Assembly (NCBI GenBank): GCA_021823625.1
Contig: JAKANS010000002.1
Location: forward strand, 7,575-71,574
Direction: 5' to 3'
Length of the DNA: 64,000 nucleotides
Origin: a bacterium
Lineage (GTDB): Bacteria > Verrucomicrobiota > Verrucomicrobiia > Limisphaerales > J093
Both the position numbers and the translations under genes were made by a program. How positions within the stretch are numbered: the first letter of the stretch is position 1; each line of letters opens with the position of its first letter. Below are positions 1 to 64,000 of this stretch, one piece after another. Below the pieces are notes generated by a model. It was not told the origin of the DNA. It searched no databases and saw only the letters and a program-made list of their open reading frames with translations.

Positions 1-574
1 CCAGCCCGCCGCCGGCGCGGTCGAATTCGGCGCGCTGGTGCAGGCGATGAGCGGCGAAGGCCTCGTGGGCGGCCTGGCGCGTTTGGGCGTGTCGGTGCTG
101 GCGTCCAGCACCCGACTCCAGGCCGCGACGAAGGTGGCGCTCATCGAGGTGCTCGGCCGCTTGCCGAACGACCTGACCCAAATCGCCGGCCTGCCCGCCG
201 GGATGCAGCGGTTGCTGCGCGTGCTGGTCGAAGAACGCAACGAGGCGGTGGTGCGCGACCTGCGGGCGGCGCTGGCCGAAAAGCCGGCCCCAAAGTCGGT
301 GGGCGTGTTTTACGGCGCGGGGCACATGGCGGACCTGGAGTTCCGCGTCTGCCAGGCGCTGGACTACGCGCCGATCGAGGACCGCTGGCTGACCGCTTTC
401 GACGTGAATCCGCGAGCGCTGGGGATTTCGGAATTCGAAGTCGAGCTGACCGCACGGATGGTTCGGCTGCAGATGCAAGGCTTGGAGCGGACGATGTCCG
501 AGCCCGACCCGACCGCGGCAACCAACCGTCCGCCCCCGCAGCCGGATCGGCCGGCCAAATCCGAGCCGCAATGA
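1..574 (+). CDS. C-terminal part of a TraB/GumN-like protein (5' end outside the window)
   Basis: The frame is open from the window edge to the stop at 572-574 (ORF track 38..574). The motif VGVFYGAGHMADLE resembles the GAGH motif of TraB/GumN family proteins, and the tail is Pro-rich. The family call rests on motif recall only. Confidence 0.4.
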   Translation, partial: QPAAGAVEFGALVQAMSGEGLVGGLARLGVSVLASSTRLQAATKVALIEVLGRLPNDLTQIAGLPAGMQRLLRVLVEERNEAVVRDLRAALAEKPAPKSVGVFYGAGHMADLEFRVCQALDYAPIEDRWLTAFDVNPRALGISEFEVELTARMVRLQMQGLERTMSEPDPTAATNRPPPQPDRPAKSEPQ

Positions 575-739
575 TGCGCCTTTGGGCCGCCGCCGCGCTG
601 GGACAACCGCCGCGCCCGCAGGCCGGCAGTCAAATCGGCTGGCGGCGGAAACGCCATTTCAGCAAGACAACCAAGGCCAACGGCCTTTTGCCTTGACCCT
701 CGCAAACCCGCATTTGATGCTCAACCGCGCGTCCGCACT

Positions 740-1834
740 ATGAACAGCAATACTCTCAAGGCTTTCCTTGCCGCCGCTTGCGCCGCCCTCACGCTGGGAT
801 TTCCCGACCTCGCAAGCGCCTCGGATGCTCCCGCTCCAACCGCCCCGACCCACAAGGAGTACCCGACCATCGGCAGCATCGAGCGCCTGGCACCGGAGCT
901 GGACCGCCTCATCGCGCCGGACGCGAAGATCCAGAAGCTGGCGGGCGGCTTTGCCTGGGCGGAAGGCCCGGTCTGGAATCGCAAGACCGGCACGCTGCTT
1001 TTTTCCGATGTGCCCCGCAACGTGGTGTTCGAATGGAAAGCAGGCGTCGGGACCCGGGATTACCTCTATCCGAGCGGCTATACGCAGGCGCACCGCCGCG
1101 AAGGCAACGACCGGGAGCAAGGCTCGAACGGCCTGACCTTCGATGCCGAAGGCCGGCTGGTGCTTTGCCAGCACGGTGACCGCCGGGTGGCACGGTTCGA
1201 GCCCGGCAAAGGCTTCGAGACCCTCGCCCAGTACTACCTGAACCGGCGGTTCAACAGCCCCAACGACCTGGTTTACGATGCCAAGGGCAATCTGTATTTC
1301 ACCGACCCGACCTACGGCCTGCCGCGCGATCCGGCGAACCCGGAAAAGCTCCTTGGCCAGGAACTGCTCCTTTCTGGGGTTTACCTGCTCCGGCCAAATG
1401 GCGAAGTGGTTTTGGTGGTGAAAGACCTCACCTTCCCCAACGGCGTGGCGCTCTCGCCTTTGGGCAAGCTCCTGTACGTGGCCGTGTCGGACCCGGAGAA
1501 TCCGCGGATCATGTCTTACCCGGTCAAGCCCGACGGCACGCTCGATGCCGGCACCGTTTTCTTCGACGCCAAGCCGCTGATGGCCCAAGGCAAGGGTCTG
1601 CCGGATGGCTTGAAAGTGGACAAGGCGGGCAATTTGTTCGCCACCGGTCCGGGTGGCGTGCTCGTGATTTCGCCTTTGGGAAAACTCCTTGGCCTCATCA
1701 ACCCCGGCGAAACGACGGCGAATTGCGCTTGGGGCGACGATGGCACCATCCTGTACATGACGGCAGACACCATCCTGTGCCGGATCAAGACGAAAACCCA
1801 AGGCACGGGCGACTGGCCCAAACTGAAGCCGTAG
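740..1834 (+). CDS. SMP-30/gluconolactonase/LRE-like beta-propeller hydrolase, secreted
   Basis: 364-aa ORF with an N-terminal signal-like segment (LKAFLAAACAALTLGFPDLASA). Typical SMP-30/gluconolactonase strings are present: AEGPVWNRKTGTLLFSDV, NGLTFDAEGRLVLCQHG, FNSPNDLVYDAKGNLYFTDP, FPNGVALSP. Confidence 0.8.
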   Translation: MNSNTLKAFLAAACAALTLGFPDLASASDAPAPTAPTHKEYPTIGSIERLAPELDRLIAPDAKIQKLAGGFAWAEGPVWNRKTGTLLFSDVPRNVVFEWKAGVGTRDYLYPSGYTQAHRREGNDREQGSNGLTFDAEGRLVLCQHGDRRVARFEPGKGFETLAQYYLNRRFNSPNDLVYDAKGNLYFTDPTYGLPRDPANPEKLLGQELLLSGVYLLRPNGEVVLVVKDLTFPNGVALSPLGKLLYVAVSDPENPRIMSYPVKPDGTLDAGTVFFDAKPLMAQGKGLPDGLKVDKAGNLFATGPGGVLVISPLGKLLGLINPGETTANCAWGDDGTILYMTADTILCRIKTKTQGTGDWPKLKP

Positions 1835-1859
1835 TCTCCGGCGACCAATTCGCTCCCCT

Positions 1860-2420
1860 GTGGCTGGTGCCGTGCTCAATCGCGTTCGCGCCTTGTTTCA
1901 CACTCCAGCCCCACCCGGCTTGGGCTCCGCCGTTCGACCGCACGTTCAATCGGCCGCCAGTCTGACGACTGCCTTCGACGATCTGGTTTGTGAGTTGGGG
2001 CTGCCGACACGGCAGGCCGACTTGATCCGGGCCGCGGCGCTCTTGTGGCACGATCATTTGGAGGCCGCGCACCGCGTTGTCCAAGGCATGGAGGACCCGG
2101 ATGGCAACTTCATCCACGCGATCATGCATCGACGCGAGCCTGACTACGCAAACGCGAAGTATTGGTTTCGCCGCGTGGGCGCGCATCCAGCCTTCGGCCC
2201 GCTGGCCGTGGCTGCGATCCAGTTTCTGGGCCAACAAACCGGGGACCCGCTCAAGAGGACGCTGCTGCCGAAAGGGAATTGGAACTGGGATCCGTTCGCG
2301 TTCGTGGACGAGTGCCAGGAATGTGCCCGCCTTCCGGCAGGCAACCTCCGCCTTGCCACGGCTGTCGAACTCCAGCGGCTGGAGTTCGAGACCCTGTTGG
2401 CGCATCTCTGCGCCCGGTAA
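1860..2420 (+). CDS. hypothetical protein (conserved-looking, function unknown)
   Basis: 186-aa ORF with a GTG start at 1860 and protein-like composition (LWHDHLEAAHRVVQ, FIHAIMHRREPDYANAKYWFRRVG). No family recognised. The start codon is uncertain. Confidence 0.55.
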   Translation: MAGAVLNRVRALFHTPAPPGLGSAVRPHVQSAASLTTAFDDLVCELGLPTRQADLIRAAALLWHDHLEAAHRVVQGMEDPDGNFIHAIMHRREPDYANAKYWFRRVGAHPAFGPLAVAAIQFLGQQTGDPLKRTLLPKGNWNWDPFAFVDECQECARLPAGNLRLATAVELQRLEFETLLAHLCAR

Positions 2421-3049
2421 AGCCACCAAGGGAGCCACGGTCAAATCGGCTATCTGCAAGGCGCGGTCACGGGAAACCGCGCTCACCGGCCTGAGCGGAA
2501 ACGAAACCTTCTCTGAAAATCGGTAACCGGCAGCTTCAAAGCGTATGCTCACACCGCCCTTCTCAGGGGAAGCTGAGTACTGGCGTGGCAACCCTCCCCC
2601 CTCGATTGCACAGGTTGACGTTGTTAGTTTTCCTTCGAGAGCGTTTGGCTGCCAGTGCCTGACGCTGCCGGCACCGATTACCGCCGTACTCCGCGCTTCC
2701 AGTCACTTTGTCAATTCTCGTTCGTATCCTTCAGATGGTCAGGAAATTGGACATGAAAAAGTGCCGCTACGAACGCCCCGAACAGGGGCTCTCCGTCAAC
2801 TCTCTGTAGCGATCTTCTGGCTCGCACGCAGGCAGGACACGAGCCTCGTGAGGATAAGTCCTGACTTGTGCTTAAGGTTCAGAAGGCGCGGGGATGCAAC
2901 TGCCTCGCCAGGCAGTATGCCCGGAGTTTGATCGCATCTCACCGTCTTCACCGGAAGTTGAGAGGTGGCAGCAGCGGTCTGATCCAAAGTGGGTTTCCGA
3001 TCTCGTGCGCTATCACGAGTCGAAGTGCGAGGCTGGCTGCTCCCAAGCA

Positions 3050-3084
3050 ACAAAAAGCCCCGGCGGCACCAATGGGCCGCCGGA
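3050..3084 (-). terminator. intrinsic terminator downstream of the 2859-aa gene
   Basis: 8-bp GC stem (3060-3067 ccggcggc paired with 3076-3083 gccgccgg) with an 8-nt loop. On the minus strand a T-run follows (plus-strand aaaaa at 3052-3056). It lies about 25 nt after the stop codon at 3107-3109. Confidence 0.7.
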
Positions 3085-3106
3085 GTCGTTCACGGAGATT
3101 GCCCAC

Positions 3107-6100
3107 TCAAGGCGAGGTCACCGCCCGGTAGAACTTGGTGGGAGTGCCGGCATCGAGCGGTACGGTGAACACCATCGTGCCACCGGTGTTGAGTTGCGAG
3201 GCAACCGGCGACCAAGTCACCAGGTCCGCGCTATCCTGCAAGGTGTAGGTCAAGCCGGTCTTGCCGGTGACCCAGATTTGCAGCCCGTCCGGAACACTGA
3301 CCAAGGTCAGATGCGCCGCCGGGTCGGTCGGATCGGGCACGTCAGCCGGCACGTAGATGTTGTCGATGAACATCGCGTCCAGGCCCGCGGAGAAGTTGTT
3401 GTCCTTCACGTAGCGCCAGGTCAGCGTGTGCGTGCCCGCGCCGAGGCTGAACAGGTAGGTGCGCCAGGCCACCTCGCCGCTCCAGCGCTCGATGCGCAGG
3501 CCGTCCACGTAAAACTCGGCGAAGTCCCAATTGGCCTCCGAACTGACCCGGACGTCGAACGCCGCGGAGCCGCCGCGCGAATTGACCTGGAGTTGCAGGC
3601 TGGTGTCCTGGCCATCGCCAATGCTGCCCGAGCGCACCGCGAACTTGCCGGCGCTGGCCACGGACGACTGCAACTGCCACGGCCGGCTGGAATTGTTGAC
3701 CCAAGGCGGGGCTTGGAGGTTCGCCGCGGTGAACGGCGGCTCGAAGGTGTAAGTGTAAGCCGTCGGAGCGAACTGCGCGGTGAGCACGTAGTCCTTGTCC
3801 ATCACCAAGACCAACGGATTCGCGGTGGAATTGACCGTGCCCTGCCAGCCCGTGAAGGCGAATCCCCGTTCGGGCAAGGCCGTGACCGTCTGGGTGGAAC
3901 CCACCGGGTACGAACCGGACGATGGGGTGACCGTGCCGCCCACCGGCGGCGTGATGTTGAGCGCGTAACTGTCCACGCGGTCGTCGTCCACGATGCTGAG
4001 CGTGGCGGTGTTCTGGAGCCCGAGAACGGCGCCACCTTGCGGATTCGTCAGGGAGAGCAGAACCGTGCGGTCCGACTGCGCAACGGCGTTGTCGATGATC
4101 GTCACCGGGAAGGTCAGCTCGCGCTCGCCGGGGTTGAACGTGAGCGTGCCGGTGGCGGACTCGTAATCCACGCCTGCGACACCGGTGCCGTCGGCGGTTG
4201 CGTAATCCACACTCACGAGCGTGTTGGTGGGGCCGGTGCGTCGGACGAGGATGTCGGCCTGGCCGCGGTTTTCGGGCACCGAATCGGTGGCGGAGCCGAA
4301 GGCCACCGCGCTTTGGCTGTCCTCGATGGTCAGCACCGCGCTGAGGCGCGCGGTCAACGAGTAACCGGGCGGCAGGTTGGTGAGTACCACGTTCACCGTC
4401 AGGTCGCCCCGCCCCTGATTATCGTTGAGGACCGGGATATCGAACGTCTTTTCCGTCTCGCCGGCCGCGAAGTTCAACGTGCCGTTGGTGGCGACATAAT
4501 TGACGCCCGCCGTCGCCGTGCCATCCGCGGTCATGAAACGCACCGTCGCCGGTAGCGTGAGATCGCCGGCGCGGGTCACCGCGAGGGTGGCCTGCCCGTC
4601 GAGTTCCGAAGCGCGGTACGCGGCGGAACTGAGCTGGAGGATGTTCAGGCGGAACTTCTCATCGCCGTGGATGCGGGCAATGCGGTTGCGCGGGAGCTTG
4701 TTCACCATCGTGAAATCGCCGCCGATGACCACCGCGCTGTCCGGTTGGACCAGCAGGGTGTACACGGTGTCGTTGGCGCCCGAGCCGATGTCAAACGTGC
4801 TGTCGAGCGTGCCATCCGGGTTGAGCCGGGCGAGGCGGTTGAGGTCCTGGCCATCGTACTGGGTGAAGGCACCGCCCAGCATCACCTTGCCATCGGCGGT
4901 CAGGCCCGCCGCGTAAACCGTCGCATTCGCGCCCGTTCCCGGATCGAAACCAGCATCGAGCGAACCGTCCGCGTTGAGCCGGGCCACGCCGTGCCGCGGG
5001 GCGCCGCCGGCCAGTTGCAGCGCGCCTGCGATGACCACGCGGCCGTCCGGTTGGAGGGCAATGGCATTGACGGTGTTGTCCAACGTCGGGCTGAAGCCGG
5101 CATCCAGCGTCCCATCGGCGTTGAGCCGCGCGAGGAATGGCCGGCTGGCGTTGCCGACGTTCCGGAATGCGCCGCCAACCAGAATCTTGCCGTCGCTCTG
5201 AACCGCCAGCGCATTCACGGCGCCATCGAAGGCGGGTGCAAAGGTCGGATCGACCGCGCCGGTGGACTGGAGTCGCGCCAGGCGCTGGTGGCGTTGTCCC
5301 TGCACGTTGTTGAAGTCGCCGCCCAGCAGGATCGTGCCGCCGGATTCGACCGCCACCGCCCGCACGGCCGCGTCGGCACCGGCGCCGACCTTGAAGTCCG
5401 GATCGACGCTGGCGTCCGCGTTCAGGCGGGCGATGCGGTTCAGCGTGTTGGTGCTGAACTTCGTGAATTGGCCACCCACGACGATGCGGCCGTCGGGTTG
5501 CAGCGCCACCGCGAGCACGTCGGCATCGAAGCCGCCGCCCGGGTTGAGGAACGTGTCGAGGTAGCCGTCGTCGTGGAGCCGGGCGATGTGGTTGAGCGAA
5601 ACCTCGTCCACGGCGGTGAACTTGCCGCCGAGCAGCACCTTGGCGTCGGCCTGGAACGCGACCGTCAGGACGGTGTCGTTCGCGCCGGTGCCGGGGTTGA
5701 ATTCGAAGTCCACACTCCCCGGCTTCTCGTTGTCGATGATGGTGACCGCTGCCGTGGTGTTGGTGCCGAGAGTGGCGGTGAGCGGCAAGCCCACGCCGCC
5801 CGCGGTGCGCGCATTCGTGAGGGCCACGGAGAACACCTGGTCGCCGTCGCCGATCGTGTTATCGAGAATGCGGATGTTGAACGACTGGTTCGTTTCACCC
5901 GGTTGCAGAACCAGCACGCCGGTCCCGTCTTGGGACCGGACAATCTGGTCGCCCGCGAAAGCCAGCGTGCCGCGGGCACCGATGTATTTCTTGCCGGAGG
6001 TGGCGGTGCCATCGACGGTGGCGAAATCCACCTGCACCGGCTGCACGGGGCTGCCGTCGCGCTGGACGGTCAGCGTGAGAATGCGCGCGTACTCGTCCAC

Positions 6101-9100
6101 CTGGTACGTACTCGCGGCGAACTGGAGCGAGCATTCGTCGTCGAGCACGAGCACCTGGCCATTGGTATTGGTGCCGTAAGTGGCGCTGGCATCCAGGTTG
6201 GTGAGCATCAGCGGCAGGGTCTTGTCGCCGTCAAACAACTCGTCGTCCAACAGCTTGACCTGGGCCACGGCCGTGGTCTGGCCCGGCGCGAAGATCACCG
6301 TGTAATTCGTCGCCGTGAAGTCGAGGCCGTCGATGGCCGTTCCGTTGGTGGTGGCGAGCACGTCCACCTGGAGCTGGTTCGTGACGATACCGTAGCGGCT
6401 GAGCGTGACCGGCGCGGTGGCGTCGCTTTCCAGGGCGCGCACAGTCGGCGCGAGCAACTCGACCACCGTGTCGTCGTCCAGGATGGTGAGTGTCGCGGTG
6501 GCCTGGCCGCCCAGCGGCACACCATCGCTCAAGTTGCGGAGCGTCAACAGCACAGTGCGGTCGGGCTGCACGATCCGATTGTCGTTCAGGCTGACGGAGA
6601 ACGTCTGCAACGTCTCGCCGGGCGCGAACGTCACCACGCCGTTGGTGGGAATGAAGTCGTTGGTGGTGGCGGTCCCGGCCACCGCTTGGAAGGCCACGCT
6701 CGCCGTGCCGTTGGTGTCGCTGGTCCGGCGGACGGTGATCTGGGCCTGACCGGCGCTTTCGTACACGGCGTAAATCAGCGATGAGAATTCGACGGCGCCG
6801 TCGTTGTCGATGAGGGTCACCGTGCCTTGCGCGTTGGTGCTGAGGAGGGCTCCTGGCGCGCCTATGAGGCTGAGCTGGACCGATTCCATGAACTCCTGGA
6901 TCGGATCGTCGATCGGGATCACCGGCACGGCCAGTGTGGCCTCGCCTTTGGGAATCACCAGTGTGTCGGGAATGGTCTCGTAGTCGCTGCCGTTGGCTGC
7001 GGTGCCGCTCACGGCCAGCTTGACGACCTGGTCCCGGTTGGTGGCGCCCACGCGACGGATCGTGAACAGACCTTGCTTGCGTCCTTGTTCCATCGCGATC
7101 GGGTCGGTGGTTTCCAGGCTCACGACGCTCGAATCGTTGTCCACGATCGTCAGCGTGTGCGACGGGTACACGTCGAACATTGCGTTCATCGGAACGGGCG
7201 TCACCGTCGTGTTGGTGACCAGGACGTTCGTCGTGCCGATCGTTTCGCCAGCGTCGTTGGTGAGCGTGATTTCGTTCGTGGTGACGATGTTACTGATCAG
7301 CGGAGCAGGTTCGACCAGCGTGAGCAACACCGTGCGGTCCGGCCGCGCGTTGGTGTCGTCGATCATCGGGAAGGCGAGGAGCTGGACGCGGTTGCTCACC
7401 GCCGGGTCGGGCACGTTGGTGAAGACCAGCCGGCCGGACGTGTTGGTGGCCGGGTAGTCGGTCCCCGGCACTGCCGTGCCACCGGTGACCTTCCAGTCCA
7501 CAGTGACATCCGTGTCTTGGGCGGGATTGGCGCTGACGGCGACCGCGACGAGGGCGGTCTTGACGCCCTCCGAGAAAGTGGAGTTCTGGAAAGTAAAGCC
7601 CACGCCCGGCAACGCCCCGCTGTCGTCGTCGGCGATCGTCACCGTGTCCTGCATGGGCGAGCCCACGTTGTAGTTGGTGCTCGGCAGGACTTCGCAGATC
7701 ACGGTCTCGTCGTCCTCGCGAACCTTGTCGTTCACCGGCGACACCCGGATCACGACGGACGTAGCACCGGCGGGGATGACACCGGCCGTGGTGATCGGCG
7801 CGTAATCCGCCACGGGCCGCGCCGTGCCCCCCACGGCGAGTTCCACCGTGAGTGCCTGGCGCGTATCGCCGACGCGGCTGAGCGTGAATTCGCCGACCGT
7901 GCTGGGCTCGGCAGCGTTCGCCGGGGTGGCACGCAAGGTCACCGTCGGCACCGCGCCATCCTGGATAAACACGGTGGCCACGCTCGGAGATCCCACGTTG
8001 TAGGTCGGGCTATCGGAAAGGATGATATCGACGCCATTGCCGCCGTCCCGAGCGCGGTTGTCCCGCGGTTGGATTACCAACGTGACGGACGGCTGGCCGG
8101 CCGGGATCGTGATCGTGCCCGACAAGGCCCGGTAGTCCTGGCCGTTGATCGCCGAGCCGCCGACCAGGTAATTGACGGTCAAGCTGCGGCTCAAATCGCC
8201 CGTGCGAGTAAACACCACCGATCCCGGGTCATTCCCGGTCTCGGAGGCGACCGAATCTTGGGCCAGGACCGTCAGCGTCGGCAGCACGTTGTCGCCGATG
8301 GTCAAGGTCGCCTTGGCGGTGCCCAGCGTGTACGTGGGATCGGCCAGCACCGAGACGGTGACGCTCTCATTGCCTTCCAAGTACAAGTCAGGCCGCACGT
8401 AAAGCGGCAACGGCACGGCGGTCACGCCAGCCGGGATCACCACGATGGACGGCAGCGGGGCATAGTCCGCGTCGTACGTGGCCGTTCCGCTGTAAGCCAG
8501 GCGGACGGTTACGGGCACGTCGGTTTTGCCGGACCGCAGCAGCATGAAGAGCGCGGAATCGCCGCCGTTCTCGCTCACGGCCTTGCTGATGGCCAGGATG
8601 GAAATGGTCGGTTGCGTCGGCGGGGTGATCTTGAAATTCATCTGCGCCTGGCCGGGCGTGCCCACCACGTAGTCGCCATAGGTCTGGAACCAGGTGTCGT
8701 TGCCGGTGGGCGCGAGCACCTCCCAGCCGGTCAGCCGCGTGTAGTTGGTGGCCAGGCCGTTGGTGGTGCCGCCGTTGCCGTCGTCCACGTTGGTCATGAA
8801 CACGGTTTCTCGCTGCAAGGCGTACATCACGGACGCAGAGAGATAATGCAGGTCGGTCTTGGGCGCGTTCGTGGACGGCGTGATGGTGATGTTGGTTTGG
8901 AACACGCCCGTCTGAAAATCCACGAAGCTGAAAGGAATCTTGAGCGTCACGGGCCCGAGCAAGGTGGTCAACGGGTTCGTGTGAACCGTCTGGTTCGTGT
9001 ACGCTTGGTAGTCGTTGGTGCTGACGGTGCCGCCGAGCGTGAACACGGCTCTGAGTTGCGTGTTCGTGTCGCCCGTCCGCATGAACGTGAAGATGCCCGG

Positions 9101-11686
9101 CGTTTGCTTCTCGAGGTCCACGTCCTTGGCGACCTGCACCGTCACACGCGGCTGTTCCTGCGCGAGAAACTCCAGTCCTTCGAGGTCGCGATCGGCCACG
9201 GTGACGATGGCGTTGAAGTTCAGCGGCGTGGTGAGGTAACCATGCAGGAACGCCGTGATCTCGTGGTCGCCGGAACTTTGGTTGATCAACGTGAAGCGGC
9301 CGTCGCTGTCCGTGAAGGTCGCCTGGAAGTCGTCGGCCAGGTCGGTGTTGTTGGTGAGCGCGCCGTTCGCCACGCGCACGCCCGCCACCGGCGCACCGCT
9401 GTTGTCGGTCACCACCCCGCTGATGCGGAAGCCGGTCGGCTCGCCCACGCGAACGACGACGTGCTTGCTCACCACCGCACCGCGCATGTCGCTGACCTCC
9501 ACCCGCACGCGGTAGTCGCCCGGTTGGATCCAGGTCTTCGTGAGCGTCGGACCGTTGGTACCGAACGACCCGTCACTGATGTCCCAATAATACGAGAGCG
9601 CGTCGCCGTCCGGATCCACGGCATCCACCGTGAACGTCACCGGCTTGTTGGTTACCACGGCCTCCGCACTGGCGGTCAAAGTGACGTCCGGCGGGAGGTT
9701 GCTCGTGAACGGACCGCGGTTGACGACGACATCGTAATAGGTCTCCGTCCCGGAACCACCGATGGCGACCGGCGTGATGGTGAGGTTCACCTCCGGGTCG
9801 GTGTAAGTGCGGCCGACGCAGATCGGCGAGTCGCTCTTGCCGTCCTTGGTGCCAGGCGTCGTGTCCAGCAACGTGCTGTAGCCGATGCCTTGCGGCCAGG
9901 CGCTCCATTGCAGCAAAACGCCGTTCGTGACCCAGTGGTTGTCCGTGATCTTGCTGCGGGCGCTCACCCAATATGTGCGCTGGTTGTCTTTGGGAATCTT
10001 CAGCGCGTAAAACCGGTTCGATGACATCACCGGCGTGTCGAAGGCATAAATACGGTTGGTCCGGTTTTCACTGTCAGAGTCGATGACCGAGTCCGGCAAC
10101 CAGCCGAGAATGTTCTTCCCGATGGCGTTGAAATGGCCGCTGAAGCCGCTGACCGTCTGGACATTCGTGCGCTGGGACTCGCCGCCGCCACTGCCCATCA
10201 CGTCGAACGGGTCGCCATATTCGATGTCGTCGCCGGCGCCGATAAGGCTGTCGTGGCCGATCACCGAATCCGTGTCCCACAAGTCGGGCGGCGGGTTCGG
10301 CAAGGGGGCGCGCCGGGTTTCCCAGTAATTGGCGTGGCCCAAACCGTAGCAATGGCCGATTTCATGGATGGCCAGGCCGGACCCGTTGTATTGGAGCCAG
10401 GCGTTCTTGCCGCCACCGAGACCGCCCCAGTTGAAGCCGGGCACGGGTGTGAACCGCGCCAGCAACAAATCGTAATTGCCCTGCAAGTAGCCTGCCTTCG
10501 CCGCTTCAGCCAGCGCGTCGGCCATGACGGCGCCCGGACCATCCTTCGAGTAGCGCGACTTGGGATTCGGCAACGTGAGCAGTGGCGTGACGGTGGTGAT
10601 GATCGCCGTCTTGTTGTACGACGCCTCCGTGTAAAACCGGCTCACTTCCTCCATCTCCGCCAGCGCTTGCGGCTCGCTGATAGGAATCGTGGTGTCGTCG
10701 CGGAAAATGATCCGCATGTAGAGTGCCTTGCGCACGCCCCAGGTGGGCAGCGGTGTGATCGGTGGCGGATTTGTCCAAACCGGCAACGCCGACGCCGCCA
10801 AAGCCGGCCGGTTCGCCAGCCCCATCAAAGCGCGACTCAAGGTTTTGGCGTGGGCATCCGAGCACACCGTGACGAGATTTCCCGCCACATCCACAACTTC
10901 TCCCGCCGAAGTCGCCCCACACACGGCACAGGCACCGGCCACCGAAGCCCCGCTGGCCGCGACCGCCTTCGCCTCGTCCCCATCGAGCACGCGAACCGGA
11001 TCCTCATCCACGGCCATTGCGTCGCCGACGGCGATGCCGTGCAAAGGCACATTCTTGAGCGACATTTGCATCGCCCGCAGCCCATAAACGTAAGCGCGAT
11101 AAGTGCGCCCCTTCAGGGTCACGTAACGGTAGGTCGGGGTCTTGAACAGCTTGTAGTCCGCTCCCGGCGCGGGCGAGGCTTCGTAAACGTCGAACTGGGC
11201 CAGGCCGCTCACGGTTTCTTCGAAATGGCGGGTGATGTTCGCCGGCAACACCTGACGCCAGCGATAAGGCACCGCGTGTTCCAAGGCCGCCCGTGGATTT
11301 TCCTCGATCTCCGCCGCCAGCTCGGCGCGTCGGGCTTGCGCCAACCGTTCGCCCTCGGCAATCAACGCCGCGGAATCACCGCCCCAAGCCTCGCTGAAAT
11401 AACGCTCCACCCAGCCCGCGAAAGCCGCGCGCGGCGAGGCGTAGGCGTGGCCGGGACTTGGTTCGCTGGCGGCCATCGTGCCGGCGGAAGTCGCTTGCGA
11501 CGCGGGAGCCGCCGTGCCGCCACCGCGCACAGCGGCATAAGAGAGCAGGCTGGTCTGCGGAGCGCTCGGGACAGCCACCGTCCGCGGCCGGGTCGGAAGA
11601 GGAATCGCCTTCTCACCGCGGGGCCAGAACGAAAGAAAAACGAAGAGGCTGGCCAACCCGGCCAAAGACCATTTAACAGCTTTCAT
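3107..11686 (-). CDS. giant exported multidomain metzincin-like protein (2859 aa)
   Basis: Single uninterrupted ORF. Domains seen by eye, N- to C-terminus:
- N-terminal hydrophobic anchor/signal (WSLAGLASLFVFLSFW).
- HExxHxxGxxH zinc motif (HEIGHCYGLGH, about nt 10335-10370).
- PKD-like segment (VTFTVDAVDPDGDALSYYWDISDGS).
- CarboxypepD_reg-like segment (FRISGVVTDNSGAPVAGVRV).
- Ten Calx-beta-like modules of about 95 aa, eight before and two after the propeller.
- Seven delta-60-type repeats of about 50 aa (LARLNADGSLDAGF..., about nt 4655-5725).
- InlB-B-type repeat (FAFTGWQG).
- Jelly-roll-like domain (VRVSSEANWDFAEFYVDG).
- About 70-aa C-terminal domain ending in KFYRAVTSP. Confidence 0.9.
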   Translation of the reverse strand: MKAVKWSLAGLASLFVFLSFWPRGEKAIPLPTRPRTVAVPSAPQTSLLSYAAVRGGGTAAPASQATSAGTMAASEPSPGHAYASPRAAFAGWVERYFSEAWGGDSAALIAEGERLAQARRAELAAEIEENPRAALEHAVPYRWRQVLPANITRHFEETVSGLAQFDVYEASPAPGADYKLFKTPTYRYVTLKGRTYRAYVYGLRAMQMSLKNVPLHGIAVGDAMAVDEDPVRVLDGDEAKAVAASGASVAGACAVCGATSAGEVVDVAGNLVTVCSDAHAKTLSRALMGLANRPALAASALPVWTNPPPITPLPTWGVRKALYMRIIFRDDTTIPISEPQALAEMEEVSRFYTEASYNKTAIITTVTPLLTLPNPKSRYSKDGPGAVMADALAEAAKAGYLQGNYDLLLARFTPVPGFNWGGLGGGKNAWLQYNGSGLAIHEIGHCYGLGHANYWETRRAPLPNPPPDLWDTDSVIGHDSLIGAGDDIEYGDPFDVMGSGGGESQRTNVQTVSGFSGHFNAIGKNILGWLPDSVIDSDSENRTNRIYAFDTPVMSSNRFYALKIPKDNQRTYWVSARSKITDNHWVTNGVLLQWSAWPQGIGYSTLLDTTPGTKDGKSDSPICVGRTYTDPEVNLTITPVAIGGSGTETYYDVVVNRGPFTSNLPPDVTLTASAEAVVTNKPVTFTVDAVDPDGDALSYYWDISDGSFGTNGPTLTKTWIQPGDYRVRVEVSDMRGAVVSKHVVVRVGEPTGFRISGVVTDNSGAPVAGVRVANGALTNNTDLADDFQATFTDSDGRFTLINQSSGDHEITAFLHGYLTTPLNFNAIVTVADRDLEGLEFLAQEQPRVTVQVAKDVDLEKQTPGIFTFMRTGDTNTQLRAVFTLGGTVSTNDYQAYTNQTVHTNPLTTLLGPVTLKIPFSFVDFQTGVFQTNITITPSTNAPKTDLHYLSASVMYALQRETVFMTNVDDGNGGTTNGLATNYTRLTGWEVLAPTGNDTWFQTYGDYVVGTPGQAQMNFKITPPTQPTISILAISKAVSENGGDSALFMLLRSGKTDVPVTVRLAYSGTATYDADYAPLPSIVVIPAGVTAVPLPLYVRPDLYLEGNESVTVSVLADPTYTLGTAKATLTIGDNVLPTLTVLAQDSVASETGNDPGSVVFTRTGDLSRSLTVNYLVGGSAINGQDYRALSGTITIPAGQPSVTLVIQPRDNRARDGGNGVDIILSDSPTYNVGSPSVATVFIQDGAVPTVTLRATPANAAEPSTVGEFTLSRVGDTRQALTVELAVGGTARPVADYAPITTAGVIPAGATSVVIRVSPVNDKVREDDETVICEVLPSTNYNVGSPMQDTVTIADDDSGALPGVGFTFQNSTFSEGVKTALVAVAVSANPAQDTDVTVDWKVTGGTAVPGTDYPATNTSGRLVFTNVPDPAVSNRVQLLAFPMIDDTNARPDRTVLLTLVEPAPLISNIVTTNEITLTNDAGETIGTTNVLVTNTTVTPVPMNAMFDVYPSHTLTIVDNDSSVVSLETTDPIAMEQGRKQGLFTIRRVGATNRDQVVKLAVSGTAANGSDYETIPDTLVIPKGEATLAVPVIPIDDPIQEFMESVQLSLIGAPGALLSTNAQGTVTLIDNDGAVEFSSLIYAVYESAGQAQITVRRTSDTNGTASVAFQAVAGTATTNDFIPTNGVVTFAPGETLQTFSVSLNDNRIVQPDRTVLLTLRNLSDGVPLGGQATATLTILDDDTVVELLAPTVRALESDATAPVTLSRYGIVTNQLQVDVLATTNGTAIDGLDFTATNYTVIFAPGQTTAVAQVKLLDDELFDGDKTLPLMLTNLDASATYGTNTNGQVLVLDDECSLQFAASTYQVDEYARILTLTVQRDGSPVQPVQVDFATVDGTATSGKKYIGARGTLAFAGDQIVRSQDGTGVLVLQPGETNQSFNIRILDNTIGDGDQVFSVALTNARTAGGVGLPLTATLGTNTTAAVTIIDNEKPGSVDFEFNPGTGANDTVLTVAFQADAKVLLGGKFTAVDEVSLNHIARLHDDGYLDTFLNPGGGFDADVLAVALQPDGRIVVGGQFTKFSTNTLNRIARLNADASVDPDFKVGAGADAAVRAVAVESGGTILLGGDFNNVQGQRHQRLARLQSTGAVDPTFAPAFDGAVNALAVQSDGKILVGGAFRNVGNASRPFLARLNADGTLDAGFSPTLDNTVNAIALQPDGRVVIAGALQLAGGAPRHGVARLNADGSLDAGFDPGTGANATVYAAGLTADGKVMLGGAFTQYDGQDLNRLARLNPDGTLDSTFDIGSGANDTVYTLLVQPDSAVVIGGDFTMVNKLPRNRIARIHGDEKFRLNILQLSSAAYRASELDGQATLAVTRAGDLTLPATVRFMTADGTATAGVNYVATNGTLNFAAGETEKTFDIPVLNDNQGRGDLTVNVVLTNLPPGYSLTARLSAVLTIEDSQSAVAFGSATDSVPENRGQADILVRRTGPTNTLVSVDYATADGTGVAGVDYESATGTLTFNPGERELTFPVTIIDNAVAQSDRTVLLSLTNPQGGAVLGLQNTATLSIVDDDRVDSYALNITPPVGGTVTPSSGSYPVGSTQTVTALPERGFAFTGWQGTVNSTANPLVLVMDKDYVLTAQFAPTAYTYTFEPPFTAANLQAPPWVNNSSRPWQLQSSVASAGKFAVRSGSIGDGQDTSLQLQVNSRGGSAAFDVRVSSEANWDFAEFYVDGLRIERWSGEVAWRTYLFSLGAGTHTLTWRYVKDNNFSAGLDAMFIDNIYVPADVPDPTDPAAHLTLVSVPDGLQIWVTGKTGLTYTLQDSADLVTWSPVASQLNTGGTMVFTVPLDAGTPTKFYRAVTSP

Positions 11687-11816
11687 GGCTTTTCAGGTGC
11701 ACCGACTTTAGGTGACAGGTACTTCGGTCGCAAGGGCATTCAAAACTGGTCGCGCAAACCTCGATAAACAGCAAATAACACGCCACGATTCCCGCATTTT
11801 CGGTCGCTCCTGTGGC

Positions 11817-12413
11817 TCACGGAACCACTCCCACCCCACGCAGAATGCGGGCGAGTTGCCCGGCCGTGTTGGCCAGTCCGCCTTCGGCCCAAATCACGTA
11901 GCGCGCCGCCGCGATTTTTCGTTCGATCGGCCACTGGGCACGGATGCGCTGCGTGATTTGCTCCTCCGACCAGCCACGCGCCCGCAAGCGCGCTTGCTGG
12001 CTCGCCGCCGTGCAGGCCACACAGATCGTGGCCGAAAACTGCCAGGCGGCGTCCGTCTCGAAAAGCAGCGGAATGACCACGCCGCCGGCCAGGCAACCGC
12101 GCTCCCGCCAGCGCGCCGCCTCGGCCAACCACGCCGCCCGAATGCGCGGATGCAAAATGGCCTCAAGCTCCCGGCGGCGGTTGTCGTCTGCAAACACGAT
12201 TCGGGCCAGTTCCTCGCGGCGCAGAACGCCTGCATCGTCCACGACGCCGTCGCCGAAGGCGCGTTGGATCTCCCGCAAAGCGGATTGGCCCGGCGCCACC
12301 AGTTCCCGCGCCAACGTGTCGGTGTCCGTGACTGGCAGACCAAGCTGCCGGAGACAATCCGCCGCCGCCGACTTGCCCATGCCGATGCCGCCCGTAAGTC
12401 CGAGGAGTTTCAT
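11817..12413 (-). CDS. coaE: dephospho-CoA kinase
   Basis: MKLLGLTGGIGMGKS P-loop at the N-terminus and ILHPRI, length about 198 aa. The ATG at 12413 is preferred over the TTG at 12425 used by the ORF track. Confidence 0.85.
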   Translation of the reverse strand: MKLLGLTGGIGMGKSAAADCLRQLGLPVTDTDTLARELVAPGQSALREIQRAFGDGVVDDAGVLRREELARIVFADDNRRRELEAILHPRIRAAWLAEAARWRERGCLAGGVVIPLLFETDAAWQFSATICVACTAASQQARLRARGWSEEQITQRIRAQWPIERKIAAARYVIWAEGGLANTAGQLARILRGVGVVP

Positions 12414-12494
12414 CGCGCGAGGCAAAGAGTGGTGGCGTGACGGACCGGCGGCAGCTGTTGCCCGCCACTGGCGAGAGCCCAGGCGTTGCCGTCT

Positions 12495-12533
12495 GCAAAA
12501 ACGAAGCCGCGCGGCGAGCGGCCACCGCGCGGC
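12495..12533 (-). terminator. intrinsic terminator downstream of the M36 protease gene
   Basis: 9-bp GC stem (12506-12514 gccgcgcgg paired with 12525-12533 ccgcgcggc) with a 10-nt loop. On the minus strand TTCGTTTTTG follows (plus-strand aaaaacgaa at 12497-12505). It lies about 40 nt after the stop at 12573. Confidence 0.65.
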
Positions 12534-12572
12534 GGAAAGGAGGACATGCTGCGAACCTCGGCGGACCCGCCC

Positions 12573-15500
12573 TCAAGGCGCGACGCCGCGATACACCCGG
12601 CTCGGAATGGTGACGGAGTCCGGATCGATAAACCGAAGCTCGCCGAAGCTCGCCTGGTTGGTGTAGATCCCCTGCCAGCGAGCCGGGAAGTTCGTGGCCG
12701 CCTGGATCACGTAGATTTGGTTGGTCTGACCTCGCAGGCGGATTTCCACCCCGCCGGTGAAGGCGCGGCCGATGGAGAGCACCGGCCGGGTGCCGTCGTT
12801 CGGCACCGCGACCGGCAACGCCACGTTGTCGATGAACGCCGCGTCCGAACCGAGGCTGCGGGCCGGATCCTTGACGTAGCGCCATTCCAGGGTGTGGTCG
12901 CCCGCGGTCACGGCGAACTCGAACTTGGTCCAGCCGACTTCACCGGTCCATTGCTGAACCAAGGTTCCGTCCACGTAGAATTGGAGGAAGTCGTAGTTCG
13001 CCTCGGAACTCACGCGGACATCGCAACTTGCCGTTCCCGCCCGCAACGTCTTGGCGAGTGTGAGCGAGCTGGTCTGGTTGTTGCCGATTTTGCCCGAGCG
13101 CACCGAGTACTTCCCGAGCGCGGCAGTCTCGTCGGTGACGTACCAAGGCACATCGCCGCCAGTCACCCAAGGCTGTTGCCCCAGACCACCGGACTCGAAG
13201 TCGTCGGCGATGGGTTGCGGCCGGAAGACGGCCTGCACGGTCATGTTCGTGGTGACGGGCACCGGCACCGGATTCTCGGAAGTGTTGATGTCCCCCTGCC
13301 AGCCGGTGAATTCGTAACCCGGATCAGGATCCGCCGCCAGTTGCACGCTGGCGTTGGCTTCCACGTCGATCACGCCGGCGGGCGGATAGGTCGCGCCGCC
13401 CGAAGCCGGGCCGACCGTGAGCTGGTAAAGCTTCGAGGGCACGAACGAGTAGGCCAGTTGCACCTGGCCGGTGGCCGCGTTGAAGCCATCCACCGCGATG
13501 GAGTAAACGACATTCGAGCGCACCGCCTGGCGGATTTTGCTGAACCTGGCGCCTTCGTAAGCGTCATCGTTGGAAGTGACAGTCCGAAGGATGTCCACGC
13601 GCTCACCCGTGTAAAGGCCCAGGAGCGTATCGAAATCGCTGCCCTCGGTACTCAGCAGCAATACTCCGTCGCTGGGCGCCCACCATTTCCACCAAACCGA
13701 TTTCCCACCGTCGTTACCGGCGTGGCGTGGCTCGCCATTTTCCCGGGTGGCGAGCGCGTTGGAAACGCTGTTCGTGCCCGCGTCGCCTTGCAGCCGCGTC
13801 GCGTTCACGAAGTGATCGTTCGGCGGTTCCGGCCGGCGGTAAGTCACCAGGATGTTGGTCATGCTGGCATTGCCCGCCAGGTCAGTGGCCGTGACCGTGA
13901 TGGTGTTGCGGCCTTCGCTCAAAGCAATGCGGTTGGTGGTGCTGCCTTCCGCGAGGGCGGCGGCCGGTTCGGCCGGGCCGAAGCTCCGCGGGCCGACCTG
14001 GAAAGTGATCTGGTCCACGCCGCTGGCCAGCGGTTCGGGATCGACCGCGGTGGCGACCACATCCACGACGTTGTTGGTCCAGATATAGCCGCTGGGCGGG
14101 CGCGAAACCGTGACGACCGGCGGCGTAATGTCCGGCGAGCCGTTGGGCGTGATGCGCAACTGGAGCACGCCGGCGCTGGCCGGACTCGCACCGGCGACCG
14201 AGATCTGATAAGTCTGGCCCTTCTTGGCATCGAAGTACAGGTAGCTCTGTTTGCGTTGCGGGACCGAGCCCACCGATGTCACCTCGGTGAGGTTGGTCAG
14301 GTTGTTGCCGGTGTACACGCCCACGACGCTCTGGAAGGCGCTGCCGGCGGTGTCCACCAAAACGGGGCTGTCATTGGTCGGCGTCCAACTCCACCACAGC
14401 GAGGCCACGAAGTTGCTGATTCCCGCCGGCGCCGGTTCGCCCGTTTCCGTGGTGGCGTACTTGTTGTTGGTGAAGAAATAGCCGCCCGGCGCGTTGACCT
14501 TGGCGCGGTTTTTGAAGAGGTCGTTGACCGGCTGCTGCGCCACGAAATAGTTCACCGACAAGGTGGCGTTGGTCTTGTCCGGCGCGTTGGCCGTTATGTA
14601 GAGGGTGATGTTCGTCGCGTTGACTGGCACGTCGAGAAGGCCCGTGTAAATCGAATCCGCCGGTCGGGCGTCCGGCGTCGTGCCTCCGTTGTTGATGGGG
14701 AGGTCGATCGAGCCATTGACCTTGGCGGTGACCGTGGCGTTGGTGACGCCGACGCCATCGCGGACCCGGATGTAAACCGGCATGTTCGTGCCACTCAGAA
14801 CGGTGGAGCGGTCGGGCGGAATCACCGTCAGCGAGAGTACGCCCGTGGGCGGCTGGATGCCGACGCCCGGCGGCAGATCGTAAGATTCCACCACGCCGAG
14901 GGTTGTGTCGCTGTCGGGGGCCGTGGCGCCGTAGCCCAGACCGCGTTTGGCGAAAGCCGTCCAGATTTCGGCGGCGTTGGCCCCGCCGGTAAGGACTTCG
15001 TCGGCTTGTACGATCGCATCCCGCGTCTCCACGAAAGTCGGATTGGCCGGACCCAGCTTCATCCCGTCGGTGACCAACTGCATGGCGAGCTGGTTGCCGG
15101 TGGCTGCGCCATAGGTGTCGATCAAATTGGCCCGCATCTCCCAAAGCATCATGCACCAGACTTCGCCCTGGTTGTGAACCTCCGGCGCGTAGTCGTACGC
15201 CACCGGGCTCTTCGGAATGCCGAAATGCGTGTCTGCCTGAGTCGGATCGATGTCCTTGAACGTCAGCGGATTCTTGAGCATGTCCGTGGAATACGGATAG
15301 CGCCGGATGCCGAAGTAATAATTCTCCGTCAGATCCGACAGGAGGTAACTCGCGTAGGCGCCTTCCTGGTAACAGGCGTGCGGGTCGTCGGTTTCCTTGC
15401 TCAGCAAGGCCAGCGAATAGAAGTCCGACCAGCCTTCGCCCATGCCCGCGGTTTGCAGGGCCGTGATGCCCACGCCCGCACCCACCAACCGGCCGCTCAA

Positions 15501-17102
15501 GCCGTGCGTATATTCGTGACAGACAATGTTCGCATCCAGCGAGCCGTCGCGATTCGGCACCGGCCCGTCGAAGATATACATCTGCATCCGGCCTGGATAG
15601 CCGTCCGGCGGCGGGTAAAAGTTCGCGTTGTTGCGGTGCGCGAAGTCGTTCAGAAGCGCGCCATCCAAAGCGTCGGCCTGCACGGCGTCGTTGCCCAAAC
15701 CGCCCCGACCGAAGTTGTTGTTCTGGAAGTTGCCGGCCGCCTCGGTGAAGCCGAGTTCGTACAACTTGTCGTGCATGAAATTGTTCAGGTAGAACAGATT
15801 CACCACGGTGGCATTCGTGTGGGTAACGGGTTGGATGGTAAGGTCCAACAGAAAGTCGAACACCGGCGGATCCTGCGTCGAGGAGGGCCGCGGCAGGTCG
15901 GGGTTGTTGTCGTCGTCCAAGTCCGCGTGGGCATCCACGTTGTTGCCGGTCGTGGTGTACGCGCCGGTAAACTGATCGGCCGCATCAAGCCACCCGGACG
16001 GCGACGCAGTCAGGTCAAGAGCGGTTAGATTGGTCACCAACGTCCGCGGCTGGAGGGGCGGCTGCTCGTCATTGGGCACCTGCCAGCCGGGGTTGAAGGG
16101 CGACGGGCTTTCGCCCAGGAACACGTTGTAGGTCGCCGCCACCGGGGTCGCCGGTGCGGCGTAGCAGGTCAGATTGTGGCGCACCACCACCTGGCCCGTC
16201 TGGGCATCCACCACGCTCAGGTACATTTCCTGGCGCGCCTTGCTCACAAAAATCACCTGCCAGGCCAGCCGCAGCGAACCGGCGTTCATCGGCAGCCAGA
16301 TGAGCTTGGCGTAGCTATCGCCGCTCAGCAGCGGCGCGCGCAGCTTGGTGTCCATTTCGGCGCCCACCGGTTCGCTGATCCGACGCACCGCGGCTTCGTC
16401 CACTTGATCGCCCACGTCCGCCGCGGCCTTCGCCAGGGCCCGGGCCATCGGGATCGGCGGGTTTTGAGTCAGCGCCGCCCAGGCGGGCGTGCCTTGCTCC
16501 GCCGCGGTCACGGGATCGGTCACGAACTGGCTGGCGATGCCCACCAATTCGCCTTTGGCGGTGACGTGGCTTTGCAGCACCGCTTCGAAAACCGAGATGC
16601 CGGCGACCTGCTGTTCCCAGACGGTCGTGTGGAGACCATTGTGCTTGGTGACGTAATCGCGCTTCACCACCGCGTTATCGAGACTGTCCGGGCCGTAGCC
16701 GAACAACGCCCGGTTCTCGGCCAGGAAAGCCTTGACCACACGATGCGGATCGTTGGCCGGAATCGTCGCGAGCGTTTGCGCGGACACGCCACCGCCCACG
16801 CCACCCCGACCGGTCAGGAATCCGGTTTCGGCGGTCACCAGACGGGGAGAGCGGGTGAGGTTGTGCGCCGACACCACGAGACTGGGAATGCGGTTGCGGA
16901 GGTTTGCCGCCGCCTGGGTTTGCGCGGGCGTGAAACCGAAGGTCCGCGGGGGGGTGGTAAGCATGAGACTCGGGCCGCTGGCAGGCGCCCGCTTGTCCAC
17001 GTTTGGCAGCGTAGCCACCGTGGGACTCTGAAAGGCCTGGAGCGAGGCCAGGCTCAGGATCGCGCCGCCCACCAAGGCGGCCTTTAGGACACGCGTCTTC
17101 AT
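12573..17102 (-). CDS. secreted M36 (fungalysin-type) zinc metalloprotease with long C-terminal extension
   Basis: HEYTHGLSGRL zinc motif (about nt 15495-15525) and GEGWSDF third-ligand motif. N-terminal signal MKTRVLKAALVGGAILSLASLQA. The ATG at 17102 is preceded by a GAGGTGA Shine-Dalgarno-like sequence; the ORF track starts at 17132. The C-terminal part holds an InlB-B-type repeat (YEFTGWQG), a jelly-roll-like domain (VRVSSEANYDFLQFYVDG) and a terminal domain ending in RVYRGVAP. Confidence 0.85.
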   Translation of the reverse strand: MKTRVLKAALVGGAILSLASLQAFQSPTVATLPNVDKRAPASGPSLMLTTPPRTFGFTPAQTQAAANLRNRIPSLVVSAHNLTRSPRLVTAETGFLTGRGGVGGGVSAQTLATIPANDPHRVVKAFLAENRALFGYGPDSLDNAVVKRDYVTKHNGLHTTVWEQQVAGISVFEAVLQSHVTAKGELVGIASQFVTDPVTAAEQGTPAWAALTQNPPIPMARALAKAAADVGDQVDEAAVRRISEPVGAEMDTKLRAPLLSGDSYAKLIWLPMNAGSLRLAWQVIFVSKARQEMYLSVVDAQTGQVVVRHNLTCYAAPATPVAATYNVFLGESPSPFNPGWQVPNDEQPPLQPRTLVTNLTALDLTASPSGWLDAADQFTGAYTTTGNNVDAHADLDDDNNPDLPRPSSTQDPPVFDFLLDLTIQPVTHTNATVVNLFYLNNFMHDKLYELGFTEAAGNFQNNNFGRGGLGNDAVQADALDGALLNDFAHRNNANFYPPPDGYPGRMQMYIFDGPVPNRDGSLDANIVCHEYTHGLSGRLVGAGVGITALQTAGMGEGWSDFYSLALLSKETDDPHACYQEGAYASYLLSDLTENYYFGIRRYPYSTDMLKNPLTFKDIDPTQADTHFGIPKSPVAYDYAPEVHNQGEVWCMMLWEMRANLIDTYGAATGNQLAMQLVTDGMKLGPANPTFVETRDAIVQADEVLTGGANAAEIWTAFAKRGLGYGATAPDSDTTLGVVESYDLPPGVGIQPPTGVLSLTVIPPDRSTVLSGTNMPVYIRVRDGVGVTNATVTAKVNGSIDLPINNGGTTPDARPADSIYTGLLDVPVNATNITLYITANAPDKTNATLSVNYFVAQQPVNDLFKNRAKVNAPGGYFFTNNKYATTETGEPAPAGISNFVASLWWSWTPTNDSPVLVDTAGSAFQSVVGVYTGNNLTNLTEVTSVGSVPQRKQSYLYFDAKKGQTYQISVAGASPASAGVLQLRITPNGSPDITPPVVTVSRPPSGYIWTNNVVDVVATAVDPEPLASGVDQITFQVGPRSFGPAEPAAALAEGSTTNRIALSEGRNTITVTATDLAGNASMTNILVTYRRPEPPNDHFVNATRLQGDAGTNSVSNALATRENGEPRHAGNDGGKSVWWKWWAPSDGVLLLSTEGSDFDTLLGLYTGERVDILRTVTSNDDAYEGARFSKIRQAVRSNVVYSIAVDGFNAATGQVQLAYSFVPSKLYQLTVGPASGGATYPPAGVIDVEANASVQLAADPDPGYEFTGWQGDINTSENPVPVPVTTNMTVQAVFRPQPIADDFESGGLGQQPWVTGGDVPWYVTDETAALGKYSVRSGKIGNNQTSSLTLAKTLRAGTASCDVRVSSEANYDFLQFYVDGTLVQQWTGEVGWTKFEFAVTAGDHTLEWRYVKDPARSLGSDAAFIDNVALPVAVPNDGTRPVLSIGRAFTGGVEIRLRGQTNQIYVIQAATNFPARWQGIYTNQASFGELRFIDPDSVTIPSRVYRGVAP

Positions 17103-17120
17103 CGAATCACCTCTGCGGTT

Positions 17121-17167
17121 GAAAACTAACACACAGGCGCGCCGCGCACGAGGGCACGGACGCGCCC
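17121..17167 (-). terminator. hairpin plus T-rich tract between the 1008-aa gene and the M36 gene (possible terminator/attenuator)
   Basis: Stem 17136-17144 (ggcgcgccg) pairs with 17157-17166 (cgg-a-cgcgcc, one bulge). On the minus strand TGTGTGTTAGTTTTC follows. It sits about 28 nt after the stop at 17195 and just ahead of the M36 SD/ATG. Confidence 0.4.
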
Positions 17168-17194
17168 GTCAACTCTCCGGTTGGGAGCCGCCAA

Positions 17195-20100
17195 CTATGG
17201 GTCATAGCGGACCCGGTAATACCGCTGCCCGCCACCGGCCGGGCTGACCAAATTCGTTACCGTCAAAGTCTGGATCGTCGGCGCGGCGTTGGTGGCGGCG
17301 GCGAACACCGTCCACATCGGTGCCACGAGATTGGTGACGTACTCGACCGCGTACCCGGTCTGGGCGGCCGCCCGCCAAGACAACTGGGTCGTGTACGGAT
17401 CCGTGCTGAGGATCTTGAAATCGGTGATCAGCACGTCGTCGAACGGATATTGGTCGTAGCCGTTGGCCAGCCCGTCGCCATCCGAGTCAATGGTCTTGCT
17501 GTCCACCAAACCGACGTTTACATGCAGGGTCTTGCCGTTGCGCAAAGCCACATCCACGCCACTCGCCGGTCCAGCATAATCTTTCACCCAGTGCAACTGG
17601 CCGCCGAACAGGCCGTCGATTTCCTCTTCGCCCAGGTTGGAGGCGGCAAAGTAGATGTTCAGCCCCGGTTCGATCACGATATAGGCCGCGGGATCCAAAG
17701 CCACGCTGTTCGTAGCAAACTCGAGGTAATCCACATACAGCGCGTAGTTGCCGGGCAGCGGGGTGCCCATGCCGTCCGTGGGCGGTCCGAAACGCAGTTC
17801 CCCGTTCGGCAGACTGTCCAGCACGAGCCGGCCGATCGCCGCGTTGTCCTTGAAACCGTCTTTGCGCGCGCCGCGGTCCGCCGCGGCCCAAGTATGGGAC
17901 ACGCTGGTAAACTGGGGGGCGCGAGTGCGGAAGGTGGTGCCCAGCAGGTCACCGTAAGCGGGTTTGCGCAGCAGGCTGAAACCGTCGGACAACTCGATCA
18001 AATTGTTGGCCCCCGCCCCCACGTCGCTAAAGCTGTTCGTGACATTGATGAAGAAGCCCCGGCTGGCAACGACGTGGGTGTTCCGCAGTTTGTAATCGTT
18101 GCCATAATAGTGGACCGCTCCGCTGGCGTTTTCGTAAGCGCTATCCAGGACCGCCGTGTTCGCGAACACTCGCAGGTCGTTGTTGTTTTGGATGGTCCCG
18201 GAATCTTGGAAGAAGTCGCACGCGATTTCGTGCGCGCCCGCCCGGAGCGTCCCGGTGTTGACCATTTGCAGTAGTTGCTGGCCGGCCGGATAATCGCCCC
18301 CGTAGTAAGCGACGTTCGGGATGTTGATCGTTCCGTTGTTGGTCATGTACCGCAACCCCGGCGTCAGGTCGCCCGTCCAGTTCACCAGCGGCCCGCCCAG
18401 CGAGAAGTTGCTGTTCACGGTCAAGCTCTCAGCCGCAATGTCCATTTTGCTGCTCACCAGAAAAGGATCGTCGATCACCACGTTCGTACTCGCCAGAGCG
18501 AGCGTGTGGGTAACCACCTGTTGGGTCCTTGTGAGCAAATCGGCGCTGAGCACAAGACAGTAGATGCTGACATCCACCGGGTTGGTAACGGGGTTGAAAT
18601 AATTCGTGTTGGCGTCGATGAACCAGTTCGACAGCACCAAGGCAAACTGGTTCGACCACACGCCACTCCAGGCGTAGATGTTGCCATTAACGGCGTGCGT
18701 CGAGTCCTTCGACAGGCTCTGGATGGTCAGCAGACCGTTGGTGGAAGCCATGTCGTAAATGAGATTCGGAACATCGATCTTCGCGCCGGCGCTGTTCTTC
18801 AGGTGCTTGGCCTTGATACTCACCGTGCTCATGCCCCGGATGCGGGTGTTACTCAAGTCAACGGTGTCGCCCGCAATCTCGATCCGCCCGCTCGTGTTGG
18901 TCACATCGACGCCCGGCACCGGCGGCGGACGGTTTTCGAGATTGTCGATGAAGCCCCCGTAACCGGCGTACAAGTTGGTCGCATACACGTTGGAGAAGCT
19001 CAAATCGTAAAGGAACGAGTTGAAAATCGGACTATTACCGTTGGCACCGATGGCAAACTCGAACGGCTGCTCCCGGTAGATCCGATAGGCGTAAGGCCGC
19101 ATCGTCGGCACCCAAACCAACAGATTCGTCAAGGACAGCGTGTTGGTATTGTATCCCAAGTAATCCACGAAGTAGATGGCACTGGTTTCAGCCGAAGCCG
19201 TGATGACGTTGGTCGTTTGGGAGGCAATCTCGACCGCCACGGTGCCCATACCCATTCCGGCCGGACCGGGAGGGCCGAATTTGGTCCGAACCGTGAAATT
19301 GGTGTCGCCCACCCCCACAAGGACCGCCTGGCGATAAATATTGGTGGGCATGATCAGGTTCGAGATCGACCCATCGAAGTTAGTCAGGGTCAACCCAGTA
19401 AAGCCCACGACGCCGGTGTTGCCAAACGAGGTGTTATACTCGGGTGGAATGAAAGTGCTGACACCGGTCAGGAACCATCCGAACTTGTTCGTCACCGCAT
19501 GGAATGGGGAGTTGACCAGGAAGCCCCCGCTCTGCGGTCGCAGAATCGCCGCCGTGTTGATGGGACCGAAAATCGGCGGCGGATCCTGTACGCCGGAACC
19601 CCAGTAAAGGTCGAACATCGCGCTGTCGGGGTAGAAAGAGTCCGGTACGTTGTCCCGATCGACATCGAATATCGCGTTGGCGAAGCCGAACGAGGTTAGC
19701 GGCTGCACTTCCAAGCTGCCGCGAGACAAATTCACGTTTTGACCGGTGATCGAGAGGATGCCGGCGTTCCCCACGCCGATATAGCCCGAACTGGCTACGT
19801 TCGTGGCCGAGATCAGCAGCATCGTCTGGCTATAGGCGCCTGGTCCCCAATAGTCCGGAAGCACGTAATACTCCAGTGCGGCGACCCGGCCGGAATTGTC
19901 GTTGACGAAATTGGCCGACGGGCGATGGAAACCGTTGTCGTCGATGTAGTCGAATCGAAAGCCCGGCACACCGATCATGGCGCCGCGGTTCGTGTAGTAC
20001 CGCGTATTCGTGAAATCGTACGGCAGCGTCATCGTGAAATCGTACGGCAACGGCGTGAACGCCTGGAACGTGCCCAGATTGACAAACGCCGTGGCGTCGA

Positions 20101-20221
20101 TTTGCGGCGGGTTGGTGACGATGGTGCCCGAGTTGATGTAAATGGGCAGGGTACTCGAGCCGGCGCGCACGAGCACCGGCAGCACTGCTGCCCCCGCCAG
20201 GAATGTCAAAAGCCGCTTCAT
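17195..20221 (-). CDS. large secreted hypothetical protein (1008 aa), probably beta-helix/adhesin-like
   Basis: Signal peptide MKRLLTFLAGAAVLPVLVRAGS. N/T/G-rich, repeat-poor sequence. Asp-rich Ca-binding-type motif DSDGDGLANGYDQYPFDD. C-terminal domain ending in QRYYRVRYDP. No catalytic motif recognised. Confidence 0.75.
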   Translation of the reverse strand: MKRLLTFLAGAAVLPVLVRAGSSTLPIYINSGTIVTNPPQIDATAFVNLGTFQAFTPLPYDFTMTLPYDFTNTRYYTNRGAMIGVPGFRFDYIDDNGFHRPSANFVNDNSGRVAALEYYVLPDYWGPGAYSQTMLLISATNVASSGYIGVGNAGILSITGQNVNLSRGSLEVQPLTSFGFANAIFDVDRDNVPDSFYPDSAMFDLYWGSGVQDPPPIFGPINTAAILRPQSGGFLVNSPFHAVTNKFGWFLTGVSTFIPPEYNTSFGNTGVVGFTGLTLTNFDGSISNLIMPTNIYRQAVLVGVGDTNFTVRTKFGPPGPAGMGMGTVAVEIASQTTNVITASAETSAIYFVDYLGYNTNTLSLTNLLVWVPTMRPYAYRIYREQPFEFAIGANGNSPIFNSFLYDLSFSNVYATNLYAGYGGFIDNLENRPPPVPGVDVTNTSGRIEIAGDTVDLSNTRIRGMSTVSIKAKHLKNSAGAKIDVPNLIYDMASTNGLLTIQSLSKDSTHAVNGNIYAWSGVWSNQFALVLSNWFIDANTNYFNPVTNPVDVSIYCLVLSADLLTRTQQVVTHTLALASTNVVIDDPFLVSSKMDIAAESLTVNSNFSLGGPLVNWTGDLTPGLRYMTNNGTINIPNVAYYGGDYPAGQQLLQMVNTGTLRAGAHEIACDFFQDSGTIQNNNDLRVFANTAVLDSAYENASGAVHYYGNDYKLRNTHVVASRGFFINVTNSFSDVGAGANNLIELSDGFSLLRKPAYGDLLGTTFRTRAPQFTSVSHTWAAADRGARKDGFKDNAAIGRLVLDSLPNGELRFGPPTDGMGTPLPGNYALYVDYLEFATNSVALDPAAYIVIEPGLNIYFAASNLGEEEIDGLFGGQLHWVKDYAGPASGVDVALRNGKTLHVNVGLVDSKTIDSDGDGLANGYDQYPFDDVLITDFKILSTDPYTTQLSWRAAAQTGYAVEYVTNLVAPMWTVFAAATNAAPTIQTLTVTNLVSPAGGGQRYYRVRYDP

Positions 20222-20268
20222 AGCCGAATCAAAGTCGTTTCCGAGCCAACTCCTGGCTCAATCTGGGT

Positions 20269-21807
20269 TCACGGGGTTGTTCCACCTGTCCCGGTCGTGC
20301 TGGTTGTTCCGGTCGCTGTAACCGTGATGAACGGAGAAAGCCACGGGGTCTGGCTGCTGTCACTCATGCTCCCCGAGAGGACCAGGCGTTCCAAGTCTTG
20401 GATGCTTGCACCGAAAGGATAAATGACCGGCTCCGCCGTAGTCCCGTCATAAGTCCCCCAGAAGAAACCCGGGATACTATCGGCTTCTCCACCTTCGGGA
20501 ACGTTGATGAGAAACTGGCCCAACTTGCTGAAGGTGATCGTGACGGGGGGCTGTATCAGCCCGGGACCGGCCAACGTCTCGCTGCCGTTCTGCGCATCCA
20601 AGTTAACCAGCGGAATGGTCCGGCGGTACATGACCGGCGACGTGACCCCGATGCCGAGGTCCGCCGCGGTGAAAAGCACGTCCGGGGCCGTCAGCGTACG
20701 CTGCACGGTCTGACTACGCTGGGTGTAATTGGTGATGTACTTGTCCACGTACACGTTCGTCAGCGCCACCCAGCCGCCGACCAAGGAATCGTAGTTCACC
20801 CGCGCAAAGCTGACCTTGTCCACGCCCGAACGGAGTGCGACGTCGATCGCCGCCAGGTTGGTTCCCACCGCGTTGGTGAAACCGGAAGGAGCACCCCACG
20901 GGTTTGAGCTGCCGGATCCGGTGCTGCCCCCGATCAGGTAAGTGCCGCTTGCCGTCCCCGGCGACGCCTGCACCACGTTCGTGGCCAACGTTTCGACGTT
21001 GTAGTTGGAGGGCCGGTACAGGTAGCGCAACGCAGCCACGTCGTCGCGGGTCAGGCCGGTGAAGAACAGCCCAGGCGAGGTGTTGACCGTCCAGCCGGAG
21101 GCAAAGATTCCCACCGACAGCCCTATGAACGAGGACACGGAATTGACGCTCGGAACAGTAGGATCCACCTCGAACTCCACCGCTTCATACGTGGGCGTCG
21201 TAATCGTCTGGAGAATCTGATAGGTGTAAAGCACGGAGTTGACGTACGCGCTGGGTTGAAGCGAGAGCGGATCGAAGTTGCGTCTGATGACCGTGTAGAA
21301 AGGAATGTTGTTGATCACGACGCGCGATCGCAGCGTCCAGACGTACCGCTCTGCCGGCGCGGCCCCCATGACCTCCATCAGCGCGGCCATCGCGTACGAC
21401 CGCAGATCGTACAGGTACAGCGCCGTCGCCCGGTGGTTGAAGCGGCGGGTATCCAAGGGAAACTCAGACAGATCCGCGCTCATTTGTGAGGTTGCCGGCA
21501 GGTCGTTGAAGACCTTGATGGCCTTCTCCACCTCTTCCACGCCTTTCGCGCCAAAATAATTGAGGAACGATTCGTCGAACCCGTAGGTGATCAAAGGCAG
21601 GTTCCACCGGTATTCCTCCCCCAAGTTCATCGGCCCCCCCACGTCCGGTGGGAGGGTGTTGTTTCCAAGATCCAGCCCCCCGAGCTGGTAGCCGATTTCC
21701 GGCGTCATCCAGGTGTCGAACGCGCCCAGCAACGAGAACGCCTGGGCGCGGGGCAACGCGCCGGCGAGGGCGAGGACCAGCAGGATTCGAGCGAACAGAG
21801 CACGCAT
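20269..21807 (-). CDS. secreted hypothetical protein (512 aa)
   Basis: Signal peptide MRALFARILLVLALAGALPRAQA followed by FSLLGAFDTW. Thr/Gly-rich tail (TATGTTSTTGTGGTTP). The start lies 3 nt after the stop of the upstream 691-aa gene. No family recognised. Confidence 0.75.
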   Translation of the reverse strand: MRALFARILLVLALAGALPRAQAFSLLGAFDTWMTPEIGYQLGGLDLGNNTLPPDVGGPMNLGEEYRWNLPLITYGFDESFLNYFGAKGVEEVEKAIKVFNDLPATSQMSADLSEFPLDTRRFNHRATALYLYDLRSYAMAALMEVMGAAPAERYVWTLRSRVVINNIPFYTVIRRNFDPLSLQPSAYVNSVLYTYQILQTITTPTYEAVEFEVDPTVPSVNSVSSFIGLSVGIFASGWTVNTSPGLFFTGLTRDDVAALRYLYRPSNYNVETLATNVVQASPGTASGTYLIGGSTGSGSSNPWGAPSGFTNAVGTNLAAIDVALRSGVDKVSFARVNYDSLVGGWVALTNVYVDKYITNYTQRSQTVQRTLTAPDVLFTAADLGIGVTSPVMYRRTIPLVNLDAQNGSETLAGPGLIQPPVTITFSKLGQFLINVPEGGEADSIPGFFWGTYDGTTAEPVIYPFGASIQDLERLVLSGSMSDSSQTPWLSPFITVTATGTTSTTGTGGTTP

Positions 21808-21810
21808 AGG

Positions 21811-23742
21811 TTACCGGACGCGAATAACGCGATAGTAAGCGGTGGAGTTGGTGCCGGGAATGACGGAGGAAGCGACGCTCCCCGGAGCGAACGCAGGTCC
21901 CGCGGCATCCGACCAAGTTTTCAAATCGGTCGAGGATTGGAGTTGGTAGATGGAACCCGGCAGGGCGTTCCATTGGACCAGGAGACCGCCGGTCGTGGGC
22001 TTAATGCCGACCCGCAGGGCACTGTCCCCTTTCGTTGGGTCGGTTCCGGCCAGGAACTCAGCCAGGTTCGAGGCGCCATCGCCGTCGGAATCCACCGTTG
22101 GAATTGGCCAGGTCGAGCTGTCCGGCCCCCAATACAGCGTCTGCCAATCGTCGGGCAGGCCGTCGTGGTTGCGGTCGCGGCCCCAGGTCGTGCCGCTGGC
22201 CACGTCCGACAGCGGCGAAACGCGACCGCCCGTCAACTCATAGGCCAGCCGGAAGCTGTGCACCGTTGCGGGATCCAGATCGCTCAGAATGTAGAAATTG
22301 CTGGTCAGAGCCACCGGCGTCGCCGCTCCGTCCACGAAGAGACGGTAGCCCGCGAGGTCGGTGTAGCCGGCCAGCGGCGCCCAGCTCACCATCAACGAGT
22401 ACGAGTCCAGCGCGGACACGACCGGTGCGCTCGGCGCCGGCAGCACCTGTTCACCCGCAAACCGTTGGCCAAAAATCTCGAAACTCGCGTCCCCGCCGGC
22501 GAATCCGGCCCAAGCCACCAGGAACCGCCCGCTGCCATCCGCCGCCACCATGGGTTGGAGTTGCTGGCTGACGGTGGTGGTGTTGATGAGGAATTCGCCC
22601 CCCGCCGGACCGTCCGAGCTCAGCAAGCGCCCGTAAATGCCGTCGCGCGAGCCATCCTGCCAAAGACTGTCCCACACCACGAGCCGGGTGTCGCCCAGGG
22701 CGGCGAGCTGCGGCGAAAACTGATTGTTCGGCCGGTAGGTGTTGACCACGGCCGGGGCGCCGACCGGCTGCCCCGCGGTGTCGAAATTACCCACGACCAC
22801 GTCCCACATGTTGGTCAGGTCGGGGAGATAACGCTCGCTCCAGGCCGCCACGAAGCCGCCGTTCCAACCGCGGGCCAGCACCGGGTTGGCGCAGAGGTTG
22901 GTCGCGGTGTTGAGCCGGAACTCGTCGCCGAGCGGATTGCCGGAAGCGTCGAACCGCCGGGCGAAGACCTCCACGCTGTTTTCGTAGCTCTGCTGCTCGC
23001 TCACCCACGCCGCGACAAATGCGCCCCCATCGACCGGGGTCACGGCCGGATTCCGCTGGTTGAAACTGCTGAACTGGTTGATTTGAAATTCGCCGCCCAG
23101 CTTGTCGCCGTTCGGCGCGAGGCGCTGCCCAAAGACGCCCTGCATGCTGCCGTCCTGGCCGAAGCCGCTCCAGAGCACGACCAGGTTGCCGTCGGGCAGG
23201 AGTGCGATGGCCGGGTTGGCGCGCTGGTTGCCGGTGGCCGCGTTCAACCGCAGGTCGCCCGTCGTGAAAGTGCCTTCCGGGCCGATGACGCGAGCCCAAA
23301 TGTCCTGCGATCCCTGCTTGCCCCCCTGCCAAACGAAGACCGCCCCACCGTCCTTGAGCAATTGAACCTGCGGATTCTCCTGGTCATCGGCCGTGCTTTC
23401 GTTGACCCGGAACATCCGCGTGGGAATGGGTGAAAGCGAGCCGTTCAGCTTCGCAGCCCCGATGCCGAGACCCGCGCCGTCCACGGCGTTGTCCTGCCAG
23501 ACCGCGTAGCCGCCACTGGCGTCGAGGCTGAGGTGGGGATGCGTCTGGTCCCCTGGCATTCCGCGCGTGATCAGGTACTCGGTGCCTTGCGCCGCGGCCG
23601 TCAGGTCGGCCGCCGCCATGCTGCTCGTAGCGGCCATCCCGAGGGCCAAGGACAGCCGGACCGCCCGGCCAGCGTCACGCGCCCGGACCACGGCCGGGTT
23701 CGCCGACGCGCTTCGAGGGCGTCCACTCATTGTTCCGCTCAT
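21811..23742 (-). CDS. secreted repeat-propeller / FN3 protein (about 643 aa from the ATG at 23742)
   Basis: Six to seven repeats of about 55 aa (pattern EF.(I/V/L)N......Q..P.V....DG.FVV.W......DGS..G(I/V)FGQR(F/L)). An FN3-like segment follows (SYSLMVSWAPLAGYTDLAGYRLFVDG), then DxDxDG-type motifs (DRNHDGLPDD, DSDGDGASNLAEF) and a C-terminal domain ending in AYYRVIRVR. The ORF track starts at 23886. The ATG at 23742 places a Tat/Sec-like basic N-region before a hydrophobic stretch. Confidence 0.75.
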   Translation of the reverse strand: MSGTMSGRPRSASANPAVVRARDAGRAVRLSLALGMAATSSMAAADLTAAAQGTEYLITRGMPGDQTHPHLSLDASGGYAVWQDNAVDGAGLGIGAAKLNGSLSPIPTRMFRVNESTADDQENPQVQLLKDGGAVFVWQGGKQGSQDIWARVIGPEGTFTTGDLRLNAATGNQRANPAIALLPDGNLVVLWSGFGQDGSMQGVFGQRLAPNGDKLGGEFQINQFSSFNQRNPAVTPVDGGAFVAAWVSEQQSYENSVEVFARRFDASGNPLGDEFRLNTATNLCANPVLARGWNGGFVAAWSERYLPDLTNMWDVVVGNFDTAGQPVGAPAVVNTYRPNNQFSPQLAALGDTRLVVWDSLWQDGSRDGIYGRLLSSDGPAGGEFLINTTTVSQQLQPMVAADGSGRFLVAWAGFAGGDASFEIFGQRFAGEQVLPAPSAPVVSALDSYSLMVSWAPLAGYTDLAGYRLFVDGAATPVALTSNFYILSDLDPATVHSFRLAYELTGGRVSPLSDVASGTTWGRDRNHDGLPDDWQTLYWGPDSSTWPIPTVDSDGDGASNLAEFLAGTDPTKGDSALRVGIKPTTGGLLVQWNALPGSIYQLQSSTDLKTWSDAAGPAFAPGSVASSVIPGTNSTAYYRVIRVR

Positions 23743-23992
23743 GTAAGCTGTGTCCACAAGCTTTCGCACTTCGTTGGGCAAGCCCCGCCTTTGCGGTCGA
23801 CCTGCCCGGTCACGCTGCTTTTCTGAATACCGTGGCCGCGAGCACCACTTAGCAAGTCGCCTGCCACTCGACTGACCGAACGTCATCGCTCCGCCAGCCC
23901 TTCAAATCTCCCCAAACCGCAGAATCGAGGACCACCCCCGGCGGTTCCGGCAAGTTGGGGTCGGCCTTGGTCCCGAGCCGGCCCTCGAACGC

Positions 23993-24577
23993 TCACTGGG
24001 CCGGACTGAACGGCGATTGCGACGGCAATTTGTTGGGATCGTACGGGAGATTATTTTCGTCGTGCACCCGGTTGCCGGCCGGATCGATGATCGTGGGGGT
24101 CACGAAAATGACCAGATTCTTCTTCGAACTCGACTTCGCCTCGCTGCGGAACAAGCGGCCGACCAGCGGCAGATCGCCGAAGACGGGCACCTTGTCCTTG
24201 ACCTTGGTGACGCGCTCGGAGATCAAGCCGCCCAGCACCACGGTCTGTCCGTCCCACACGATCGAACTGGTCACGACCTGGCGGATGCGGAACCGCGGCA
24301 GCGGCACCGGCGCGGCCAGGTTGCCGACGACCGCCCGGAATTGGCCGGGATCGTCGTAGCCGAGGAATTCGGTAACCGTCGGCAGCAGGTTTAGTTGGAT
24401 GGTGTAACCATCCGCCGAAACGTGCGGGATCACGTCCAAGGTCGGGCCGATCGGCACCGGGACGGTGGTGGGTTGAATCGTCGGGGTGGCCGCCGCCTGG
24501 TTGACCACCTGGGCGTGGGCCAGGCCGCCCAACCCCAAAACCGCCGCACCGAGCAGAACAAGCGCTTTGATTCTCAT
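23993..24577 (-). CDS. secretin C-terminal half (second part of the PF00263-type secretin domain) with its own signal peptide
   Basis: MRIKALVLLGAAVLGLGGLAHAQ signal, then LDVIPHVSADGYTIQLNL, WDGQTVVLGGLISE, KVPVFGDLPLVGRLFRS and NLVIFVTPTIID, which is the canonical C-terminal secretin signature. It is in the same frame as the upstream 826-aa ORF and is separated from it by a single TAA. Confidence 0.8.
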   Translation of the reverse strand: MRIKALVLLGAAVLGLGGLAHAQVVNQAAATPTIQPTTVPVPIGPTLDVIPHVSADGYTIQLNLLPTVTEFLGYDDPGQFRAVVGNLAAPVPLPRFRIRQVVTSSIVWDGQTVVLGGLISERVTKVKDKVPVFGDLPLVGRLFRSEAKSSSKKNLVIFVTPTIIDPAGNRVHDENNLPYDPNKLPSQSPFSPAQ

Positions 24578-24610
24578 ATCGAATGTCTGGTCGAAAGTTG
24601 GATCCACCGG

Positions 24611-27061
24611 TTACTGGACGACCCCAACACCCGTCGTCGTCCCACCACCCACCGTGCCTGTGCCGGTAGTAGTGGTGCCGCCGCCGATGCCGCCGGCCTG
24701 GTTATACGAAACCACCGTCTGGAGATCGATGATTTGAATCTGTGCCTGGCGACCGCTCACGGTCGTCACTTTCGGGGCGGAGAGCACATCCACGCCGCCG
24801 CGTTGTTCCAGTGCCCGGATCACCACCCGGAATTGGGGATCCGTCATGATGCCGGTGACCGTCGCGAGGGTTGGGATCGCTGTGCCGCCGACCTCCGTGC
24901 TGCGCAATCCAGAGGTGATTATTTGATCCGTACCGGCGTTAGGCGCCACCGCCGGCGCTCCGAAATTGCCCGGAAACACGCCGTAAGGGTTCGCGGCGGA
25001 GGGCGTGCCCGCATACGAAGGCGCCGTCCCGCCAGAGAGGCCGACGTTGCCGCCCGCCATGTTGAAATTACCCAAATACCAGTCGAAGCCGAGGGCCTTC
25101 GCGTCGTCCTGCCCGATTTCGACGAACTTGACCTCGATGGTCACCTGATCCGGCGTCATGTTTAGGGCTTGGATCGCCTGATCGATGATCTCGAGATCCT
25201 GCATGGTCGCCCGAACCAAGAGGAGCCCGGTGCGGTCATTAAAGAACAAAGCTTTGCCTTGGGCGTTCTGGAAACCCGCGCCGGCCGCGCCGCCTTGGAA
25301 GCCGCCCGCGCCGCTGAAACCGCCGCCACCCTGGCCGAGAATGTTCTGGCCGCCCAGATCGACACCTGCCGCGGTGAAGTATTGCCGCACGAGGTCGTTG
25401 ACGTAGGACATCGGGGTCGATCCCGCCACGCCAGTGGGACTTCCACCGCTGCCGAGTCCACCGCCACCGCCTTGGCCACCGAGTCCACCGCCTTGGCCGC
25501 CATAGCCACCGCCACCCCCGCCGATGCCGCCACCACCACCGCCACCATAGCCGCCGCCGCCGCCGAAACCGCCGCCGCCTTGGCCGCCATAGCCACCACC
25601 GCCGATACTCACCCGCGCAATCGACAGACCGCCACCGCCGCCTTGGCCGCCATAACCGCCACCACCACCGCCGTAACCGCCACCACCACCACCACCGCCG
25701 AGGCCGCCGCCACCGCCGAGACCTCCGCCACCCAAACCGCCACCCCCGGTACCGCCAGTACCACTGCCGCCGAGCACACTGGAATAATCGATGGCATAGA
25801 CGCCTTCGAGTCCTTGCACGAACGTGTTCGGGTTGACCTTGAAGGTCTTGGTAAAGAGCTGTTCGCCTTCGGGAATCTTCTTGCTGAACACGATCGCGTA
25901 TTCCTCGACCGAGTACTTGATCTGCTTCTCAGCCACTTTGACGATTGCGTCCAGCACGTCGGCCAAGCGCACGTCATGCAGTGGCGGCTCGATCTTGATC
26001 TGGACTTCGCCCAGGTCGAACTGCTCCTGCTCGGGCGCCGCGGTCACCGGCTGCCCGGTCTGCGGATCGAAGGTGGTCAGCCCGGCCGCCGCCTGACGCG
26101 GCTGGGAGTCGATGGTCGGGGCAATGATGAAATTGAGCCCCTTCTTGTCCGGGTCGCGCAGACGGGCTTCCTCGTCCAGATAGGTGACGGCCTCGCTCAA
26201 CGACACGCCGGGGAAGTCCACTTTCTCGAGGCGGATGCGATCAAGCTTGGAATAAATCATTCGGCGGCCTGGACCGGTATAAACGGTATTGGTACGGGCA
26301 AACGGGTTGGCCACCGGCAGCTTCTCGCGCGAGATGGACGGATTCCAAGCCTCCTCGACCTCGACCATCTTGTTGCGAGCCATGATTTCGCGCTTCACGG
26401 CATCTTGCTTGTACCGCAACTCCTGAACCATGGTGAGATAATAACCCGCGGCGCGGTTCTCCGGATCGATCTTGATCGCCTGCCGAAGCTTCCCTTCCGC
26501 CTCGTCCAATTTGCCCATTTCATAAAGCAGCTTGGCATCCTGCACCAAACTACCTGCGTCCAACTTGGACTGGTGGGCCTCCGGCAACAGGGCGACGATT
26601 TCCTTGCTGGGGGTTCGCCCCTCGAGCGCCTTGAGCGCCTTGTCCACCTTCACCTTCAACTCTTGCGCCTCGGGGTTCTTCGGATCCACCCGGAGCACGC
26701 GCGACACCTGCCGGTTGGCCTCTTCGTAGGCGGCGCTGGCATAGGATTTCTTGCTGAGCGCCAGGTAGGTGGCGGAGAAGCCGGCCACGGTCTCTTTGCG
26801 CTCGTTCTCGATGCTCGTGTCTCCGATGCGCTGGACCAAGCTCCAGCACTCTTCGTACAACCGGGACGCATCCATGAGGTTGCCCTGGCGGGACTGGGCG
26901 GCCGCCTCCTTCAAATCTTTGCGCAAGAGAATCCGAAGTTCCTCCCGCCGTACGGCTTCCTCGGCCGCAGTCGTCTGCGCCGCATTCGTCTGGGCCCGGG
27001 CAGTGGGCACCGCCACCCAGAGGGCCGCCGCGGCGACGGTGATGAAGGCAAATCGAATCAT
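24611..27061 (-). CDS. secretin N-terminal part (TPR-like region, N-domains, Gly-rich domain, first strands of the secretin domain); Amuc_1098/PilQ-like
   Basis: Signal MIRFAFITVAAAALWVAVPTARAQ (ATG at 27061). TPR-like helices (KLLYEMGKLDEAEGKLRQAIKIDPEN). Secretin N-type domains (IRLEKVDFPGVSLSEAVTYL; LLLVRATMQDLEIIDQAIQALN; VTIEVKFVEI). VLSAPKVTTVSGRQAQIQI marks the start of the secretin domain. The ORF ends at the TAA at 24611-24613. Confidence 0.8.
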   Translation of the reverse strand: MIRFAFITVAAAALWVAVPTARAQTNAAQTTAAEEAVRREELRILLRKDLKEAAAQSRQGNLMDASRLYEECWSLVQRIGDTSIENERKETVAGFSATYLALSKKSYASAAYEEANRQVSRVLRVDPKNPEAQELKVKVDKALKALEGRTPSKEIVALLPEAHQSKLDAGSLVQDAKLLYEMGKLDEAEGKLRQAIKIDPENRAAGYYLTMVQELRYKQDAVKREIMARNKMVEVEEAWNPSISREKLPVANPFARTNTVYTGPGRRMIYSKLDRIRLEKVDFPGVSLSEAVTYLDEEARLRDPDKKGLNFIIAPTIDSQPRQAAAGLTTFDPQTGQPVTAAPEQEQFDLGEVQIKIEPPLHDVRLADVLDAIVKVAEKQIKYSVEEYAIVFSKKIPEGEQLFTKTFKVNPNTFVQGLEGVYAIDYSSVLGGSGTGGTGGGGLGGGGLGGGGGLGGGGGGGGYGGGGGGYGGQGGGGGLSIARVSIGGGGYGGQGGGGFGGGGGYGGGGGGGIGGGGGGYGGQGGGLGGQGGGGGLGSGGSPTGVAGSTPMSYVNDLVRQYFTAAGVDLGGQNILGQGGGGFSGAGGFQGGAAGAGFQNAQGKALFFNDRTGLLLVRATMQDLEIIDQAIQALNMTPDQVTIEVKFVEIGQDDAKALGFDWYLGNFNMAGGNVGLSGGTAPSYAGTPSAANPYGVFPGNFGAPAVAPNAGTDQIITSGLRSTEVGGTAIPTLATVTGIMTDPQFRVVIRALEQRGGVDVLSAPKVTTVSGRQAQIQIIDLQTVVSYNQAGGIGGGTTTTGTGTVGGGTTTGVGVVQ

Positions 27062-27118
27062 GGATGGGTTATTTCGCAAAACGGAAGACATAAAGCAATG
27101 CGGATTACGGAGCGGCCT

Positions 27119-27916
27119 TCAGCGGTTGAGCGAGATCACGGTTCGGCGTTTGGTTTTCTCGTCCTCGATTGTAACGTCCGAGGCACTGATGGCAACGACA
27201 TTGTAGGTGGAACCGGCCACGGTGAGCTTGCTGCCCTGCCTTTCCTTCAAGAAGGTGCGGCCTTCGCCCTCGTGGCGCAGGTCGGCCGAGTAACCCGCCA
27301 CTTCGTTGTAACCTTTGTCCTTGGGAACCACCACGGTGGTGCGCGAATCCGCCAGCTCCACGCGAAAGCCATCCGGGCGGTCCTTCGGCCCCATGACCTC
27401 TTTGAGCAGGATGACATCCGGTTTGTCGTTGATGGCAAGAATCACGATGCGACCGTGCTGCAGGCTCGACACGGTTGCCGCCTGGTTTTGCACGTAGAAG
27501 CGGTACCTCGTGGCGGTGCCGCTTCGAGAGAGGCCCTGGAATTCGATGCGGAGCATCAGCGGCGTGATATTCGTAACGATCAGTCCCTCCAAACCTGAAG
27601 GCGGCGGGGGAATCGGCGGAAAGCCTCCGGGACCCCTGCCTTTCATCCAGGTGCCGGAAGGATTGAACAAACCGTGTTTGCCGGTCCCGAAACCGAACTT
27701 GATGGGCCCCTTCAGTCGGGCGAGCACGGCTTCGTTCGTGGAGAGGTTGAGTTCGGGAATCGGCGCCACCTTGGGGTCATCCACCGCACTCGTCACCACC
27801 GCGAGCCTCTCCCGGACGTTGGCCACTTCGAAAGGCAGATAACCGGCCGCCACCGCCAAGCTGAGCAAGACCACGCTCAGCAGTATCTTCTCGTAGTGCT
27901 TCTTTAGAAAGTCCAT
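27119..27916 (-). CDS. membrane-anchored hypothetical protein in the PilP / Amuc_1099 position
   Basis: 265-aa ORF with an N-terminal TM (ILLSVVLLSLAVAAGYLPF). It lies between the PilO-position gene and the secretin, with an 8-nt gap upstream. The function is inferred from position only. Confidence 0.55.
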   Translation of the reverse strand: MDFLKKHYEKILLSVVLLSLAVAAGYLPFEVANVRERLAVVTSAVDDPKVAPIPELNLSTNEAVLARLKGPIKFGFGTGKHGLFNPSGTWMKGRGPGGFPPIPPPPSGLEGLIVTNITPLMLRIEFQGLSRSGTATRYRFYVQNQAATVSSLQHGRIVILAINDKPDVILLKEVMGPKDRPDGFRVELADSRTTVVVPKDKGYNEVAGYSADLRHEGEGRTFLKERQGSKLTVAGSTYNVVAISASDVTIEDEKTKRRTVISLNR

Positions 27917-27924
27917 GCGTCAAC

Positions 27925-29013
27925 TTAGGGGGAGGGCGTGGCTTCCGGAGCCGCCGCTGGATCGGGTGGAGCCGCTTGCGGATCGCCTGCAGCCGCCTGC
28001 CCGCGCGCACCGCCTGACCGGCTGGCCTTGGCTTCGTTCGGATCGCGGAGCCTGACGATGTCCACCCAGGCTGTCACGCGGAAGGGTTTTTCGCTGACGA
28101 TCTTCGCGGCGTCTTCCTGGGCGGTCAGCGTCGCCGAATCCATCGGTTGCGGGGCCATTGGCATGCGCCCGCGCAAACCGTACCGCATCATCATCATCAT
28201 CGCGGGACTCATCGCAGGCATGTTACCCTCGCCGCCGCCCGTGGGCGCGTAGATGTCAACCGTATTGGTGTCCCCGGTATCGACGATCAGGTTTTTGAGC
28301 AGCAAGCTGTGAGGGTTGCGGGCCAGACCTTCGAGCACGGACTGCAACTCGCTGCTGAAACAGCGGAAAGTGAACTCGTAAGGGATCACCACGGCCAGGT
28401 CGTTGGTAACGGCTTTTCGCGTCCAGTAATCCGAAGTGCCGCCCATCATTCCGATTCCGGGCGTGTCTTGCGTGGCCAGCGAGATACGGCGGATCCGTTC
28501 GAGTTCCAAAACCTTCGCATCGAAGATAATCTCGCAGACTTCCTTGATTTCCATGAGCGCGCGCGTCAACGGCACCACGGTGTTGGCCTCGACGAACGCG
28601 AGTGGTTTCTGGGCGGCGAAGGTAAAGGCGTAATTGTCAGGGAGTTTCGTGCTCGACTGCCGCGCCAACCGCTGCAGGTAGTCCACCGTGGTGTCGAGCA
28701 GGAGTTTGAAATCGCCGCCGCTGAGGTTGGTCGGGTACGGTACGGGGACGAACTGTTGCTTCGCCCGCGCGGCAAAGACCTCGAGTTTCTCCTCCTGCTG
28801 CCGCGCGGCGGCGATGTTGTCCACCTTCCGGTTGCCCGGATGCGGTTTCATGCGGAGCAGCCCCTGCAACTCAGTGTCCTGCGCCTCGAGCTTGGTCGTC
28901 ACCTCCGCCGAATGCTGGATCTTGAGGTAGAGAAAATAGCCGGCAAAACCCAGGAGAGCCAAAGCCGCGACCCCGCTGATGACCAGCGTGAGGTTTTTTT
29001 TGATCCAGTCCAT
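27925..29013 (-). CDS. Amuc_1100-like / PilO-position pilus-complex protein
   Basis: N-terminal TM (LTLVISGVAALALLGFAGYFLYL), then a coiled-coil. The segments IPYEFTFRCFSSELQSVLEGLARNPHSLLLKNLIV and EKPFRVTAWVDIVRL resemble, from memory, the Akkermansia Amuc_1100 segments LEIAFQGDRESVLKAMNAI...FTVNSIRI and QVFVKVSLNLVHF. There is a 3-nt gap to the pilMN stop. Confidence 0.5.
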   Translation of the reverse strand: MDWIKKNLTLVISGVAALALLGFAGYFLYLKIQHSAEVTTKLEAQDTELQGLLRMKPHPGNRKVDNIAAARQQEEKLEVFAARAKQQFVPVPYPTNLSGGDFKLLLDTTVDYLQRLARQSSTKLPDNYAFTFAAQKPLAFVEANTVVPLTRALMEIKEVCEIIFDAKVLELERIRRISLATQDTPGIGMMGGTSDYWTRKAVTNDLAVVIPYEFTFRCFSSELQSVLEGLARNPHSLLLKNLIVDTGDTNTVDIYAPTGGGEGNMPAMSPAMMMMMRYGLRGRMPMAPQPMDSATLTAQEDAAKIVSEKPFRVTAWVDIVRLRDPNEAKASRSGGARGQAAAGDPQAAPPDPAAAPEATPSP

Positions 29014-29016
29014 ACC

Positions 29017-30924
29017 TTACAGTTTGATGGGCGCGGCGAGCTTCAGTTTCACCTCAAACCGGAAGGTGTTGGTGGTCTGGTCAGGCTGCATGTTGCCGGA
29101 GAGCACCGTGCCATTGGTGCCGCTGAGGAAAAGCGGATTGGCCCGCAACGCCTCCTGCACCGCCAGCATGATCTCGGTGTTCGCGGTGGGATTGGCGATG
29201 TGCCAGTCGATCGCCCGGCAGGTCAGGTTCACGGTGGAGATTTCGTTGGTGTTGGGCTTGCTGGGTGCTGCACCCGCATCCGGCGCGCCCGAGGCGTCGC
29301 TGGCGCCGCTGGCGTCGCCGCCCGAAGAGTCACCGCCCGTATCCTGCGTGATTTTGAAGCCTTTCGGGACCAAGCCATAACGCATCATCATCCGGATATC
29401 CATCATCATGGGCTTCGGCTTGTTGCTCTCGTCCTCCTGCTCTTCCGGTGGCGCCGAAAGGTTCTCCGCCGCCAGGCGTTCGATCCAGACCGCCGTCTTC
29501 ATTCCCGGTTGGGTGGTCACCTTCTCCGCCGTCACCAAAGAGTTACGCAACGCCGTTAGAATATCCGCCCAAGCGAACCGGTCCTCGAGCCACTCCGTGT
29601 ACTGATCCACCACCTTCTGCGCCTCATCGCGTTTGCGCATGGCGGCCTTAAACTGCTCCGCATTCTGCTTCAGTCGGGCCACCTTGGGGTCACGTTCGTC
29701 GATCGCCTGTTGCTTCACTGCGGCGACGCGATCGAAAAACATGCCCATCGCGAACACGGCCAGGATCAAGCTGATGACCGCCGCAATGAAATAAGGCTTT
29801 TTCTGGTTGAACTGTTGGCGCTGGAGGATCGTCTTCGGAATCAGGTTCAGCTCCACCGGACACCGCGTCGGATTGCGCAAACCGAGCCCGACGACCTCGC
29901 CAAACGAATGGGCCACCCGCGCCAATTCTTCGATATTGACGCCCGGGGCGATCTCCACGTTCCGGAATGGATTGAAGTAATCCACCGGCAGGTTGAGCTT
30001 CTCCGCGAAGAACTGCGAGGTGTAGGCCATGATGGAGGCCCCGCCCGAAAGAAATACCCGCTGAGGCGCCGAGCCGCCTTGCTGGCTCCGGTAAAACTGG
30101 ATGGTCTGATTGACCTGGATGTGCAGGCGGGTCATCACCTGCCGGGCGATCTTGGAAATCGCCGCCTGGCGCGGGCTGTCAGGCTCTTCGTAAGCGCCGC
30201 CCAAGCTGACGAAGCCCTCGGCGATCTTGATTTTCTCCGCCTCGGCGAACGGCAGTTTCGACTCGGCGGCGAACTCCTGGGTGATCGAGTTCGCGCCAAT
30301 GTTGATGCTGCGGCAATAGATCTTGTCCTTCTCGAAAAAGAGGACGTTGCTGGTCTTGGCACCGATGTCCAGCAGCATCGAACAGCCTTCCTGATCGCCG
30401 TAATTATAGCGGAAGGCATTCGCGAGCGCTGCCGCGGAAACATCCACCAGTTGCAGCCGCAAGCCCTGCCCTTCCGCGGCCTTGAACAGGCCCTCGACCA
30501 AGTCGGTCTTGATGGCGACGAGGAGAACCTCCAGTTCGCCCGAAGGCAGATTGCCGAGAATCTGGTAGTCCCAGACGACCTCCTCCAGTGGGAAAGGCAC
30601 GTTCTGCTGGGCCTCGTACTGGATGATCTGGGTGGCCTTCGAGGCGTCCACCGGCGGCAGCTTGATGAACTTCGAGAACGCTTGGAAACCTGGGGCGCAA
30701 ACGTTGCAGTCGCGCGCGTTGAAGGTCTTGCTGCCGACCACCTCCTGCAAAGCACGCAGCACCACGCCCTCCCGGGCGCTATCCTGCGCGCCCGCAAATC
30801 CCAACGGCTTGACCGCGTAACGCAGCAGCCGGAGGGCGCCCGCTTCGGTGGCGTCAAATTCGGCCAGCTTCAGCGTCCCGGCGCCAAAGTCGATGCACAA
30901 AAAGGATTTCGACGTGTTCAGCAT
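29017..30924 (-). CDS. pilM: PilM-like actin-fold ATPase fused to a PilN-like membrane segment (Amuc_1101-like)
   Basis: Residues 1-350 look PilM/FtsA-like (FLCIDFGAGTLKLAEF, LVDVSAAALANAF, MLLDIGAKTSNV, VFLSGGAS). ELNLIPK and a TM helix (YFIAAVISLILAVFAMGMFF) follow as in PilN, then a coiled-coil and a C-terminal extension of about 130 aa. Confidence 0.8.
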   Translation of the reverse strand: MLNTSKSFLCIDFGAGTLKLAEFDATEAGALRLLRYAVKPLGFAGAQDSAREGVVLRALQEVVGSKTFNARDCNVCAPGFQAFSKFIKLPPVDASKATQIIQYEAQQNVPFPLEEVVWDYQILGNLPSGELEVLLVAIKTDLVEGLFKAAEGQGLRLQLVDVSAAALANAFRYNYGDQEGCSMLLDIGAKTSNVLFFEKDKIYCRSINIGANSITQEFAAESKLPFAEAEKIKIAEGFVSLGGAYEEPDSPRQAAISKIARQVMTRLHIQVNQTIQFYRSQQGGSAPQRVFLSGGASIMAYTSQFFAEKLNLPVDYFNPFRNVEIAPGVNIEELARVAHSFGEVVGLGLRNPTRCPVELNLIPKTILQRQQFNQKKPYFIAAVISLILAVFAMGMFFDRVAAVKQQAIDERDPKVARLKQNAEQFKAAMRKRDEAQKVVDQYTEWLEDRFAWADILTALRNSLVTAEKVTTQPGMKTAVWIERLAAENLSAPPEEQEDESNKPKPMMMDIRMMMRYGLVPKGFKITQDTGGDSSGGDASGASDASGAPDAGAAPSKPNTNEISTVNLTCRAIDWHIANPTANTEIMLAVQEALRANPLFLSGTNGTVLSGNMQPDQTTNTFRFEVKLKLAAPIKL

Positions 30925-31078
30925 TGCTTCTACCCGACTGCCTCAAGCCGGACCTGCAAAGTGTCACGGTCCGGCCCAACACAAGGTCGAGAGTTTCGTT
31001 GGTGGTTACTGGAAATGAATCGGACGGTCAAACAGAAAAGTCTGTTGAATACGCTGTTTGAGAGCGCCGAACCGGGCG

Positions 31079-32095
31079 CTAACCGACCCGTTTCCGGAAC
31101 CACGCAACGGTTTGTTCGAGTCCATCTGTCAAAGACACTTTCGGTTCCCAACTAAGCAGTTTTCGTGCTCGCGAGATGTCGGGCCGACGTTGTTTGGGGT
31201 CATCTTGCGGGAGCGGTCGAAAAACGATCCGGCTGCGGGAACCGGTGGCCCGAATGATCGCCTCGGCGAACTCCAAGACTTTCATTTCGTTCGGGTTGCC
31301 GATGTTGGTGGGCAGGTGCGAATCGCACAACATCAGGCGGTAAATGCCTTCGATCAGGTCCGAGCAATAGCAAAAGCTGCGGGTCTGGCTGCCGTCGCCA
31401 AATACCGGCAGCGGTTGGTTGCGCAACGCGGCGGCGATGAACGCCGGGACAACCCGCCCGTCGCCCATGCGCATCCGTGGACCGTATGTGTTAAAGATCC
31501 GCACGATTCGCGTTTCGAGGCCATGTTCCTGGTGGTAGGCCATGGTCAAGGCCTCGGCGAAACGCTTGGCCTCGTCGTAACATCCACGCGGGCCGACTTG
31601 GTTCACGTTGCCCCAGTAGCTTTCCGTCTGGGGATGTACCAACGGATCGCCATAGACTTCCGACGTGGAGGCGAGCAGAAAACGCGCGCCTTTGTACTTG
31701 GCCAGGCCGAGAGCCTTGTGCGTGCCCAGCGACCCAACTTTGAGCGTCTGGATGGGCAGCTCGAGATAATCCACCGGACTCGCCGGTGAGGCAAAATGCC
31801 ACACATAGTCCACCGGTCCGTCCAAGAAGAGGTACTCAGTTGCGTCTTGGCAAACGAACCGGAATTTCGCGTCGCCCGCGTGATGCGCGATGTTTTCCAC
31901 CGACCCGGTCACCAGGTTGTCGATCACGACCACCCGATGGCCTCGCGCCAACAGCAGGTCCACCAAGTGCGAACCCAGGAAACCCGCGCCGCCGGTCACC
32001 ACCGAGACGGGTGCTGAAGCGCGGCGAGGACGGCGGGACGGGGGCGGGGCTTTCTTCATGCGTTCGGGTAATTCGCGGGAGGTTCGGGTGGGCAC
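31079..32095 (-). CDS. UDP-glucuronate decarboxylase (UDP-xylose synthase), SDR family
   Basis: [16 protein letters not shown] Rossmann motif, [15 protein letters not shown] catalytic Yxxx[11 protein letters not shown]. The start is either the GTG at 32095 or the ATG at 32059. Confidence 0.85.
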
Positions 32096-32100
32096 GGGGG

Positions 32101-33498
32101 CTATTTGGCGCCGGCCCCGGAAAGGACCGCGGGCACCGTCCGCAGCAGGATGCTGCAGTCCAGCCAGAGCGACCAGTTGTCGATGTAGTGCAGGTCAAGG
32201 CGCACCCACTCGTTGAAGTCCTTGACCTGGTTGCGACCGCTGACCTGCCACAAACAGGTCAGTCCCGGTTTGACGCTGAGGCGGCGCCGGTGAGCCGGGT
32301 CGTCGAATCGCTTCACTTCATGGACCGGCAACGGCCGGGGTCCCACCAGGCTCATCTCGCCGCGAAGGACGTTGAACAACTGCGGCAGTTCGTCGATGCT
32401 GTACTTGCGCAGAAACCGGCCAAAGGGCGTGATGCGGGGATCGTTGGTCACCTTGAACACCGGCCCGCTCATTTCGTTCAGCGTCTCCAACTCATGCCGG
32501 CGTTGCTCCGCGTCGCTCACCATGGAGCGGAACTTGAGCATCGTGAACGGCCGCCCGTTCAGGCCGCTGCGTTCCTGGCGGAAAAGGACGGGGCCGGGGG
32601 ACGACAACCGCGTGCCGATCGCCGCCACCAACATGATCGGCGCCGTCACCACCAGCAGCGCCAGCGCGCCGAAGAAATCAATGGCTTGCTTGGCGAAGAG
32701 CGGCCAGACGCTTGAGGGGGCGGAGCGAAAAACCAGCACCGGCCGGCCTTGCAACACCGCCACGCTGGTTTTGGAAATCCGGGGTTTGAAGAAATCCGCC
32801 AGCAGCCAGACCTCCACGCCTTCGCGTTCGCACAAAGCGATGGCCTGCTCGATCTGGCCGAAGAGCGTGTGCTGGGCGGCAAGCAGGATGCCGTTGGGAG
32901 AATGCTCGTGCATCAGGTCCACCAGCAGTTCGACCGGCGCCTGGTTCAGGTCGAGACGAGCCACCACCTGGAACCCGCCGCCCTGGTCACGGTTCAACTC
33001 GAACAACAACGGTTCAGTCTCCTCGGGTGAACCCACCAAGATCAAGCGCTGCTTGATTTGCGCCTGTCCCATGCTGCTGCTCCGCCAGCGCAAGAGCAAC
33101 TCCTCCTTGAGGGCCATCAACCCAAAGCTGGTCACCCCGAAGAAGATCAGCACCGACCGGGCGATGATTTGCGCTTCCCGCGTGATCCACAGCAACAGAA
33201 TCAGACCCACGACCGTTCCCGAGCACGCCTGGAACAGGCTCCAAGCCGTCTGGGTCCGGCTGGGCAACCACGGGCGCCGGTAGAAACCGCTCAAGACCAA
33301 AGCCACTGGCGCCAGCGGAATGACCAGCAAAAACACCCACAAGTAGTACTCGAAAGGGTAGATGTTCTTGGCCCCCCGGAAGACCTCGAACTGCCAATGC
33401 TCACGGACGGCGTGGGCCAGGAAGAAGCTTAAAGCGAACAACCCGGCGTCCACCGCCATCTGAATCTGTTGCTGAACTTGTCGCTGTTGTCGCAGCAT
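32101..33498 (-). CDS. polyprenyl-phosphate glycosyl-1-phosphate transferase (bacterial sugar transferase, EPS priming enzyme)
   Basis: Several N-terminal TM helices. C-terminal PF02397-type strings are present: [57 protein letters not shown]. Confidence 0.85.
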
Positions 33499-33615
33499 CG
33501 GTGATCAGACACTGACTCGCCAGACCGCGTCGGAACTCTGCCACCCTCGGAGGCCGGCGGGCAATTCTTTACGGGCCACCGCCCGTACTCCTTCCAGAGC
33601 AATCATGATCGCACC

Positions 33616-34344
33616 CTACGGAGCCGCCGCCATCGCGGGTGGTCCGGCGGTCCTCTGAAATTCCGGCACCGCTGCCTCAAGAAACCGTTTGGCGCGCTCC
33701 GCCGCCTGCGCCTCCTGACCGGCCGGGCAGCCCACGAAAGCGCTCACGTACGCCCAGCGCGGCAAGACACCGTGCCGCACCAAATCCCAGGTCAGCCAGC
33801 CGATCCGGCCCCAGTGGCTGGCCGTCAGCCGGTCCTGGGCCACGAACCAGAACATATAGACCGCGGTTTGCCGCACCTGTTGTCCGTTTTCCTGCTGGAC
33901 CAGCCGCCCGGCCGTGAATTCCCGCACCGGCAACGCGTAGCGGTGAGGCCGCTCCATGGGCACCGCGATGGTTTCCCGGTTCAGGATCTGCCACCCTTGC
34001 GAGGTAAGGCAGTACTCGGGTTTGTGGATGCTCGTCCGGTCGGTCCCCATCAACACCACGCTGAGCAAGACCTGGAAACCATCGGGGGCGCGGTAAAGGC
34101 GTCGCCCGAAACTCGTGTCTTTCGGCAGCACGTCCAACTCCAGCTTCGTGGGTTCGACGTTCGTCGAAACGAACTCGCCGACGCGCTCCGGCAGTTGGAT
34201 CGTGACCCGCAACCCATCGCCGGCCACGCAGCGCACGCCCGGCTCCCCGAGTCGCTGGCGGCCCTTCAGGTGCAGCAGCATCCCCGCACCGGCCGCGATC
34301 AAGACAAGGCCCGCGATCCCCACGTTCAGCCGCAAGCGCTTCAT
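33616..34344 (-). CDS. EpsI-family exosortase-associated protein
   Basis: The ATG at 34344 overlaps the exosortase stop (ATGA at 34341-34344). N-terminal TM (LNVGIAGLVLIAAGAGMLL). HKPEYCLTSQGW matches the H-(S/K)-P-E-x-C-L motif of EpsI, and YMFWFVAQDR is also present. The ORF track's longer version (to 34584) overlaps the exosortase and is rejected. Confidence 0.75.
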   Translation of the reverse strand: MKRLRLNVGIAGLVLIAAGAGMLLHLKGRQRLGEPGVRCVAGDGLRVTIQLPERVGEFVSTNVEPTKLELDVLPKDTSFGRRLYRAPDGFQVLLSVVLMGTDRTSIHKPEYCLTSQGWQILNRETIAVPMERPHRYALPVREFTAGRLVQQENGQQVRQTAVYMFWFVAQDRLTASHWGRIGWLTWDLVRHGVLPRWAYVSAFVGCPAGQEAQAAERAKRFLEAAVPEFQRTAGPPAMAAAP

Positions 34345-35312
34345 GCGATTTCCGGCGCCAATCCTCCTCCGCCGCTTCGGTTTTCCGGCTCGCGCAGCCA
34401 GTGCCCCACCACCAGCAACCCCCCCATCGCCAGGGCGAAGGTGACGAACCCGAACCATTCGTGAACGAACTCCCCGGCCCGGCGACCGAATGCCTCCGAG
34501 GCGACGATGATGGTGACCAACCGCAAGACATTGCCCGCCACGGCCAACGGCAGAGCCAGCGCGATGACCACCCCGCGCTTCCACGTACGCGAGAACGACA
34601 CGAAAGCATAAACCGTCGTCAGCACCAGCAACGTGATCAGGCTGTTAATGCCGCTGCAGGCGGCCGCCACCTCGTACTGGTAGGCACCTCTTGGATCGGC
34701 CAACTGCACCCCTTCCCGCAAAATCGGGATGCCCAGACCATGCCGAACCACCCCCACCGTAATGTCCGTCGAAAACTGCCGCAGCGGGATCGTGAGCGGC
34801 TCAGCCAACGCGCCCAGCGGCACGCAAAACACCATCAGCACGTACGGAAAGACGATCTCCCGGGCAACCCGCCAGCCCCAAACCGTGGCCACGATCGCGT
34901 AAAGGCCGAACACCAGGGCCACCACCGAAAGGCGCGGCTGCTGGACAATGTAGCCCAGCAGGTGGAGCCCCCCCGCCCCGGCCAGCCCGAACAGCCCCGG
35001 CCACCAGATGGCTGTGGAAATCACCCGCAATCGGTCGCGTTTCCACCACATCAGCCCCAACACCAAGAACGGGATCAAATTACCGTGGCCATCTTCCGAA
35101 CCGGGAGAGTTGTAGGCCGAGTTCAGCCACCCGAACAACGAGGGGGTGTCGATGTAGCCAAACGTCGAGTTTCCAAGGAACTGGAACCACGTCAGCCAGG
35201 CGATCGCCAGAGCGAAGAACAGTGGCTTTTCCGGAATGGAACGCCAGACCACCGGGAGATCCTCCCGGAGGTCGTCCAACGCCGTTCTGCCTGTTGCTGC
35301 GGTTTTGGCCAT
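34341..35312 (-). CDS. exosortase (XrtA-like family; subtype not determined)
   Basis: Polytopic membrane protein with the catalytic-Cys context EVAAACSGINSL, AGNVLRL (conserved Arg) and a late His (FVHEWFG). Typical length (323 aa). Confidence 0.8.
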   Translation of the reverse strand: MAKTAATGRTALDDLREDLPVVWRSIPEKPLFFALAIAWLTWFQFLGNSTFGYIDTPSLFGWLNSAYNSPGSEDGHGNLIPFLVLGLMWWKRDRLRVISTAIWWPGLFGLAGAGGLHLLGYIVQQPRLSVVALVFGLYAIVATVWGWRVAREIVFPYVLMVFCVPLGALAEPLTIPLRQFSTDITVGVVRHGLGIPILREGVQLADPRGAYQYEVAAACSGINSLITLLVLTTVYAFVSFSRTWKRGVVIALALPLAVAGNVLRLVTIIVASEAFGRRAGEFVHEWFGFVTFALAMGGLLVVGHWLREPENRSGGGGLAPEIA

Positions 35313-35426
35313 CTGAATAGCGGAAGCGCATCTGACTTGGAGATGCTGTCAATTACAACCCAAAAACGCTTGGAAGGGAGGAAAAGAGGGGCGCTCTTAA
35401 CAAAGGGGCAAGTTGTTGATGCGGTT

Positions 35427-35530
35427 GAAATCCGAAGGCCGAAGATCAGACCGCTTGGCGAACGGCCGTTGCGTCTCGGGGTTCGGATTTCGGATTCCTT
35501 TCGGGTTTCGGCTTTCGGGCTTCGGGTTTT
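35427..35530. repeat. heptanucleotide TTCGGAT-type repeat element, intergenic copy A, with an inverted partial copy
   Basis: 35474-35530 reads tctcggggttcggatttcggattcctttcgggtttcggctttcgggcttcgggtttt. An inverted partial copy gaaatccgaaggccgaag lies at 35427-35444. A GTCCCCAG/CTGGGGAC hairpin follows at 35531-35567. Confidence 0.7.
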
Positions 35531-35762
35531 GTCCCCAGAAACTTGAGGTCAGAGCAGCGCTGGGGACAAGGCTGGGTAGATCGTGACCCCGGTGGCAGGG
35601 AGAAGGCAAGGCGGCCTGATGGCGTCGGACGAGGTTGGGCGGACGCCATTAAAACCGCTCGCCGTCTGGCGCCGGAATCCTGCCGTGCGCCCAAAGCGCC
35701 GGCCGCGAAGGCGCGTCCCGCGACGCCCGGGGCGGGCGGGCTCCCCAACTCGGAGTTCCGGC

Positions 35763-38700
35763 TCAGTCTTCCGCGAACAGGTATTCGAGGTCGGCCTGCG
35801 TAAGGCTGCGGGCGAAGCCTTCCTCGCCCAGCACATCGGCGATCGTCTGGGCCTTGCTCTGCTGGAGCTCCCAGATCTTTTCCTCGACTGTGCCCGGCGC
35901 GATCAGGCGATAGGCGTTCACCGTCCGCGTCTGGCCGATGCGGTGGGTGCGGTCGATCGCCTGCGCTTCCACCGCCGGGTTCCACCACGGGTCGTAGAGC
36001 ACGACGTAGCTGGCGGTGGTGAGGTTCAGGCCGGTGCCGGCAGCGCGCAAGCTGAGCAGGAAGAGGCTGGGATTCGGGTCGTCGGAGAAGGCCTGGACGA
36101 CGTCCTGGCGGTTCTTGGTTTCGCCGGTGAGCAGGTGCGTGGGCAGGCTGCGCCGTTTACATTCGGCTTCGAGCAGCAGGAGCATCCGCACGAATTGGCT
36201 GAAGACGAGGACCTTTTGCCCTTCTTCGAGCAACGGCTCGATGAGTTCGAAGAGCGTCTCGGTCTTGCCGGACCCGCAATCGCTGCCGACCAGCGAGGGG
36301 TGGCAGCAGATTTGGCGCAGGCGCGTGAGCGCGGCCAGAACCTGGAGTTTGCTGCGCGAGAGGCCTTTTTCCTGGACGGTCTGAAGCACCTGCTCGCGGC
36401 TGCGGCGCAGCTCGGCGAGGTAAAGTTTGCGTTGCTCGTCCACGAGCTCGCAGTCGCGGCGTTCCTCGATGCGGTCAGGCAGATCTTTGGCCACCTGCTT
36501 TTTGAGGCGGCGCAGCATGATCGGGCGGAGCTTGGCGGAAAGCTTCCGCCGCGCCATCCGCTGGTTCCACTCGGCGTTCTCGCCGGCCGGCTCGTAAACG
36601 TCGTGGAACTGCTGCTGCGTGCCGAGGTAAGTGGGCTGGACGAAGTCCACGATGCTCCAGAGGTCGAGCAGGCGGTTTTCGAGCGGGGTGCCGGTGAGGG
36701 CGAGCCGGTGGTCGGCCACGAGTTGCTTGACCGACTGGCTGACTTGGGCGGACGGGTTCTTGATGAACTGCGCCTCGTCCAGAATTACGGCGCGGAAGGA
36801 GAATTTCTTGAGCGCCTCGAGGTCGCGCCGGAGCAACGCGTAGTTGGTGACGATGATGTCGTATTGCGGGATCTGTTTGCGGAGGTTGTGCCGCGCCGGG
36901 CCGCTTTCGAGCACGAGCACCTTCAACGAGGGCGTAAACTTCTCCGCCTCGCGCCGCCAGTTGTGCAGCACCGAGGCGGGGCAGATGACCAGCACAGGCT
37001 TGTGTTTCCGGGCGTGTTGCTCCTTGAGCCAGGCCAGCCAGGCGAGGGTTTGCAGCGTTTTGCCCAGGCCCATGTCGTCCGCGAGCAGGCCGCCCAGTTT
37101 GACCCGCGCCAGATGGCAGAGGAAATCGAAGCCCTCCTTTTGATAGGGTCGCAGCTCCGCCTGGATGCCCGCGGGCAAGGCCACGGAGTTGACGCCCTGG
37201 AAGTTGGCCAGACGCTCGCGCAACGCCTGCGCCTCGGGCAGGTCGGCGAAGCGCTTGAGGCCTTCCTCGCCCAGGTGGACCGCCTGCACCATGTCCACTT
37301 TTTGGGGCAGCGCGGAGAGGGTTTCGAGGCCGAGATCGGCCATCGTTTCGTGGGCTTGCTGCACGGCGCCGAGGTCGAGCTGCACCCAGCCGCTGTCCGG
37401 CAGCTTCACGAAGCGCGCCGTGGCGGCGGCGAGGCATTCGAGGTCGGCCTTCGTGAGTTTCAACCCTTCCTGTTCCCACGCGGCGGACACGGCGAACCAG
37501 TCGATGCCGCTGCCCTGGACGATGATCTTCGGTTTGAGCTGGCGGGGTTGCAGGAAGAGGCGTTGGAAGGCGGAGTTGGCCAGGTAATCCGCCTGGTCCG
37601 GCCGGTCCGGCCAGACGAGGGAGAGCGAACTCAGGAAGGAGTCGTTCGCGTCGCCCACCCAAAGGCCCGGCTCGGGCGTGAACCAGTCGAGCCGGCGCAG
37701 CCACTGCGCGGCCAGATCGAGGCGCGGGTCGTCGAGGATTTCCGGCTTGTCCACGAGTTTCGGCGGCGGCTCGGACGGCTGCCACTCGTGGCCATTCCAT
37801 TGCCAGTGGCGCTGGTCGCGGTCGCTCACGGCCACCAGCCGGAGGCGCACGGTTTCATCTTCGAGTTCGAAGATGAACTGCGGTCGCGCAGTGTGGGCGA
37901 GGCAGAGGCTTTCCCAGTCCGAACCGTTGCGCGATCCGATCTTGCGCAGGTGCGTGAGCAGGCGGTGGCTCAGCTTGCGCACCGGCACGCCAGGTTCCTG
38001 GACCAGGGTCGCCAGGAGCGCGGGCGACGGCGCGTTGCGGAGCAGGTAAAAGGTTTGGTGCACCGCCACCAACGGCGGCACGCCGGCGAAGAACCGCACG
38101 TCGGCGAGTTTGAATTCCTGGTCGCCCGGCAGCTTCAGCCGCTGGACGAAGGACAGTTCGCGGTCGCCGTTTTCCAGGTGCGGGGCGAACTCGGCCATTT
38201 GACCGGCGAAGAAGAGGTTCTCCGGCCGGCCGGCCCATTCCATCCAGGGCGGGTTGCCCCAGCGGGCCAGCCATTGGAGCAGATCGAGACCGCAGAGCCT
38301 CAGCAGTTCGCCGTCCAGACTGCGCTGGCCATAAGTTTCGCCCAACCAAAGGAGGAAATCCCAGTCGCGCGGGGCGAAGAGTTCCCGTTCGTGGACCGCG
38401 CGTGTGGTGAGCTCGATCAACTCCGGGGCGGTGCGCGGTTTCTCGCCGGAGCGCGGCCGGAACAGCGTGAACTCGATGCCGAGATCGTGCAGGCCCGGCT
38501 CGTTTTCACGCGGCAAGGCCCGGGCGATCACGCGCAGGTGGGCGCGGGGCGAATCAAGATGCGCGACCTGGGGCGGCAGCAACCACTGCTCGAGCGCCCG
38601 GATGCGCTTCTGTTCCTGCTCGGCCTGCTCGATTTCGGCGAGGCGGTCGAAGTTGGCGTAGCCCGTCAGTTCGTTCGGCAGCGGGCGGTTGTTGCGCAGG

Positions 38701-39023
38701 AAGAGCAGCGCGGTTTCCTCGAGGCGCGTGCGCCCGGCGGCCGCCAGCAGCCGTGGCCACCAGTCGTTGCCGGCAAAATCCTTCCGCGCCAGCAGCAGCT
38801 TGCTGAAGTAATCCTCAAGCAGGAGCCACGCGCGTTGCGAGTCCTGGCACTCGGCGAAAAGCTCCAGCAACTGCTTGCGCTCCTCGACCGCGGCCCGCGA
38901 ATCCGCGAGTTCGCGGCGCAGATCCGCGAAGGCCCCGTAGGCCGTCTTGAGCGCGGTGTGGTTCGCGTCGTACTTGTTCACCTGCGCCGGTCGCGGCGCG
39001 CTGGCATGGCGAATTCTGGGCAT
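35763..39023 (-). CDS. SNF2-family DNA-dependent ATPase/helicase (1086 aa)
   Basis: LRPYQKEGFDFL, LADDMGLGKTLQ (motif I), ILDEAQFIKN (motif II), LTGTPLENR, VLVFSQF, and the C-terminal helicase motif YDPWWNPAVEAQAIDRTHRIGQ. The N-terminal part (about 540 aa) has no recognised motif. Confidence 0.85.
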   Translation of the reverse strand: MPRIRHASAPRPAQVNKYDANHTALKTAYGAFADLRRELADSRAAVEERKQLLELFAECQDSQRAWLLLEDYFSKLLLARKDFAGNDWWPRLLAAAGRTRLEETALLFLRNNRPLPNELTGYANFDRLAEIEQAEQEQKRIRALEQWLLPPQVAHLDSPRAHLRVIARALPRENEPGLHDLGIEFTLFRPRSGEKPRTAPELIELTTRAVHERELFAPRDWDFLLWLGETYGQRSLDGELLRLCGLDLLQWLARWGNPPWMEWAGRPENLFFAGQMAEFAPHLENGDRELSFVQRLKLPGDQEFKLADVRFFAGVPPLVAVHQTFYLLRNAPSPALLATLVQEPGVPVRKLSHRLLTHLRKIGSRNGSDWESLCLAHTARPQFIFELEDETVRLRLVAVSDRDQRHWQWNGHEWQPSEPPPKLVDKPEILDDPRLDLAAQWLRRLDWFTPEPGLWVGDANDSFLSSLSLVWPDRPDQADYLANSAFQRLFLQPRQLKPKIIVQGSGIDWFAVSAAWEQEGLKLTKADLECLAAATARFVKLPDSGWVQLDLGAVQQAHETMADLGLETLSALPQKVDMVQAVHLGEEGLKRFADLPEAQALRERLANFQGVNSVALPAGIQAELRPYQKEGFDFLCHLARVKLGGLLADDMGLGKTLQTLAWLAWLKEQHARKHKPVLVICPASVLHNWRREAEKFTPSLKVLVLESGPARHNLRKQIPQYDIIVTNYALLRRDLEALKKFSFRAVILDEAQFIKNPSAQVSQSVKQLVADHRLALTGTPLENRLLDLWSIVDFVQPTYLGTQQQFHDVYEPAGENAEWNQRMARRKLSAKLRPIMLRRLKKQVAKDLPDRIEERRDCELVDEQRKLYLAELRRSREQVLQTVQEKGLSRSKLQVLAALTRLRQICCHPSLVGSDCGSGKTETLFELIEPLLEEGQKVLVFSQFVRMLLLLEAECKRRSLPTHLLTGETKNRQDVVQAFSDDPNPSLFLLSLRAAGTGLNLTTASYVVLYDPWWNPAVEAQAIDRTHRIGQTRTVNAYRLIAPGTVEEKIWELQQSKAQTIADVLGEEGFARSLTQADLEYLFAED

Positions 39024-39275
39024 CGAGCTAAGGGTCGAAAACAGTCATCATCCATTATGTCCGCACGAGGCGGCGCGCCCGGTCAATCGGAAAACGCACT
39101 TCTTCGGGCGCGGAACGGGATGGCGTCAGGGCATTCCGCATGACCCTCATTCTCGTACGGGAAGGGCCCCGGTTTGACAACCTCTTTCCCAATTTTTGCG
39201 GTTTTTTCGGCGGCCGCGGGAATGGGCATTGCCTGCGGCGCAGCCGGACCGCAAAATGCTGTCTCCGCGGTCGCG

Positions 39276-40604
39276 ATGCGCACACTCTACAACATTCTGT
39301 TCCTGGTCGGATTCATCCTCACGTCGCCGTATTATTTCTTGAAAATGTGGCGGCGCGGAAACTGGCGGGAGGGTTTCGGCGAGCGTTTCGGCCGGTACGG
39401 TTCACGGATCAAGGTCGCGATCACCAACCGCCACATGCTCTGGCTCCACGCGGTGAGCGTCGGCGAGGTGAACCTCTGCCTGCAACTCATTCGCGCCCTC
39501 GAACCGCGGGTGCCCAACCTGAAGATCATCGTCTCCACCACCACCTCCACCGGCATGGGCGAACTTCAGCAGAAGCTCCCGGCCCACGTCGCCAAGATCT
39601 ACTACCCGGTGGACCTGCGACGGTGCGTGTCGCGGGCCTTGAAGACGCTGCACCCGGAGGCGGTGGTGCTCGTGGAGGCGGAAATCTGGCCGAATTTTCT
39701 GTGGAGCCTCCGCTCGCGCGGCACGCCGGCTTTCCTGGTCAACGCCCGGCTCTCCGAGCGGTCGTACCGCGGCTACAAGCGGTTTGGGTTTCTGTTCCGT
39801 CCGCTCTTCGCCAGCCTGGCGGGCGTCGGCGCCCAAAGCGACGCCGACGCCGCGCGGTTGATCGAACTCGGGTGCCGGCCGGAGGTGGTGCAGGTGTTGG
39901 GCAGCCTCAAGTTCGACACCGCGAAGGTGGACGAGCGCCGCCTGCTGGACGTGGCGGCGTTGCTGCGCCAGCTTGGCGTGCCCGAAGGCGCCCCGATCCT
40001 GCTGGGTGGCAGCACCCACGCGGGCGAGGAAGCGATCCTGGCGGATGTCTTCCTGCGCCTGCGCGCGCGGTTCCCCGAGCTGTTTCTGGTGCTGGTGCCG
40101 CGGCATTTCGAGCGCGGCAAGGAGGTCGGCGCGGAACTGACCCAACGCGGCCTCAAGTTCATTTACCGCCGCGTGATCACCGCCGCCACGCAGTTCGCGC
40201 CAGGTTCGCTCCAGGCGCTGGTCGTCAACACCACCGGCGAGCTGAAGTATTTCTACGAGGAAGCCACCGTCATTTTCGTGGGCAAAAGCCTCACGGCCGA
40301 AGGTGGCCAAAACCCCATCGAGCCGGGCGCGCTGGGCAAGGCGATGGTCTTCGGTCCGAACATGCAGAACTTCCCCGAGATTGCCCCGCGGTTTGTGCAG
40401 GAAGGCGGCGCGGTCCAGGTGCGTGACGCCGCTGAACTGGAGCGGGCGATCGCCGGGTTGCTGGCCGACCCCGCGCGACGCGAGTCGCTCGGCAAAAACG
40501 CCCAGCGCGTGGTCCGAACCAGCAGCGGCGCGCTCGAACGCACGGTGGAATTGATCGTGCACGAACTGCCGGCGGACGAAACTTACGTGGCGCCGCTGGG
40601 CTGA
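39276..40604 (+). CDS. waaA: 3-deoxy-D-manno-octulosonic acid (Kdo) transferase
   Basis: N-terminal TM MRTLYNILFLVGFILTSPYYF, WLHAVSVGEV, EAEIWPNF, GGSTHAGEE, GGQNPIEPGALGKAMVFGP. The ATG at 39276 is preferred over the ORF-track start at 39174. Confidence 0.85.
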   Translation: MRTLYNILFLVGFILTSPYYFLKMWRRGNWREGFGERFGRYGSRIKVAITNRHMLWLHAVSVGEVNLCLQLIRALEPRVPNLKIIVSTTTSTGMGELQQKLPAHVAKIYYPVDLRRCVSRALKTLHPEAVVLVEAEIWPNFLWSLRSRGTPAFLVNARLSERSYRGYKRFGFLFRPLFASLAGVGAQSDADAARLIELGCRPEVVQVLGSLKFDTAKVDERRLLDVAALLRQLGVPEGAPILLGGSTHAGEEAILADVFLRLRARFPELFLVLVPRHFERGKEVGAELTQRGLKFIYRRVITAATQFAPGSLQALVVNTTGELKYFYEEATVIFVGKSLTAEGGQNPIEPGALGKAMVFGPNMQNFPEIAPRFVQEGGAVQVRDAAELERAIAGLLADPARRESLGKNAQRVVRTSSGALERTVELIVHELPADETYVAPLG

Positions 40605-40607
40605 ACG

Positions 40608-41630
40608 TCACTTCTCGCCCAGCAAGACCTTCCGCGCTTCCGCTGCCGGGCTGGCACCGGTCCGCTTCTGCAAGGTGTAGGTGTTCGTGCGCTCGATCTG
40701 GTCGCCGATGCGGAGCGTCTGCAGCGGCCCGAGCGTCTCCAACTCCACGTACTTTTTGGGGTCGCCGTTGGTCCAGACCTCGGCGCTCGCGCCGCCATCC
40801 GGGAATTCGCCACCCGCCTCGCGCGGCGACTCGATCAGCACCATCTGCCGCTCCCCCACCCAGAGCAGCGCGCTGGCGTCGTTGCCGATCTTCTCGCCGC
40901 TGTCAGTCTTGCGACGCAGCGAAACCAGGCCGTCCTCGACCTTCAAATCCAGCGGCGTGGCGGCGGACTGGTTGGTGTAGCCTTTCGCGAACGGCGAGTT
41001 TTTCGGCACCGGCAGGAAGACCGCGACCGGGTCTTTCAACTGGGTGATGACCCACACGCCCACCTTGACTGGCTCGCCCGCGACCTTGTGGTAGATCGTG
41101 CGAATGCGCATCACCGGCCGGTTGGGATCGAGCTCGATGTAACGCTCGGTGCGGATGCCATAATGCGGATCGACGACCGACCGCAGCACCACGCCGCGCC
41201 CTTCGACCCTGACCATGACCGGCATCGAGTCGAACGCCGACGGGGGCGGCCACGCGCGTTTCGCGACCTTGCCCCAGTCGGCTTGCGGCGCCGGCCAGGT
41301 CTTGTCGCCGCCGAAGTTGATCCAATCCTTCGCTTCCGGGTCAGGCGGTGTGCCGTACAAGGCGGGGTCTTCCCAAAACGGCGTTTCTTCGCCCACGAAC
41401 CGGAACTGCATCACGCGCCCGACGAGCGGCACGACCACCGCCTCGACCTGGCCGTTGCTCAGGAGGTAGGAGCCGGGCCAGCCTTCGTACCGGATACGCT
41501 GGGGCGCGGGCGCTTCGCCCGCCTGGCCGCAGCCGCAAATCAAAGTTCCCAGCAACAAAAGCGTGGCGGCGGCCCAGCGAACCGACTCGCCGGGCAGCCA
41601 ACCGCCACTCAAAGAGACTTCAGCGTTCAT
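40608..41630 (-). CDS. lipoprotein, DUF4380-like (aldose-epimerase-like fold?)
   Basis: 340-aa ORF with signal plus Cys (LLLLGTLICGCGQ). INFGGDKTWPAPQ and similar strings recall DUF4380. Its stop is only 3 nt from the convergent waaA stop. Confidence 0.5.
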   Translation of the reverse strand: MNAEVSLSGGWLPGESVRWAAATLLLLGTLICGCGQAGEAPAPQRIRYEGWPGSYLLSNGQVEAVVVPLVGRVMQFRFVGEETPFWEDPALYGTPPDPEAKDWINFGGDKTWPAPQADWGKVAKRAWPPPSAFDSMPVMVRVEGRGVVLRSVVDPHYGIRTERYIELDPNRPVMRIRTIYHKVAGEPVKVGVWVITQLKDPVAVFLPVPKNSPFAKGYTNQSAATPLDLKVEDGLVSLRRKTDSGEKIGNDASALLWVGERQMVLIESPREAGGEFPDGGASAEVWTNGDPKKYVELETLGPLQTLRIGDQIERTNTYTLQKRTGASPAAEARKVLLGEK

Positions 41631-41846
41631 AGAATGCCCGCAGGCTAGGAGGTGGTCCGGGACGGCGCAAGTCCGGGGCTTTGCCGTGCACCCGCTTGGC
41701 GCCAGCCAGGTTCATGGCTTGCCTGGCCGATCCGTTCGCCCACAAGATGCGTTCGCCTTGATGCACCCTCCGTGCTTTCCCAGGCAAACGCTCCAGGATG
41801 AGAGTGTACGCGGCCCGCGCGCCTGAGTTCGCGAAGTCGAAACGGC

Positions 41847-42725
41847 GTGACGCCGCGAGGCGGTGAGTCCGGACGGGGCGTTGTTTTTGTGGCGAAACCA
41901 AATTACATCGAACTCGGCGACGGCACGCGCATTCCGATCCTGTACGAGGATCGCGCGACGCTCGCGATCGACAAACCGGCCGGCTGGCTGCTCGTTCCCG
42001 CGCACTGGCGGCAGACCAGTCGCAACCTCCAGGCGGCGATCGAGTCCGACCTCTTCACCCGCGCGTTTTGGGCGCGCGCGCGCAATCTCCAGTTCCTCCG
42101 CTACGTGCACCGCCTCGACGCCGAGACCAGCGGCGTGCTGTTGATGGCGAAAAGCCACGGCGCGCTCAGTGTTCTGAGCCAGATGTTCGAGGCGCGCGCC
42201 GTCGAGAAACGCTACCTCGCCGTCGTTCGCGGCCGACCCGCCGAGCCGGCCTGGGCGTGCCGCCTGCCGCTCGCGAGCGATCCCGAGCGACCGGACTCCG
42301 CCCGCGTGGACCCACACGGCGGCAAGCCCGCCGAAACTGTGTTTCGGATGATCGCGAGTCGCCTCGATGCAAAATGGGGCGAACTGACCTTGCTCGAAGC
42401 GCGACCGCTGACGGGGCGCACCCATCAAATCCGTGTCCACCTCGCCGCCGGTGGCAACCCGGTGCTGGGCGACACCGCTTACGCCACCGCCCCCAACCGA
42501 TCCGCACCTCCCGAAGCGCTGCCCCGTGCCCGCACGCAACCCGGCCGCACCCCCGCGCGAAAAAGTGCGTCGCCGACCGCCGCCGCGCGCCCGCTCACAA
42601 TGGCGCTCCGCTCGGTCGCCCTGGCCTACACCGACCCGTTCACGCAGCGACGGGTGCGCATCGCCGCGCCGTGGCACGAATTCGTGGCCGGTTACGGCTT
42701 CGCCGGCGTGGACTTCACCTTGTAA
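41847..42725 (+). CDS. RluA-family pseudouridine synthase
   Basis: AIDKPAGWL, HRLDAETSGVLLMAKS (catalytic Asp), RYLAVVRG, TGRTHQIRVHLA. GTG start. A low-complexity insert of about 40 aa precedes the last conserved block. Confidence 0.8.
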   Translation: MTPRGGESGRGVVFVAKPNYIELGDGTRIPILYEDRATLAIDKPAGWLLVPAHWRQTSRNLQAAIESDLFTRAFWARARNLQFLRYVHRLDAETSGVLLMAKSHGALSVLSQMFEARAVEKRYLAVVRGRPAEPAWACRLPLASDPERPDSARVDPHGGKPAETVFRMIASRLDAKWGELTLLEARPLTGRTHQIRVHLAAGGNPVLGDTAYATAPNRSAPPEALPRARTQPGRTPARKSASPTAAARPLTMALRSVALAYTDPFTQRRVRIAAPWHEFVAGYGFAGVDFTL

Positions 42726-42783
42726 CGCTCCCCGGCGATTTCGGATTTGCGACCCCGCCGGCCGGCGGCAGTGTCTTGCCCGC

Positions 42784-43551
42784 ATGAGTGTGACTCTGGA
42801 AGTGACTTTCGCACCCGCGGAATTCGACGCCCTGGCGCGGCGCGATTTGAGCGGCGCGGTGTGCGTGGTCTTCGATGTCTTGCGCGCGACCAGTTCCATG
42901 ACCGCCGCGCTGGCCAATGGCGCACGTGAGATCGTTCCACTGGCCGACATCCCCGCCGCGGTGGCGTTGCGGCGCGCGCGCCCAGAGGTGTTGCTCGCCG
43001 GCGAGCGCAACGGTCTGCGCATCCGCGCCGACCTGACCGGCAGCGTGGATTTCGATCTGGGCAACTCGCCGCGTGAATTCACGCCGGAGCGCGTGCGCGG
43101 CCGCAGTCTCGCCATGACCACCACCAACGGCACCCGCGCGCTCCGCGCCTGTGCCGGGGCGCTGCGCATCCTGGTGGGCGGGTTCGTGAACCTCGGCGCG
43201 GTGGTGCGGGTGATCGAGCGGCAGCGCCCGGCGCAATTGATTCTGGTGGGCAGCGGCACGCTGGAACAGGCCGCCTTCGAAGACACGCTGGCCGCGGGCG
43301 CGCTGGTGGACGTCCTCTGGCCGTTGTACGCGAACGGGCAGGTCGCGGACTCGGCACCGATCGCGCGCCATTTGTACCGCCGGTTCGCGAACGACGTACC
43401 CGCCGCGCTGGCGTTGGGACGAAACGGACGACGCCTGCTGGCGCAGCCGGAGTTGCACGAAGACGTCGCCTTCTGCGCGCAGCGGGACGTCTTCGATCTG
43501 GTCGGCGAACTCCAAACCGACGGTGCGGTGCGGCTTTGCTCTGAGAAGTAA
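42784..43551 (+). CDS. comB: 2-phosphosulfolactate phosphatase (ComB) family protein
   Basis: ATG at 42784. VFDVLRATSSMTAALANGA, GERNG, MTTTNGTRAL and FEDTLAAGAL are typical of the ComB family. The ORF-track 5' extension (42433-42783) overlaps rluA and is rejected. Confidence 0.7.
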   Translation: MSVTLEVTFAPAEFDALARRDLSGAVCVVFDVLRATSSMTAALANGAREIVPLADIPAAVALRRARPEVLLAGERNGLRIRADLTGSVDFDLGNSPREFTPERVRGRSLAMTTTNGTRALRACAGALRILVGGFVNLGAVVRVIERQRPAQLILVGSGTLEQAAFEDTLAAGALVDVLWPLYANGQVADSAPIARHLYRRFANDVPAALALGRNGRRLLAQPELHEDVAFCAQRDVFDLVGELQTDGAVRLCSEK

Positions 43552-43581
43552 TGCAGGCGAGCTTCAGCCTGATAACTTTAG

Positions 43582-43619
43582 TGCACACTTTCTGTCGCAA
43601 TTGCGACAGAAAGTGTGCA
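43582..43619. terminator. perfect 38-bp palindrome between convergent genes (candidate bidirectional terminator or operator)
   Basis: The sequence tgcacactttctgtcgcaa|ttgcgacagaaagtgtgca is an exact reverse complement about its centre. It lies 30 nt after the comB stop and 18 nt after the rsmA-nudix stop. No flanking T-run is present. Confidence 0.5.
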
Positions 43620-43637
43620 ATGTGCGGCGACCTGAAG

Positions 43638-45119
43638 TCACTTGCGCGAGCCGCCTGCGCCCGCCGCGCCGGTTTTGCCCGCAGCCTGGAGCTGTTGCCA
43701 GATCACTGGCACCGAACCGGCGAAATCCTGCGGCCGTTCGGCCAGCCAGCGCGTAATGTGTTCCGGCGTGAACCAGTCGCCTTCCGAGATTTCCTCGGGT
43801 TGAAGTACAAACGGACCTTCGGCTTGCGCGCGGTAAACCCAGACGAATTCCTGACCGGTTGCCGGGCACGCATCGATCTTGAACAGTCGCGCCGGCGGTT
43901 GCTTCAGCCTCCAGCCCAACTCCTCCTCGACCTCGCGCCAGGCACAGGCTTCGTAACTTTCGCCGGGTGCCAGGTGGCCGGACGCCGAGGAGTCCCACGT
44001 GCCGGGGAAGCAGTCTTTGGCGAGCGAACGCTTCTGGAGAAACAATTCGCCCCGGCGATTGAAGAGCAGCACGTGTACGGCGCGGTGTTTCAGGCCCAGC
44101 CGGTGGACCTCACTCCGCGGACGGCGGTCAATGACTTCGTCGCGCTCGTTCACGACGTCGAAGAGTTCTTCAAGCATAGAGCGGGAGGCGGCCCCGGTTG
44201 CCGCGGAAGTTGGCCGGGCCAGTTCCGTTGTCAGAAGCAGAAACTGGTCGAGGCTCAGTTTTTCGGCGCGAATCTGAGGATCGAGACCGGCCGCGGCGAA
44301 AGCGGTTTCGAGTTGAGCTGCCGGCCAGGCGGCCTTGAGGAGCTTGAACATCTTCTTGCGCCGCTGGCTGAAGGCGAGTTTGACCAGCCGCGCGAACGCC
44401 CGGCGTTGTTCGGCCGGCAGCAAAGGCACCCGGTGACGCACCAGGCCAGCGCAGGTGGAGTCCACGTCCGGCGCGGGAAAGAAACAATTGGGCGGGATCT
44501 TGAACCAGCCGCACGGTGCGTAACCCAATCGCACCAGCAACGTGAGCACGCCGTAATCGTCGCCACCCGGCCCGGCCAGGAGCCGGCGGAGCACTTCGAG
44601 TTGCAGCGTGACCACCACGCGCTCCGGCGCGCGCTCGGCCAAGGCCAGTTCGACGAGGATCGGCGAAGCGACGGAGTACGGCATGTTCGCCACCAGCTTC
44701 CAGCCCGACCAGTCGCGCGGCTCGCGGCGGAGCACTTCGAGGGCGTCGGCGCGCAACAAACGCAGACGTGGCTTGGCGGGACCAGCCTCGTTTGCCGACC
44801 TTGCGGTTGCTGGATCGGTGGCGGCCGCGTCAGCAGCGGCGAGGCTCGAAACCGCCTTCGCTTGAAAACGCTCTTGGAGCAACTCAACCAACCGTGCGTC
44901 CTTCTCGATCGCCAGCACTTCCACGCCGCGAGCAAGCAACTCGCCGGTGAGCGGCCCCAGGCCGGGGCCGATTTCGAGCACGCGGTCGCCGGGCGACAGA
45001 TCGGCCAGGTCCACGATGCGGCGGAGCTGGTTCGCGTCGTGGAGGAAGTTTTGCCCGAGCGACTTGGTGAGCTGGATGCCGCGGGCGGCCAACAATTGGC
45101 GCATTTCGGAGAGTTTCAT
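43638..45119 (-). CDS. rsmA: 16S rRNA (adenine1518/1519-N6)-dimethyltransferase RsmA/KsgA fused to a C-terminal NUDIX hydrolase domain
   Basis: N-terminal LGQNFLHD, VLEIGPGLGPLT, VANMPYSVASPI, FSQRRKK. C-terminal NUDIX box GTWDSSASGHLAPGESYEACAWREVEEELG. The ATG overlaps the aminotransferase stop (ATGA at 45116-45119). Confidence 0.8.
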   Translation of the reverse strand: MKLSEMRQLLAARGIQLTKSLGQNFLHDANQLRRIVDLADLSPGDRVLEIGPGLGPLTGELLARGVEVLAIEKDARLVELLQERFQAKAVSSLAAADAAATDPATARSANEAGPAKPRLRLLRADALEVLRREPRDWSGWKLVANMPYSVASPILVELALAERAPERVVVTLQLEVLRRLLAGPGGDDYGVLTLLVRLGYAPCGWFKIPPNCFFPAPDVDSTCAGLVRHRVPLLPAEQRRAFARLVKLAFSQRRKKMFKLLKAAWPAAQLETAFAAAGLDPQIRAEKLSLDQFLLLTTELARPTSAATGAASRSMLEELFDVVNERDEVIDRRPRSEVHRLGLKHRAVHVLLFNRRGELFLQKRSLAKDCFPGTWDSSASGHLAPGESYEACAWREVEEELGWRLKQPPARLFKIDACPATGQEFVWVYRAQAEGPFVLQPEEISEGDWFTPEHITRWLAERPQDFAGSVPVIWQQLQAAGKTGAAGAGGSRK

Positions 45120-46492
45120 GCGGTGACGAGTTCCTCCAAGACTTCGCGGAGCACGGCGACCGCCTGCCGCAAGTCGCGCTCCGCAATCGTCAGCGGTGGC
45201 GTGAAGCTGATCACGTTCGCGTGCTCGCCTTCGGGCAACAAAATGAAACCGCGACGCAGCATCGTCTTGATGACGCCCAGCACTTCTTCCGTCGCCGGTG
45301 AACCGTCCGCGTGGCGGACTTCAATCCCGGCTATCAGGCCCTCGCCGCGGGCCGACGCCTCGTAGCCGCGGACGCGAGTCCGCGCTGACTTTCCGGGGGA
45401 AGGTATGCGCCGATTGACATCGGCGGCTACGGACGCCAGCAATTCCCGTAACTGCCCGCCCAACCTGGCGCTTCGCTCGGGCAGTTTGCCACGCCGCAAC
45501 TCCGCGATCTGTGCCAGCGCCATCGCGCAACCGACCGGATGGCCGAGGAACGTGCTGGTGTGAATCGCCTCGCCGTTGGACTTGGGCCAGGCGGCATCCA
45601 TCAAGTCCGCGCGGCCCACGCAAGCCGAGAGCGGGAAGCCGCCGGTGAGCGCCTTGCCCAGGCAGATCAAGTCCGGCACCACGCCGCTGTGCTCGCAGGC
45701 GAACCAGCGCCCGGTCCGGCCGAAGCCGGTGTAAATCTCGTCAAGAATGAGCAGCGCGCCGTGCGCGTCGCAAAGGCGCCGCAGCGCAGGCAGGAACTCC
45801 GGCGGGGGAAGGTTGATGCCGCCGCGCGCCTGGATCGGCTCGACCAGCACGGCGCCGATGTTCCCCCGGCGCAGGAAACGACGCAGCGCGGCTTCGACCC
45901 GCGGCAGTTCGGGAACACTGGCCGGGAACGGCGCGAAAATGGCGAACTCGCGGAGTTGCCGGCGAAACGGCGAGCGAAAGTGGTCGCGGTGGGTGGCGTT
46001 CAGGGCGCCGTAGCCGAGGCCGTGGTAGGCACCCTCGAAGGCGATCACGCCGGGCTTGCCGGTGGCGAGCATCGCCGTTTTGAGCGCGGCTTCGACGGCT
46101 TCGAAACCGGAATTGCCGAAGATGACTTTGCCGGATTTCGGATTTCGGGATTCGAATTTCGGACTCCGCCGGGTCCACCGCTCGAAAGTGATCCGGCTCA
46201 ATTCGCGCGCCAGCTCGGCTTTCAGGGCGTGCGGATGCACGTCACCCATCGCGTGCAGCAGCGTGGCCATTTGACGTTGGCCGGCCCGGACGACGCGCGG
46301 GTTGGCATGTCCCGCCGCCGCCACGCCGAACGCGGCCGTGAGGTCGAGATAGCGCCGGCCCTCGGCGTCCCAAACGTGGCAGCCACGGGCGCGCGCCCAG
46401 ACGATCGGCCACGAACCGTCGGCCTCGATGAAGGTCACGTTGTGTGACTCGTACCGGGTCAGCAGGCGCAGGATGTCCGCGGTCCGGCTCAT
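45116..46492 (-). CDS. class-III (PLP-dependent) aminotransferase
   Basis: GNSGFEAVEAALK, ILDEIYTGFGRTGRWFA, LGKALTGGFP (PLP Lys). The ATG at 46492 (MSRTADIL) is preferred over 46570. Contains an in-frame repeat-derived insert, SPKFESRNPKSGK. Confidence 0.8.
   Translation of the reverse strand: MSRTADILRLLTRYESHNVTFIEADGSWPIVWARARGCHVWDAEGRRYLDLTAAFGVAAAGHANPRVVRAGQRQMATLLHAMGDVHPHALKAELARELSRITFERWTRRSPKFESRNPKSGKVIFGNSGFEAVEAALKTAMLATGKPGVIAFEGAYHGLGYGALNATHRDHFRSPFRRQLREFAIFAPFPASVPELPRVEAALRRFLRRGNIGAVLVEPIQARGGINLPPPEFLPALRRLCDAHGALLILDEIYTGFGRTGRWFACEHSGVVPDLICLGKALTGGFPLSACVGRADLMDAAWPKSNGEAIHTSTFLGHPVGCAMALAQIAELRRGKLPERSARLGGQLRELLASVAADVNRRIPSPGKSARTRVRGYEASARGEGLIAGIEVRHADGSPATEEVLGVIKTMLRRGFILLPEGEHANVISFTPPLTIAERDLRQAVAVLREVLEELVTA
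46131..46166. repeat. heptanucleotide repeat, copy B, inside the aminotransferase CDS
   Basis: The sequence is ccggatttcggatttcgggattcgaatttcggactc. On the minus strand it translates in frame to PKFESRNPKSG. Confidence 0.75.
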
Positions 46493-46570
46493 GGCGGGCA
46501 AAGCCGAGGGCCGAAGGCCGAAACTCGACGGGACTGGCTGTGGACCGCGCGGGTTGCTGGAAATGCGCAC

Positions 46571-46612
46571 GGCTCACCCTCATCCCAGTCCTCTCCCCAA
46601 GGAGAGGGAGGA
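46571..46612. repeat. REP-like hairpin element of the PSPLPKEREE type
   Basis: The sequence is ggctcaccctcatcccagtcctctccccaaggagagggagga. The stem cctctcc (46590-46596) pairs with ggagagg (46601-46607), with loop ccaa. From memory, this type of element is widespread in intergenic DNA of high-GC bacteria. Confidence 0.5.
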
Positions 46613-46651
46613 ACCGGCGCCGCGCTCGGAGAAGCCCGCAGTTCACGGCGC

Positions 46652-46707
46652 GTTCGGGTTTCGGACTTCGGAATTCCTTCGGGCTTCGGCATTCGGATTT
46701 TGGACTT
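46652..46707. repeat. heptanucleotide repeat, intergenic copy C, abutting the queE stop codon
   Basis: The sequence is gttcgggtttcggacttcggaattccttcgggcttcggcattcggattttggacttt. It is collinear with copy A, with the same two TTCGG runs around an ATTCCTT core. Confidence 0.7.
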
Positions 46708-47559
46708 TCAGACGCCCTGCCGATCCGGCGACCAGATCACTTTGTGCATCTGGATTTGGAACCGCACCGGCAACGCATCGGCGATGATCCGCTCGACCAG
46801 TTCGCGGCGGCTGAGCGGCGTCTGACCCGGCGGCACGGCCTTGAGCGACTTGTCTTGCTGGTGCGGCGCCAACGGCGCAACCCAAGAGAAAAGCAGCGGG
46901 CAGATCGCGGCCAATCCGTGCTCCGCGATCACGCGCTTTGCCCACTCGTAATCCTCCACGGTGCCGATCACGAACTTCACCTCGTCGGTCGCTTTGAGCT
47001 GCCGGAGATTCTCCCAGCGGTTGCGCCCGACCTCGCCGCTGCTGGGGCATTTCAGGTCCATGATGCGGCGAACCCGCGGGTCCACCGGCGTGATGTCCAG
47101 CGCGCCGCTGGTTTCGAGCAGCACGATGAATCCGTCGTCGCACAACGCCCGCATCAACGGCAGCGCCGCCGGCTGGAGCAGCGGCTCGCCGCCGGTCAGT
47201 TCCACCAAGGGCAGACGGCTCGGGATTCGGGTCTCGGATTTCGGATTTCGGATTTCGAGAGGACGCACCAGCCCTTCGGGGGTGGGGCGAGAGTCCTCTC
47301 GAGCCCTGACATCGTCGCCGGCCTCGGGCTGGGCTGGGCTCGACGGAGTCTCGCCCCACCGGCTCGCCTGCCGGCGCACTTCAGCCAGGACTTCGGTCAG
47401 TGGCCGCCGCCGGCCTTCGGTGAAGGCGTAGGCAGTGTCGCAGTAGGAACAGCGCAGGTTGCAGGCAGTGAGGCGGACGAAGACACACGGCAGGCCGGCG
47501 AAGGTGCTTTCGCCCTGGAGGCTCAGATAGATTTCGTTGACGACCAACGTGTCGGCCAC
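46708..47559 (-). CDS. queE: 7-carboxy-7-deazaguanine synthase (radical SAM), with a low-complexity insert
   Basis: YLSLQGESTFAGLPCVFVRLTACNLRCSYCDT (CxxxCxxC cluster), LTGGEPLLQ, and the C-terminal IQMHKVIW (compare QTHKYL in QueE). Extra low-complexity residues lie between CDT and TGGEP. Confidence 0.8.
   Translation of the reverse strand: MADTLVVNEIYLSLQGESTFAGLPCVFVRLTACNLRCSYCDTAYAFTEGRRRPLTEVLAEVRRQASRWGETPSSPAQPEAGDDVRAREDSRPTPEGLVRPLEIRNPKSETRIPSRLPLVELTGGEPLLQPAALPLMRALCDDGFIVLLETSGALDITPVDPRVRRIMDLKCPSSGEVGRNRWENLRQLKATDEVKFVIGTVEDYEWAKRVIAEHGLAAICPLLFSWVAPLAPHQQDKSLKAVPPGQTPLSRRELVERIIADALPVRFQIQMHKVIWSPDRQGV
47219..47258. repeat. heptanucleotide repeat, copy D, inside the queE CDS
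   Basis: The sequence is ctcgggattcgggtctcggatttcggatttcggatttcga. On the minus strand it translates in frame to LEIRNPKSETRIPS. Confidence 0.75.
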
Positions 47560-47568
47560 GGCACGAAG

Positions 47569-48465
47569 TTAAGCCGAGACCGGCCCTGCAAGCGAGGTCT
47601 TCCGCGGCCAGGTGAGGAAGCGAGGGCGGTTCAGTAGTTCGCCAGCGGCAGTTTCCCGGAAGCGATGGAAAAGCCGCCGCCGCGCCCAAACAATCAAGCC
47701 CACGAACCACGCGAAGCTGACGAGGGAACCCGAAGCAAAGACCAGCCACTGCCACCAAGGCGAGCCCGGCAATATCGGCATCCGCCTCGCGGCCACCAGC
47801 AGGGAGAGCGCGGTGCCAGCAATCCAAGGCACGAACATGACCAGCAAAAGCGCGCGGCCAACGGCCTGTCCCGTGGTCTTCGCCGCGAGGCCGAGCATCA
47901 GTCCCACGACCGCCAGCACCGCGCGCAATTCGTCGTGGCTGCGCGCGCTCACCCAGAGTCCGCCCGCGGCCGCAAGAAACAACGTGGTCAGCAAGGCGAG
48001 TTGGGTGCGCCAGAATTCGCCCGCGGTGACGCCGCCTACAGCGAGCGTGATCCCCAAGACGGGAAACACTGCCAGCAGACCGTAAAAGGATTGCACCGAG
48101 GCGGCGGCGAATTTGCCGAGGGTGATGTCCAGGCCACCGAGGTCGGTGAGAAACAACAGGCCGAGCGTGCCTTCGCGCTTTTCGCCGCTGAGGGTGTCCG
48201 CGGTTTGCCGGGCGCCCTCGAAGAGGCACAACGCGAAACACAGCCAGGTGAGCAGGCTGAAAACCATCCGGCTCGTTTCTGCCGGGCTTGACCGCGACGT
48301 GTACTGAAGCCACATCAGCGAGATGAGCATCGCCGTGGCGGCCACGCCCACGCGTATCCAGGACGTGAACCGCTGCCGCGCGCGAACGCGCAGTTCCCGT
48401 TCGACAATGCTCAGCGAGGTCATGGGCGGCGCGCCCTTTGTCGTCCGTTCGTCGCTGGTCGCCAA
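47569..48465 (-). CDS. polytopic membrane protein, ABC-2-type permease-like (no ATPase partner in the window)
   Basis: Six or so hydrophobic helices. The motif GEKREGTLGLLFLTDL resembles the E-K-x-x-G-T-(L/I)-E-x-L motif of ABC-2/NosY/GldF-type permeases. The start is uncertain (48465 or the ATG at 48423). Confidence 0.5.
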   Translation of the reverse strand: MATSDERTTKGAPPMTSLSIVERELRVRARQRFTSWIRVGVAATAMLISLMWLQYTSRSSPAETSRMVFSLLTWLCFALCLFEGARQTADTLSGEKREGTLGLLFLTDLGGLDITLGKFAAASVQSFYGLLAVFPVLGITLAVGGVTAGEFWRTQLALLTTLFLAAAGGLWVSARSHDELRAVLAVVGLMLGLAAKTTGQAVGRALLLVMFVPWIAGTALSLLVAARRMPILPGSPWWQWLVFASGSLVSFAWFVGLIVWARRRLFHRFRETAAGELLNRPRFLTWPRKTSLAGPVSA

Positions 48466-48516
48466 GTGGATTCGGCCAGACGGCGCGAGTCTGCTTTTAA
48501 GCCGTCACCCTCCGGC

Positions 48517-48744
48517 TCAAAGACGAAACTCGATCAAACCGCGGTTCGCGGCGCGCTCGCTAGCGGAGGGGTACCGGTGGCCGAACTGCTCAGCCATTTG
48601 CGCGTTGAATCGGCAATACGCCTCCATCGACAGGGTGGGAGGGAGGGTGATCGGCACGCTGAAAACGGGCAGTTCCAGCGTCTTGTCTTCCGCAGCGTCA
48701 GTCGGGAGCGGTGGCCTGGAGGGTTTTGGCATAGAGGTCGGCAT
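48517..48744 (-). CDS. possible small protein (75 aa or shorter) overlapping the 3' end of the nucleotidyltransferase gene
   Basis: The ORF has G/C-rich third positions from LELPVFSVPITLPPTLSMEAYCRFNAQMAEQF onward. It overlaps the upstream gene by 47 nt if the ATG at 48744 is used. No family recognised. Confidence 0.25.
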   Translation of the reverse strand: MPTSMPKPSRPPLPTDAAEDKTLELPVFSVPITLPPTLSMEAYCRFNAQMAEQFGHRYPSASERAANRGLIEFRL

Positions 48745-49231
48745 TGCCGTACTTCAGGAACAACTTCTCGTACTTCTCCGCGCGGATGTCCAAGCCGTTT
48801 TTCAACACCAGCATGACCACGTCATTGAGATCCTTCGCGACCCGAGGCCGGAGACCCTGTTTGAGCACGTGCAGCTTTAGCGCCAGCAGGTGATCCAGTG
48901 AAGGCATGCGGGCCTCCACGGCACCGAATCGGATCGGCTGCGCTTCCGTGGACAAGCCGCGGAAGGTCTCGTCGCTGACGAGCATCAAGTCCAGGCCCAG
49001 ATCGTCGCTGCCGCGGCTGAACTGCAGGAAGGTCGCCTGTTCCGCTTGAACCTCGTACCCCTCACCAACGAGGCGGGTTCTCCAATTGGCTGCCGCCGAC
49101 CGCGGGATCATCAGATCGGGGTCATACGTGAGCCGCGGGTAGCCATGCGCGGCGACGGCGTACCCGCCGATGATCAGAAACGGCAGCCGGGGGTCCGCGA
49201 CCAGCCTGGCGATCAACTCCGGAACGTTCAC
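48698..49231 (-). CDS. nucleotidyltransferase-fold protein (minimal NTase, toxin-antitoxin-like family)
   Basis: FLIIGGYAVAAHGYPRLTYDPDLMI matches the G-G-x-A-x(3)-H-G-x(5)-D-x-D pattern of small NTase-fold proteins. LLALKLHVLK follows. 177 aa. Confidence 0.55.
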   Translation of the reverse strand: MNVPELIARLVADPRLPFLIIGGYAVAAHGYPRLTYDPDLMIPRSAAANWRTRLVGEGYEVQAEQATFLQFSRGSDDLGLDLMLVSDETFRGLSTEAQPIRFGAVEARMPSLDHLLALKLHVLKQGLRPRVAKDLNDVVMLVLKNGLDIRAEKYEKLFLKYGNADLYAKTLQATAPD

Positions 49232-49286
49232 CAGGAAACGCTAACCGGTCCTCGACCTCCGTGCGAGCGATCTGCGAGCCTCGGGC

Positions 49287-50555
49287 TTATCGGTTCTGGA
49301 AGTCGGCCGTGGTGTTGGTCGCGCACACGAAGCGGAAGAGCGGTTCTGGAATCGGAGTGGATGCAGCGGTGAATATGCCTCTTGATCGGGAGCCTCGGCC
49401 CATGAGCACTGCGAAAAACGTACTGACTGTATCGCTCAACGAGCGCTTGAATTGGGCTCGGTCCAGGCGGATGCCCCACGCCCAGACCTGCCCGTCGGCA
49501 GTAAGCCCGTAACTCAAGTCGCCCGCGGCAGCGACATCGCCCCAGTCCAACCGGTCGCCAACCTGCACCGGCAGTCCCGCAGTCGCACTCGACGCGTCTG
49601 ATGTCCCGCGCCCCAATTTGTCTGGGTAGTGACTTCCCCAAACACGCAGCCGGCCGTCCTCTGTGAGTAGAAGCAAATACCCGCCGCCGCCAGCGCTTGT
49701 ACGCCAGTTCAGATTCGTGGGGATTTGGGTTAAGCTGCCACTCTGAAGTGAAGGCCATGCGAACCACACGCCGGCCACGTTGGTGTTTCCCCAAGCCCAG
49801 CAGCGACCATCTACCTGTCTGGCCACCGAGAGGAATTCGGCGCAGGCGATGTCCACCCAGTTGGTCTCCCTGCCAACCTGGGCGGGCCAGCCACCTGATC
49901 CTGCCAACGGGTCACTCCCCCAAACCCAAAGCGTACCATCACGGCGCAGGCCGAGCGTGTGATACCCTGCGGCAGCCACCTTGACCCAGTTCGTCGCTTC
50001 GTCCAAGCGGATGGGCTTGGTGGAGGGCCGGCCAGTGCCATCGCCTGGCTGACTCTTGTGGTTGGCGCCCCAAGTCCAGAGTGTTCCATCAGATTTAAGC
50101 GCGCACACCGACTGCGAACCGGCGCCGACGCTCACCCAGTTGGTGGCTTCATCCACCTGGCGTGGCGACGTGGGCGTTCGGGGCTGGACCCCCGTTGGCG
50201 AGTGCAGCGTTCCCCACAACCAAAGCGTGCCGTTGGTCTTGATGCCAGCCGTGAAGAAGTAACCCGTCGCGATCGCCTGCCAACCGCGCTCGTCACTCAG
50301 CTTCCACGGTCGGGGATCCGCGGGCAGACTCGGCTCCACCGCACCGTTGGGCGCATCCGCTCCCCAAACCCACACCGTGCCATCCGGCGCCACGAACACC
50401 ACATGATGCCCACATGCCGCCATCAGCGGGCGCGTGGTGGCCGGGCCAACGGAAACGACCGGATTTTGCACCACAGGTGAGCGCGCGCGCGTGAGAAGCC
50501 AGGTAGCAATGCCTCCCGTCGCGAGCAGCAGCAAGACGATGATCAGCCGGCGCAT
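49287..50555 (-). CDS. membrane-anchored RCC1-repeat (beta-propeller) protein
   Basis: N-terminal TM (LIIVLLLLATGGIATWLL). Repeated DGT(L/V)W(T/V)WG units are present (DGTVWVWGAD, NGTLWLWG, DGTLWTWGAN, DGTLWVWGSD, DGRCWAWGN, DGRLRVWGS, DGQVWAWG). Confidence 0.75.
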   Translation of the reverse strand: MRRLIIVLLLLATGGIATWLLTRARSPVVQNPVVSVGPATTRPLMAACGHHVVFVAPDGTVWVWGADAPNGAVEPSLPADPRPWKLSDERGWQAIATGYFFTAGIKTNGTLWLWGTLHSPTGVQPRTPTSPRQVDEATNWVSVGAGSQSVCALKSDGTLWTWGANHKSQPGDGTGRPSTKPIRLDEATNWVKVAAAGYHTLGLRRDGTLWVWGSDPLAGSGGWPAQVGRETNWVDIACAEFLSVARQVDGRCWAWGNTNVAGVWFAWPSLQSGSLTQIPTNLNWRTSAGGGGYLLLLTEDGRLRVWGSHYPDKLGRGTSDASSATAGLPVQVGDRLDWGDVAAAGDLSYGLTADGQVWAWGIRLDRAQFKRSLSDTVSTFFAVLMGRGSRSRGIFTAASTPIPEPLFRFVCATNTTADFQNR

Positions 50556-50670
50556 GATCTAGCGATCATTCCACTCCGCGCCACGGAATCAATTCAGTTT
50601 GCGGGCGAGGAATTCGTTTTGCGTGGATTCGACTGGGTCGGGCAACACGTGGCGAGCCCAGCAATCAAAG

Positions 50671-50789
50671 CCACGGAGGCACAGAGGCTCGGAGTTGAAT
50701 GAGGAACTCAGGAAAGCCGGAAAGCCCAAATCGCGGTTCCTGGGTTCCTGACTTCCTCATTGGACCTCTGCGTCTCCGCGACTCCGTGG
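50671..50789. repeat. imperfect palindromic element of about 120 bp (REP/MITE-like; possible terminator of the GH84 gene)
   Basis: The left arm ccacggag..gcacagagg..aatgaggaactcaggaa pairs with the right arm ttcctgacttcctcatt..cctctgcg..ctccgtgg. The core is AGGAA/TTCCT-rich. It starts about 20 nt after the TAG stop at 50810-50812. Confidence 0.6.
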
Positions 50790-50809
50790 CAGTTCCTTGG
50801 AAGTTCACG

Positions 50810-52168
50810 CTAAGATGAAGGTTTGAACCGACCCCTTTCGTCCATCGGCAACCATCGGTCGATCGTTGCCGCGAAGCCGCCGTGCCAGATCTTGGGGCGG
50901 AAGTCGCTCGAAACGAACGCTTCCGTGGCCGCGGGATGATCGCGCCGCCATTGGACCCAGGCGCCCAGCAGGCCGGCCGTTTCCTTGATTTCCCAGAGGT
51001 GCGGGTACAGCGCGTAAAGCACATCGCGATCCGCCAGTTCCGTCGCTTTGTCATAGACCTCCGCAATCTGGCGGGTGGTCTGCTCGAACCGGACCGCCAC
51101 TTCGCCCCAGCCGTTCGGCGGCGTGTGCAGGATCACCCGCAGGTCGGCTAGGTAGCGCTCGGCCAGCTCCCCAAACTCGGTCGGCAGGTAGAAGATGTCC
51201 GCCGCTAGCTGAAGCCCTTCGAGCGTGAGCGCGCCTCCCCGGCCACGGCTCTTGAACGCCGGCAGCCACGCCGCCAGCGCCTCGTGGTATGCCGCGCGCG
51301 GGGAGTAGGTCTGTGGATCGCGCACGTAAGCCGCGAGAGTGCGGACCGGGATGAAGTTCGCTTCGAACTGGCAGTTGGGATTCGACAAAATGCCCGTGAT
51401 TTCGCTGGGCAATTCCGGCGCTCGCCCCGAATACGGCCCAACGTAAAGCCGGCGCATGTCGTAATCGTTTGCGTGGAGGTTGTCCCAGAGCATTGGCTTG
51501 CGTCGGAGCACGCGCTGCAGTTCGCGGATCGAGTCCACGGGCATGACTTCGGAGATGATCTCCGGACCGGTCCAAAGCACGTCGATCTTGGGATCAAGTT
51601 GTTCGCCGAGGGTTCGCAGGTAGGCCGATTCAGCGACTGAAGGTCGAGCGAACGCGCCGCAGTATTCGGTGGGGCAAAACAGCAGGTGGCTTTCGCCCGA
51701 CCCACCGGCCGCCCATTTCAACACCTCGTTGGCGGCGAAAGCCTGCGCCGCGGCGGGCGTGCCGAACCGTTGCTTGTCCGCGGCGGTCAACTCCGGCGAA
51801 ATGTCATCGAACAAAATGGCAAAATGGCGCACGCCCAAATCGCGAACCTGCTTTAGTTTCGCCTGCAGCGCGGCTAGGTCGGCGGCATCCGTGAACCTGA
51901 TGTCCAGACCGGGCGCGGTGGCGTAGATGAACTGCAAGCCTTGGCACTGGCAATCGCGGACCAAGTCGCGCAAAGCGGCGAGCTCCTGGAAATCGTAGAG
52001 TTCGCGCCAGACAGCGCGGTGCTTGGTGTCGTCCTTGGGCGCGTACATGTAGGCGTTGAGGCCGCCTTCGTGGAGCCAGCCGAAGAGCGTCCGCCGCTGG
52101 GCCGGATTCCACGGCCGGCCGTAGAATCCTTCCACCACGCCGTAAAGACCTTTGTTCGTCGCTGTCAT
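50810..52168 (-). CDS. GH84 beta-N-acetylglucosaminidase (O-GlcNAcase/NagJ-like)
   Basis: GVVEGFYGRPW, YMYAPKDD, HFAILFDDI (catalytic DD pair), WDNLHANDY. The ATG at 52168 is preferred over the ORF-track start at 52303. No signal peptide seen. Confidence 0.8.
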   Translation of the reverse strand: MTATNKGLYGVVEGFYGRPWNPAQRRTLFGWLHEGGLNAYMYAPKDDTKHRAVWRELYDFQELAALRDLVRDCQCQGLQFIYATAPGLDIRFTDAADLAALQAKLKQVRDLGVRHFAILFDDISPELTAADKQRFGTPAAAQAFAANEVLKWAAGGSGESHLLFCPTEYCGAFARPSVAESAYLRTLGEQLDPKIDVLWTGPEIISEVMPVDSIRELQRVLRRKPMLWDNLHANDYDMRRLYVGPYSGRAPELPSEITGILSNPNCQFEANFIPVRTLAAYVRDPQTYSPRAAYHEALAAWLPAFKSRGRGGALTLEGLQLAADIFYLPTEFGELAERYLADLRVILHTPPNGWGEVAVRFEQTTRQIAEVYDKATELADRDVLYALYPHLWEIKETAGLLGAWVQWRRDHPAATEAFVSSDFRPKIWHGGFAATIDRWLPMDERGRFKPSS

Positions 52169-52396
52169 CGTGTCCGTTCGGTTGAATTGGCTTCGAACAT
52201 GCCGTGGACACCCGCGTGGCGCAATCTCGCTCCACCTGCCGGTCTGGCGTTTTGCTCCGAGCTCGCGCACGCCCTGTGCCGCCGGTGAACAACCGGTGGA
52301 CAAGCCCCGCCGGCTCCGGACCCGAAAGCTTTTGACGCTCCCGCAGCCAGCCGTTAAGCATGTTCGGAAAACGCCGCCCAGTGGCGGCGATCACGG

Positions 52397-53131
52397 ATGA
52401 GCGTATCACCGGCATTTTTCGCGCGCGAGCAACTGGACCTGCTTTACGTCTGGGGACAGGCCACGTTGGAGGGCAAGGCGATCATCGTCCTGCTCGTCTT
52501 TTTCTCGATCATCGCCTGGTCGATCATGGCCACGAAGGCGGTCGAGATGCGGCGTGCCCGCAAATTGAACGGGTACTTCGACGCCGAGTTCCGCACCCAA
52601 AAAGGCGTCCTCGGCATCTTCGATCGACGTGTCCAAGTGGATGGCTGCCCGTTGTTCGCGGTTTATCAGGCGGGCTGCCAGGAACTCGACAACCGGCTGC
52701 GGACACGCGAAGGCGGTCGCAAGCCGCGCGTGTCGTTGACGGCGATGGAGCACACCAAGCGCACACTCGAGAGCGCGGTCGCCCGGCAGGCCTTGAAGCT
52801 GGAGTCCGGGTTGATCCTGCTCGCCATCGCGGTCAGCGGCGCGCCGTTCATGGGTTTGTTGGGCACGGTCTGGGGCGTGATGAGCGCCTTCAGTGGCATC
52901 GCCAAATCGGCCGCCGCCGGCGGGCGCGCGGACTTGGCGTCCATGGCCCCCGGCGTGGCGGCCGCGTTGATCACCACCATCGCCGGCCTGCTGGTGGCGA
53001 TTCCATCGATGTTCGGCTACAATTGGCTGGTTCACAACCTGCGCGTCCACACGGTCGAGTTGGACAATTTCGCGCAGGAACTCGTCTCCAAAATGGAGAC
53101 CGAGTACCTCCAGGAGGAGGACAACGGCTAG
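52397..53131 (+). CDS. tolQ: MotA/TolQ/ExbB proton-channel protein
   Basis: GAPFMGLLGTVWGVMSAF and ALITTIAGLLVAIPSMFGYNWL. First gene of a tolQ-R-A-B-pal-like cluster. Confidence 0.85.
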   Translation: MSVSPAFFAREQLDLLYVWGQATLEGKAIIVLLVFFSIIAWSIMATKAVEMRRARKLNGYFDAEFRTQKGVLGIFDRRVQVDGCPLFAVYQAGCQELDNRLRTREGGRKPRVSLTAMEHTKRTLESAVARQALKLESGLILLAIAVSGAPFMGLLGTVWGVMSAFSGIAKSAAAGGRADLASMAPGVAAALITTIAGLLVAIPSMFGYNWLVHNLRVHTVELDNFAQELVSKMETEYLQEEDNG

Positions 53132-53158
53132 GCCGGCCGCGCGCCGACCTTCCCCGCC

Positions 53159-53578
53159 ATGCGCCGCTTCTCCCAACGCAACGCGCTGGTCACGTTGAGC
53201 GACATCAACATCACCCCGCTCCTCGACCTGGCGTTCGTGTTGCTCATCATCTTCGTGATCACCACACCGCTGCTGGAGCACAGCATCGACATGCGCCTGC
53301 CGCCCGGCGGCAAGGCCGTGCAGCGCGTGGACCGTGACAACATCCTCAACGTGGAAGTGGACAAGCAAGGGCACTACCTGATCGACAAGACCGGGTACAC
53401 GATCGACCAGTTGGAGCAACGGCTCGTGAGCGCCTACAAGGCGAACCCGGAACTGGTCATCCGCGTCCGTGCCGACCAGGACAGCCTGGCGCGGCAGTTC
53501 TACCCGGTGATCGACCGCCTCGTGAAGAACGGGATCACCAGAATCTCCCTGGCCACCGAACCGTCTAACCGCAGATGA
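53159..53578 (+). CDS. tolR: ExbD/TolR biopolymer transport protein
   Basis: DINITPLLDLAFVLLIIFVITTP TM with the conserved Asp. 139 aa. The stop overlaps the next start (ATGA at 53575-53578). Confidence 0.85.
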   Translation: MRRFSQRNALVTLSDINITPLLDLAFVLLIIFVITTPLLEHSIDMRLPPGGKAVQRVDRDNILNVEVDKQGHYLIDKTGYTIDQLEQRLVSAYKANPELVIRVRADQDSLARQFYPVIDRLVKNGITRISLATEPSNRR

Positions 53579-54486
53579 GCCGGCTGCAACGAGAATGCCT
53601 GGCGGCGTCGCTGGTGATGCACACCACCCTGCTGGTGTCACTGGTCGTCGGGGCCGGCTTTGCGTCCCGCCACCAGCCGGTCACCGAGGAAGTCACCCTC
53701 CTGACGTTCATCCCGGACAAACTCGTCGATGCCCCCATGACGGGGGGGGGCAATCCGCCGAGCCAACCTCCGCGCCAACCGGCCAGCCAGCCGCCAGTTC
53801 GTCAGCCGGAAGCACCGCCGCCCAAGCCGTCCGAGCCGCCAAAAGTGGAAAAGGCGGTCGAGAAGGAAGTTCCGCCACCCAAGGTTGCCGAACCGAAGCG
53901 GACGGCGAAAGCGCCGGCGCCGGAGCCAGTACTCACCTCGCCCACCGGCGAGAAACCGGCACCGAAGCGCAAGATCGAGGTCAACCTTAAGCCGGTCGAA
54001 TTCTCCGCGGCGGAAGCCCGCGCCAGGCGCGAGCAGGCCGCTACCGAGGCGCGCACCCGCCGGCAAGCCGAGGCGCAACGCTTGGCCGACCTCCAGCGGA
54101 ACCGCGTGGCGGGCGTGGTCGGCAGCCTCGAAAACCAGCTTTCCAGCAGCACATCCGTCAGCGTGCCCGGCACCGGCGGCGCCACCTACGCGAGTTACAC
54201 CAGCTTTGTGGACCTGATTTACCGCACCGCCTGGGCCCCTCTGAAACCGCGCGAGACCGCCGACCGCAGCGCGTCGGTGCTGGTTCGGGTGGTCATCGCC
54301 CACGACGGCAAAGTGATCTCCGACACCATCCGCAAGCGCTCGGGCAACGCCGCGCTGGACAGGTCGGTGCAGGCGGCGCTGGACCGCGTGCCGACGATCG
54401 GCCGACCGTTCCCGGAAGGCGCGACGGACGCGCAACGCGAGTTCGACATTGTCTTCACCCTGGAATCCACCGGGGCCTCTGGATGA
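53575..54486 (+). CDS. TolA/TonB-family energy transducer
   Basis: N-terminal TM (LAASLVMHTTLLVSLVVGAGF), a Pro/Lys/Glu-rich spacer, and a TonB_C-like end (VLVRVVIAHDGKVISDTIRKRSGNAALDRSVQAAL). It occupies the TolA position. Confidence 0.7.
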   Translation: MSRLQRECLAASLVMHTTLLVSLVVGAGFASRHQPVTEEVTLLTFIPDKLVDAPMTGGGNPPSQPPRQPASQPPVRQPEAPPPKPSEPPKVEKAVEKEVPPPKVAEPKRTAKAPAPEPVLTSPTGEKPAPKRKIEVNLKPVEFSAAEARARREQAATEARTRRQAEAQRLADLQRNRVAGVVGSLENQLSSSTSVSVPGTGGATYASYTSFVDLIYRTAWAPLKPRETADRSASVLVRVVIAHDGKVISDTIRKRSGNAALDRSVQAALDRVPTIGRPFPEGATDAQREFDIVFTLESTGASG

Positions 54487-55661
54487 TAAACCTCATGCGA
54501 AACCTCCCCACGCTGCTCCTCGGCTGGCTGGCCGCGACCGTCCTCCTGGCGCCGGCGCGCTCCGCGGAGTCGATCGAAATCAAGGAATACGCCAGCGCCA
54601 CACAGAAGCCGATCCCCATCGCGTTGGTCGGCTACACCGGCGAAGTGGCCAGCGTGCTTAAATTCGACCTGTACGTGGTCGGTTTCGCCACCGTGGAGGA
54701 AAGCGCCGCCCAGTACACGCTGCGCGGCGGCAACAGCGGCCAGGTCGAGGGCCGGCTCACCGACAACGTCAGCAAGGCGGTGAAGTTCGGGAAGGCGTAC
54801 AGCGGCGGCTCGCTCCGCACCCAGGCCCACGCGCTGGCAGATGACGTGGTCGCGGCGGTCACCGGCAAAAAAGGCATCGCCACCACGAAGATCGCCTTCA
54901 AGGTCGTCCGCGGCCAAAACAGTGAAATCTACGTCAGCGACTACGACGGTTACGACGCCAAGGCGGTCACCCACGACGGCACGGTGGTCGCGGCGCCGAC
55001 GTGGATGCCGGGCGCGCGTCGGCTGTACTACACCACTTACAAGTTCGGGAACGCCGACATCGTCTGGCACGACGTCGGCACGGGAGAACGCAAGGTGTTC
55101 GCGCGCTACACCGGCTCGAACATCAGCCCGGCGGTCGCGCCTGACGGCCGGCACGTGGCCATGATTCTCAGCAAAGGCGGCAGCCCGGATTTGTACGTGG
55201 CGGACCCGGACGGCGGCAACCTGCGCCAGCTCACCCGGACGCGCGAAGACGAGTCCAGCCCGTGCTGGTCGCCGGACAGCCGCACGATTTGCTACGCGAC
55301 CAAAATGGGTGGACGTCGGGTGCTGGCCACCATTTCCGCCAGCGGCGGCACCCCACGGCGCCTGCCCACCTCCGGCGTGGCCAATCCGTCCGAGCCGGAC
55401 TGGTCGCCGGACGGCAAGTGGATCGCGTTCACGTCGCAGATGCGCAACTTCGAGATTTGCGTCGTGCCGGCGGGCGGCGGCGAGACCAAGCTGTATTTTT
55501 CGGGCGAAGATCCGGTCTGGGCGCCGAATTCGCGGACGCTGATTTTCACCCGGCGATCCGGCGGCGGGCGAGTCCTGTCTTTGCTTGACGTGCTCACCAA
55601 ACAACTCAAGGATGTCCCCCACAGTTTAGGCATTTGTTCGCAGCCGACGTGGGCCAGATAG
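54483..55661 (+). CDS. tolB: TolB-like periplasmic beta-propeller protein
   Basis: Signal peptide. Repeated PDG..(V/I)A(F/M)..........(L/I)Y units are present (SPAVAPDGRHVAMILSKGGSPDLYV, PCWSPDSRTICYAT, PDWSPDGKWIAFTS). The ATG overlaps the upstream stop (ATGA at 54483-54486). Confidence 0.8.
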   Translation: MINLMRNLPTLLLGWLAATVLLAPARSAESIEIKEYASATQKPIPIALVGYTGEVASVLKFDLYVVGFATVEESAAQYTLRGGNSGQVEGRLTDNVSKAVKFGKAYSGGSLRTQAHALADDVVAAVTGKKGIATTKIAFKVVRGQNSEIYVSDYDGYDAKAVTHDGTVVAAPTWMPGARRLYYTTYKFGNADIVWHDVGTGERKVFARYTGSNISPAVAPDGRHVAMILSKGGSPDLYVADPDGGNLRQLTRTREDESSPCWSPDSRTICYATKMGGRRVLATISASGGTPRRLPTSGVANPSEPDWSPDGKWIAFTSQMRNFEICVVPAGGGETKLYFSGEDPVWAPNSRTLIFTRRSGGGRVLSLLDVLTKQLKDVPHSLGICSQPTWAR

Positions 55662-55687
55662 ACTTAGCTTTTCGCAAGGTTACAATC

Positions 55688-56326
55688 ATGAAACGCACCC
55701 ATTTTCTCAATGCACTTGCGGTCGCTTTGACGCTCGTGGTCGCCGGTGTCGGCTGCAAGAAAACTCCCAAAAGCGTCACGCCCATCCCCGCCCGCACGGT
55801 CCGCGCGCCGGGTCCGGGCACCGGGCCGGGACCGCTGGGCGGGGGGGGCACGGTGCCCAACCAGGGCGTGGGCGAAAACAACCTCGGGACCAAGAGCACC
55901 GATCTGGGGCCTGGCACGGGTGGCACGCCCATGGCCGGCATGGGTAAGTTCGAGGGGTACCTGATGGACACGAACATCTTCGCCGCGGCCACCGTCCATT
56001 TCGACTTCGACAGCTCGGTGGTGAAGCGCAGCGAATACGAAAAGGCCGACTCCGTGGTCGAGCAACTCAAATTGAAGCCGGAGGACAAGCTCCTCATCGA
56101 CGGTCACTGCGACGAGCGCGGCACCGAGGAATACAACCGGTCGCTGGGCGAGCGGCGCGCCCTGGCCCTCCGCGAATACCTGATCGGCAAGGGCATTGGC
56201 GGCGAGCGCATCCGCACGCGCAGTTGGGGCGAGGATCGGCCCGTCGATCCGGGCCACGACGAAGTCGCATGGGCGAAAAATCGTCGCGGCGAATTCATCC
56301 TGTTGTTGCCGCCGGCCGGCCAATAG
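55688..56326 (+). CDS. pal: peptidoglycan-associated lipoprotein (OmpA family)
   Basis: Signal plus Cys (LTLVVAGVGC), a Gly/Pro-rich linker, and an OmpA_C domain (VHFDFDSSVV, IDGHCDERGTEEYNRSLGERRA, NRRGEFILL). The ATG at 55688 is preferred. Confidence 0.85.
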   Translation: MKRTHFLNALAVALTLVVAGVGCKKTPKSVTPIPARTVRAPGPGTGPGPLGGGGTVPNQGVGENNLGTKSTDLGPGTGGTPMAGMGKFEGYLMDTNIFAAATVHFDFDSSVVKRSEYEKADSVVEQLKLKPEDKLLIDGHCDERGTEEYNRSLGERRALALREYLIGKGIGGERIRTRSWGEDRPVDPGHDEVAWAKNRRGEFILLLPPAGQ

Positions 56327-56419
56327 TGGACCGCGCGCTCGGGGACACACCGGCGCCGCAGTTTTTGCCGCTTTACTATCCGGCAACCGTGGCCTAGCTT
56401 GCACCCTGATTTGATTTCT

Positions 56420-56617
56420 ATGAATACCATGTTGGCCATGTGGGGACTGAGCGGCGGCGAGATCGTGTTGGTCGTGGTCGTCGTGCTCGTCCTGTTCGGC
56501 GCCCGGAAAATTCCCGAGTTCGCGAAGGGCCTCGGCCAGGGCATCAAGGAGTTCAAAAAGGCCACCAACGAACCCCCGCCGGACGCCGCCAATCCTCCCA
56601 ACGCAAAGAGTCGATGA
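56420..56617 (+). CDS. tatA: twin-arginine translocase TatA/E-family protein
   Basis: [37 protein letters not shown], the canonical TatA TM plus amphipathic helix. The stop overlaps the next start (ATGA at 56614-56617). Confidence 0.85.
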
Positions 56618-56934
56618 CCATGAGTTCGATGCTGGCAATGCTCGGTTTGAGCGGCGGCGAGTTGATCCTCGTCCTGGTCGCGGTGCTGGTCCTGTTCGGA
56701 GCGAAGAAGATCCCGGATTTTGCCAAGGGCTTGGGCCAGGGTATCAAGGAATTCAAAAAGGCTTCGCGGGAAGTGCAGGACGAGTTCGACCGCGTGACTT
56801 CCGACATCAACAACCCCACTCCGCCACCACCGCCGGTCGCTTCGCGCCCGACACCCACCCCGGCGCCTGAGGCCGTCGCGCAGACTGCGTCGGCGCCGGA
56901 TACCACGTCACCTGCCTCCGAGGCAAAAAGCTGA
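56614..56934 (+). CDS. second TatA-family paralog with a longer C-terminal tail (possible TatB role)
   Basis: [45 protein letters not shown], followed by a Pro/Thr/Ala-rich tail. 106 aa from the ATG at 56614. Confidence 0.8.
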
Positions 56935-56959
56935 CTGACGCGGACCGCCCGGCTTCTTC

Positions 56960-58054
56960 ATGGACGATCCGAGCGATCCATCGCGTCCCGCCGCTCCGGA
57001 CGCCGCCGTATCTCCTTATTCGCCCCCGCCTTCTCCGCCGCCCAGCGAGGCAGACGAGGCCGAGGAGGACGAAGGCGGTGGCCCCATAAAATCGTTCCTC
57101 GAGCACCTGGAAGACCTGCGCTGGGTGCTCATCAAGACGTTCACGGCCATCCTGCTCGGCATGGTGGTCTGCCTGCTGGCGGTCAACCAACTCGTCGAAA
57201 TCCTGAAGTGGCCACTGGAACGCTCGCGCCAGCTTCAGTCGTTTTTCGACCCCAAAGGCGTCCAGCAGATCACGGTCTTCTTCGGCACGAACAAGGTGGC
57301 GGCGTTTCAGTCGCGGACCAACCGGATGGCCGGGATCGACCTGGGCACCAACCGCACCGTGCTGCTCCAGCTCGAAGCGACCGAACTGAACGGCCACCAC
57401 GTGCTCGAAATCCGGAACGTGACGAACGCACCAGCCGCGCTGGTCGATAAAGGCCGCGGCCCGGGCCTGATCTTCCTCGATCCGGCGGCGCCGTTCCTGT
57501 CGTCGTTGAGCCTGGCCTTCTTCGGCGGCCTCCTCCTCGCGGCGCCGTTCGTGTTCTACTTCCTCGGTGGGTTCCTCCTGCCAGCCCTGAAAATCAAGGA
57601 GAAGAAGTACGGCCTGCGCGCGTTTGGGGTGGGGCTGTTCCTGTTCGCGCTGGGCGTGAGTTTCTGCTACTTCGGCATCATGCCGCTCGCGTTGCGCGCC
57701 GCCGAGGCGTACTCGAACTGGATGGGCGTGCAAATGCCGGACTGGCGGGCGGAGACGTATTTCAGCTTCGTCATGAAGTTCATGTTGGGCATGGGCCTGG
57801 GCTTCGAGATGCCGGTGGTGCTCCTCGCACTCGTGAAGATCGGCATCCTCGACTACAAAAAGCTGGCGGCCATGCGGACGTACATGATCGTCATCAACCT
57901 GGTTCTCGGGGCAATACTCACAACCCCCGAGGTGTTCACCCAGGTGCTGATGGCCGTCCCGCTGCAGATCCTTTACGAAATCGCGGTCTGGATCGCGTGG
58001 TATTGGGAACGGCGCGACCGGAAACGGGCCGAGCAGGAAGCCCGCGCCGGTTAA
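56960..58054 (+). CDS. tatC: twin-arginine translocase subunit TatC (extended, 364 aa)
   Basis: FLEHLEDLRWVLIK, FLDPAAPFLSSLSLAFFGGLLLAAPFVFY, MGLGFEMPVV, ILTTPEVFTQVLMAVP. It has an acidic/Pro-rich N-terminal extension and a long insert in the first periplasmic loop. Confidence 0.85.
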   Translation: MDDPSDPSRPAAPDAAVSPYSPPPSPPPSEADEAEEDEGGGPIKSFLEHLEDLRWVLIKTFTAILLGMVVCLLAVNQLVEILKWPLERSRQLQSFFDPKGVQQITVFFGTNKVAAFQSRTNRMAGIDLGTNRTVLLQLEATELNGHHVLEIRNVTNAPAALVDKGRGPGLIFLDPAAPFLSSLSLAFFGGLLLAAPFVFYFLGGFLLPALKIKEKKYGLRAFGVGLFLFALGVSFCYFGIMPLALRAAEAYSNWMGVQMPDWRAETYFSFVMKFMLGMGLGFEMPVVLLALVKIGILDYKKLAAMRTYMIVINLVLGAILTTPEVFTQVLMAVPLQILYEIAVWIAWYWERRDRKRAEQEARAG

Positions 58055-58117
58055 AGCCCACACGGAGCGATGCGCGTGCGTCCGCCGTCGCCCCCGAACC
58101 TTCCGCCAAGCCCCGGC

Positions 58118-59266
58118 ATGAAAACCTTGCACCTGTACCTCACGCGACAGGTGGTGGCTGCGCTGGTCCTGACCGTGGCGGTGTTCACGTTCGTGCTCCT
58201 GCTCGGCAACTTGCTCAAGGAAATCCTGGAACTCCTCGTCAACCGGCAGGCGTCGCTGCTGAGCATTCTCCAGGCGCTCGGCTACTTGATCCCGTTCGTG
58301 CTGGTCTTCGCGTTGCCGATGGGGCTGCTCACCGCCACGCTGCTCGTCTTTGGCCGGTTCAGCGCCGACCAGGAACTCACCGCCGCCCGCGCCAGCGGTG
58401 TGAGCTTGATCGCGTTAATTACGCCCATCCTGTTGCTGAGCGTGGTGCTCAGCGGGCTGAGTGCGTGGTTCAACATGCAGCTCGGCCCGCAGTGCCGCAT
58501 GGCTTACAAGGCCCTGCTCTTCCGGCTCGGGACCGAGCGCCCCACCGCGCTGCTTCAGGAAAACCAGTTCGTGCGCCTGTCCACCAATTACATCATCTAC
58601 GTCGGCAAGGTCGAGGGCCTCAACCTGCGAAACCTCGTGGTGTACCAGATGGACACCAACGCGCCGCCAACCGCCACGGATAATCCTGGGTATCTCCCCT
58701 CCCATCCGGCTGACCTTCCAAGCGTGGCCGCCATCTACCGGGCGCCCGACGCCACGCTCCTGGTGGACACCAACACCGGCGTCATGCAACTTGAGATGCC
58801 TCAGGTGGAAGGCACCTACGTGACCCCGGCGGCCTTGATCTCCGGTCAGTCCGCCGGCATGAAACTGACGTTGCCCATCAACCTCTCGCAGCATTCGCTC
58901 GGCGGACCGCCGCTGGCCGACATGACACTGGCGCAACTCCTCGACACCTATTACGAGTTCCGCCGTCAGGGCATCGACGTCACGCCGGTCAAGGTCCAGA
59001 TGCATCGCCAGGCCGCGTTTTCGTTCGGCTGCATTGGCTTCACCTTGATCGGCATTCCGCTGGCCGTGCGGGCGCACCGCCGCGAAACCAGCGCCGGCTT
59101 TGGCATCGCTTTGGTCCTGGTGCTCATCTACCACAGCTTCGCGATTCTGGCGCAGGCGTGGGAGACCTACCCCCAACGTCACCCGGAGCTGATCCTTTGG
59201 GTGCCGAATCTGTTGTTCCAAGGCCTGGGCGCCTGGCTCCTGTGGCGGGCCAATCGGCGAGGCTGA
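58118..59266 (+). CDS. LptF/LptG-family LPS export permease
   Basis: MKTLHLYLTRQVVAALVLTVAVFTFVLLLGNLLKE, FGRFSADQELTAARASGVS, and a central periplasmic domain followed by three C-terminal TM helices. Only one copy lies in the window. Confidence 0.8.
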   Translation: MKTLHLYLTRQVVAALVLTVAVFTFVLLLGNLLKEILELLVNRQASLLSILQALGYLIPFVLVFALPMGLLTATLLVFGRFSADQELTAARASGVSLIALITPILLLSVVLSGLSAWFNMQLGPQCRMAYKALLFRLGTERPTALLQENQFVRLSTNYIIYVGKVEGLNLRNLVVYQMDTNAPPTATDNPGYLPSHPADLPSVAAIYRAPDATLLVDTNTGVMQLEMPQVEGTYVTPAALISGQSAGMKLTLPINLSQHSLGGPPLADMTLAQLLDTYYEFRRQGIDVTPVKVQMHRQAAFSFGCIGFTLIGIPLAVRAHRRETSAGFGIALVLVLIYHSFAILAQAWETYPQRHPELILWVPNLLFQGLGAWLLWRANRRG

Positions 59267-59594
59267 ACTCCGGCTTGCTGCCCGGCAGGTCTTTTCCGAT
59301 CGCACCGGCGGATAATCCTGAGGTGGAACGCGCGCTCGAAACGGGGAGCGCGACCATCGTGGTCGCTCCCGACGGCGCCGCGCCGACGGGACCGCGCGGT
59401 CGAACGCAAAGCCCAACCGCGTTACCGGCGTGGTTCCCAGCGCTTCCGGCCGGAGGCCGAAAGCTGCGGACGCGACGCCCGCGCTCCCCAGAACCCAGAC
59501 ACCGACGCCGCCGGTGGGTCCAACACCACCTCGGCCAGGCCGGAGGCCAGTGCGCCCGGTTGACCGGCTACTTGCCGAACCGGTAATCTCGCGC

Positions 59595-59963
59595 ATGGCT
59601 CACCAGAAACTGCCGCCCGCCGAGGTCCCCGTTGGGCGGCCCAGCGCCCTCGTGGACCCGCGCAAGTTCAAAGACCCGCATGACAAGGCGCAGTGGGAGC
59701 GACTCCATTCGCTGTCAAACCCGATCGACACCGACGGCAACGCCTTCAGCCTCTGGCAGGACGGCGAATGGGTGGATTCCGTCGTCACCCTCCTCGGCGA
59801 CCTCGAGTCCGCCGGCCTCAAGCGGCAGGCGCCGCCGGGCTTGCTGGGCCTGTTCGAGCATTGTTTCCGCTGGGAATCTGTTCCTCCGCAACTCTCGACG
59901 CGCAGCCTCAAGTACCGAAATCCGGGCATGTGCCTCATCGCCTGCCCCCGCGCCCATGCCTGA
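59595..59963 (+). CDS. hypothetical protein (122 aa) overlapping the start of the Res gene
   Basis: ATG at 59595 with balanced, protein-like composition (KFKDPHDKAQWERLHSLSNPIDTDGNAFSLWQDGEWVDSVV). The competing upstream extension of the Res frame is S/R/A-rich junk. It overlaps the Res ATG by 8 nt (ATGCCTGA). Confidence 0.5.
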   Translation: MAHQKLPPAEVPVGRPSALVDPRKFKDPHDKAQWERLHSLSNPIDTDGNAFSLWQDGEWVDSVVTLLGDLESAGLKRQAPPGLLGLFEHCFRWESVPPQLSTRSLKYRNPGMCLIACPRAHA

Positions 59964-62900
59964 CGCCAATCCCATTCTGAACAACCCTTACGAGGAGCCG
60001 CGCCAGCACTACGCCACCAACCGCGCGGGCGAGTTGGATTATGCGCGCCCCATGCCGGGCCGCCGCATCTTCACCCCGGACATCCTGACCATCCCCCTTC
60101 CGCAACAGGCCCAGCGCGACCTGATGGAGTTGAACGAAGTTGCCGCCGCCGACCACGGCAACCACCTCGTCAATCTCCTTCGCCGCGAAGTCGCCGCCTG
60201 GCGCGCAGCGCAATATCCGCAGACCACTCGCATCACGCGCGAACTTCTCCAGTTTTGGTTTCTAAACGACGAGCGCGATTTCACGCAATGCCTTTTCTTC
60301 GCCCAGCGCGAAGCCATCGAGACCGCGATCTGGCTCAACGAAGTCGCCGAGAAATCCAACGTCGGCCAGCACGTCCTTCGCCGCCTCGAAACCGAGTGGC
60401 GCCAGGTTTCTGCAGCAGCCTTGCCCCGTATCGCCTTCAAGATGGCGACCGGCACCGGCAAGACCGTCGTCATGGGGGCGCTCATCGCCTACCACTACTT
60501 CAACCGTCTCGAATACCGCAACGACCCGCGCTTCGCCGACAACTTCCTCGTCATCACGCCCGGCATCACCATTCGCGACCGCCTGGGCGTCCTGCGGGTG
60601 GACACACGCACCGGGGCCGAGGCCGCGGATTACTACTACGTCCGCTACCTGGTGCCCAAGACGTGGCGGGAGAAGAACCTCGCCCCGCTCAACAGCAAGA
60701 TCGTCATCACCAACTACCACACGTTCGAGCCGCGCACCTTGCAGGGAAACAAACGCTCGCCCTTCGACGGCAAAATCGGCACCGACGGCAAGAAGCAGGA
60801 AGCCACCGAAGACGCCGCCCAGGTCGTCGCCCGCGTCCTCAGTCATTTCAAGGCTGGCTCGCGCCTGCTGGTCATCAACGACGAAGCCCACCACTGCTAC
60901 CTGCCCCGCCAGGACGACCGCACCGCCGAGGGCGAGCCAACCAAGGACGAGAACGTCCGCGCCGCCGTCTGGTTCACCGGCCTTCTCCGCCTCGCCGGCC
61001 GCTTCAAGTTGCGCTCCATCTACGACCTCAGCGCCACGCCCTATTATTTGACCGGCTCCGGCTACGATCCCTACAGCCTCTTTCCATGGGTTGTCTCCGA
61101 CTTCGGCCTGATCGAAGCCATCGAATCCGGCCTCGTGAAAATCCCCTTCCTGCCGCAGTGGGATGACACGCCGGAATTGGAAATGCCGGTTCTCCGCAAC
61201 CTCTACGAGCACGTCAAAGACAAGCTGCCCAAGGCCGGCCAACGCCGCTTGCGCGCCCGCGCCAAGGAATCCGGCGAGGAACTGCGCGAGGCCCCGCCGC
61301 AATTGCCCGACACCCTCAAAGCCGCGCTCAAGCAGTTCTACCAACATTACGAAGAGGACTTCCACCACCGCAAACACTCCGTCGGCACCCAGGGCCGCGC
61401 CCAGCTTGAGATGGAGGACCAGCCGCCCGTTTTCATCGTCGTCTGCAACAACACTTCCGTCTCGCGCGAAGTGTTCAAGTACATCGCCGGCTACGAGCAA
61501 CCGACCGACGACGACAACGCCACACCCCAGGTGGTCCCCGGTGTCTTCGACCTCTTTACCAATTACGACCCCGCCACCCTCCGCCCGCGCCCGCGCCCGC
61601 CGAGCCTTTTGATCGACAGCGACGCCCTCGAAAATTCCGGGCAGATCGACGCGAGCTTCAAGCGCGTCTTCACTCGCGAGATCGAGCTTTTCAAACGCGA
61701 CTACGCCCGCGTCCACGGCCACGGGGCTGCCGAGCAAATCACCGAAGCCGAATTGCTCCGCGAAGTCGTCAACACCGTGGGCAAGCGCGGCACGCTCGGT
61801 GCCCATATTCGCTGCGTCGTTTCCGTCTCCATGCTCAACGAGGGCTGGGACGCCAACACCGTCACGCACATCGTCGGCATCCGCGCGTTTGGTTCGCAGC
61901 TTCTCTGCGAACAAGTCGCGGGCCGCGCGCTCCGCCGCCGCAGCTACTATTTGCAGACCTACGACAAGGACGGCCAACCCACGACCGACAAACGCCGCAT
62001 CGTCAGCCGCAAGTTCCCGCCCGAGTACGCCCACATCATCGGCGTGCCCTTCAAGCTGTTCAAAGGCGGGAAGTCCGTCCCCCCGCCCCCCAATGACACC
62101 ACCCGTGTCTTCGCACTCGCGGAACGAATCGACACCCACGAGATCACGTTCCCCGATGTGGAAGGCTACCGCGTCGAATACCCGGACGGCGCCCTTACCC
62201 ACAGCCTCGACCAGCTCGACGACTACGCCCTCGATGGCTCCAAGCTCCCCACGAAGACCATTCTGGCCAACGCCGTCTCTTCCGAGAAACGCAACCTCTC
62301 GCTCGACGACATCCTCGCCATCCGCGAGCAGGAAATCATTTTCCGCATCACCAAAGACCTGGTTCGCGATCATTTTTCCAACGAACCTGCCAACCCGGAA
62401 TTCCACCGCTTCCACGAACTCAAGGCCATCGTGGCAGAGTGGTATGCCCGCAAGGTCCGCGTCATCGGCAAGGATGCCCGCTGGAAAAGACTCCTCTACT
62501 TCGCCGACCCCAAGCAGGTCGTCGCCCATGTCGCCCGCGCCATCAATCCGGCCCCTACGAACGACGGCCAGCCGCGCATCCGCCCGATCCTCAATTACTA
62601 CAATCCCACCGGCAGCAGTCGGTTTGTGCGCGGCCAGACCAGCCGGGACACGCACCCGACGCGGCACAGCCACGTCAATGTCGTTGTCATCGAAAGCGGC
62701 TGGGAAGCCAAAGTCGCCAAAATCCTCGACGACCTCGCCGACGAGGGTGTTCTACAATCCTGGGTGAAGAACAATTTCCTCGATTTCCACATCCCCTACA
62801 CCGACGCCGCCGGCCAGGACCGGCTCTACTACCCGGATTTCATCCTCCGCATCGCGCCCGCCAAGGCCGGGCCGCTCCACCTGATCGTCGAAGTCTCCGG

Positions 62901-63075
62901 CATGAAACGCGACAAGCCAGAGAAAAAATGGGCGGTCGCAAACCGCTGGCTGCCCGCCGTGGAAGCCGTCCGCGCCCAGCGTGCCTGGCCGCGTTGGGAT
63001 TTCATCGAACTCGACGAGGAAATTGAAGTCAACGACGCGAGGAACCGCATCCTCGCGCAGTTGGCCAAGCCGTAA
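59956..63075 (+). CDS. type III restriction enzyme Res-like helicase-nuclease (DEAD/DEAH superfamily 2)
   Basis: N-terminal PILNNPYEEPRQHY, typical of Res-type proteins. Motif I is FKMATGTGKTVVM, motif II is VINDEAHHC, and motif VI is MLNEGWDANTVTHIVGIRAFGSQLLCEQVAGRALRR. The C-terminal YYPDF...LIVEVSGMKRDK is PD-(D/E)xK-like. The ATG at 59956 is preferred over the ORF-track start at 59632. Confidence 0.8.
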   Translation: MPDANPILNNPYEEPRQHYATNRAGELDYARPMPGRRIFTPDILTIPLPQQAQRDLMELNEVAAADHGNHLVNLLRREVAAWRAAQYPQTTRITRELLQFWFLNDERDFTQCLFFAQREAIETAIWLNEVAEKSNVGQHVLRRLETEWRQVSAAALPRIAFKMATGTGKTVVMGALIAYHYFNRLEYRNDPRFADNFLVITPGITIRDRLGVLRVDTRTGAEAADYYYVRYLVPKTWREKNLAPLNSKIVITNYHTFEPRTLQGNKRSPFDGKIGTDGKKQEATEDAAQVVARVLSHFKAGSRLLVINDEAHHCYLPRQDDRTAEGEPTKDENVRAAVWFTGLLRLAGRFKLRSIYDLSATPYYLTGSGYDPYSLFPWVVSDFGLIEAIESGLVKIPFLPQWDDTPELEMPVLRNLYEHVKDKLPKAGQRRLRARAKESGEELREAPPQLPDTLKAALKQFYQHYEEDFHHRKHSVGTQGRAQLEMEDQPPVFIVVCNNTSVSREVFKYIAGYEQPTDDDNATPQVVPGVFDLFTNYDPATLRPRPRPPSLLIDSDALENSGQIDASFKRVFTREIELFKRDYARVHGHGAAEQITEAELLREVVNTVGKRGTLGAHIRCVVSVSMLNEGWDANTVTHIVGIRAFGSQLLCEQVAGRALRRRSYYLQTYDKDGQPTTDKRRIVSRKFPPEYAHIIGVPFKLFKGGKSVPPPPNDTTRVFALAERIDTHEITFPDVEGYRVEYPDGALTHSLDQLDDYALDGSKLPTKTILANAVSSEKRNLSLDDILAIREQEIIFRITKDLVRDHFSNEPANPEFHRFHELKAIVAEWYARKVRVIGKDARWKRLLYFADPKQVVAHVARAINPAPTNDGQPRIRPILNYYNPTGSSRFVRGQTSRDTHPTRHSHVNVVVIESGWEAKVAKILDDLADEGVLQSWVKNNFLDFHIPYTDAAGQDRLYYPDFILRIAPAKAGPLHLIVEVSGMKRDKPEKKWAVANRWLPAVEAVRAQRAWPRWDFIELDEEIEVNDARNRILAQLAKP

Positions 63076-63078
63076 CCC

Positions 63079-63407
63079 ATGAACGAAGGCACGACATTCG
63101 ACAAAAAATCGCTGCTCTGTTTTCCCGCTGACCCACGGCGCTGGGATTGGAAGAAGATTGCCAAGCACCGCATCGCCTTCGCTATTTGATTCGGGAGGAC
63201 TTGGAAACCCACTCCCCCGACGCCAGCACGCCGTCCACACCGTCTGCCCTTCACCGCCGCATCGGCCTCGAAATCTCACTGGCGAAGATCAAACGCGCTT
63301 TGCACGACCTTTCCCGCGACGGCACCATCACCCACAACGGCAAACGCGGCCTCGGCTCCGCGTATTTCATTAGCGCAAAAGTCAGCCAAATACCGCCGCT
63401 CGATTAG
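63079..63407 (+). pseudogene. decayed/frameshifted remnant of an AlbA_2-plus-winged-helix type regulator gene
   Basis: 63079-63189 encodes MNEGTTFDKKSLLCFPADPRRWDWKKIAKHRIAFAI followed by a stop, which resembles an AlbA_2 N-terminus up to the AFAN-like motif. A shifted frame continues to 63407 as YLIREDLETH...STPSALHRRIGLEISLAKIKRALHDLSRDGTITHNGKRGLGSAYFI (wHTH-like). The central part of such proteins is absent. Confidence 0.35.
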
Positions 63408-63600
63408 CGCATTCACCCCCCATCTCCACCTGTGAACGTCACATGTTCCTCATTATCAGCTGTCTCCGATTGTCTGACTTGTCGGACGTTTTCTCACCTT
63501 GTAAGACAATGTGCAATGCAACGCGAACCGGTGGGATGCGGCAGGCCGCCAGCCGCCGTTTCCCCTAAAAATTAGGCCAGACTTCCCGCCCCTTTCCTCC

Positions 63601-64000
63601 ATGAAACCCTCCCCCGCCAAACCCGTCGCCTCCCACAAACACAAAGCCGACAAGCGCGCCCACATCCCCAGCGCCGAAGAGGCCGGCTACGAAGCCGCCA
63701 GCCCCAAGGTCGCCGCCGCCCCGAACCAGCGCGCCCTCCCGCGTAACCCCGTCGTCCATCGCGGCCAGGACCCCGAATTGTTCTGGATGCACAAATACGG
63801 CCCCGACGACGACCAAGCCGCGACCAGCGTGGACATCCGCTCCCTCTACCGCCACGAACACCTTGCCCCGGAGACGCTCATCAAGGGCCTCTACCGCATC
63901 GTCGCCGAAAAATCCGCCACGCAGGACGAACTCTTTTCCGTCAACGAGCTTTTCGGCAACGCCATCGGCCACGAGGAACTCGACAAGGTGTCCGACTACT
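63601..64000 (+). CDS. type III-like DNA methyltransferase (Mod), N-terminal part; 3' end outside the window
   Basis: This frame is not in the ORF track because it runs off the window. From the ATG at 63601 it is open for 133 codons. [10 protein letters not shown]...[11 protein letters not shown]...[21 protein letters not shown] matches, from memory, the conserved N-terminus of methylases paired with Res-type helicases (DPQLVWRGKDEQD...PPLYIQEKVHPKVLIDDL). Confidence 0.6.

What the first reader, a model, noticed from the sequence alone, without database searches (positions are those of the whole stretch)
3107..30924. A same-strand block of about 28 kb couples a PilM/N/O/P/Q-like (Amuc_1098-1101-type) module, without fibre genes, to five very large exported proteins
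Every gene from the pilM-pilN fusion (start 30924) to the stop of the 2859-aa gene (3107) is on the minus strand.

Spacing is tight in two places. Gaps of 3, 8 and about 30-60 nt separate pilMN, the Amuc_1100-like gene, the PilP-position gene and the secretin. Gaps of 3 nt and 47 nt separate the 691-, 512- and 1008-aa genes.

No pilin, PilB/PilT ATPase, PilC platform or prepilin peptidase gene is in the window, so the parts needed to build a fibre are not next to the secretin module. What follows the secretin instead are exoproteins of 691, 512, 1008, 1519 (M36 protease) and 2859 aa (metzincin/Calx-beta/propeller). Four of them carry the same C-terminal domain.

Inference: the secretin module may be the outer-membrane route or display platform for this cargo set. 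That would make it an undescribed cargo-plus-secretin arrangement rather than a classical type IV pilus locus.

Caveats: hairpin terminators after the 1008-aa and M36 genes, and the embedded coaE, show that the block is not one transcript.
Basis: partly seen in the sequence, partly recalled or inferred. Interest (0 to 1): 0.78.

Follow-up and report, generated by a model that had tools for sequence, protein, structure and literature searches.

The report
Secretin module with conserved giant exoproteins
A Verrucomicrobial relative of the Akkermansia Amuc_1098-1101 (MUL2) pilus-like secretin locus is followed, in nearly every related species checked, by the same three large exported proteins and usually a big protease, an extended layout I did not find described, although whether the secretin exports them is untested.

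Summary
The block is real. All genes from 30924 to 3107 are on the minus strand, and the stated gaps, domains and hairpins check out.

Corrections:
- The secretin is two ORFs. The C-terminal piece has its own signal peptide.
- The 691-aa gene probably starts about 50 codons later than M1.
- The same-strand run continues upstream to about 39 kb.

- In 45 of 46 related loci with enough upstream flank, the order PilP-position gene, secretin, 691-type, 512-type holds on one strand.
- In 70 of 70 loci the 1008-type gene follows the 512-type gene.
- A large protease follows the 1008-type gene in 40 of 59 loci. It is S8 in all seven S8-type loci I scanned and M36 in the window's clade. Both types share one ~750-aa C-terminal module.
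- The 2859-aa gene is lineage-specific.

Cautions: housekeeping genes (coaE, a 5'-3' exonuclease) sit inside the same conserved block, and the shared C-terminal domain is a widespread fn3-like module.

Verdict: a new variant of the known Amuc_1098-1101 (MUL2) type IV pilus-like system. Linkage is shown. Export through the secretin is inferred only.

The parts
29017..30924 (-). PilM-like actin-fold domain (aa 11-351) fused to one TM segment (aa ~375-404) and a periplasmic tail. Amuc_1101 (MUL2B) family. The topology resembles GspL.
   Evidence: PF11104 E 2.5e-35; NF045709 E 5e-145 and TIGR01175 147.8 bits, above its cutoff; TM scan.
27925..29013 (-). Amuc_1100-family bitopic protein, at the PilO/GspM position.
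   Evidence: NF038287 E 8e-13; PF28028 precomputed; N-terminal TM.
27119..27916 (-). 265-aa bitopic protein at the Amuc_1099/PilP position. No family hit.
   Evidence: Conserved at this position in 46 loci, median 34% identity.
24611..27091 (-). Secretin N-piece: signal peptide, TPR region, Gly-rich spacer, N-domains and the first ~50 positions of PF00263. It ends at an in-frame TAA.
   Evidence: NF042912 Amuc_1098_fam E 4e-74.
23993..24577 (-). Secretin C-piece, 194 aa. It starts with its own Sec signal peptide (MRIKALVLLGAAVLGLGGLAHA|QVVNQ), then PF00263 positions 46-169.
21811..23742 (-). 691-type exported protein (start probably M49, not M1). Repeated ~55-aa blades that look like a beta-propeller, then fn3, a TSP3 Ca-binding repeat and the fn3-like C-terminal domain.
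   Evidence: Present in 76 of 80 loci, median 48% identity.
20269..21807 (-). 512-type exported protein: signal peptide AQA|F, no known domain. The family is well conserved.
   Evidence: 865 relatives; 70 invariant columns in 24 sequences; AF2 pLDDT 56 and no PDB fold or sequence match.
17195..20221 (-). 1008-type exported all-beta protein, probably a beta-solenoid, with a TSP3-like DSDGDG motif (read by eye) and the fn3-like C-terminal domain.
   Evidence: AF2 pLDDT 85, pTM 0.72. Foldseek: only non-significant beta-helix passenger and pectinase hits, plus local fn3 hits with probability up to 0.98.
12573..17132 (-). Protease slot. Here it is an M36 fungalysin-type metalloprotease (HEYTH) carried on a ~750-aa C-terminal module (Flg_new_2 ... 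fn3-like C-terminal domain). In most other species the same module carries an S8 subtilase.
12506..12533 (-). Intrinsic-terminator-like hairpin (12 pairs, then UUCGUUUUUG) after the protease gene.
11817..12425 (-). coaE (dephospho-CoA kinase). A conserved housekeeping boundary of the block, not a functional part.
   Evidence: PF01121 E 2e-44. Follows the cluster in at least 40 of 59 loci. Listed among the genes flanking MUL2 in Akkermansiaceae (PMC13174399).
3107..11686 (-). 2859-aa metzincin/PKD/Calx-beta/DUF5122 giant exoprotein with the same C-terminal 287-aa unit as the protease. A lineage-specific neighbour beyond coaE.
   Evidence: Strong hits in about a dozen of the 80 loci, mostly the closest relatives. 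A similar 3171-aa gene sits right after the trio in L086.
31079..35312 (-). Upstream context on the same strand: NAD-dependent epimerase/dehydratase, Bac_transf sugar transferase, EpsI (DUF3485) and exosortase EpsH.
   Evidence: The epimerase is adjacent to pilMN in about half of the loci with enough flank.

Best explanation
This is the version of the Amuc_1098-1101 (MUL2-type) type IV pilus-like envelope machine found in Verrucomicrobiota of the Pedosphaera/Limisphaerales type, extended by a second sub-operon.

Sub-operon 1 encodes the trans-envelope scaffold:
- a PilM-like cytoplasmic domain fused to a TM and a periplasmic domain (GspL-like topology);
- an Amuc_1100/PilO-like protein;
- a PilP-position protein;
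- a TPR-bearing secretin, here made of two polypeptides.

Sub-operon 2 encodes three Sec-exported proteins: a beta-propeller-like 691-type, the 512-type, and a beta-solenoid-like 1008-type. A large protease on a fixed C-terminal carrier module usually follows.

Proposed mechanism. These proteins reach the periplasm by Sec. Their release to, or assembly on, the cell surface depends on the secretin module. That module is powered by pilin-like and ATPase parts encoded elsewhere. On the surface they form an adhesive, substrate-capturing and proteolytic complex. This complex stands where Akkermansia has the MUL2A pilin-like protein.

Shown: the gene content, the Sec signals and the conserved linkage. 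Inferred: dependence on the secretin, surface location and function.
For: - Family hits place the module in the Amuc_1098/1100/1101 families.
- Order and strand of PilP-position gene, secretin, 691-type, 512-type hold in 45 of 46 loci, and the 1008-type gene follows in 70 of 70, across species with 38-66% identity of the 512-type protein. They also hold in two loci with only 27-30% identity in the 1008-type protein.
- Flanks are less stable. The epimerase sits upstream in about half the loci, and coaE is inside the block in about 68%.
- The 691-type and 512-type proteins (median 48% and 45% identity) are more conserved than the PilO- and PilP-position proteins (35% and 34%).
- Coupling is tight in many species. 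Median gaps are 8 nt for 691 to 512 and 38 nt for 512 to 1008.
- All three proteins have Sec signal peptides.
- The next gene is a protease in 40 of 59 loci. The catalytic domain is S8 or M36 on the same ~750-aa module. This non-homologous replacement argues for selection of a protease at this position.
- There is no room for a MUL2A-type gene upstream of pilMN (154 nt), and no prepilin motif in the window.
- In Akkermansia the module is tied to mucin uptake and attachment (PMC13174399, PMC12418764).
Against: - No experiment or transcript data exist for this organism.
- The two sub-operons are separated by about 300 nt (median), and in 34 of 73 loci by a 5'-3' exonuclease gene. coaE is also embedded. 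Conserved order in this region therefore includes functionally unrelated genes.
- Terminator-like hairpins follow the 1008-aa and protease genes.
- No ATPase, platform or pilin gene is in the window, so no energy source is linked.
- One locus (L082) has a 512-type gene without the module.
- The 512-type protein gave only a poor model and no fold match, so its role is unknown.
- Only 80 of the 302 matching stretches were inspected.
Confidence: 0.45

Rival explanations
1. Ordinary pilus-type scaffold plus unrelated neighbours. The pilMN-to-secretin genes serve a type IV pilus-like filament whose pilins and ATPases lie elsewhere. The large exoproteins use another route (for example a separate type II system) and stay adjacent only through inherited synteny.
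For: - coaE and a 5'-3' exonuclease, clearly unrelated in function, are kept inside the same block.
- A gap of about 300 nt and hairpins separate the units.
- Classical pilMNOPQ operons are unlinked from pilin and ATPase genes (own knowledge).
- The C-terminal domain is generic.
Against: - Linkage of 45/46 and 70/70 at 38-66% identity, while the outer flanks were reshuffled.
- Linkage also holds at 27-30% identity of the 1008-type protein.
- The trio was found away from the module only once.
- The protease slot was refilled by a different catalytic class.
Confidence: 0.2
2. The trio are machine parts, not cargo. The 691/512/1008 proteins would be periplasmic or outer-membrane structural or priming components. 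Possible roles are a PilY1-like beta-propeller tip adhesin with partners, or a secretin-associated cap or pilotin complex. They would replace minor-pilin/PilY1-type functions.
For: - The 691- and 512-type proteins are more conserved than the PilO/PilP-position proteins and nearly always present.
- The 691-type core looks like a beta-propeller.
- PilY1 of type IVa pili has a C-terminal beta-propeller and a Ca site (own knowledge).
- TSP3 Ca-binding repeats are present.
Against: - No sequence or fold match to PilY1, pilotins or TsaP.
- Akkermansiaceae run the same scaffold without these genes. The legend read lists only a secretin, dephospho-CoA kinase, rho and a dehydroquinase among the other MUL2-flanking genes.
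- The 1008-type protein looks like a typical secreted beta-solenoid adhesin.
Confidence: 0.2
3. The C-terminal domain directs secretion. The ~70-aa fn3-like domain ending (R)FYR-x3-P would be a sorting or anchoring signal, analogous in role to the type IX secretion C-terminal domain. The secretin module plus the trio would then be the export and attachment machine for every protein that carries the domain.
For: - Four proteins of the block end in the domain, and no other ORF of the 64-kb window has it.
- In 132 of 149 top database representatives the last copy ends within 12 aa of the C-terminus, with a conserved FYR-x3-P end.
- It is attached to varied passengers: proteases, cadherin-like, F5/8-C, DUF11, Ig.
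- NCBIfam separates M36 proteases by their C-terminal sorting type, and this one fits none of those types.
Against: - The domain often occurs in 2-5 tandem copies and sometimes internally, which is unusual for a signal.
- The 512-type protein lacks it, and some 691-type orthologues (453-529 aa) lack it.
- Co-occurrence of the domain with the module across genomes was not tested.
Confidence: 0.1

Closest known systems
Akkermansia muciniphila Amuc_1098-Amuc_1102 cluster (MUL2; 'type IV pili gene cluster')
   Same: Shared: a PilM-like Amuc_1101-family protein with a fused TM/periplasmic part, an Amuc_1100-family protein, a gene at the Amuc_1099 position, an Amuc_1098-family secretin with an N-terminal TPR region, and dephospho-CoA kinase nearby.
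   Different: - All NCBIfam scores are below the equivalog cutoffs.
- There is no Amuc_1102/MUL2A pilin-like gene upstream.
- The secretin is in two pieces here, whereas Amuc_1098 is one 907-aa protein (PMC4960237).
- Three conserved large exoproteins and a protease lie between the secretin and coaE.
Type IVa pilus pilMNOPQ operon (e.g. Pseudomonas aeruginosa)
   Same: PilM family member above the TIGR01175 cutoff, followed by bitopic proteins and a secretin. Pilin and ATPase genes are unlinked.
   Different: PilM is fused to the next component. PilN, PilO and PilP were not detected by sequence. The secretin has TPR rather than AMIN domains and scores below the PilQ cutoff (45 and 76 bits against 284). 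Exoprotein genes follow it.
Type II secretion systems with an adjacent substrate gene (e.g. Klebsiella pul with pulA)
   Same: A secretin next to genes for large Sec-exported enzymes. The fused PilM-TM-periplasmic protein has the topology of GspL. The best secretin-domain scores are to GspD.
   Different: No GspE/F/G-K genes in the window, no T2SS family reaches its cutoff, and secretion was not tested.
Split secretin RhcC1/RhcC2 of rhizobial-type type III secretion systems
   Same: A secretin encoded as separate N- and C-terminal genes, conserved within a lineage (PMC3574062).
   Different: A different secretin family and system. Here the pieces are adjacent (about 20-60 nt apart), the break lies inside PF00263 at positions ~46-50, and the C-piece carries its own signal peptide.
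Type IX secretion C-terminal domains (Bacteroidota)
   Same: A small beta-sandwich at the extreme C-terminus of diverse large exoproteins, including M36 proteases.
   Different: No sequence relation (no Por_Secre_tail hit). No type IX components. Tandem copies are common. A signal role was not tested.

Membership tests
Amuc_1098-1101 / MUL2-type pilus-like cluster | Amuc_1101-family PilM-like protein with a fused membrane/periplasmic part | tested here: met
   NF045709 E 5e-145 (484.7 bits; equivalog cutoff 650 not reached); PF11104; TIGR01175 above its cutoff; TM at aa ~375-404.
Amuc_1098-1101 / MUL2-type pilus-like cluster | Amuc_1100-family protein next to it | tested here: met
   NF038287 E 8e-13 (48.5 bits, cutoff 180 not reached); PF28028 precomputed hit on the identical protein.
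Amuc_1098-1101 / MUL2-type pilus-like cluster | Amuc_1099-family protein | tested here: not met
   The 265-aa gene has no NCBIfam or Pfam hit. Only its position and size agree.
Amuc_1098-1101 / MUL2-type pilus-like cluster | Amuc_1098-family secretin with an N-terminal TPR region | tested here: met
   NF042912 hits on both pieces (250 and 130 bits; cutoff 750 not reached); weak TPR hits; PF00263. The protein is split in two here.
Amuc_1098-1101 / MUL2-type pilus-like cluster | Amuc_1102 (MUL2A) pilin-like gene upstream of the PilM-like gene | tested here: not met
   Only 154 nt lie between pilMN and the epimerase gene. No prepilin-type motif in any ORF of the window. Not compared with the Amuc_1102 sequence itself.
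Type IVa pilus PilMNOPQ | Separate PilN, PilO and lipoprotein PilP; PilQ with AMIN domains | tested here: not met
   No PilN, PilO, PilP or AMIN Pfam hits. TIGR02515 PilQ scores 45 and 76 bits against a cutoff of 284.
Type IVa pilus PilMNOPQ | Pilin, PilB/PilT ATPases, PilC and prepilin peptidase somewhere in the genome | not testable with these tools
   None in the 64-kb window. The rest of the genome is not available.
Type II secretion system | GspD, GspE, GspF, the GspG-K pseudopilins and GspC/L/M | tested here: not met
   Only a secretin domain is present (TIGR02517 65 and 95 bits against a cutoff of 351). No other Gsp family occurs in the window. The GspL-like topology is a resemblance only.
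Type IX secretion C-terminal-domain cargo | Por_Secre_tail-type C-terminal domain and type IX machinery | tested here: not met
   No such Pfam or NCBIfam hit on any of the four tails. NF038113 (T9SS-dependent M36) matches only the protease part, aa 123-524.
Exosortase/PEP-CTERM cargo | C-terminal PEP motif, TM helix and basic tail | tested here: not met
   The tails end ...YYRVRYDP...YRGVAP and the like, with no TM segment. An exosortase and EpsI do lie upstream.

The most novel reading that the evidence does not exclude
This clade of Verrucomicrobiota, related to Pedosphaera and Limisphaerales, has turned the Amuc_1098-1101 type IV pilus-like scaffold into a dedicated, pilin-independent export and display machine. 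It would serve a fixed set of giant non-pilin proteins: a beta-propeller protein, the 512-aa family, a beta-solenoid protein and a protease on a carrier module. It might also serve every protein ending in the fn3-like FYR-x3-P domain. It would use a secretin made of two separately exported polypeptides. That would be a new functional class within the type IV filament superfamily, playing a role like type IX secretion in Bacteroidota.
Probability: 0.2. Interest if true: 0.85.

Novelty: new variant of a known kind. Interest (0 to 1): 0.62.

Why it matters
The Amuc_1098-1102 (MUL2) system of Akkermansia draws much attention. Amuc_1100 and Amuc_1098 are studied as host-active proteins, and MUL2 is tied to mucin foraging. 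How the machine works is still unknown.

The relatives studied here offer a natural experiment.
- The same scaffold lacks the pilin-like MUL2A gene but is permanently linked to three large exported proteins and a protease. This points to what the scaffold may handle or hold.
- It gives concrete candidates for secretome, pull-down and cryo-ET work in cultured members of this group.
- It defines two large protein families without annotation: the 512-aa family with at least 865 relatives, and the 1008-aa family.
- It defines a very common unannotated C-terminal domain, with 8294 representative clusters.
- It adds a second, independent case of a split secretin.

Tried and rejected
- PDB sequence searches with the 512-family profile, the Amuc_1100-like, 265-aa and 691-type proteins found nothing significant.
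- The AF2 model of the 512-aa protein was poor (pLDDT 56) and Foldseek against PDB gave nothing below E 0.8.
- The AF2 model of the 1008-aa protein was good (pLDDT 85). Foldseek gave only non-significant beta-helix hits and local fn3 hits, so 'beta-solenoid adhesin' remains an inference.
- Rfam and tRNA scans of the window were empty.
- Promoter and terminator consensus counts were at shuffle level.
- PEP-CTERM sorting of the exoproteins was considered because an exosortase lies upstream. I rejected it because the tails have no PEP-TM-basic signal.
- A sequencing error as the cause of the secretin stop codon was rejected. Three independent assemblies and about 22 other species show the split, some with the pieces in different frames.
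- Cluster look-up of top C-terminal-domain hits gave little taxonomy beyond 'Verrucomicrobiae'.
- I could not retrieve Akkermansia DNA to inspect the genes after Amuc_1098 directly. I relied on a figure legend in PMC13174399. A literature search for Amuc_1094-1097 found nothing relevant.

Full report
**1. What is in the window**

The window has about 64% G+C. Between 30924 and 3107 all real genes are on the minus strand. Family searches give the following genes.

| Coordinates | Product | Main evidence |
|---|---|---|
| 29017-30924 | 635-aa PilM-like protein, Amuc_1101 family | PF11104 E 2.5e-35; TIGR01175 147.8 bits vs cutoff 133; NF045709 E 5e-145 |
| 27925-29013 | 362-aa Amuc_1100-family protein | NF038287 E 8e-13; PF28028 in the precomputed table |
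| 27119-27916 | 265-aa bitopic protein | no family hit |
| 23993-27091 | secretin | NF042912 Amuc_1098_fam; PF00263; weak TPR hits |
| 21811-23886 | 691-aa protein | weak fn3 and TSP3 hits only |
| 20269-21807 | 512-aa protein | no hit |
| 17195-20221 | 1008-aa protein | no hit |
| 12573-17132 | 1519-aa M36 metalloprotease | PF02128 E 3e-112; HEYTH |
| 11817-12425 | coaE | PF01121 E 2e-44 |
| 3107-11686 | 2859-aa protein | PKD, nine Calx-beta stretches, DUF5122 propeller repeats, metzincin motif HEIGHCYGLGH |

The PilM-like protein has one TM segment at about aa 375-404 followed by a periplasmic tail.

- The stated gaps follow from the coordinates: 3, 8 and 27-57 nt, then 3 and 47 nt.
- Hairpins with U-rich tails follow the 1008-aa and M36 genes.
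- The window has no PilB, PilC or PilT family and no prepilin motif.
- An exact-sequence look-up places the window in a Verrucomicrobiota metagenome-assembled genome, GCA_021839785.1.

**2. Corrections to the observation**

- The secretin is interrupted by an in-frame TAA at 24611-24613.
  - The upstream ORF (826 aa) ends in a Gly/Thr-rich tail after the first ~50 positions of PF00263.
  - The downstream ORF begins MRIKALVLLGAAVLGLGGLAHA|QVVNQ, a Sec signal peptide, and carries PF00263 positions 46-169.
- The 691-aa ORF is over-extended. Orthologues start near residue 40-53 with a clear signal peptide, and the mature N-terminus is F-x-P-Q-G-G-E-Y.
- The minus-strand run continues upstream to 39023 through an epimerase, a Bac_transf sugar transferase, EpsI (DUF3485), an exosortase and an SNF2 helicase. 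'Same strand' therefore does not delimit the block.

**3. The neighbourhood test**

The 512-aa protein has at least 865 relatives, all without annotation or Pfam domains. The named ones come from Verrucomicrobia or Pedosphaera. An alignment of 24 of them has 70 invariant columns.

I scanned one genome per species of GTDB with this alignment. It found 302 stretches encoding a relative, and the best 80 loci were fetched with 10-kb flanks. I compared them with the window's proteins by tblastn and blastp.

- Upstream: 45 of 46 loci with at least 7.5 kb of flank have PilP-position gene, secretin, 691-type, 512-type in that order on one strand.
- Downstream: 70 of 70 loci with enough flank have the 1008-type gene right after the 512-type gene.
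- Far relatives: the order also holds in two loci whose 1008-type protein is only 27-30% identical.
- Exception: one locus, L082, has a 512-type gene in another context.

| Protein | Median identity to the window |
|---|---|
| secretin C-piece | 62% |
| PilM-like | 56% |
| 691-type | 48% |
| 512-type | 45% |
| Amuc_1100-like | 35% |
| 265-aa | 34% |
| 1008-type | 32% |

| Junction | Median gap |
|---|---|
| pilMN to Amuc_1100-like | 2 nt |
| Amuc_1100-like to 265-aa | 5 nt |
| 265-aa to secretin | 42 nt |
| secretin to 691-type | 295 nt |
| 691-type to 512-type | 8 nt |
| 512-type to 1008-type | 38 nt |

The block is therefore two compact units that stay adjacent. The outer flanks are less stable. 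The epimerase is next to pilMN in about half of the loci with enough flank.

**4. The protease slot**

The gene after the 1008-type gene matches the window's M36 protease in 40 of 59 loci, and coaE follows directly in 10. In most of those 40, only the C-terminal ~750 aa match.

Pfam was run on eight of them. Seven carry an S8 subtilase in front of that module. One (L037) carries M36 but has a different C-terminal region (P_proprotein and DUF11). The window's closest relatives carry M36 on the shared module.

Two unrelated catalytic domains on one carrier module at one locus position argue that a protease is selected for there.

The 2859-aa gene lies beyond coaE. It gives strong hits in about a dozen of the 80 loci, mostly the closest relatives. 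A comparable 3171-aa Calx-beta/DUF5122 gene follows the trio directly in the distant locus L086.

**5. A caution on the synteny argument**

In 34 of 73 loci a 5'-3' exonuclease gene (PF02739, PF01367) sits between the secretin and the 691-type gene on the same strand. coaE lies inside the block in about two thirds of loci.

These housekeeping genes show that conserved order in this region does not by itself prove shared function. The trio's linkage (98-100%) is nevertheless tighter than that of coaE or the epimerase.

**6. What the three proteins look like**

- All three have Sec signal peptides.
- 691-type: the core shows repeated ~55-aa units (W..G..G-I/V-fgqR..G...G-EF-vN) that read like beta-propeller blades. 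I judged this by eye. It is followed by fn3, a TSP3 Ca-binding repeat and the C-terminal domain.
- 1008-type: it was modelled with pLDDT 85 as an all-beta protein. Foldseek gave only non-significant hits to beta-helix passengers and pectinase-like proteins. It gave local fn3 hits for the tail, with probability up to 0.98.
- 512-type: it gave a poor model and no match.
- No PDB sequence relatives were found for any of them.

**7. The shared C-terminal domain**

- The M36 and 2859-aa proteins share their last 287 aa at 38% identity, E 2e-54.
- HMMs built only from orthologues of the 691- or 1008-type tails detect the other tails in the window at E about 1e-3 to 1e-5.
- A profile of the four tails finds 8294 representative clusters at E of 0.001 or better.
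- Of the 149 top representatives that matched, 132 have their last copy within 12 aa of the C-terminus. They typically end (R)FYR-L/V-x3-P. Two to five tandem copies are common.
- The passengers are varied: cadherin-like, F5/8-C, Ig, DUF11 and a subtilase.
- In the ten top hits and the four window proteins scanned, no Pfam family was reported over the domain. NCBIfam, run on three of the four window proteins, reported none either.
- The domain is thus a widespread fn3-like module with a strong preference for the extreme C-terminus. A sorting or anchoring role is possible but untested.

**8. Comparison with what is known**

Amuc_1099-1102 are now called MUL2, with Amuc_1101 as the PilM protein MUL2B and Amuc_1102 as the pilin-like MUL2A. 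MUL2 is proposed to mediate attachment and is linked to mucin uptake. A figure legend lists a secretin and dephospho-CoA kinase among its flanking genes in Akkermansiaceae (PMC13174399, PMC12418764).

The window shares the scaffold and the coaE neighbour. It differs in three ways:
- it lacks a MUL2A gene at the equivalent place;
- it has four extra genes between the secretin and coaE;
- its secretin is split.

None of the papers I read describes the extra genes. The fused PilM-TM-periplasmic protein has the topology of GspL, and PilO and PilP correspond to GspM and GspC (my own knowledge). The scaffold is therefore as compatible with secretion as with pilus assembly. By sequence it is PilM-type, and no T2SS family reaches its cutoff.

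**9. Verdict**

Conserved linkage of a secretin module with a fixed set of large exported proteins is real and appears undescribed.
- 'Cargo' is one of several readings. Two of the five genes are lineage-specific in whole or in part, and the absence of fibre genes is not informative.
- I rate it a new variant of a known kind, with interest 0.62.

Noticed in passing
window 23993-27091 (stop codon at 24611-24613); also L006-L015, L018-L021, L024, L026, L027, L033, L042, L060, L071, L079, L083: The secretin is naturally split into two adjacent genes. The C-piece has its own signal peptide (M-K/R-hydrophobic-AxA|QV) and the break lies inside PF00263 at positions ~46-50. About 22 other species share the split, with the pieces in the same or in different frames. 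More distant orthologues have one ORF of 890-1020 aa with a Gly-rich loop at that site. The only precedent I found is RhcC1/RhcC2 of rhizobial type III systems (PMC3574062).
   Followed up: partly
window 12573-17132; L014, L019, L024, L028, L035, L062, L083, L088 (S8) versus the window clade (M36): The catalytic domain was replaced by a non-homologous one at a fixed locus position. An S8 subtilase or an M36 metalloprotease sits on the same ~750-aa C-terminal carrier module (Flg_new_2 ... fn3-like tail). L037 also has M36 at this position but with a different C-terminal region (P_proprotein, DUF11).
   Followed up: partly
window 3110-3343, 12576-12809, 17198-17419, 21814-22041: A ~70-aa fn3-like domain ending (R)FYR-x3-P is not covered by any Pfam or NCBIfam hit in my scans. 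It has 8294 representative clusters in the 1.84-billion-protein library. It is at the extreme C-terminus in 132 of 149 top hits and is often tandem.
   Followed up: partly
L014, L015, L019, L024, L026, L039, L042, L047, L050, L056, L065, L071, L075, L083 and others (34 of 73 loci); absent from the window (gap about 23743-23992): A ~310-aa 5'-3' exonuclease gene (PF02739 and PF01367) is inserted between the secretin and the 691-type gene on the same strand in about half of the related loci.
   Followed up: yes
window 11817-12425: coaE stays next to this pilus-like cluster from Akkermansiaceae to this clade. As far as I recall, pilD-coaE adjacency is also common in Proteobacteria. The reason is unknown.
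   Followed up: no
window 31079-35312: An exosortase (EpsH), EpsI (DUF3485), a Bac_transf sugar transferase and an epimerase lie directly upstream on the same strand. None of the block's exoproteins has a PEP-CTERM tail.
   Followed up: partly
window about 28180-28210 (Amuc_1100-like, aa ~270-280) and about 29350-29400 (PilM-like, aa ~510-525): A Met-rich motif MM(M)RYG(L/I) occurs both in the periplasmic tail of the PilM-like protein and near the C-terminus of the Amuc_1100-like protein. It is present in 15 of 44 and 13 of 45 orthologues, and in none of the other cluster proteins.
   Followed up: partly
L024 and L026 (secretin N-piece C-terminus): In two species the secretin N-piece ends in a charged, coiled-coil-like tail (...QKLEQQIKAKDVEIQDLQQSVAELKKLVQSLAEKK) instead of the Gly/Thr-rich tail seen elsewhere.
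   Followed up: no
L082 (contig JBEHZA010000127.1): This is the only locus where a 512-type gene (39% identity) lies without any of the pil or secretin genes in 9.5 kb upstream. It could be a paralogue, a rearrangement or a mis-assembly.
   Followed up: partly

Follow-up and report, generated by a model that had tools for sequence, protein, structure and literature searches.

Four exported proteins encoded in the window (the whole 64,000-nucleotide stretch analysed here) each end in a single copy of one domain, the RFYR module, which is a new domain family without a curated model. With a probability of roughly 40%, we consider it to be a non-catalytic C-terminal localisation module that would serve surface retention by non-covalent binding, not a cleavable linear sorting signal.

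Four protein tails share one domain

The five neighbouring genes, encoding proteins of 2859, 1519, 1008, 691 and 512 aa (p2859 to p512), all lie on the minus strand; plus-strand translation at the coordinates of the earlier note is meaningless, while the tail strings that it quoted match the last 65-80 residues of the minus-strand ORFs exactly. Each module was located by translation and with an HMM of outside copies:

3110 to 3319, minus strand: RFYR module of p2859, last 70 aa, single copy, ending KFYRAVTSP-stop; E=3.7e-15; AlphaFold2 model with six strands, pLDDT 92.8
12576 to 12785, minus strand: RFYR module of p1519, an M36 metallopeptidase, last ~70 aa, ending RVYRGVAP-stop; E=2.2e-14
17198 to 17434, minus strand: RFYR module of p1008, last ~79 aa with a longer loop, ending RYYRVRYDP-stop; E=5.6e-11
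21814 to 22023, minus strand: RFYR module of p691, last 70 aa, ending AYYRVIRVR-stop; E=2.2e-13

Remodelled by AlphaFold2 together with the preceding jelly roll, the p1519 module also had six strands (pLDDT 83-90). The p691 module is preceded by a TSP3-like DSDGDG...GTDP motif (TSP3_bac E=8e-4).

Taken alone, the four copies are only weakly similar (pairwise BLAST E of at least 0.006), and leave-one-out HMMs found p691 (E=1.3e-3) and p1519 (E=0.014) and missed the other two. These statistics, from four copies only, would fit a chance likeness or a compositional artefact of GC-rich coding sequence. However, when an HMM of 300 outside copies, each with less than 40% identity to any window copy, was run against the six-frame translation of the window, exactly the four tails were matched (E 3.7e-15 to 5.6e-11; next best 0.076), so that the shared domain of the earlier note is real. 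Thousands of homologues, a confident structure prediction and conservation of the module in orthologues likewise speak against chance, a reading of negligible probability which was rejected on database search, structure prediction and the external-copy HMM. As had been claimed, p512 lacks the module, and the tails are not PEP-CTERM, having no PEP motif, transmembrane helix or basic tail on direct reading and no NCBIfam match.

A domain family of Verrucomicrobiota with an Fn3/Ig-like fold

No model for the RFYR module was found in Pfam-A or NCBIfam. When 1.84e9 representative proteins were searched with a profile of the four sequences, 8230 matched at E<=1e-3; all taxonomically assignable carriers belong to the Verrucomicrobiota. 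The module comprises 65-70 aa, and the p2859 model is a six-stranded Fn3/Ig-like beta-sandwich; together with comparison against PDB structures, this bears out the compact Ig-like module that had been proposed. The consensus reads G-x2-Y-x-[IVL]-[QE]-x-S-x-[DN]-L-x2-W ... R-F-Y-R-[VAL]-x3-4-P-COOH, with near-invariant polar residues in the profile (R 98%, Q/E 87%, D/N 91%). Among orthologues the tails are no more conserved than the rest of the protein in a rough comparison of printed tails with whole-protein identities, a point against the localisation reading.

The closest structures are Fn3 domains (PF00041) of Tencon, cytokine receptors and NCAM, with TM scores of 0.54-0.67, although the Foldseek E values (at least 0.06) are not significant. 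Part of the RFYR copies have the B-strand Trp of Fn3 (e.g. profile position 18), and the Tyr-type pattern of the C and F strands is also present. In contrast to Fn3, the module has one strand fewer and is not matched by the Pfam fn3 model even at E<=10; the fn3 matches of carriers are separate N-terminal domains. With the discoidin/F5_F8_type_C/CBM32 family the RFYR core has in common a local motif, Y-x-[IV]-Q-x-S-x-D-x3-W; a PDB profile match to CBM32 modules of a Paenibacillus chitosanase was obtained (2rv9/4zxe, E=1.3e-3), and module-only proteins gave sub-threshold F5_F8_type_C matches in Pfam, no single stretch passing the threshold. This likeness spans only about 25-55 residues of a ~130-residue domain, and discoidin is an eight-strand barrel whereas the RFYR sandwich is predicted to have six strands.

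The generic fold and the local CBM32 similarity are points for an ordinary lineage-specific Fn3/CBM-like domain, acting as spacer or environmental-polymer binder without a localisation role, whose C-terminal bias would come from array growth and the want of another C-terminal anchor. So are the CBM/MAM-like jelly roll that stands before the module, the presence of glycoside hydrolases and proteases, typical CBM bearers, among the carriers, and the tandem arrays, with copies that alternate with Ig_3 in proteins ending in other domains. Against it, the near-invariant polar residues exceed what a fold alone usually needs, proteins of cohesin plus module have no catalytic part for a CBM to serve, and spacers or CBMs are not normally limited to the last residues of >90% of their carriers. 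With the strong enrichment of terminal Pro also standing against it, we regard this explanation as possible but doubtful.

Position at the C-terminus

The extreme C-terminal position described in the earlier note holds for >90% of carriers. The protein ended no more than 3 aa after the last RFYR copy in 139/152 top matches, no more than 4 aa after it in all 24 matches of a word-based search and in 12 of 13 jelly-roll homologues, and no more than 5 aa after it in every ORF match of the fetched loci. A stop followed FYR by 4-5 aa in 138/177 terminal copies, and the last residue was Pro in 98 of these 177 (55%) versus 15% of internal copies at the equivalent offset.

Carriers have 1-10 copies. 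Internal copies, which the earlier note had set against its own reading, do occur: the best database matches usually carry tandem arrays of 2-10, and the core motif is the same in internal and terminal copies. A few proteins run on past the module with further domains, e.g. a GDSL lipase; in some, internal copies alternate with Ig_3 domains before a GDSL lipase or other domains, which is the behaviour of an ordinary structural module.

Carrier proteins

The five exoprotein genes of the window form one operon, which is kept in at least seven related contigs:

3107 to 11686, minus strand: p2859, with signal/anchor sequence, HEIGHxxGLGH zincin motif, PKD, 11 Calx-beta, delta-60/DUF5122 propeller, Flg_new_2, jelly roll and RFYR module
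3317 to 3739, minus strand: jelly-roll (CBM/MAM-like) domain of p2859, directly before the module, with 35-38% identity to the p1519 region
12573 to 17132, minus strand: p1519, fungalysin (M36), with FTP propeptide, M36 (Peptidase_M36 E=3e-112), Ig-like and PPC-like domains, Flg_new_2, jelly roll and RFYR module
12768 to 13235, minus strand: jelly-roll (CBM/MAM-like) domain of p1519, directly before the module (AlphaFold2, Foldseek)
17195 to 20221, minus strand: p1008, exported, conserved operon member, no Pfam/NCBIfam family
20269 to 21807, minus strand: p512, exported, conserved operon member without the module, T/G-rich tail
21811 to 23886, minus strand: p691, exported, first gene after the secretin, with repeat/propeller-like N-part, fn3, TSP3-like repeat and RFYR module

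The true start of p1519 is likely the ATG 30 nt downstream. By Foldseek its jelly roll matched CBM22/CBM61/CBM4 and MAM domains. The carriers are not otherwise unrelated, as had been stated, since p2859 and p1519 have about 290 aa in common before the tail (Flg_new_2 and jelly roll, at the identity given above). The view that the cargo is diverse and exported was sustained: signal peptides occur with M36, S8, GH9, cohesin, Calx-beta, beta-propellers and LamG, and N-terminal signal peptides were found in the window proteins and in many full-length carriers elsewhere. Export as such does not require the module, since other Sec-signal proteins of the window lack it. A recurrent architecture consists of a signal peptide, cohesin and 2-3 RFYR modules, and genes of cohesin plus RFYR proteins adjoin those of Dockerin_1 proteins in two independent loci.

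The neighbouring secretin and a possible secretion tag

Immediately upstream in the same operon lies a candidate envelope machine:

23993 to 24607, minus strand: second of the two ORFs of an Amuc_1098-type secretin, carrying a separate signal peptide and the C-part of the secretin domain (Secretin PF00263 E=1e-28; Amuc_1098_fam model positions 646-804)
24611 to 27091, minus strand: first ORF of the split secretin, with TPR region, N-domains and start of the secretin domain, ending at an in-frame TAA
27119 to 27916, minus strand: 265-aa membrane protein, between the Amuc_1100-like gene and the secretin
27925 to 29013, minus strand: Amuc_1100-like gene (Amuc_1100_fam E=8e-13)
29017 to 30924, minus strand: PilM-like (Amuc_1101-like) gene (Amuc_1101_fam 484.7 bits, pilM 147.8 bits)

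The genes at 27119 to 30924 (minus strand) encode a pilus/T2SS-like inner-membrane subcomplex at the operon head, with synteny in the related locus L050; the split of the secretin into two ORFs is also kept in relatives. Families and order (PilM-like Amuc_1101, Amuc_1100-like, TPR-secretin like Amuc_1098) match the Amuc_1098-Amuc_1102 cluster of Akkermansia muciniphila, although all window matches lie below equivalog cut-offs and, unlike that cluster, the window has its secretin in two ORFs and, behind it, the five exoprotein genes as a conserved set. In Akkermansia these are abundant cell-envelope proteins, and their mechanistic role is not known (PMC5332112, PMC4960237).

The terminal module could serve an outer-membrane machine as the structural signal for cargo recognition, as a functional analogue of the T9SS CTD; candidates for the machine are the split secretin together with the PilM/N/O-like partners and a T2SS-like system. 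The extreme C-terminal rule and the terminal-specific Pro fit this, as do the four genes with a module that come straight after the secretin; this operon is still conserved where identity has fallen to about 50%. A cassette of GspF, pseudopilins and a 1250-aa protein also stands immediately before S8 proteases, an unrelated family with 5-7 modules. Pseudopilin cassettes are, however, very common in Verrucomicrobiota, so this adjacency may be chance, and most other carriers are not near secretion genes but mostly in housekeeping contexts. When terminal copies were compared with their nearest neighbours from different proteins, the neighbour was terminal as well in 80/131 cases (baseline 29%), but such similarity can stem from homologous whole-protein architectures. 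NCBIfam M36 subfamilies are defined by dependence on alternative sorting systems (T9SS, myxosortase or rhombosortase), which is a further point for a tag, and p1519 matches them only in the catalytic part. Against a tag stand p512, of the same operon yet without the module, and the tandem and internal copies with unchanged core motif; the known CTDs of secretion systems occur singly. Neither a processing site nor a dedicated partner was found for the RFYR module. Recognition by a secretion machine is unlikely in our estimation: of the proposed sorting or secretion tag, the C-terminal position and the diverse exported carriers hold, while tandem and internal copies and the usual lack of a secretin nearby do not agree with it.

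Comparison with known C-terminal modules

Like the RFYR module, the T9SS type A CTD (TIGR04183/PF18962 Por_Secre_tail) is an Ig-like beta-sandwich, of about 70-90 aa, that forms the extreme C-terminus of Sec-exported proteins of very diverse kinds. In Cloacimonadota and Bacteroidota homologues it takes the place of the RFYR module after the same jelly roll, a positional equivalence that also suits a tag, and a T9SS-dependent form of M36 peptidases exists. No homology between the two was detectable (hhalign probability 0.4%), which counts against a tag of this kind; the CTD has seven strands versus six, and RFYR modules are often arrayed in tandem, their internal copies being equivalent, and show no sign of cleavage, a PorU-like sortase or A-LPS attachment. 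T9SS is known only from the Fibrobacterota-Chlorobiota-Bacteroidota group.

PPC (PF04151) is a small C-terminal beta-sandwich of secreted proteases, in 1-2 copies, which is thought to aid secretion or binding and is often removed later. Fold type and position are similar, but there is no HMM match to the RFYR module, and the PPC-like domains of p1519 and some carriers are separate and lie further upstream.

SLH triplets on anchoring scaffoldins serve surface retention in other bacteria. The cellulosomal arrangement of cohesin and 3 SLH is mirrored by signal peptide, cohesin and 2-3 RFYR modules next to dockerin proteins, with repeated terminal modules whose copy number suggests avidity. Fold and sequence are unrelated and the RFYR hosts are diderm; the likeness is one of domain architecture only. 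A substrate-binding module, like CBM3 of primary scaffoldins, would also agree with the cohesin analogy, which is a point against surface retention.

A proposed role in surface retention

A localisation role is supported by the C-terminal rule, the terminal Pro, export of carriers with very diverse domains, the T9SS sorting domain at the equivalent position in Bacteroidota/Cloacimonadota homologues, and cohesin plus module beside dockerin proteins. Tandem and internal copies with a common core motif, and the mostly absent secretin link, argue against a classical cleavable tag. The local, sub-threshold likeness of the core motif to the glycan-binding discoidin/CBM32 domains also fits surface retention by binding. 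In this reading, binding itself, the kind of ligand and the persistence of the domain on the mature protein are inferred. Carriers would be exported by Sec through their N-terminal signal peptides, and the module would persist in folded form at the free C-terminus, either singly or as the close of a tandem array. The conserved C-terminal Pro may protect the exposed end or define it. The module would tether enzymes and adhesins to the cell surface by binding non-covalently to a component of the envelope, a glycan or a surface protein, with an avidity that may scale with RFYR copy number.

Results

Identification of the module family

The five exoprotein genes of the window (G+C content 64.1%) all lie on the minus strand according to the ORF listing, and all five proteins, named by their length in amino acids, have signal-peptide-like N-termini.

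3107-11686, minus strand: p2859, 2859 aa, tail ending ...FYRAVTSP
12573-17132, minus strand: p1519, 1519 aa, tail ending ...VYRGVAP
17195-20221, minus strand: p1008, 1008 aa, tail ending ...YYRVRYDP
20269-21807, minus strand: p512, 512 aa, without the module
21811-23886, minus strand: p691, 691 aa, tail ending ...YYRVIRVR

When the four tails were compared among themselves, pairwise BLAST gave E-values of 0.006 or above, and leave-one-out HMMs built from the four copies recovered only p691 (E=1.3e-3) and p1519 (E=0.014). A four-copy profile searched with hmmsearch against 1.84 billion representative proteins produced 8230 matches at E<=1e-3, including 278 at E<=1e-10. A second HMM was built from 300 outside copies after removal of all copies at least 40% identical to any window copy. 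Against the six-frame translation of the window this external-copy HMM recognized the four tails only (E=3.7e-15, 2.2e-14, 2.2e-13 and 5.6e-11; next best 0.076). Since it singles out exactly those tails, and 8230 homologues exist, chance resemblance was excluded. The earlier note, which quoted the tail strings exactly, was thus correct that four proteins share a C-terminal domain and that p512 is without it, the latter being confirmed by translation and by the external-copy HMM. All four tails fall within the RFYR family, defined by the outside-copy profile together with the motif G..Y.[IVL][QE].S.[DN]L..W...RFYR[VAL].

No Pfam-A or NCBIfam model matched the last 70 residues of the four tails even at E<=10, and neither Pfam-A (2025 copy) nor NCBIfam 20.0 contains the family. 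The searchable literature yielded background at most and no description of the module, and tblastn of a protein with four copies against plasmids gave no match. We class the RFYR module as a new family among the small extracellular beta-sandwich modules that favor the C-terminus, a known kind of domain.

The bodies of the carriers were analyzed with Pfam and NCBIfam. p2859 combines PKD with 11 Calx-beta stretches, a propeller of the delta-60/DUF5122 type and Flg_new_2, and gave a weak M6/M66-type zincin signal. p1519 is an M36 fungalysin (E=3e-112) that also has an FTP propeptide and Flg_new_2, and p691 gave weak fn3 and TSP3-like matches. No family match was obtained for p1008 or p512. The carriers had been considered otherwise unrelated, which did not hold for p2859 and p1519, as these share about 290 aa directly upstream of the tail (Flg_new_2 followed by a jelly-roll domain) at 35-38% identity. 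Residues ~449-460 of p2859 (window ~10300-10340, minus strand) hold the zincin motif HEIGHCYGLGH, and M66 and the M6 domain matched weakly; together with the M36 enzyme p1519 this indicates that the operon encodes two metalloproteases.

Consensus and predicted fold

The family consensus reads G-x2-Y-x-[IVL]-[QE]-A-S-[TS]-[DN]-L-x2-W-x2-[LIV]-x-T ... G-x3-F-x-D ... R-F-Y-R-[VAL], with conservation in terminal copies of 99% for the W, 98% for the final R, 90% for the F and 86% for the Y. The structure of the 70-aa module was predicted with AlphaFold2, as the earlier note had proposed, and a six-strand Fn3/Ig-like sandwich was obtained. The p2859 tail, modeled from a 55-sequence alignment, gave six beta-strands with a mean pLDDT of 92.8 and a pTM of 0.78, and the p1519 tail modeled with its preceding jelly roll again gave six strands (pLDDT 83-90); the models were confident, closed six-strand sandwiches. 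Donor-strand exchange, which would complete an open sandwich, was considered as a further idea. Foldseek against the PDB found Fn3/Ig-like matches that were weak throughout (Tencon, cytokine-receptor and NCAM Fn3, EMMPRIN; TM 0.54-0.67, E>=0.06). The fn3 profile (PF00041) did not match the module, which has six predicted strands in contrast to the seven of Fn3.

A profile search of PDB sequences had as its top match the CBM32/discoidin modules of Paenibacillus glucanase/chitosanase (2rv9, 4zxe; E=1.3e-3 over 53 profile positions), and Pfam gave partial sub-threshold matches of module-only proteins to F5_F8_type_C, F5_F8_type_C_2 and DUF3999. Discoidin/CBM32 is a barrel of about 130 aa, whereas the module matched only parts of the models (positions 64-88 of 127 and 45-86 of 91), and no single stretch of the module-only proteins passed the discoidin/F5_F8_type_C threshold. 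PPC (PF04151) did not match the four tails at E<=10. As judged from models and profiles, the module is predicted to be a small Fn3/Ig-like sandwich with a discoidin-type local motif, outside every curated family tested.

Comparison with known sorting domains

Homology to the T9SS CTD was rejected: when the module profile was aligned by hhalign with five bona fide CTDs the probability was 0.4%, and the CTD profiles (TIGR04183 and PF18962) searched through Pfam and NCBIfam did not match the module at E<=10. The T9SS CTD is single and extreme C-terminal on Sec cargo. The module was C-terminal in the four window proteins, as single copies, and in all matching ORFs of the fetched Verrucomicrobiota loci, whereas the top database matches of the RFYR family have 2-10 tandem copies. 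No T9SS genes were found among the main ORFs of the 64-kb window. A tripartite PEP-CTERM/exosortase-type tag was likewise rejected, in agreement with the earlier note, as the four tail ends have no hydrophobic transmembrane helix and no NCBIfam match.

The jelly roll that directly precedes the module in two carriers was CBM/MAM-like by Foldseek.

3317-3739, minus strand: jelly roll of p2859
12768-13235, minus strand: jelly roll of p1519

Its homologues lie in loci L028-L037; those in Cloacimonadota and Bacteroidota have a T9SS type A CTD as their C-terminal domain (TIGR04183 37-55 bits, cut-off 23 bits), which follows the jelly roll directly in three proteins and after a region of about 120 aa in two proteins of locus L030. 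In Verrucomicrobiota homologues the RFYR module stands at the place of the CTD; a C-terminal module was present in 12 of 13 jelly-roll homologues, and the thirteenth looks frameshifted. NCBIfam divides M36 enzymes into T9SS-, myxosortase- and rhombosortase-dependent subfamilies, and this division together with the exchange of CTD and module indicates that the M36 family habitually swaps its C-terminal localization device. Homologues of the jelly roll from Poseidoniales archaea continue for about 920 residues after it. M36 paralogues from other Verrucomicrobiota lineages (L007-L012) are 1200-4800 aa long with differing C-termini: that of L009 ends ...MVNWGW, those of L010 and L011 have an unrecognized terminal domain, and that of L012 ends in a divergent module after a TSP3 repeat (...GARYYRIKAQP), which was missed by the HMM at E<=0.01.

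Position and copy number

In a sample of 152 proteins analyzed with the external-copy HMM (the 150 best matches and two fragments, from a search ranking that favors multi-copy proteins), the last copy lay within 3 aa of the protein end in 139 and within 10 aa in 141. All but four of the 152 had 2-10 copies. An independent check of termini was provided by a word-based search not ranked by summed score, in which a small set of short fragments all had a single copy 0-4 aa from the end (24/24), and in stop-to-stop ORFs of the fetched loci every module match was within 5 aa of the stop. Among 177 carrier termini (P0001-P0196), the stop followed 4-5 residues after FYR in 138 (78%) and the last residue was Pro in 98 (55%), compared with 15% Pro at the equal offset after internal copies; in the window, three of the four carriers end in Pro.

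Internal copies, which had been named beforehand as evidence against a sorting or secretion tag, do exist, and their core consensus is identical to that of terminal copies. In P0015, LamG is followed by four modules that alternate with Ig_3, and a GDSL lipase forms the C-terminus; P0013/P0047 and P0016 have 170-270 more residues beyond the last copy. The tag proposed in the earlier note was therefore upheld insofar as the domain is real, C-terminal, carried by diverse exported proteins and placed like a sorting domain, but not as to exclusive terminal use. The idea that the terminal copy is nearer than internal ones to the four-window-tail profile was rejected (top scorer in 55 of 129 arrays, 49 expected). 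In 80 of 131 cases the closest relative that a terminal copy has in another protein was itself terminal, against a 29% baseline, a similarity for which homology of the whole-protein architectures can account. The generic fold and the internal copies fit an ordinary structural or substrate-binding module, but neither the positional rule nor the terminal-Pro signature would be expected of one, and we consider this explanation somewhat less probable than the surface-retention reading given in the Discussion, though a serious one.

Carriers and taxonomy

Other domains found on carriers were GH9, cohesin, fn3, discoidin, Ig, DUF5122 propeller, PPC, LRR, cadherin-like, Calx-beta, LamG and S8 protease; they are diverse and extracellular in character, and many full-length carriers have clear signal peptides. 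The window also encodes Sec-signal proteins without the module (an RCC1-repeat protein, a PD40 propeller and an SGL lactonase), so the module marks only a subset of exported proteins. Every carrier of nameable origin was from Verrucomicrobiota (L001-L005, L010-L012, P0190, and P0054 and P0023, for which Verrucomicrobiota and Pedosphaera sp., respectively, were read from neighboring housekeeping genes). One carrier locus, L008, is labeled Candidatus Acidoferrum and may be mis-binned. None of 25 Bacteroidota, Cloacimonadota or archaeal loci matched the module.

A small architecture consisting of signal peptide, cohesin (E down to 3e-12) and 2-3 modules was recurrent. In two independent loci (L043/L044 and L056) the cohesin-module genes adjoin genes for giant proteins bearing Dockerin_1, suggesting that Verrucomicrobiota-type bacteria build a cohesin-dockerin assembly at their surface. 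The cluster (L043 3921-11110; L044; L056 1-11182) is conserved and comprises Dockerin_1 giants, one with RHS repeats, a TSP3/LVIVD/Big_7 protein and a vanadium-chloroperoxidase/PAP2-like protein. In cellulosomes, a protein made up of cohesin and a C-terminal repeat block alone is an anchoring scaffoldin, tied to the cell surface by that block (SLH), while primary scaffoldins have a substrate-binding CBM instead of the anchoring block. Because primary scaffoldins carry a CBM, the cohesin analogy supports a binding module more firmly than a cell anchor.

Secretin operon and other gene contexts

Directly upstream of the exoprotein genes, on the same strand, are genes for a PilM-like protein, an Amuc_1100-like protein, a 265-aa membrane protein (u265) and an Amuc_1098-type TPR-secretin encoded by two ORFs (secN and secC).

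3107-30924, minus strand: ten-gene operon, in the order PilM-like, Amuc_1100-like, u265, secN, secC, p691, p512, p1008, M36 (p1519), giant protein (p2859)
23993-27091, minus strand: split secretin, two ORFs, broken inside the secretin domain at an in-frame TAA

The PilM-like gene scored 484.7 bits with Amuc_1101_fam (cut-off 650) and 147.8 bits with pilM, the secretin ORFs 250.2 and 130.3 bits with Amuc_1098_fam (cut-off 750), and the Amuc_1100-like gene 48.5 bits with Amuc_1100_fam (cut-off 180). These genes are homologous and syntenic to Amuc_1098-1102, with equivalog cut-offs not reached. Akkermansia Amuc_1098-1102 proteins are abundant in the envelope and have been proposed to form pili-like structures (PMC5332112, PMC4960237). 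The operon order, with the M36 gene followed by genes for further module-bearing giant proteins, was kept in seven or more related contigs from genomes or metagenomes (L001, L002, L004, L005, L047, L048, L050, L051) at 50-90% protein identity; the exoprotein genes are a conserved operon and no accidental neighborhood. A metagenome scan with secC as its anchor returned 7 loci only, all from close relatives.

In Akkermansia, Amuc_1098 is one polypeptide of 907 aa (PMC4960237), whereas the secretin was encoded by two ORFs in every relative (L001 62-3190, L002 2-3139, L004 1-2015, L005 1-1469, L047-L052), overlapping in different frames in three loci (L004, L005, L052). secN has a G/T-rich tail before the in-frame TAA and secC its own conserved N-terminal signal peptide (MRIKALVLLGAAVLGLGGLAHAQ). 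A secretin made of two polypeptides would be unusual. The ends of secN (24611-24700, minus strand; ...GGGTTTTGTGTVGGGTTTGVGVVQ) and p512 (20269-20330, minus strand; ...TATGTTSTTGTGGTTP) are alike in being Thr/Gly-rich and of low complexity.

In two further loci (L045 1-16837; L055 4646-17644) S8 proteases of 2278-2547 aa carry 5-7 C-terminal modules, and their genes are directly preceded by GspF, several genes for N-methyl pseudopilins and one that encodes an unannotated protein of about 1250 aa. UvrA encoded beside the S8 gene of L055 clusters with a protein named Pedosphaera sp. Five other carrier contexts contained no secretion genes, so that as a raw count, taken without a baseline rate, module genes lay beside secretion genes in only 2 of about 7 independent contexts. 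Both the conserved secretin operon and the S8 carriers adjoining pseudopilin genes favor the reading that a secretin-type machine recognizes the module as a signal. Such a signal is weakened by the tandem and internal copies, by p512, which belongs to the same operon and has no module, and by the many carriers unlinked to secretion genes, and we regard it as unlikely.

Discussion

The best-supported reading, to which we give a probability of roughly 40%, is that the RFYR module is a C-terminal surface-retention or binding module kept on the mature protein. This would account for the near-absolute C-terminal position, the copy numbers of 1-10 and the terminal Pro, as well as for the cohesin architecture, the position equivalent to that of the T9SS CTD and the discoidin-like motif. 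Carriers leave the cytoplasm via Sec, as their signal peptides show, and in the later, conjectural steps 1-10 module copies may confer avidity and the terminal Pro would give a protected free end. If the module proves to be only structural, what remains is a new domain family and an improvement in annotation.

A bolder proposal, to be treated as speculative, is that the module is the cargo mark of a Verrucomicrobiota-specific localization pathway, in which a folded terminal copy with a free ...FYR-x3-4-Pro end would be recognized by, or tether cargo to, a secretin-based outer-membrane machine. Candidates for this machine would be the Amuc_1098-type two-gene secretin with PilM/N/O-like partners, or the pseudopilin cassettes. 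The module would then do in a phylum that lacks T9SS what the T9SS CTD does elsewhere, and Amuc_1098-1102-type clusters, so far enigmatic, would gain a function in exoprotein display.

The module can serve as an annotation model for tails at present unannotated in Pfam and NCBIfam, as a marker to predict the surface or secreted proteome from metagenomes, and as a candidate surface-retention or secretion determinant, possibly tied to Amuc_1098-type secretin clusters. Verrucomicrobiota are abundant in soil, freshwater and gut, and little is understood of how their many giant enzymes and adhesins come to be placed on the outer membrane or beyond it. A family of thousands of members, which nearly always closes the protein and does so where other phyla have a known sorting domain, offers a concrete handle on this question.

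Follow-up and report, generated by a model that had tools for sequence, protein, structure and literature searches.

What do three tightly packed genes for exported proteins do next to a secretin gene, and do they depend on that secretin? We addressed this question in the window, a stretch of 64,000 nt from a verrucomicrobial contig, whose preliminary description had proposed a conserved module of unknown function attached to the secretin locus. The features concerned, with the trio named A, B and C, are the following:

29017-30924, minus strand: PilM-like gene of the Amuc_1101 family (NCBIfam)
27925-29013, minus strand: Amuc_1100-family gene (NCBIfam)
27119-27916, minus strand: gene for a 265-aa protein (p265)
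24611-27091 and 23993-24607, minus strand: Amuc_1098-family secretin, two in-frame pieces split by a TAA
21811-23742, minus strand: gene A, 643 aa when started at the ATG at 23742, with the longest open reading frame extending to 23886
20269-21807, minus strand: gene B, open reading frame of 512 aa
17195-20221, minus strand: gene C, open reading frame of 1008 aa
12573-17132, minus strand: gene D, coding for an M36 (fungalysin) exoprotease of 1519 aa, which carries an InlB-B repeat and the end module also present on A and C
12506-12533, minus strand: terminator-like hairpin directly 3' of gene D, 12 pairs (10 of them G-C) and then a T run

As had been described, the trio is tightly packed: the three open reading frames share the minus strand, with 3 nt between the stop of A and the start of B, and 47 nt between the stop of B and the start of C. 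Gaps within A-B-C have a median below 10 nt in related loci (55 loci), and spacings of a few nucleotides or 4-nt overlaps are kept at the A-B and B-C junctions across lineages whose proteins share 32-50% identity with those of the window. Judging by sequence, A-B-C are probably co-transcribed, together with gene D. In a consensus scan, which returned 23 sites against 19.3 expected, the majority of them weak, the hairpin at 12533-12506 was the sole strong terminator-like site on the minus strand from 11.5 to 31.2 kb, and no strong terminator was found between the secretin and gene D. Gene D probably belongs to the unit as its fourth gene, since C is usually followed by a large exoprotease that bears the tail of A and C; the corresponding position in relatives is taken by a giant exoprotein of the M36, S8 or Calx-beta type. 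The proposed unit of three is hence a conserved trio, but the unit probably has four genes and its invariant core is A-B alone.

Regarding conservation, a B profile matched 135 of the 151 genomes of the window's order (106 of 110 when only high-quality genomes are counted). Across 300 genomes taken from the remainder of the phylum it gave one fragment-level match only, and the C profile gave none (0/300). The block is nearly universal in this order, which is probably Limisphaerales. We cut 60 loci around B matches, from 59 genomes of the order, and about 55 of them present the arrangement PilM-Amuc_1100-p265-secretin-(exonuclease)-A-B-C-D-CoaE. The trio is therefore syntenic in other genomes, and a conserved module of unknown function is a fitting description of a syntenic unit that matched no characterised family. 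A-B adjacency was never broken in the 59 genomes. Three lineages which retain A-B lack C or have another gene in its place, and for this reason we regard A-B as the invariant core pair. The fixed extra exoprotein block beside the Amuc locus thus extends through an entire order of Verrucomicrobiota, most of them uncultured and living in soil and freshwater.

The genes seen from 3 to 32 kb of the window are pilM-like, Amuc_1100-like, secretin, exoprotein, CoaE and epimerase genes. The trio had been placed immediately downstream of the secretin, which is correct here, with 106-250 nt between A and the C-terminal secretin piece, but a 5'-3' exonuclease gene intervenes in 29 of 54 related loci. Sister orders have the string secretin-exonuclease-CoaE without A, B and C, so A-B-C and the exoprotease appear as an order-specific insertion into a conserved string, the insertion site of A-B-C-(exoprotease) being between the exonuclease and CoaE. 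Outside the order, the trio fails to co-occur with the Amuc_1098-1102 cluster (17 loci; B and C in the 300 genomes): of 36 genomes from the class's other orders, 27 have the cluster, and 0 of 17 of their loci contain A, B or C. Genome G371 has the block on one contig and the secretin cluster on another. The adjacency of the block to the secretin may be historical. Attachment to the secretin locus stands as a statement of position, but one ancestral insertion explains it and the block of G371 is separate. The lesson is that one insertion event in a stable string of genes can produce conserved adjacency.

The organization of protein A, encoded on the minus strand, is as follows:

N-terminal: Sec-type signal peptide, weak
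about residues 58-430, nt 23571-22453: seven-blade propeller, from its Trp repeats
residues 436-514, nt 22437-22201: FN3, by Pfam and family profile
residues 520-575, nt 22185-22018: TSP3-type calcium loops, from sequence motifs
residues 576-643, nt 22017-21814: FN3-like end module with the terminus YYRVIRVR

Seven invariant tryptophans (W82, W138, W191, W246, W301, W357 and W411) are spaced by 53-56 residues, so that the repeat protein described as having six to seven blades has seven repeats and not six. The FN3 and DxDxDG motifs reported for A found support: the FN3 domain matches Pfam fn3 with an E value of 5e-4, below the Pfam cut-off, the family profile finds the FN3 domain of chitinase A1 (1k85) with an E value of 3e-5, and the calcium loops comprise DRNHD at residue 523 and DSDGDG at residue 551. 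Among 53 members of the A family, 42 gave TSP3_bac matches; the family has more than 1000 relatives, all of them unnamed or labelled merely as FN3- or TSP3-containing. We rejected A as a GH43 five-blade propeller glycosidase, as it has seven repeats and no PF04616 match at E ≤0.1; among 53 A relatives, 19 give weak PF04616 matches (best 2.6e-6). PilY1, an exported protein of large size whose gene lies near pilus genes, combines a propeller of several blades with a calcium site of the DxDxDG type, and A is likewise an exported propeller with DxDxDG loops near pilus-type genes. However, neither A nor C matched PilY1/PilC in Pfam, which led us to reject both as tip adhesins of this type; besides, the calcium loops of A sit in a generic tail and not in the propeller, adjacent minor-pilin genes are absent among the genes seen at the trio locus, and in every other order the machine does without A.

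Protein C, also encoded on the minus strand, comprises:

N-terminal: signal peptide
about residues 25-780, nt 20149-17882: beta-solenoid-like core, from the predicted model
about residues 796-905: beta-rich domain
residue 912: DSDGDG calcium loop
residues 932-1008, nt 17428-17198: end module with the terminus QRYYRVRYDP

The description of C as N/T-rich was right in direction, with a moderate enrichment only (N+T 16.6%, compared to 9.8% in PilM). Its AlphaFold2 model (pLDDT 91) is almost all beta, with rungs of about 20 residues over residues 446-780, and would be compatible with a beta-solenoid. As to the proposed beta-helix, the model has solenoid-like periodic strands, but all Foldseek matches were non-significant, the best being a GH110 galactosidase (E 7.5e-3, probability 0.12). 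The C model resembles a long beta-solenoid, and among its closest, though non-significant, Foldseek neighbours (E 0.4-3) are beta-helical surface adhesins and enzymes, namely autotransporter passengers such as Pet, Hbp and Hap, and phage tailspike depolymerases; Pet, Hbp, IgA1 protease and Hap matched with E 0.9-3.3 and a probability ≤0.05. An autotransporter or two-partner secretion adhesin was rejected, since C gave neither a PF03797 beta-domain nor a TPS domain in Pfam; the Pfam Autotransporter model did match other proteins in the same analysis. No catalytic motif was found in C, whose family has at least 284 relatives.

A and C share the end module, in which a DxDxDG loop precedes a stretch of about 70 residues that has a conserved W and finishes in (F/Y)YR(V/L). 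This calcium-loop plus FN3-like module is an uncatalogued verrucomicrobial module. In the window's genome, it ends 58 open reading frames over 49 contigs, namely A, C, gene D, a 2859-aa neighbour and 54 others. The profile scores of A (E 7.5e-25) and C (E 1.8e-24) are partly circular, because the profile was built mainly from A- and C-family tails; the other 56 terminal matches are independent of these. By locus, the module was detected in A in 44 of 56, in C in 43 of 55 and in B in 0 of 60, and in one sublineage A and C both lose it. Beyond the tail, we found no homology between A, B and C. The T9SS C-terminal domain of Bacteroidota offers a comparison, but the T9SS tail models (Por_Secre_tail, PF18962/TIGR04183) gave no match on the trio at E ≤0.01 in Pfam and NCBIfam. 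The ranges also differ, the trio being limited to one order and the end module abundant in other orders of the class.

Protein B, from the same strand, has the following parts:

residues 1-23: Sec-type signal peptide
about residues 24-290, nt 21738-20938: N-domain
residues 295-316: disordered Gly/Ser linker
about residues 320-480, nt 20850-20368: beta-rich C-domain
C-terminus: Thr/Gly tail, with no end module

As described, B has a signal peptide, no recognisable motif and no shared C-terminal domain. The signal peptide junction reads AQA|FSLLGAFDTW, and the mature N-terminus is kept across the family (A23, F24, G28 and W33 each ≥90% conserved in the family alignment). B has no relative in Pfam, NCBIfam or PDB, none of 59 relatives gave a Pfam match, and the predicted model (pLDDT 80) matched no known fold in Foldseek. 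The remote-homology and structure check therefore agrees with the preliminary description: B and C have confident predicted structures (pLDDT 80 and 91) matching nothing solved, and A, B and C show no catalytic signature, with no recognisable motif and no characterised family. B and C belong to two large unannotated families, that of B reaching 1598 clusters at 50% identity and including stand-alone and multi-copy paralogues of 1250-1330 aa. The suggestion that B could be an accessory or chaperone did not survive as a general role towards the shared C-terminal domain: two genomes from other orders, both without B, contain the end module 27-30 times, and its abundance in such genomes argues against B as general tag machinery. 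One B paralogue that stands alone has the end module at its own C-terminus. It is possible that B is a specific partner of A and C.

The reading that we hold the most probable, though tentatively, is that A-B-C and D are a vertically inherited, order-specific exoprotein operon forming a surface complex. The block would have entered the ancestor of the order as one unit, between the exonuclease and coaE genes, which in sister orders come after the pilMNOPQ-like Amuc_1101-1098 cluster, and been kept since. A, B and C are all Sec-exported, with A as a seven-blade propeller head on an FN3 stalk and C as a beta-solenoid-like shaft of about 750 residues. A and C most likely reach, or stay at, the surface by the route common to all end-module proteins, and B, which has no tag, is most likely the third subunit, bound to A and in most cases to C as well. 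The trio would then form a calcium-stabilised binding or substrate-capture complex beside the co-encoded exoprotease. We have shown the anatomy, export signals, synteny, phyletic range, insertion history and lack of family or fold match, and from these we infer the co-transcription, the surface location, the complex formation and the binding role. A point against this surface complex is that the invariant charged residues of B would be no less expected of an enzyme than of a structural subunit. The link of the trio to the secretin is positional, and the surface complex has no need of it. Should the block be secretin-independent, it would still be a surface feature present in nearly all of the order, well suited to structural and functional work.

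One could argue, though, that the trio serves the Amuc_1098-type machine, either as its dedicated cargo or as an accessory structure outside the cell or in the outer membrane, and is exported via its secretin, which we consider unlikely. The NCBIfam E values of the upstream genes are 5e-145 (Amuc_1101_fam), 8e-13 (Amuc_1100_fam) and 4e-74 and 7e-38 (Amuc_1098_fam), and their families and identical gene order are those of the 'pili-like' cluster Amuc_1098-Amuc_1102 of Akkermansia muciniphila, with the PilQ secretin, Amuc_1099, Amuc_1100 and the PilM/FtsA-like Amuc_1101 (PMC5332112, PMC10688800). In contrast, A, B and C are no part of that cluster: B and C gave no match to its family models (NF042912, NF042425, NF038287, NF045709) and A stayed below the cut-off. 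We rejected A as Amuc_1099_fam, with 15.8 bits against a cut-off of 50 (E 0.008), over a 30-residue calcium loop only. This type of locus owes its renown to Amuc_1100 of Akkermansia, which has been studied as a host-active surface protein. The machine's locus encodes neither an ATPase nor a pilin, which leaves its output undefined; we know of no verrucomicrobium in which the output of the Amuc_1098-1102 machine has been established, and a secretin-dependent block would be its first candidate. The block is co-directional with the secretin, directly 3' of it or past the exonuclease gene only, with no strong terminator as far as gene D. Besides, the secretin has a Gly-rich low-complexity insert specific to the order (maximum Gly in a 60-aa window, median 0.62 in the order and 0.22 elsewhere, in complete genes without overlap), gained on the same branch as A-B-C. 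Co-direction, the lack of a terminator and this co-gain keep a functional link viable.

The co-gain is, however, a single phylogenetic event. The string also keeps the exonuclease and CoaE, which have no pilus link, so synteny is here weak evidence of function, and in G371 the block and the secretin cluster are apart. The end module of A and C is common to about 56 other open reading frames, and five further secretins are encoded in the genome, four of them adjoining T2SS-type ATPase genes. Pilus machines do secrete proteins, for example the Dichelobacter nodosus proteases and Vibrio cholerae TcpF, and the trio locus resembles such cases in having exoproteins, including a protease, beside a secretin locus without T2SS genes of its own; but here the link is one of position, and the genome has those five further secretins. 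Once the PilM signal was removed, distance-matrix correlations, which are weak evidence as no significance test is possible, were about 0.39 for A-B and about 0.34 for B-C, the highest in the trio, and about 0 for secretin-A. A related and rather improbable version is that A-B-C and the Gly-rich insert are a lineage-specific remodelling of the Amuc_1100-type machine, with the trio as a non-pilin extracellular structure or as dedicated cargo that passes through or docks on the secretin; if true, secretin-associated proteins would gain two new folds, those of B and C.

We also weighed B as a new-fold enzyme, acting for instance on surface glycans or on A and C, with A and C binding the substrate or serving as anchor. 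The B family alignment has 33 invariant columns, 14 of them charged and spread over both domains (E65, R67, D78, R154, R176, D215, R254, D256, R326, D355, D376, D383, D454 and E473), and B is the best conserved of the trio relative to its size. The large family with its multi-copy paralogues, one of which bears the end module like other exoenzymes, would fit as well, and Foldseek pairs a short beta-alpha unit of the N-domain with MMP catalytic domains. Nevertheless, this likeness spans 34-48 columns with a probability ≤0.2, and a metzincin/MMP metallopeptidase was rejected, given the lack of HExxH and an hhalign probability of 0.3% against the window's own metzincin region. B also has no known catalytic motif and no match in Pfam, NCBIfam or PDB; it has one His, none being invariant in the family, and no Cys. 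We consider an enzymatic B quite improbable.

Finally, it is very unlikely that A, B and C are unrelated exoproteins with no joint function, adjacent through inherited order in a slowly rearranging region where the epimerase, pil genes, exonuclease and CoaE are also conserved without functional unity: C can be lost or replaced and the three have no homology outside the tail, but their few-nucleotide gaps or overlaps persist at 32-50% identity, the block was relocated as a unit in G371, A and C gain or lose the tail together, and A-B is unbroken in the 59 genomes.

The genes of the three exported proteins A, B and C follow one another in the same direction on the minus strand, with gaps of 3 nt between A and B and 47 nt between B and C, so the tight packing claimed in the preliminary description held on re-measurement. 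They are flanked by a pil cluster upstream of A and by an M36 exoprotease gene (D) after C.

Genes and features of the trio and its surroundings
17195-20221, minus strand: gene C, 1008 aa
20269-21807, minus strand: gene B, 512 aa
21811-23742, minus strand: gene A, 643 aa if the ATG at 23742 is the start (longest ORF: up to 23886)
25271-25800, minus strand: Gly-rich low-complexity domain of the secretin, residues ~440-610
Upstream of A, minus strand: secretin of the Amuc_1098 family (NCBIfam), in pieces of 826 and 204 aa
Upstream of A, minus strand: 265-aa gene, third gene of the pil cluster
Upstream of A, minus strand: gene of the Amuc_1100 family (NCBIfam, 8e-13)
Upstream of A, minus strand: PilM-like gene (NCBIfam Amuc_1101 family, 5e-145)
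Downstream of the trio: M36 fungalysin gene, 1519 aa; probable coaE; gene for a 2859-aa Calx-beta/PKD protein

From 11.5 to 31.2 kb the minus strand has a single strong terminator-like hairpin, at 12533-12506 and directly past the M36 gene. Because it comes only there, the sequence makes it plausible that A, B, C and probably the M36 gene are co-transcribed. The two pieces of the secretin are divided by an in-frame TAA at 24611-24613. Two-piece secretins (an N-part and a C-part of ~195-245 aa) are also present in loci L002, L003, L007, L017, L049, L052 and L061, while the secretin of most relatives is a single ORF of 900-1010 aa.

Using profiles of A, B, C and the window's neighbours, we analyzed 20-kb stretches around the B matches of 59 genomes from the same order. 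About 55 loci had a common arrangement on a single strand: PilM, Amuc_1100, the 265-aa gene, the secretin, A, B, C and a large exoprotein of M36, S8 or Calx-beta type, in most cases followed by CoaE. From A to B and from B to C the median gap across loci is below 10 nt, with several 4-nt overlaps, and the syntenic trio supposed in the preliminary description is thus borne out within the order. C was not found in genome G395, where A and B stand alone, nor in families f69 and f98, in which A and then a ~1275-aa B protein with a 750-residue extension occupy the canonical position. We considered a Rosetta-stone arrangement with this extension as C, and rejected it given that no similarity was detectable (hhalign probability 0.2%). 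Two families with small genomes of 2.6-3.7 Mb (G308, G391, G337 and G413; loci L056-L058, L084 and L085) carry as many as nine B-domain matches in one genome, and the ones examined lie in ORFs of 1250-1330 aa. They have one long B gene after A at the canonical position and no detectable C.

Relatives of the three proteins are numerous. Those of B amount to more than 865 in a set of 5.8 billion proteins and to 1598 clusters at 50% identity in a set of 1.84 billion. The former are all unnamed, as are the best 150 matches listed by the profile search of the latter. More than 1000 relatives were obtained for A and more than 284 for C, all of them named only 'hypothetical', 'FN3 domain-containing' or 'TSP3 repeat-containing' and labelled as Verrucomicrobia, Limisphaerales or Pedosphaera. 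The B profile matched in 135 of the 151 sampled genomes of the order (106 of the 110 of high quality), and gave a single fragment match (E 4e-4) in 300 genomes from the rest of the phylum, where the C profile found nothing at E <= 1e-25. Five high-quality genomes of the order seemingly lack B and all have PilM. We attribute these absences to assembly gaps because the loci run into contig ends or scatter over small contigs, which makes the five genomes uninformative about co-loss. Our literature searches gave no description of A, B or C, and the Akkermansia literature extends to Amuc_1098-1102 only.

Protein A starts with a weak signal peptide, followed by seven repeats of ~55 residues with an invariant Trp in each (W82, 138, 191, 246, 301, 357 and 411), which settles the 'six to seven' blades first proposed at seven. 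After the repeats comes an FN3 domain (Pfam fn3, E 5e-4; with the profile of the A family, a match at 3e-5 to 1k85, the FN3 domain of chitinase A1), and calcium loops are found at residues 523 (DRNHD) and 551 (DSDGDG), in agreement with the FN3 and DxDxDG motifs read initially. TSP3_bac is matched by 42 of 53 relatives. The protein ends in a module of ~70 residues, the last ones being YYRVIRVR. At the Amuc_1099 position, occupied in the window's order by a 265-aa protein without a TSP3-type calcium loop, seven loci from other orders (L071, L072, L074-L077 and L080) have a gene of 311-405 aa with such a loop and a weak match to the A profile.

The model of C (pLDDT 91) is nearly all beta, with solenoid-like rungs of ~20 residues. 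This fits the beta-helix suggested beforehand, but the fold search against the PDB gave nothing at E <= 0.001, the best match having an E of 7.5e-3 and a probability of 0.12; autotransporter passengers and tailspikes appeared at E ~1. The Asn and Thr content is 16.6%, so 'N/T-rich' applies moderately. C ends in DSDGDG plus the same terminal module as A, with QRYYRVRYDP as its last residues. Inside the gene (18001-20000) the GC content falls to 0.577, against ~0.64 around it, a dip that parallels the Asn/Thr/Ile/Tyr-rich composition of the protein.

The end module shared by A, C and D is widespread in the window's own genome, where its profile detected 58 ORFs of 78-3434 aa, on 49 contigs, carrying it no more than 12 residues from the stop, with a calcium loop, an FN3-like part and a terminal (F/Y)YR(V/L) motif. 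In the related loci it is present in 44 of 56 A proteins, 43 of 55 C proteins and none of 60 B proteins. One sublineage has a propeller-only A (~450 aa) and a C with a different, longer C-terminus, hence A and C lose the module together. As described at first, B lacks the module; a general accessory or chaperone role for B towards it was not upheld. Genomes G456 and G465, from other orders, contain 27-30 ORFs with the module and no B, so we rejected B as its general receptor, chaperone or other machinery. A lone 522-aa paralogue of B has a module-like C-terminus (...SDW...QRYFRTVPQ).

Taken together, we tentatively favor, at somewhat less than even odds, an order-specific exoprotein operon whose products form a calcium-stabilised surface complex for binding or capture, beside a co-encoded protease. 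A, B and C would be exported by Sec, A and C would be handled like the ~56 other proteins with the end module, and B would be the untagged partner of A; such a complex is the most likely role of the trio.

One could argue instead that A, B and C are cargo or an accessory of the adjacent secretin, which we regard as doubtful. The block does share strand and position with the secretin, with no terminator in between, and the Gly-rich domain of the secretin is also order-specific: the highest Gly fraction over any 60 aa is 0.40-0.80 in 54 secretins of the order, compared to 0.12-0.32 in 17 from other orders, and the domain appears to have arisen on the branch that also gained the block. However, the history of the insertion speaks against a link. 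In 29 of the order's 54 loci the secretin and A are separated by a 5'-3' exonuclease gene (~300 aa), which the window lacks at this point. We also compared 17 loci from the class's other orders. In five of them the PilM-secretin cluster precedes this exonuclease and CoaE, in that order; the others have different, mostly housekeeping, genes there, and none of the 17 contains A, B or C. The simplest history is that A-B-C-D was inserted once, in the order's ancestor, with the exonuclease gene on one side and coaE on the other; some lineages, including that of the window, later lost the exonuclease gene from there. The string of secretin, exonuclease and CoaE is conserved in several orders of the class (L066-L069 and L081, besides the 29 loci of the order). 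Since it also conserves exonuclease and CoaE, which are unrelated to pili, adjacency to the secretin is poor evidence of a functional link: of the 'attachment' to the secretin locus proposed at first, the conserved position stands and the functional part does not follow.

Further points weigh against the secretin. In genome G371 the block, with A, B, C and a giant gene, is on a 78-kb contig without pil genes, and the PilM-secretin cluster is on a separate contig with other genes after it, which means that the block can move as a unit. The end module of A and C is generic and not tied to the secretin, and the window's genome has five other secretins, four of them adjoining T2SS-type ATPase genes. 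Distance-matrix correlations are higher among the four pil proteins (0.57-0.66) than between these and A, B or C (0.30-0.55), although such mirror-tree values are a weak signal whose significance is not computable. The five other secretins and the ATPase genes are on contigs C82, C322, C10, C40, C211 and C235; the last has no secretin but a separate cluster of a platform gene and three ATPase genes of pilB/pilT type, which is a likely motor partner of the window's PilM-secretin cluster. Two genes after the secretin in G467 (524 and 1006 aa), possible distant analogues of B and C, turned out to be PurH and a TPR glycosyltransferase.

Another reading, in which B is an enzyme of a new fold, seems improbable to us. 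B has a standard Sec signal with a conserved mature N-terminus (AQA|FSLLG) and two domains with a disordered linker between them, and contains no Cys and one His. Across its family, 33 alignment columns are invariant, and 14 of these are charged. As noted at the outset, it has no recognisable motif: no Pfam or NCBIfam family matched (for Pfam, none of 59 relatives did either), and no sequence relative was found in the PDB. The AlphaFold2 model (pLDDT 80, pTM 0.79) gave nothing in Foldseek against PDB and BFVD at E <= 0.001. The only recurring matches were MMP catalytic domains over 34-48 columns (probability <= 0.18), and with YRWN..ITYGFD.. they raised the idea of a degenerate metzincin, which we discarded: B lacks a zinc site, none of these matches is significant, and in hhalign the comparison with the metzincin region of the window itself gave a probability of 0.3%. 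Least probable is that A, B and C have no joint function; the A-B pair, the core of the block, was never broken. Sequence data by themselves do not decide among these four readings.

B proteins of other families are 670-870 aa long owing to an insertion in the middle or a He_PIG domain at the C-terminus. The tail of B, which seemed to echo the Gly/Thr-rich tail of the secretin, occurs in few lineages and is not conserved. Finally, B is broken by stop codons in the assemblies of loci L012 (G340) and L011 (G353), possibly by pseudogenisation or assembly error, and in L011 several genes beside B are broken likewise.
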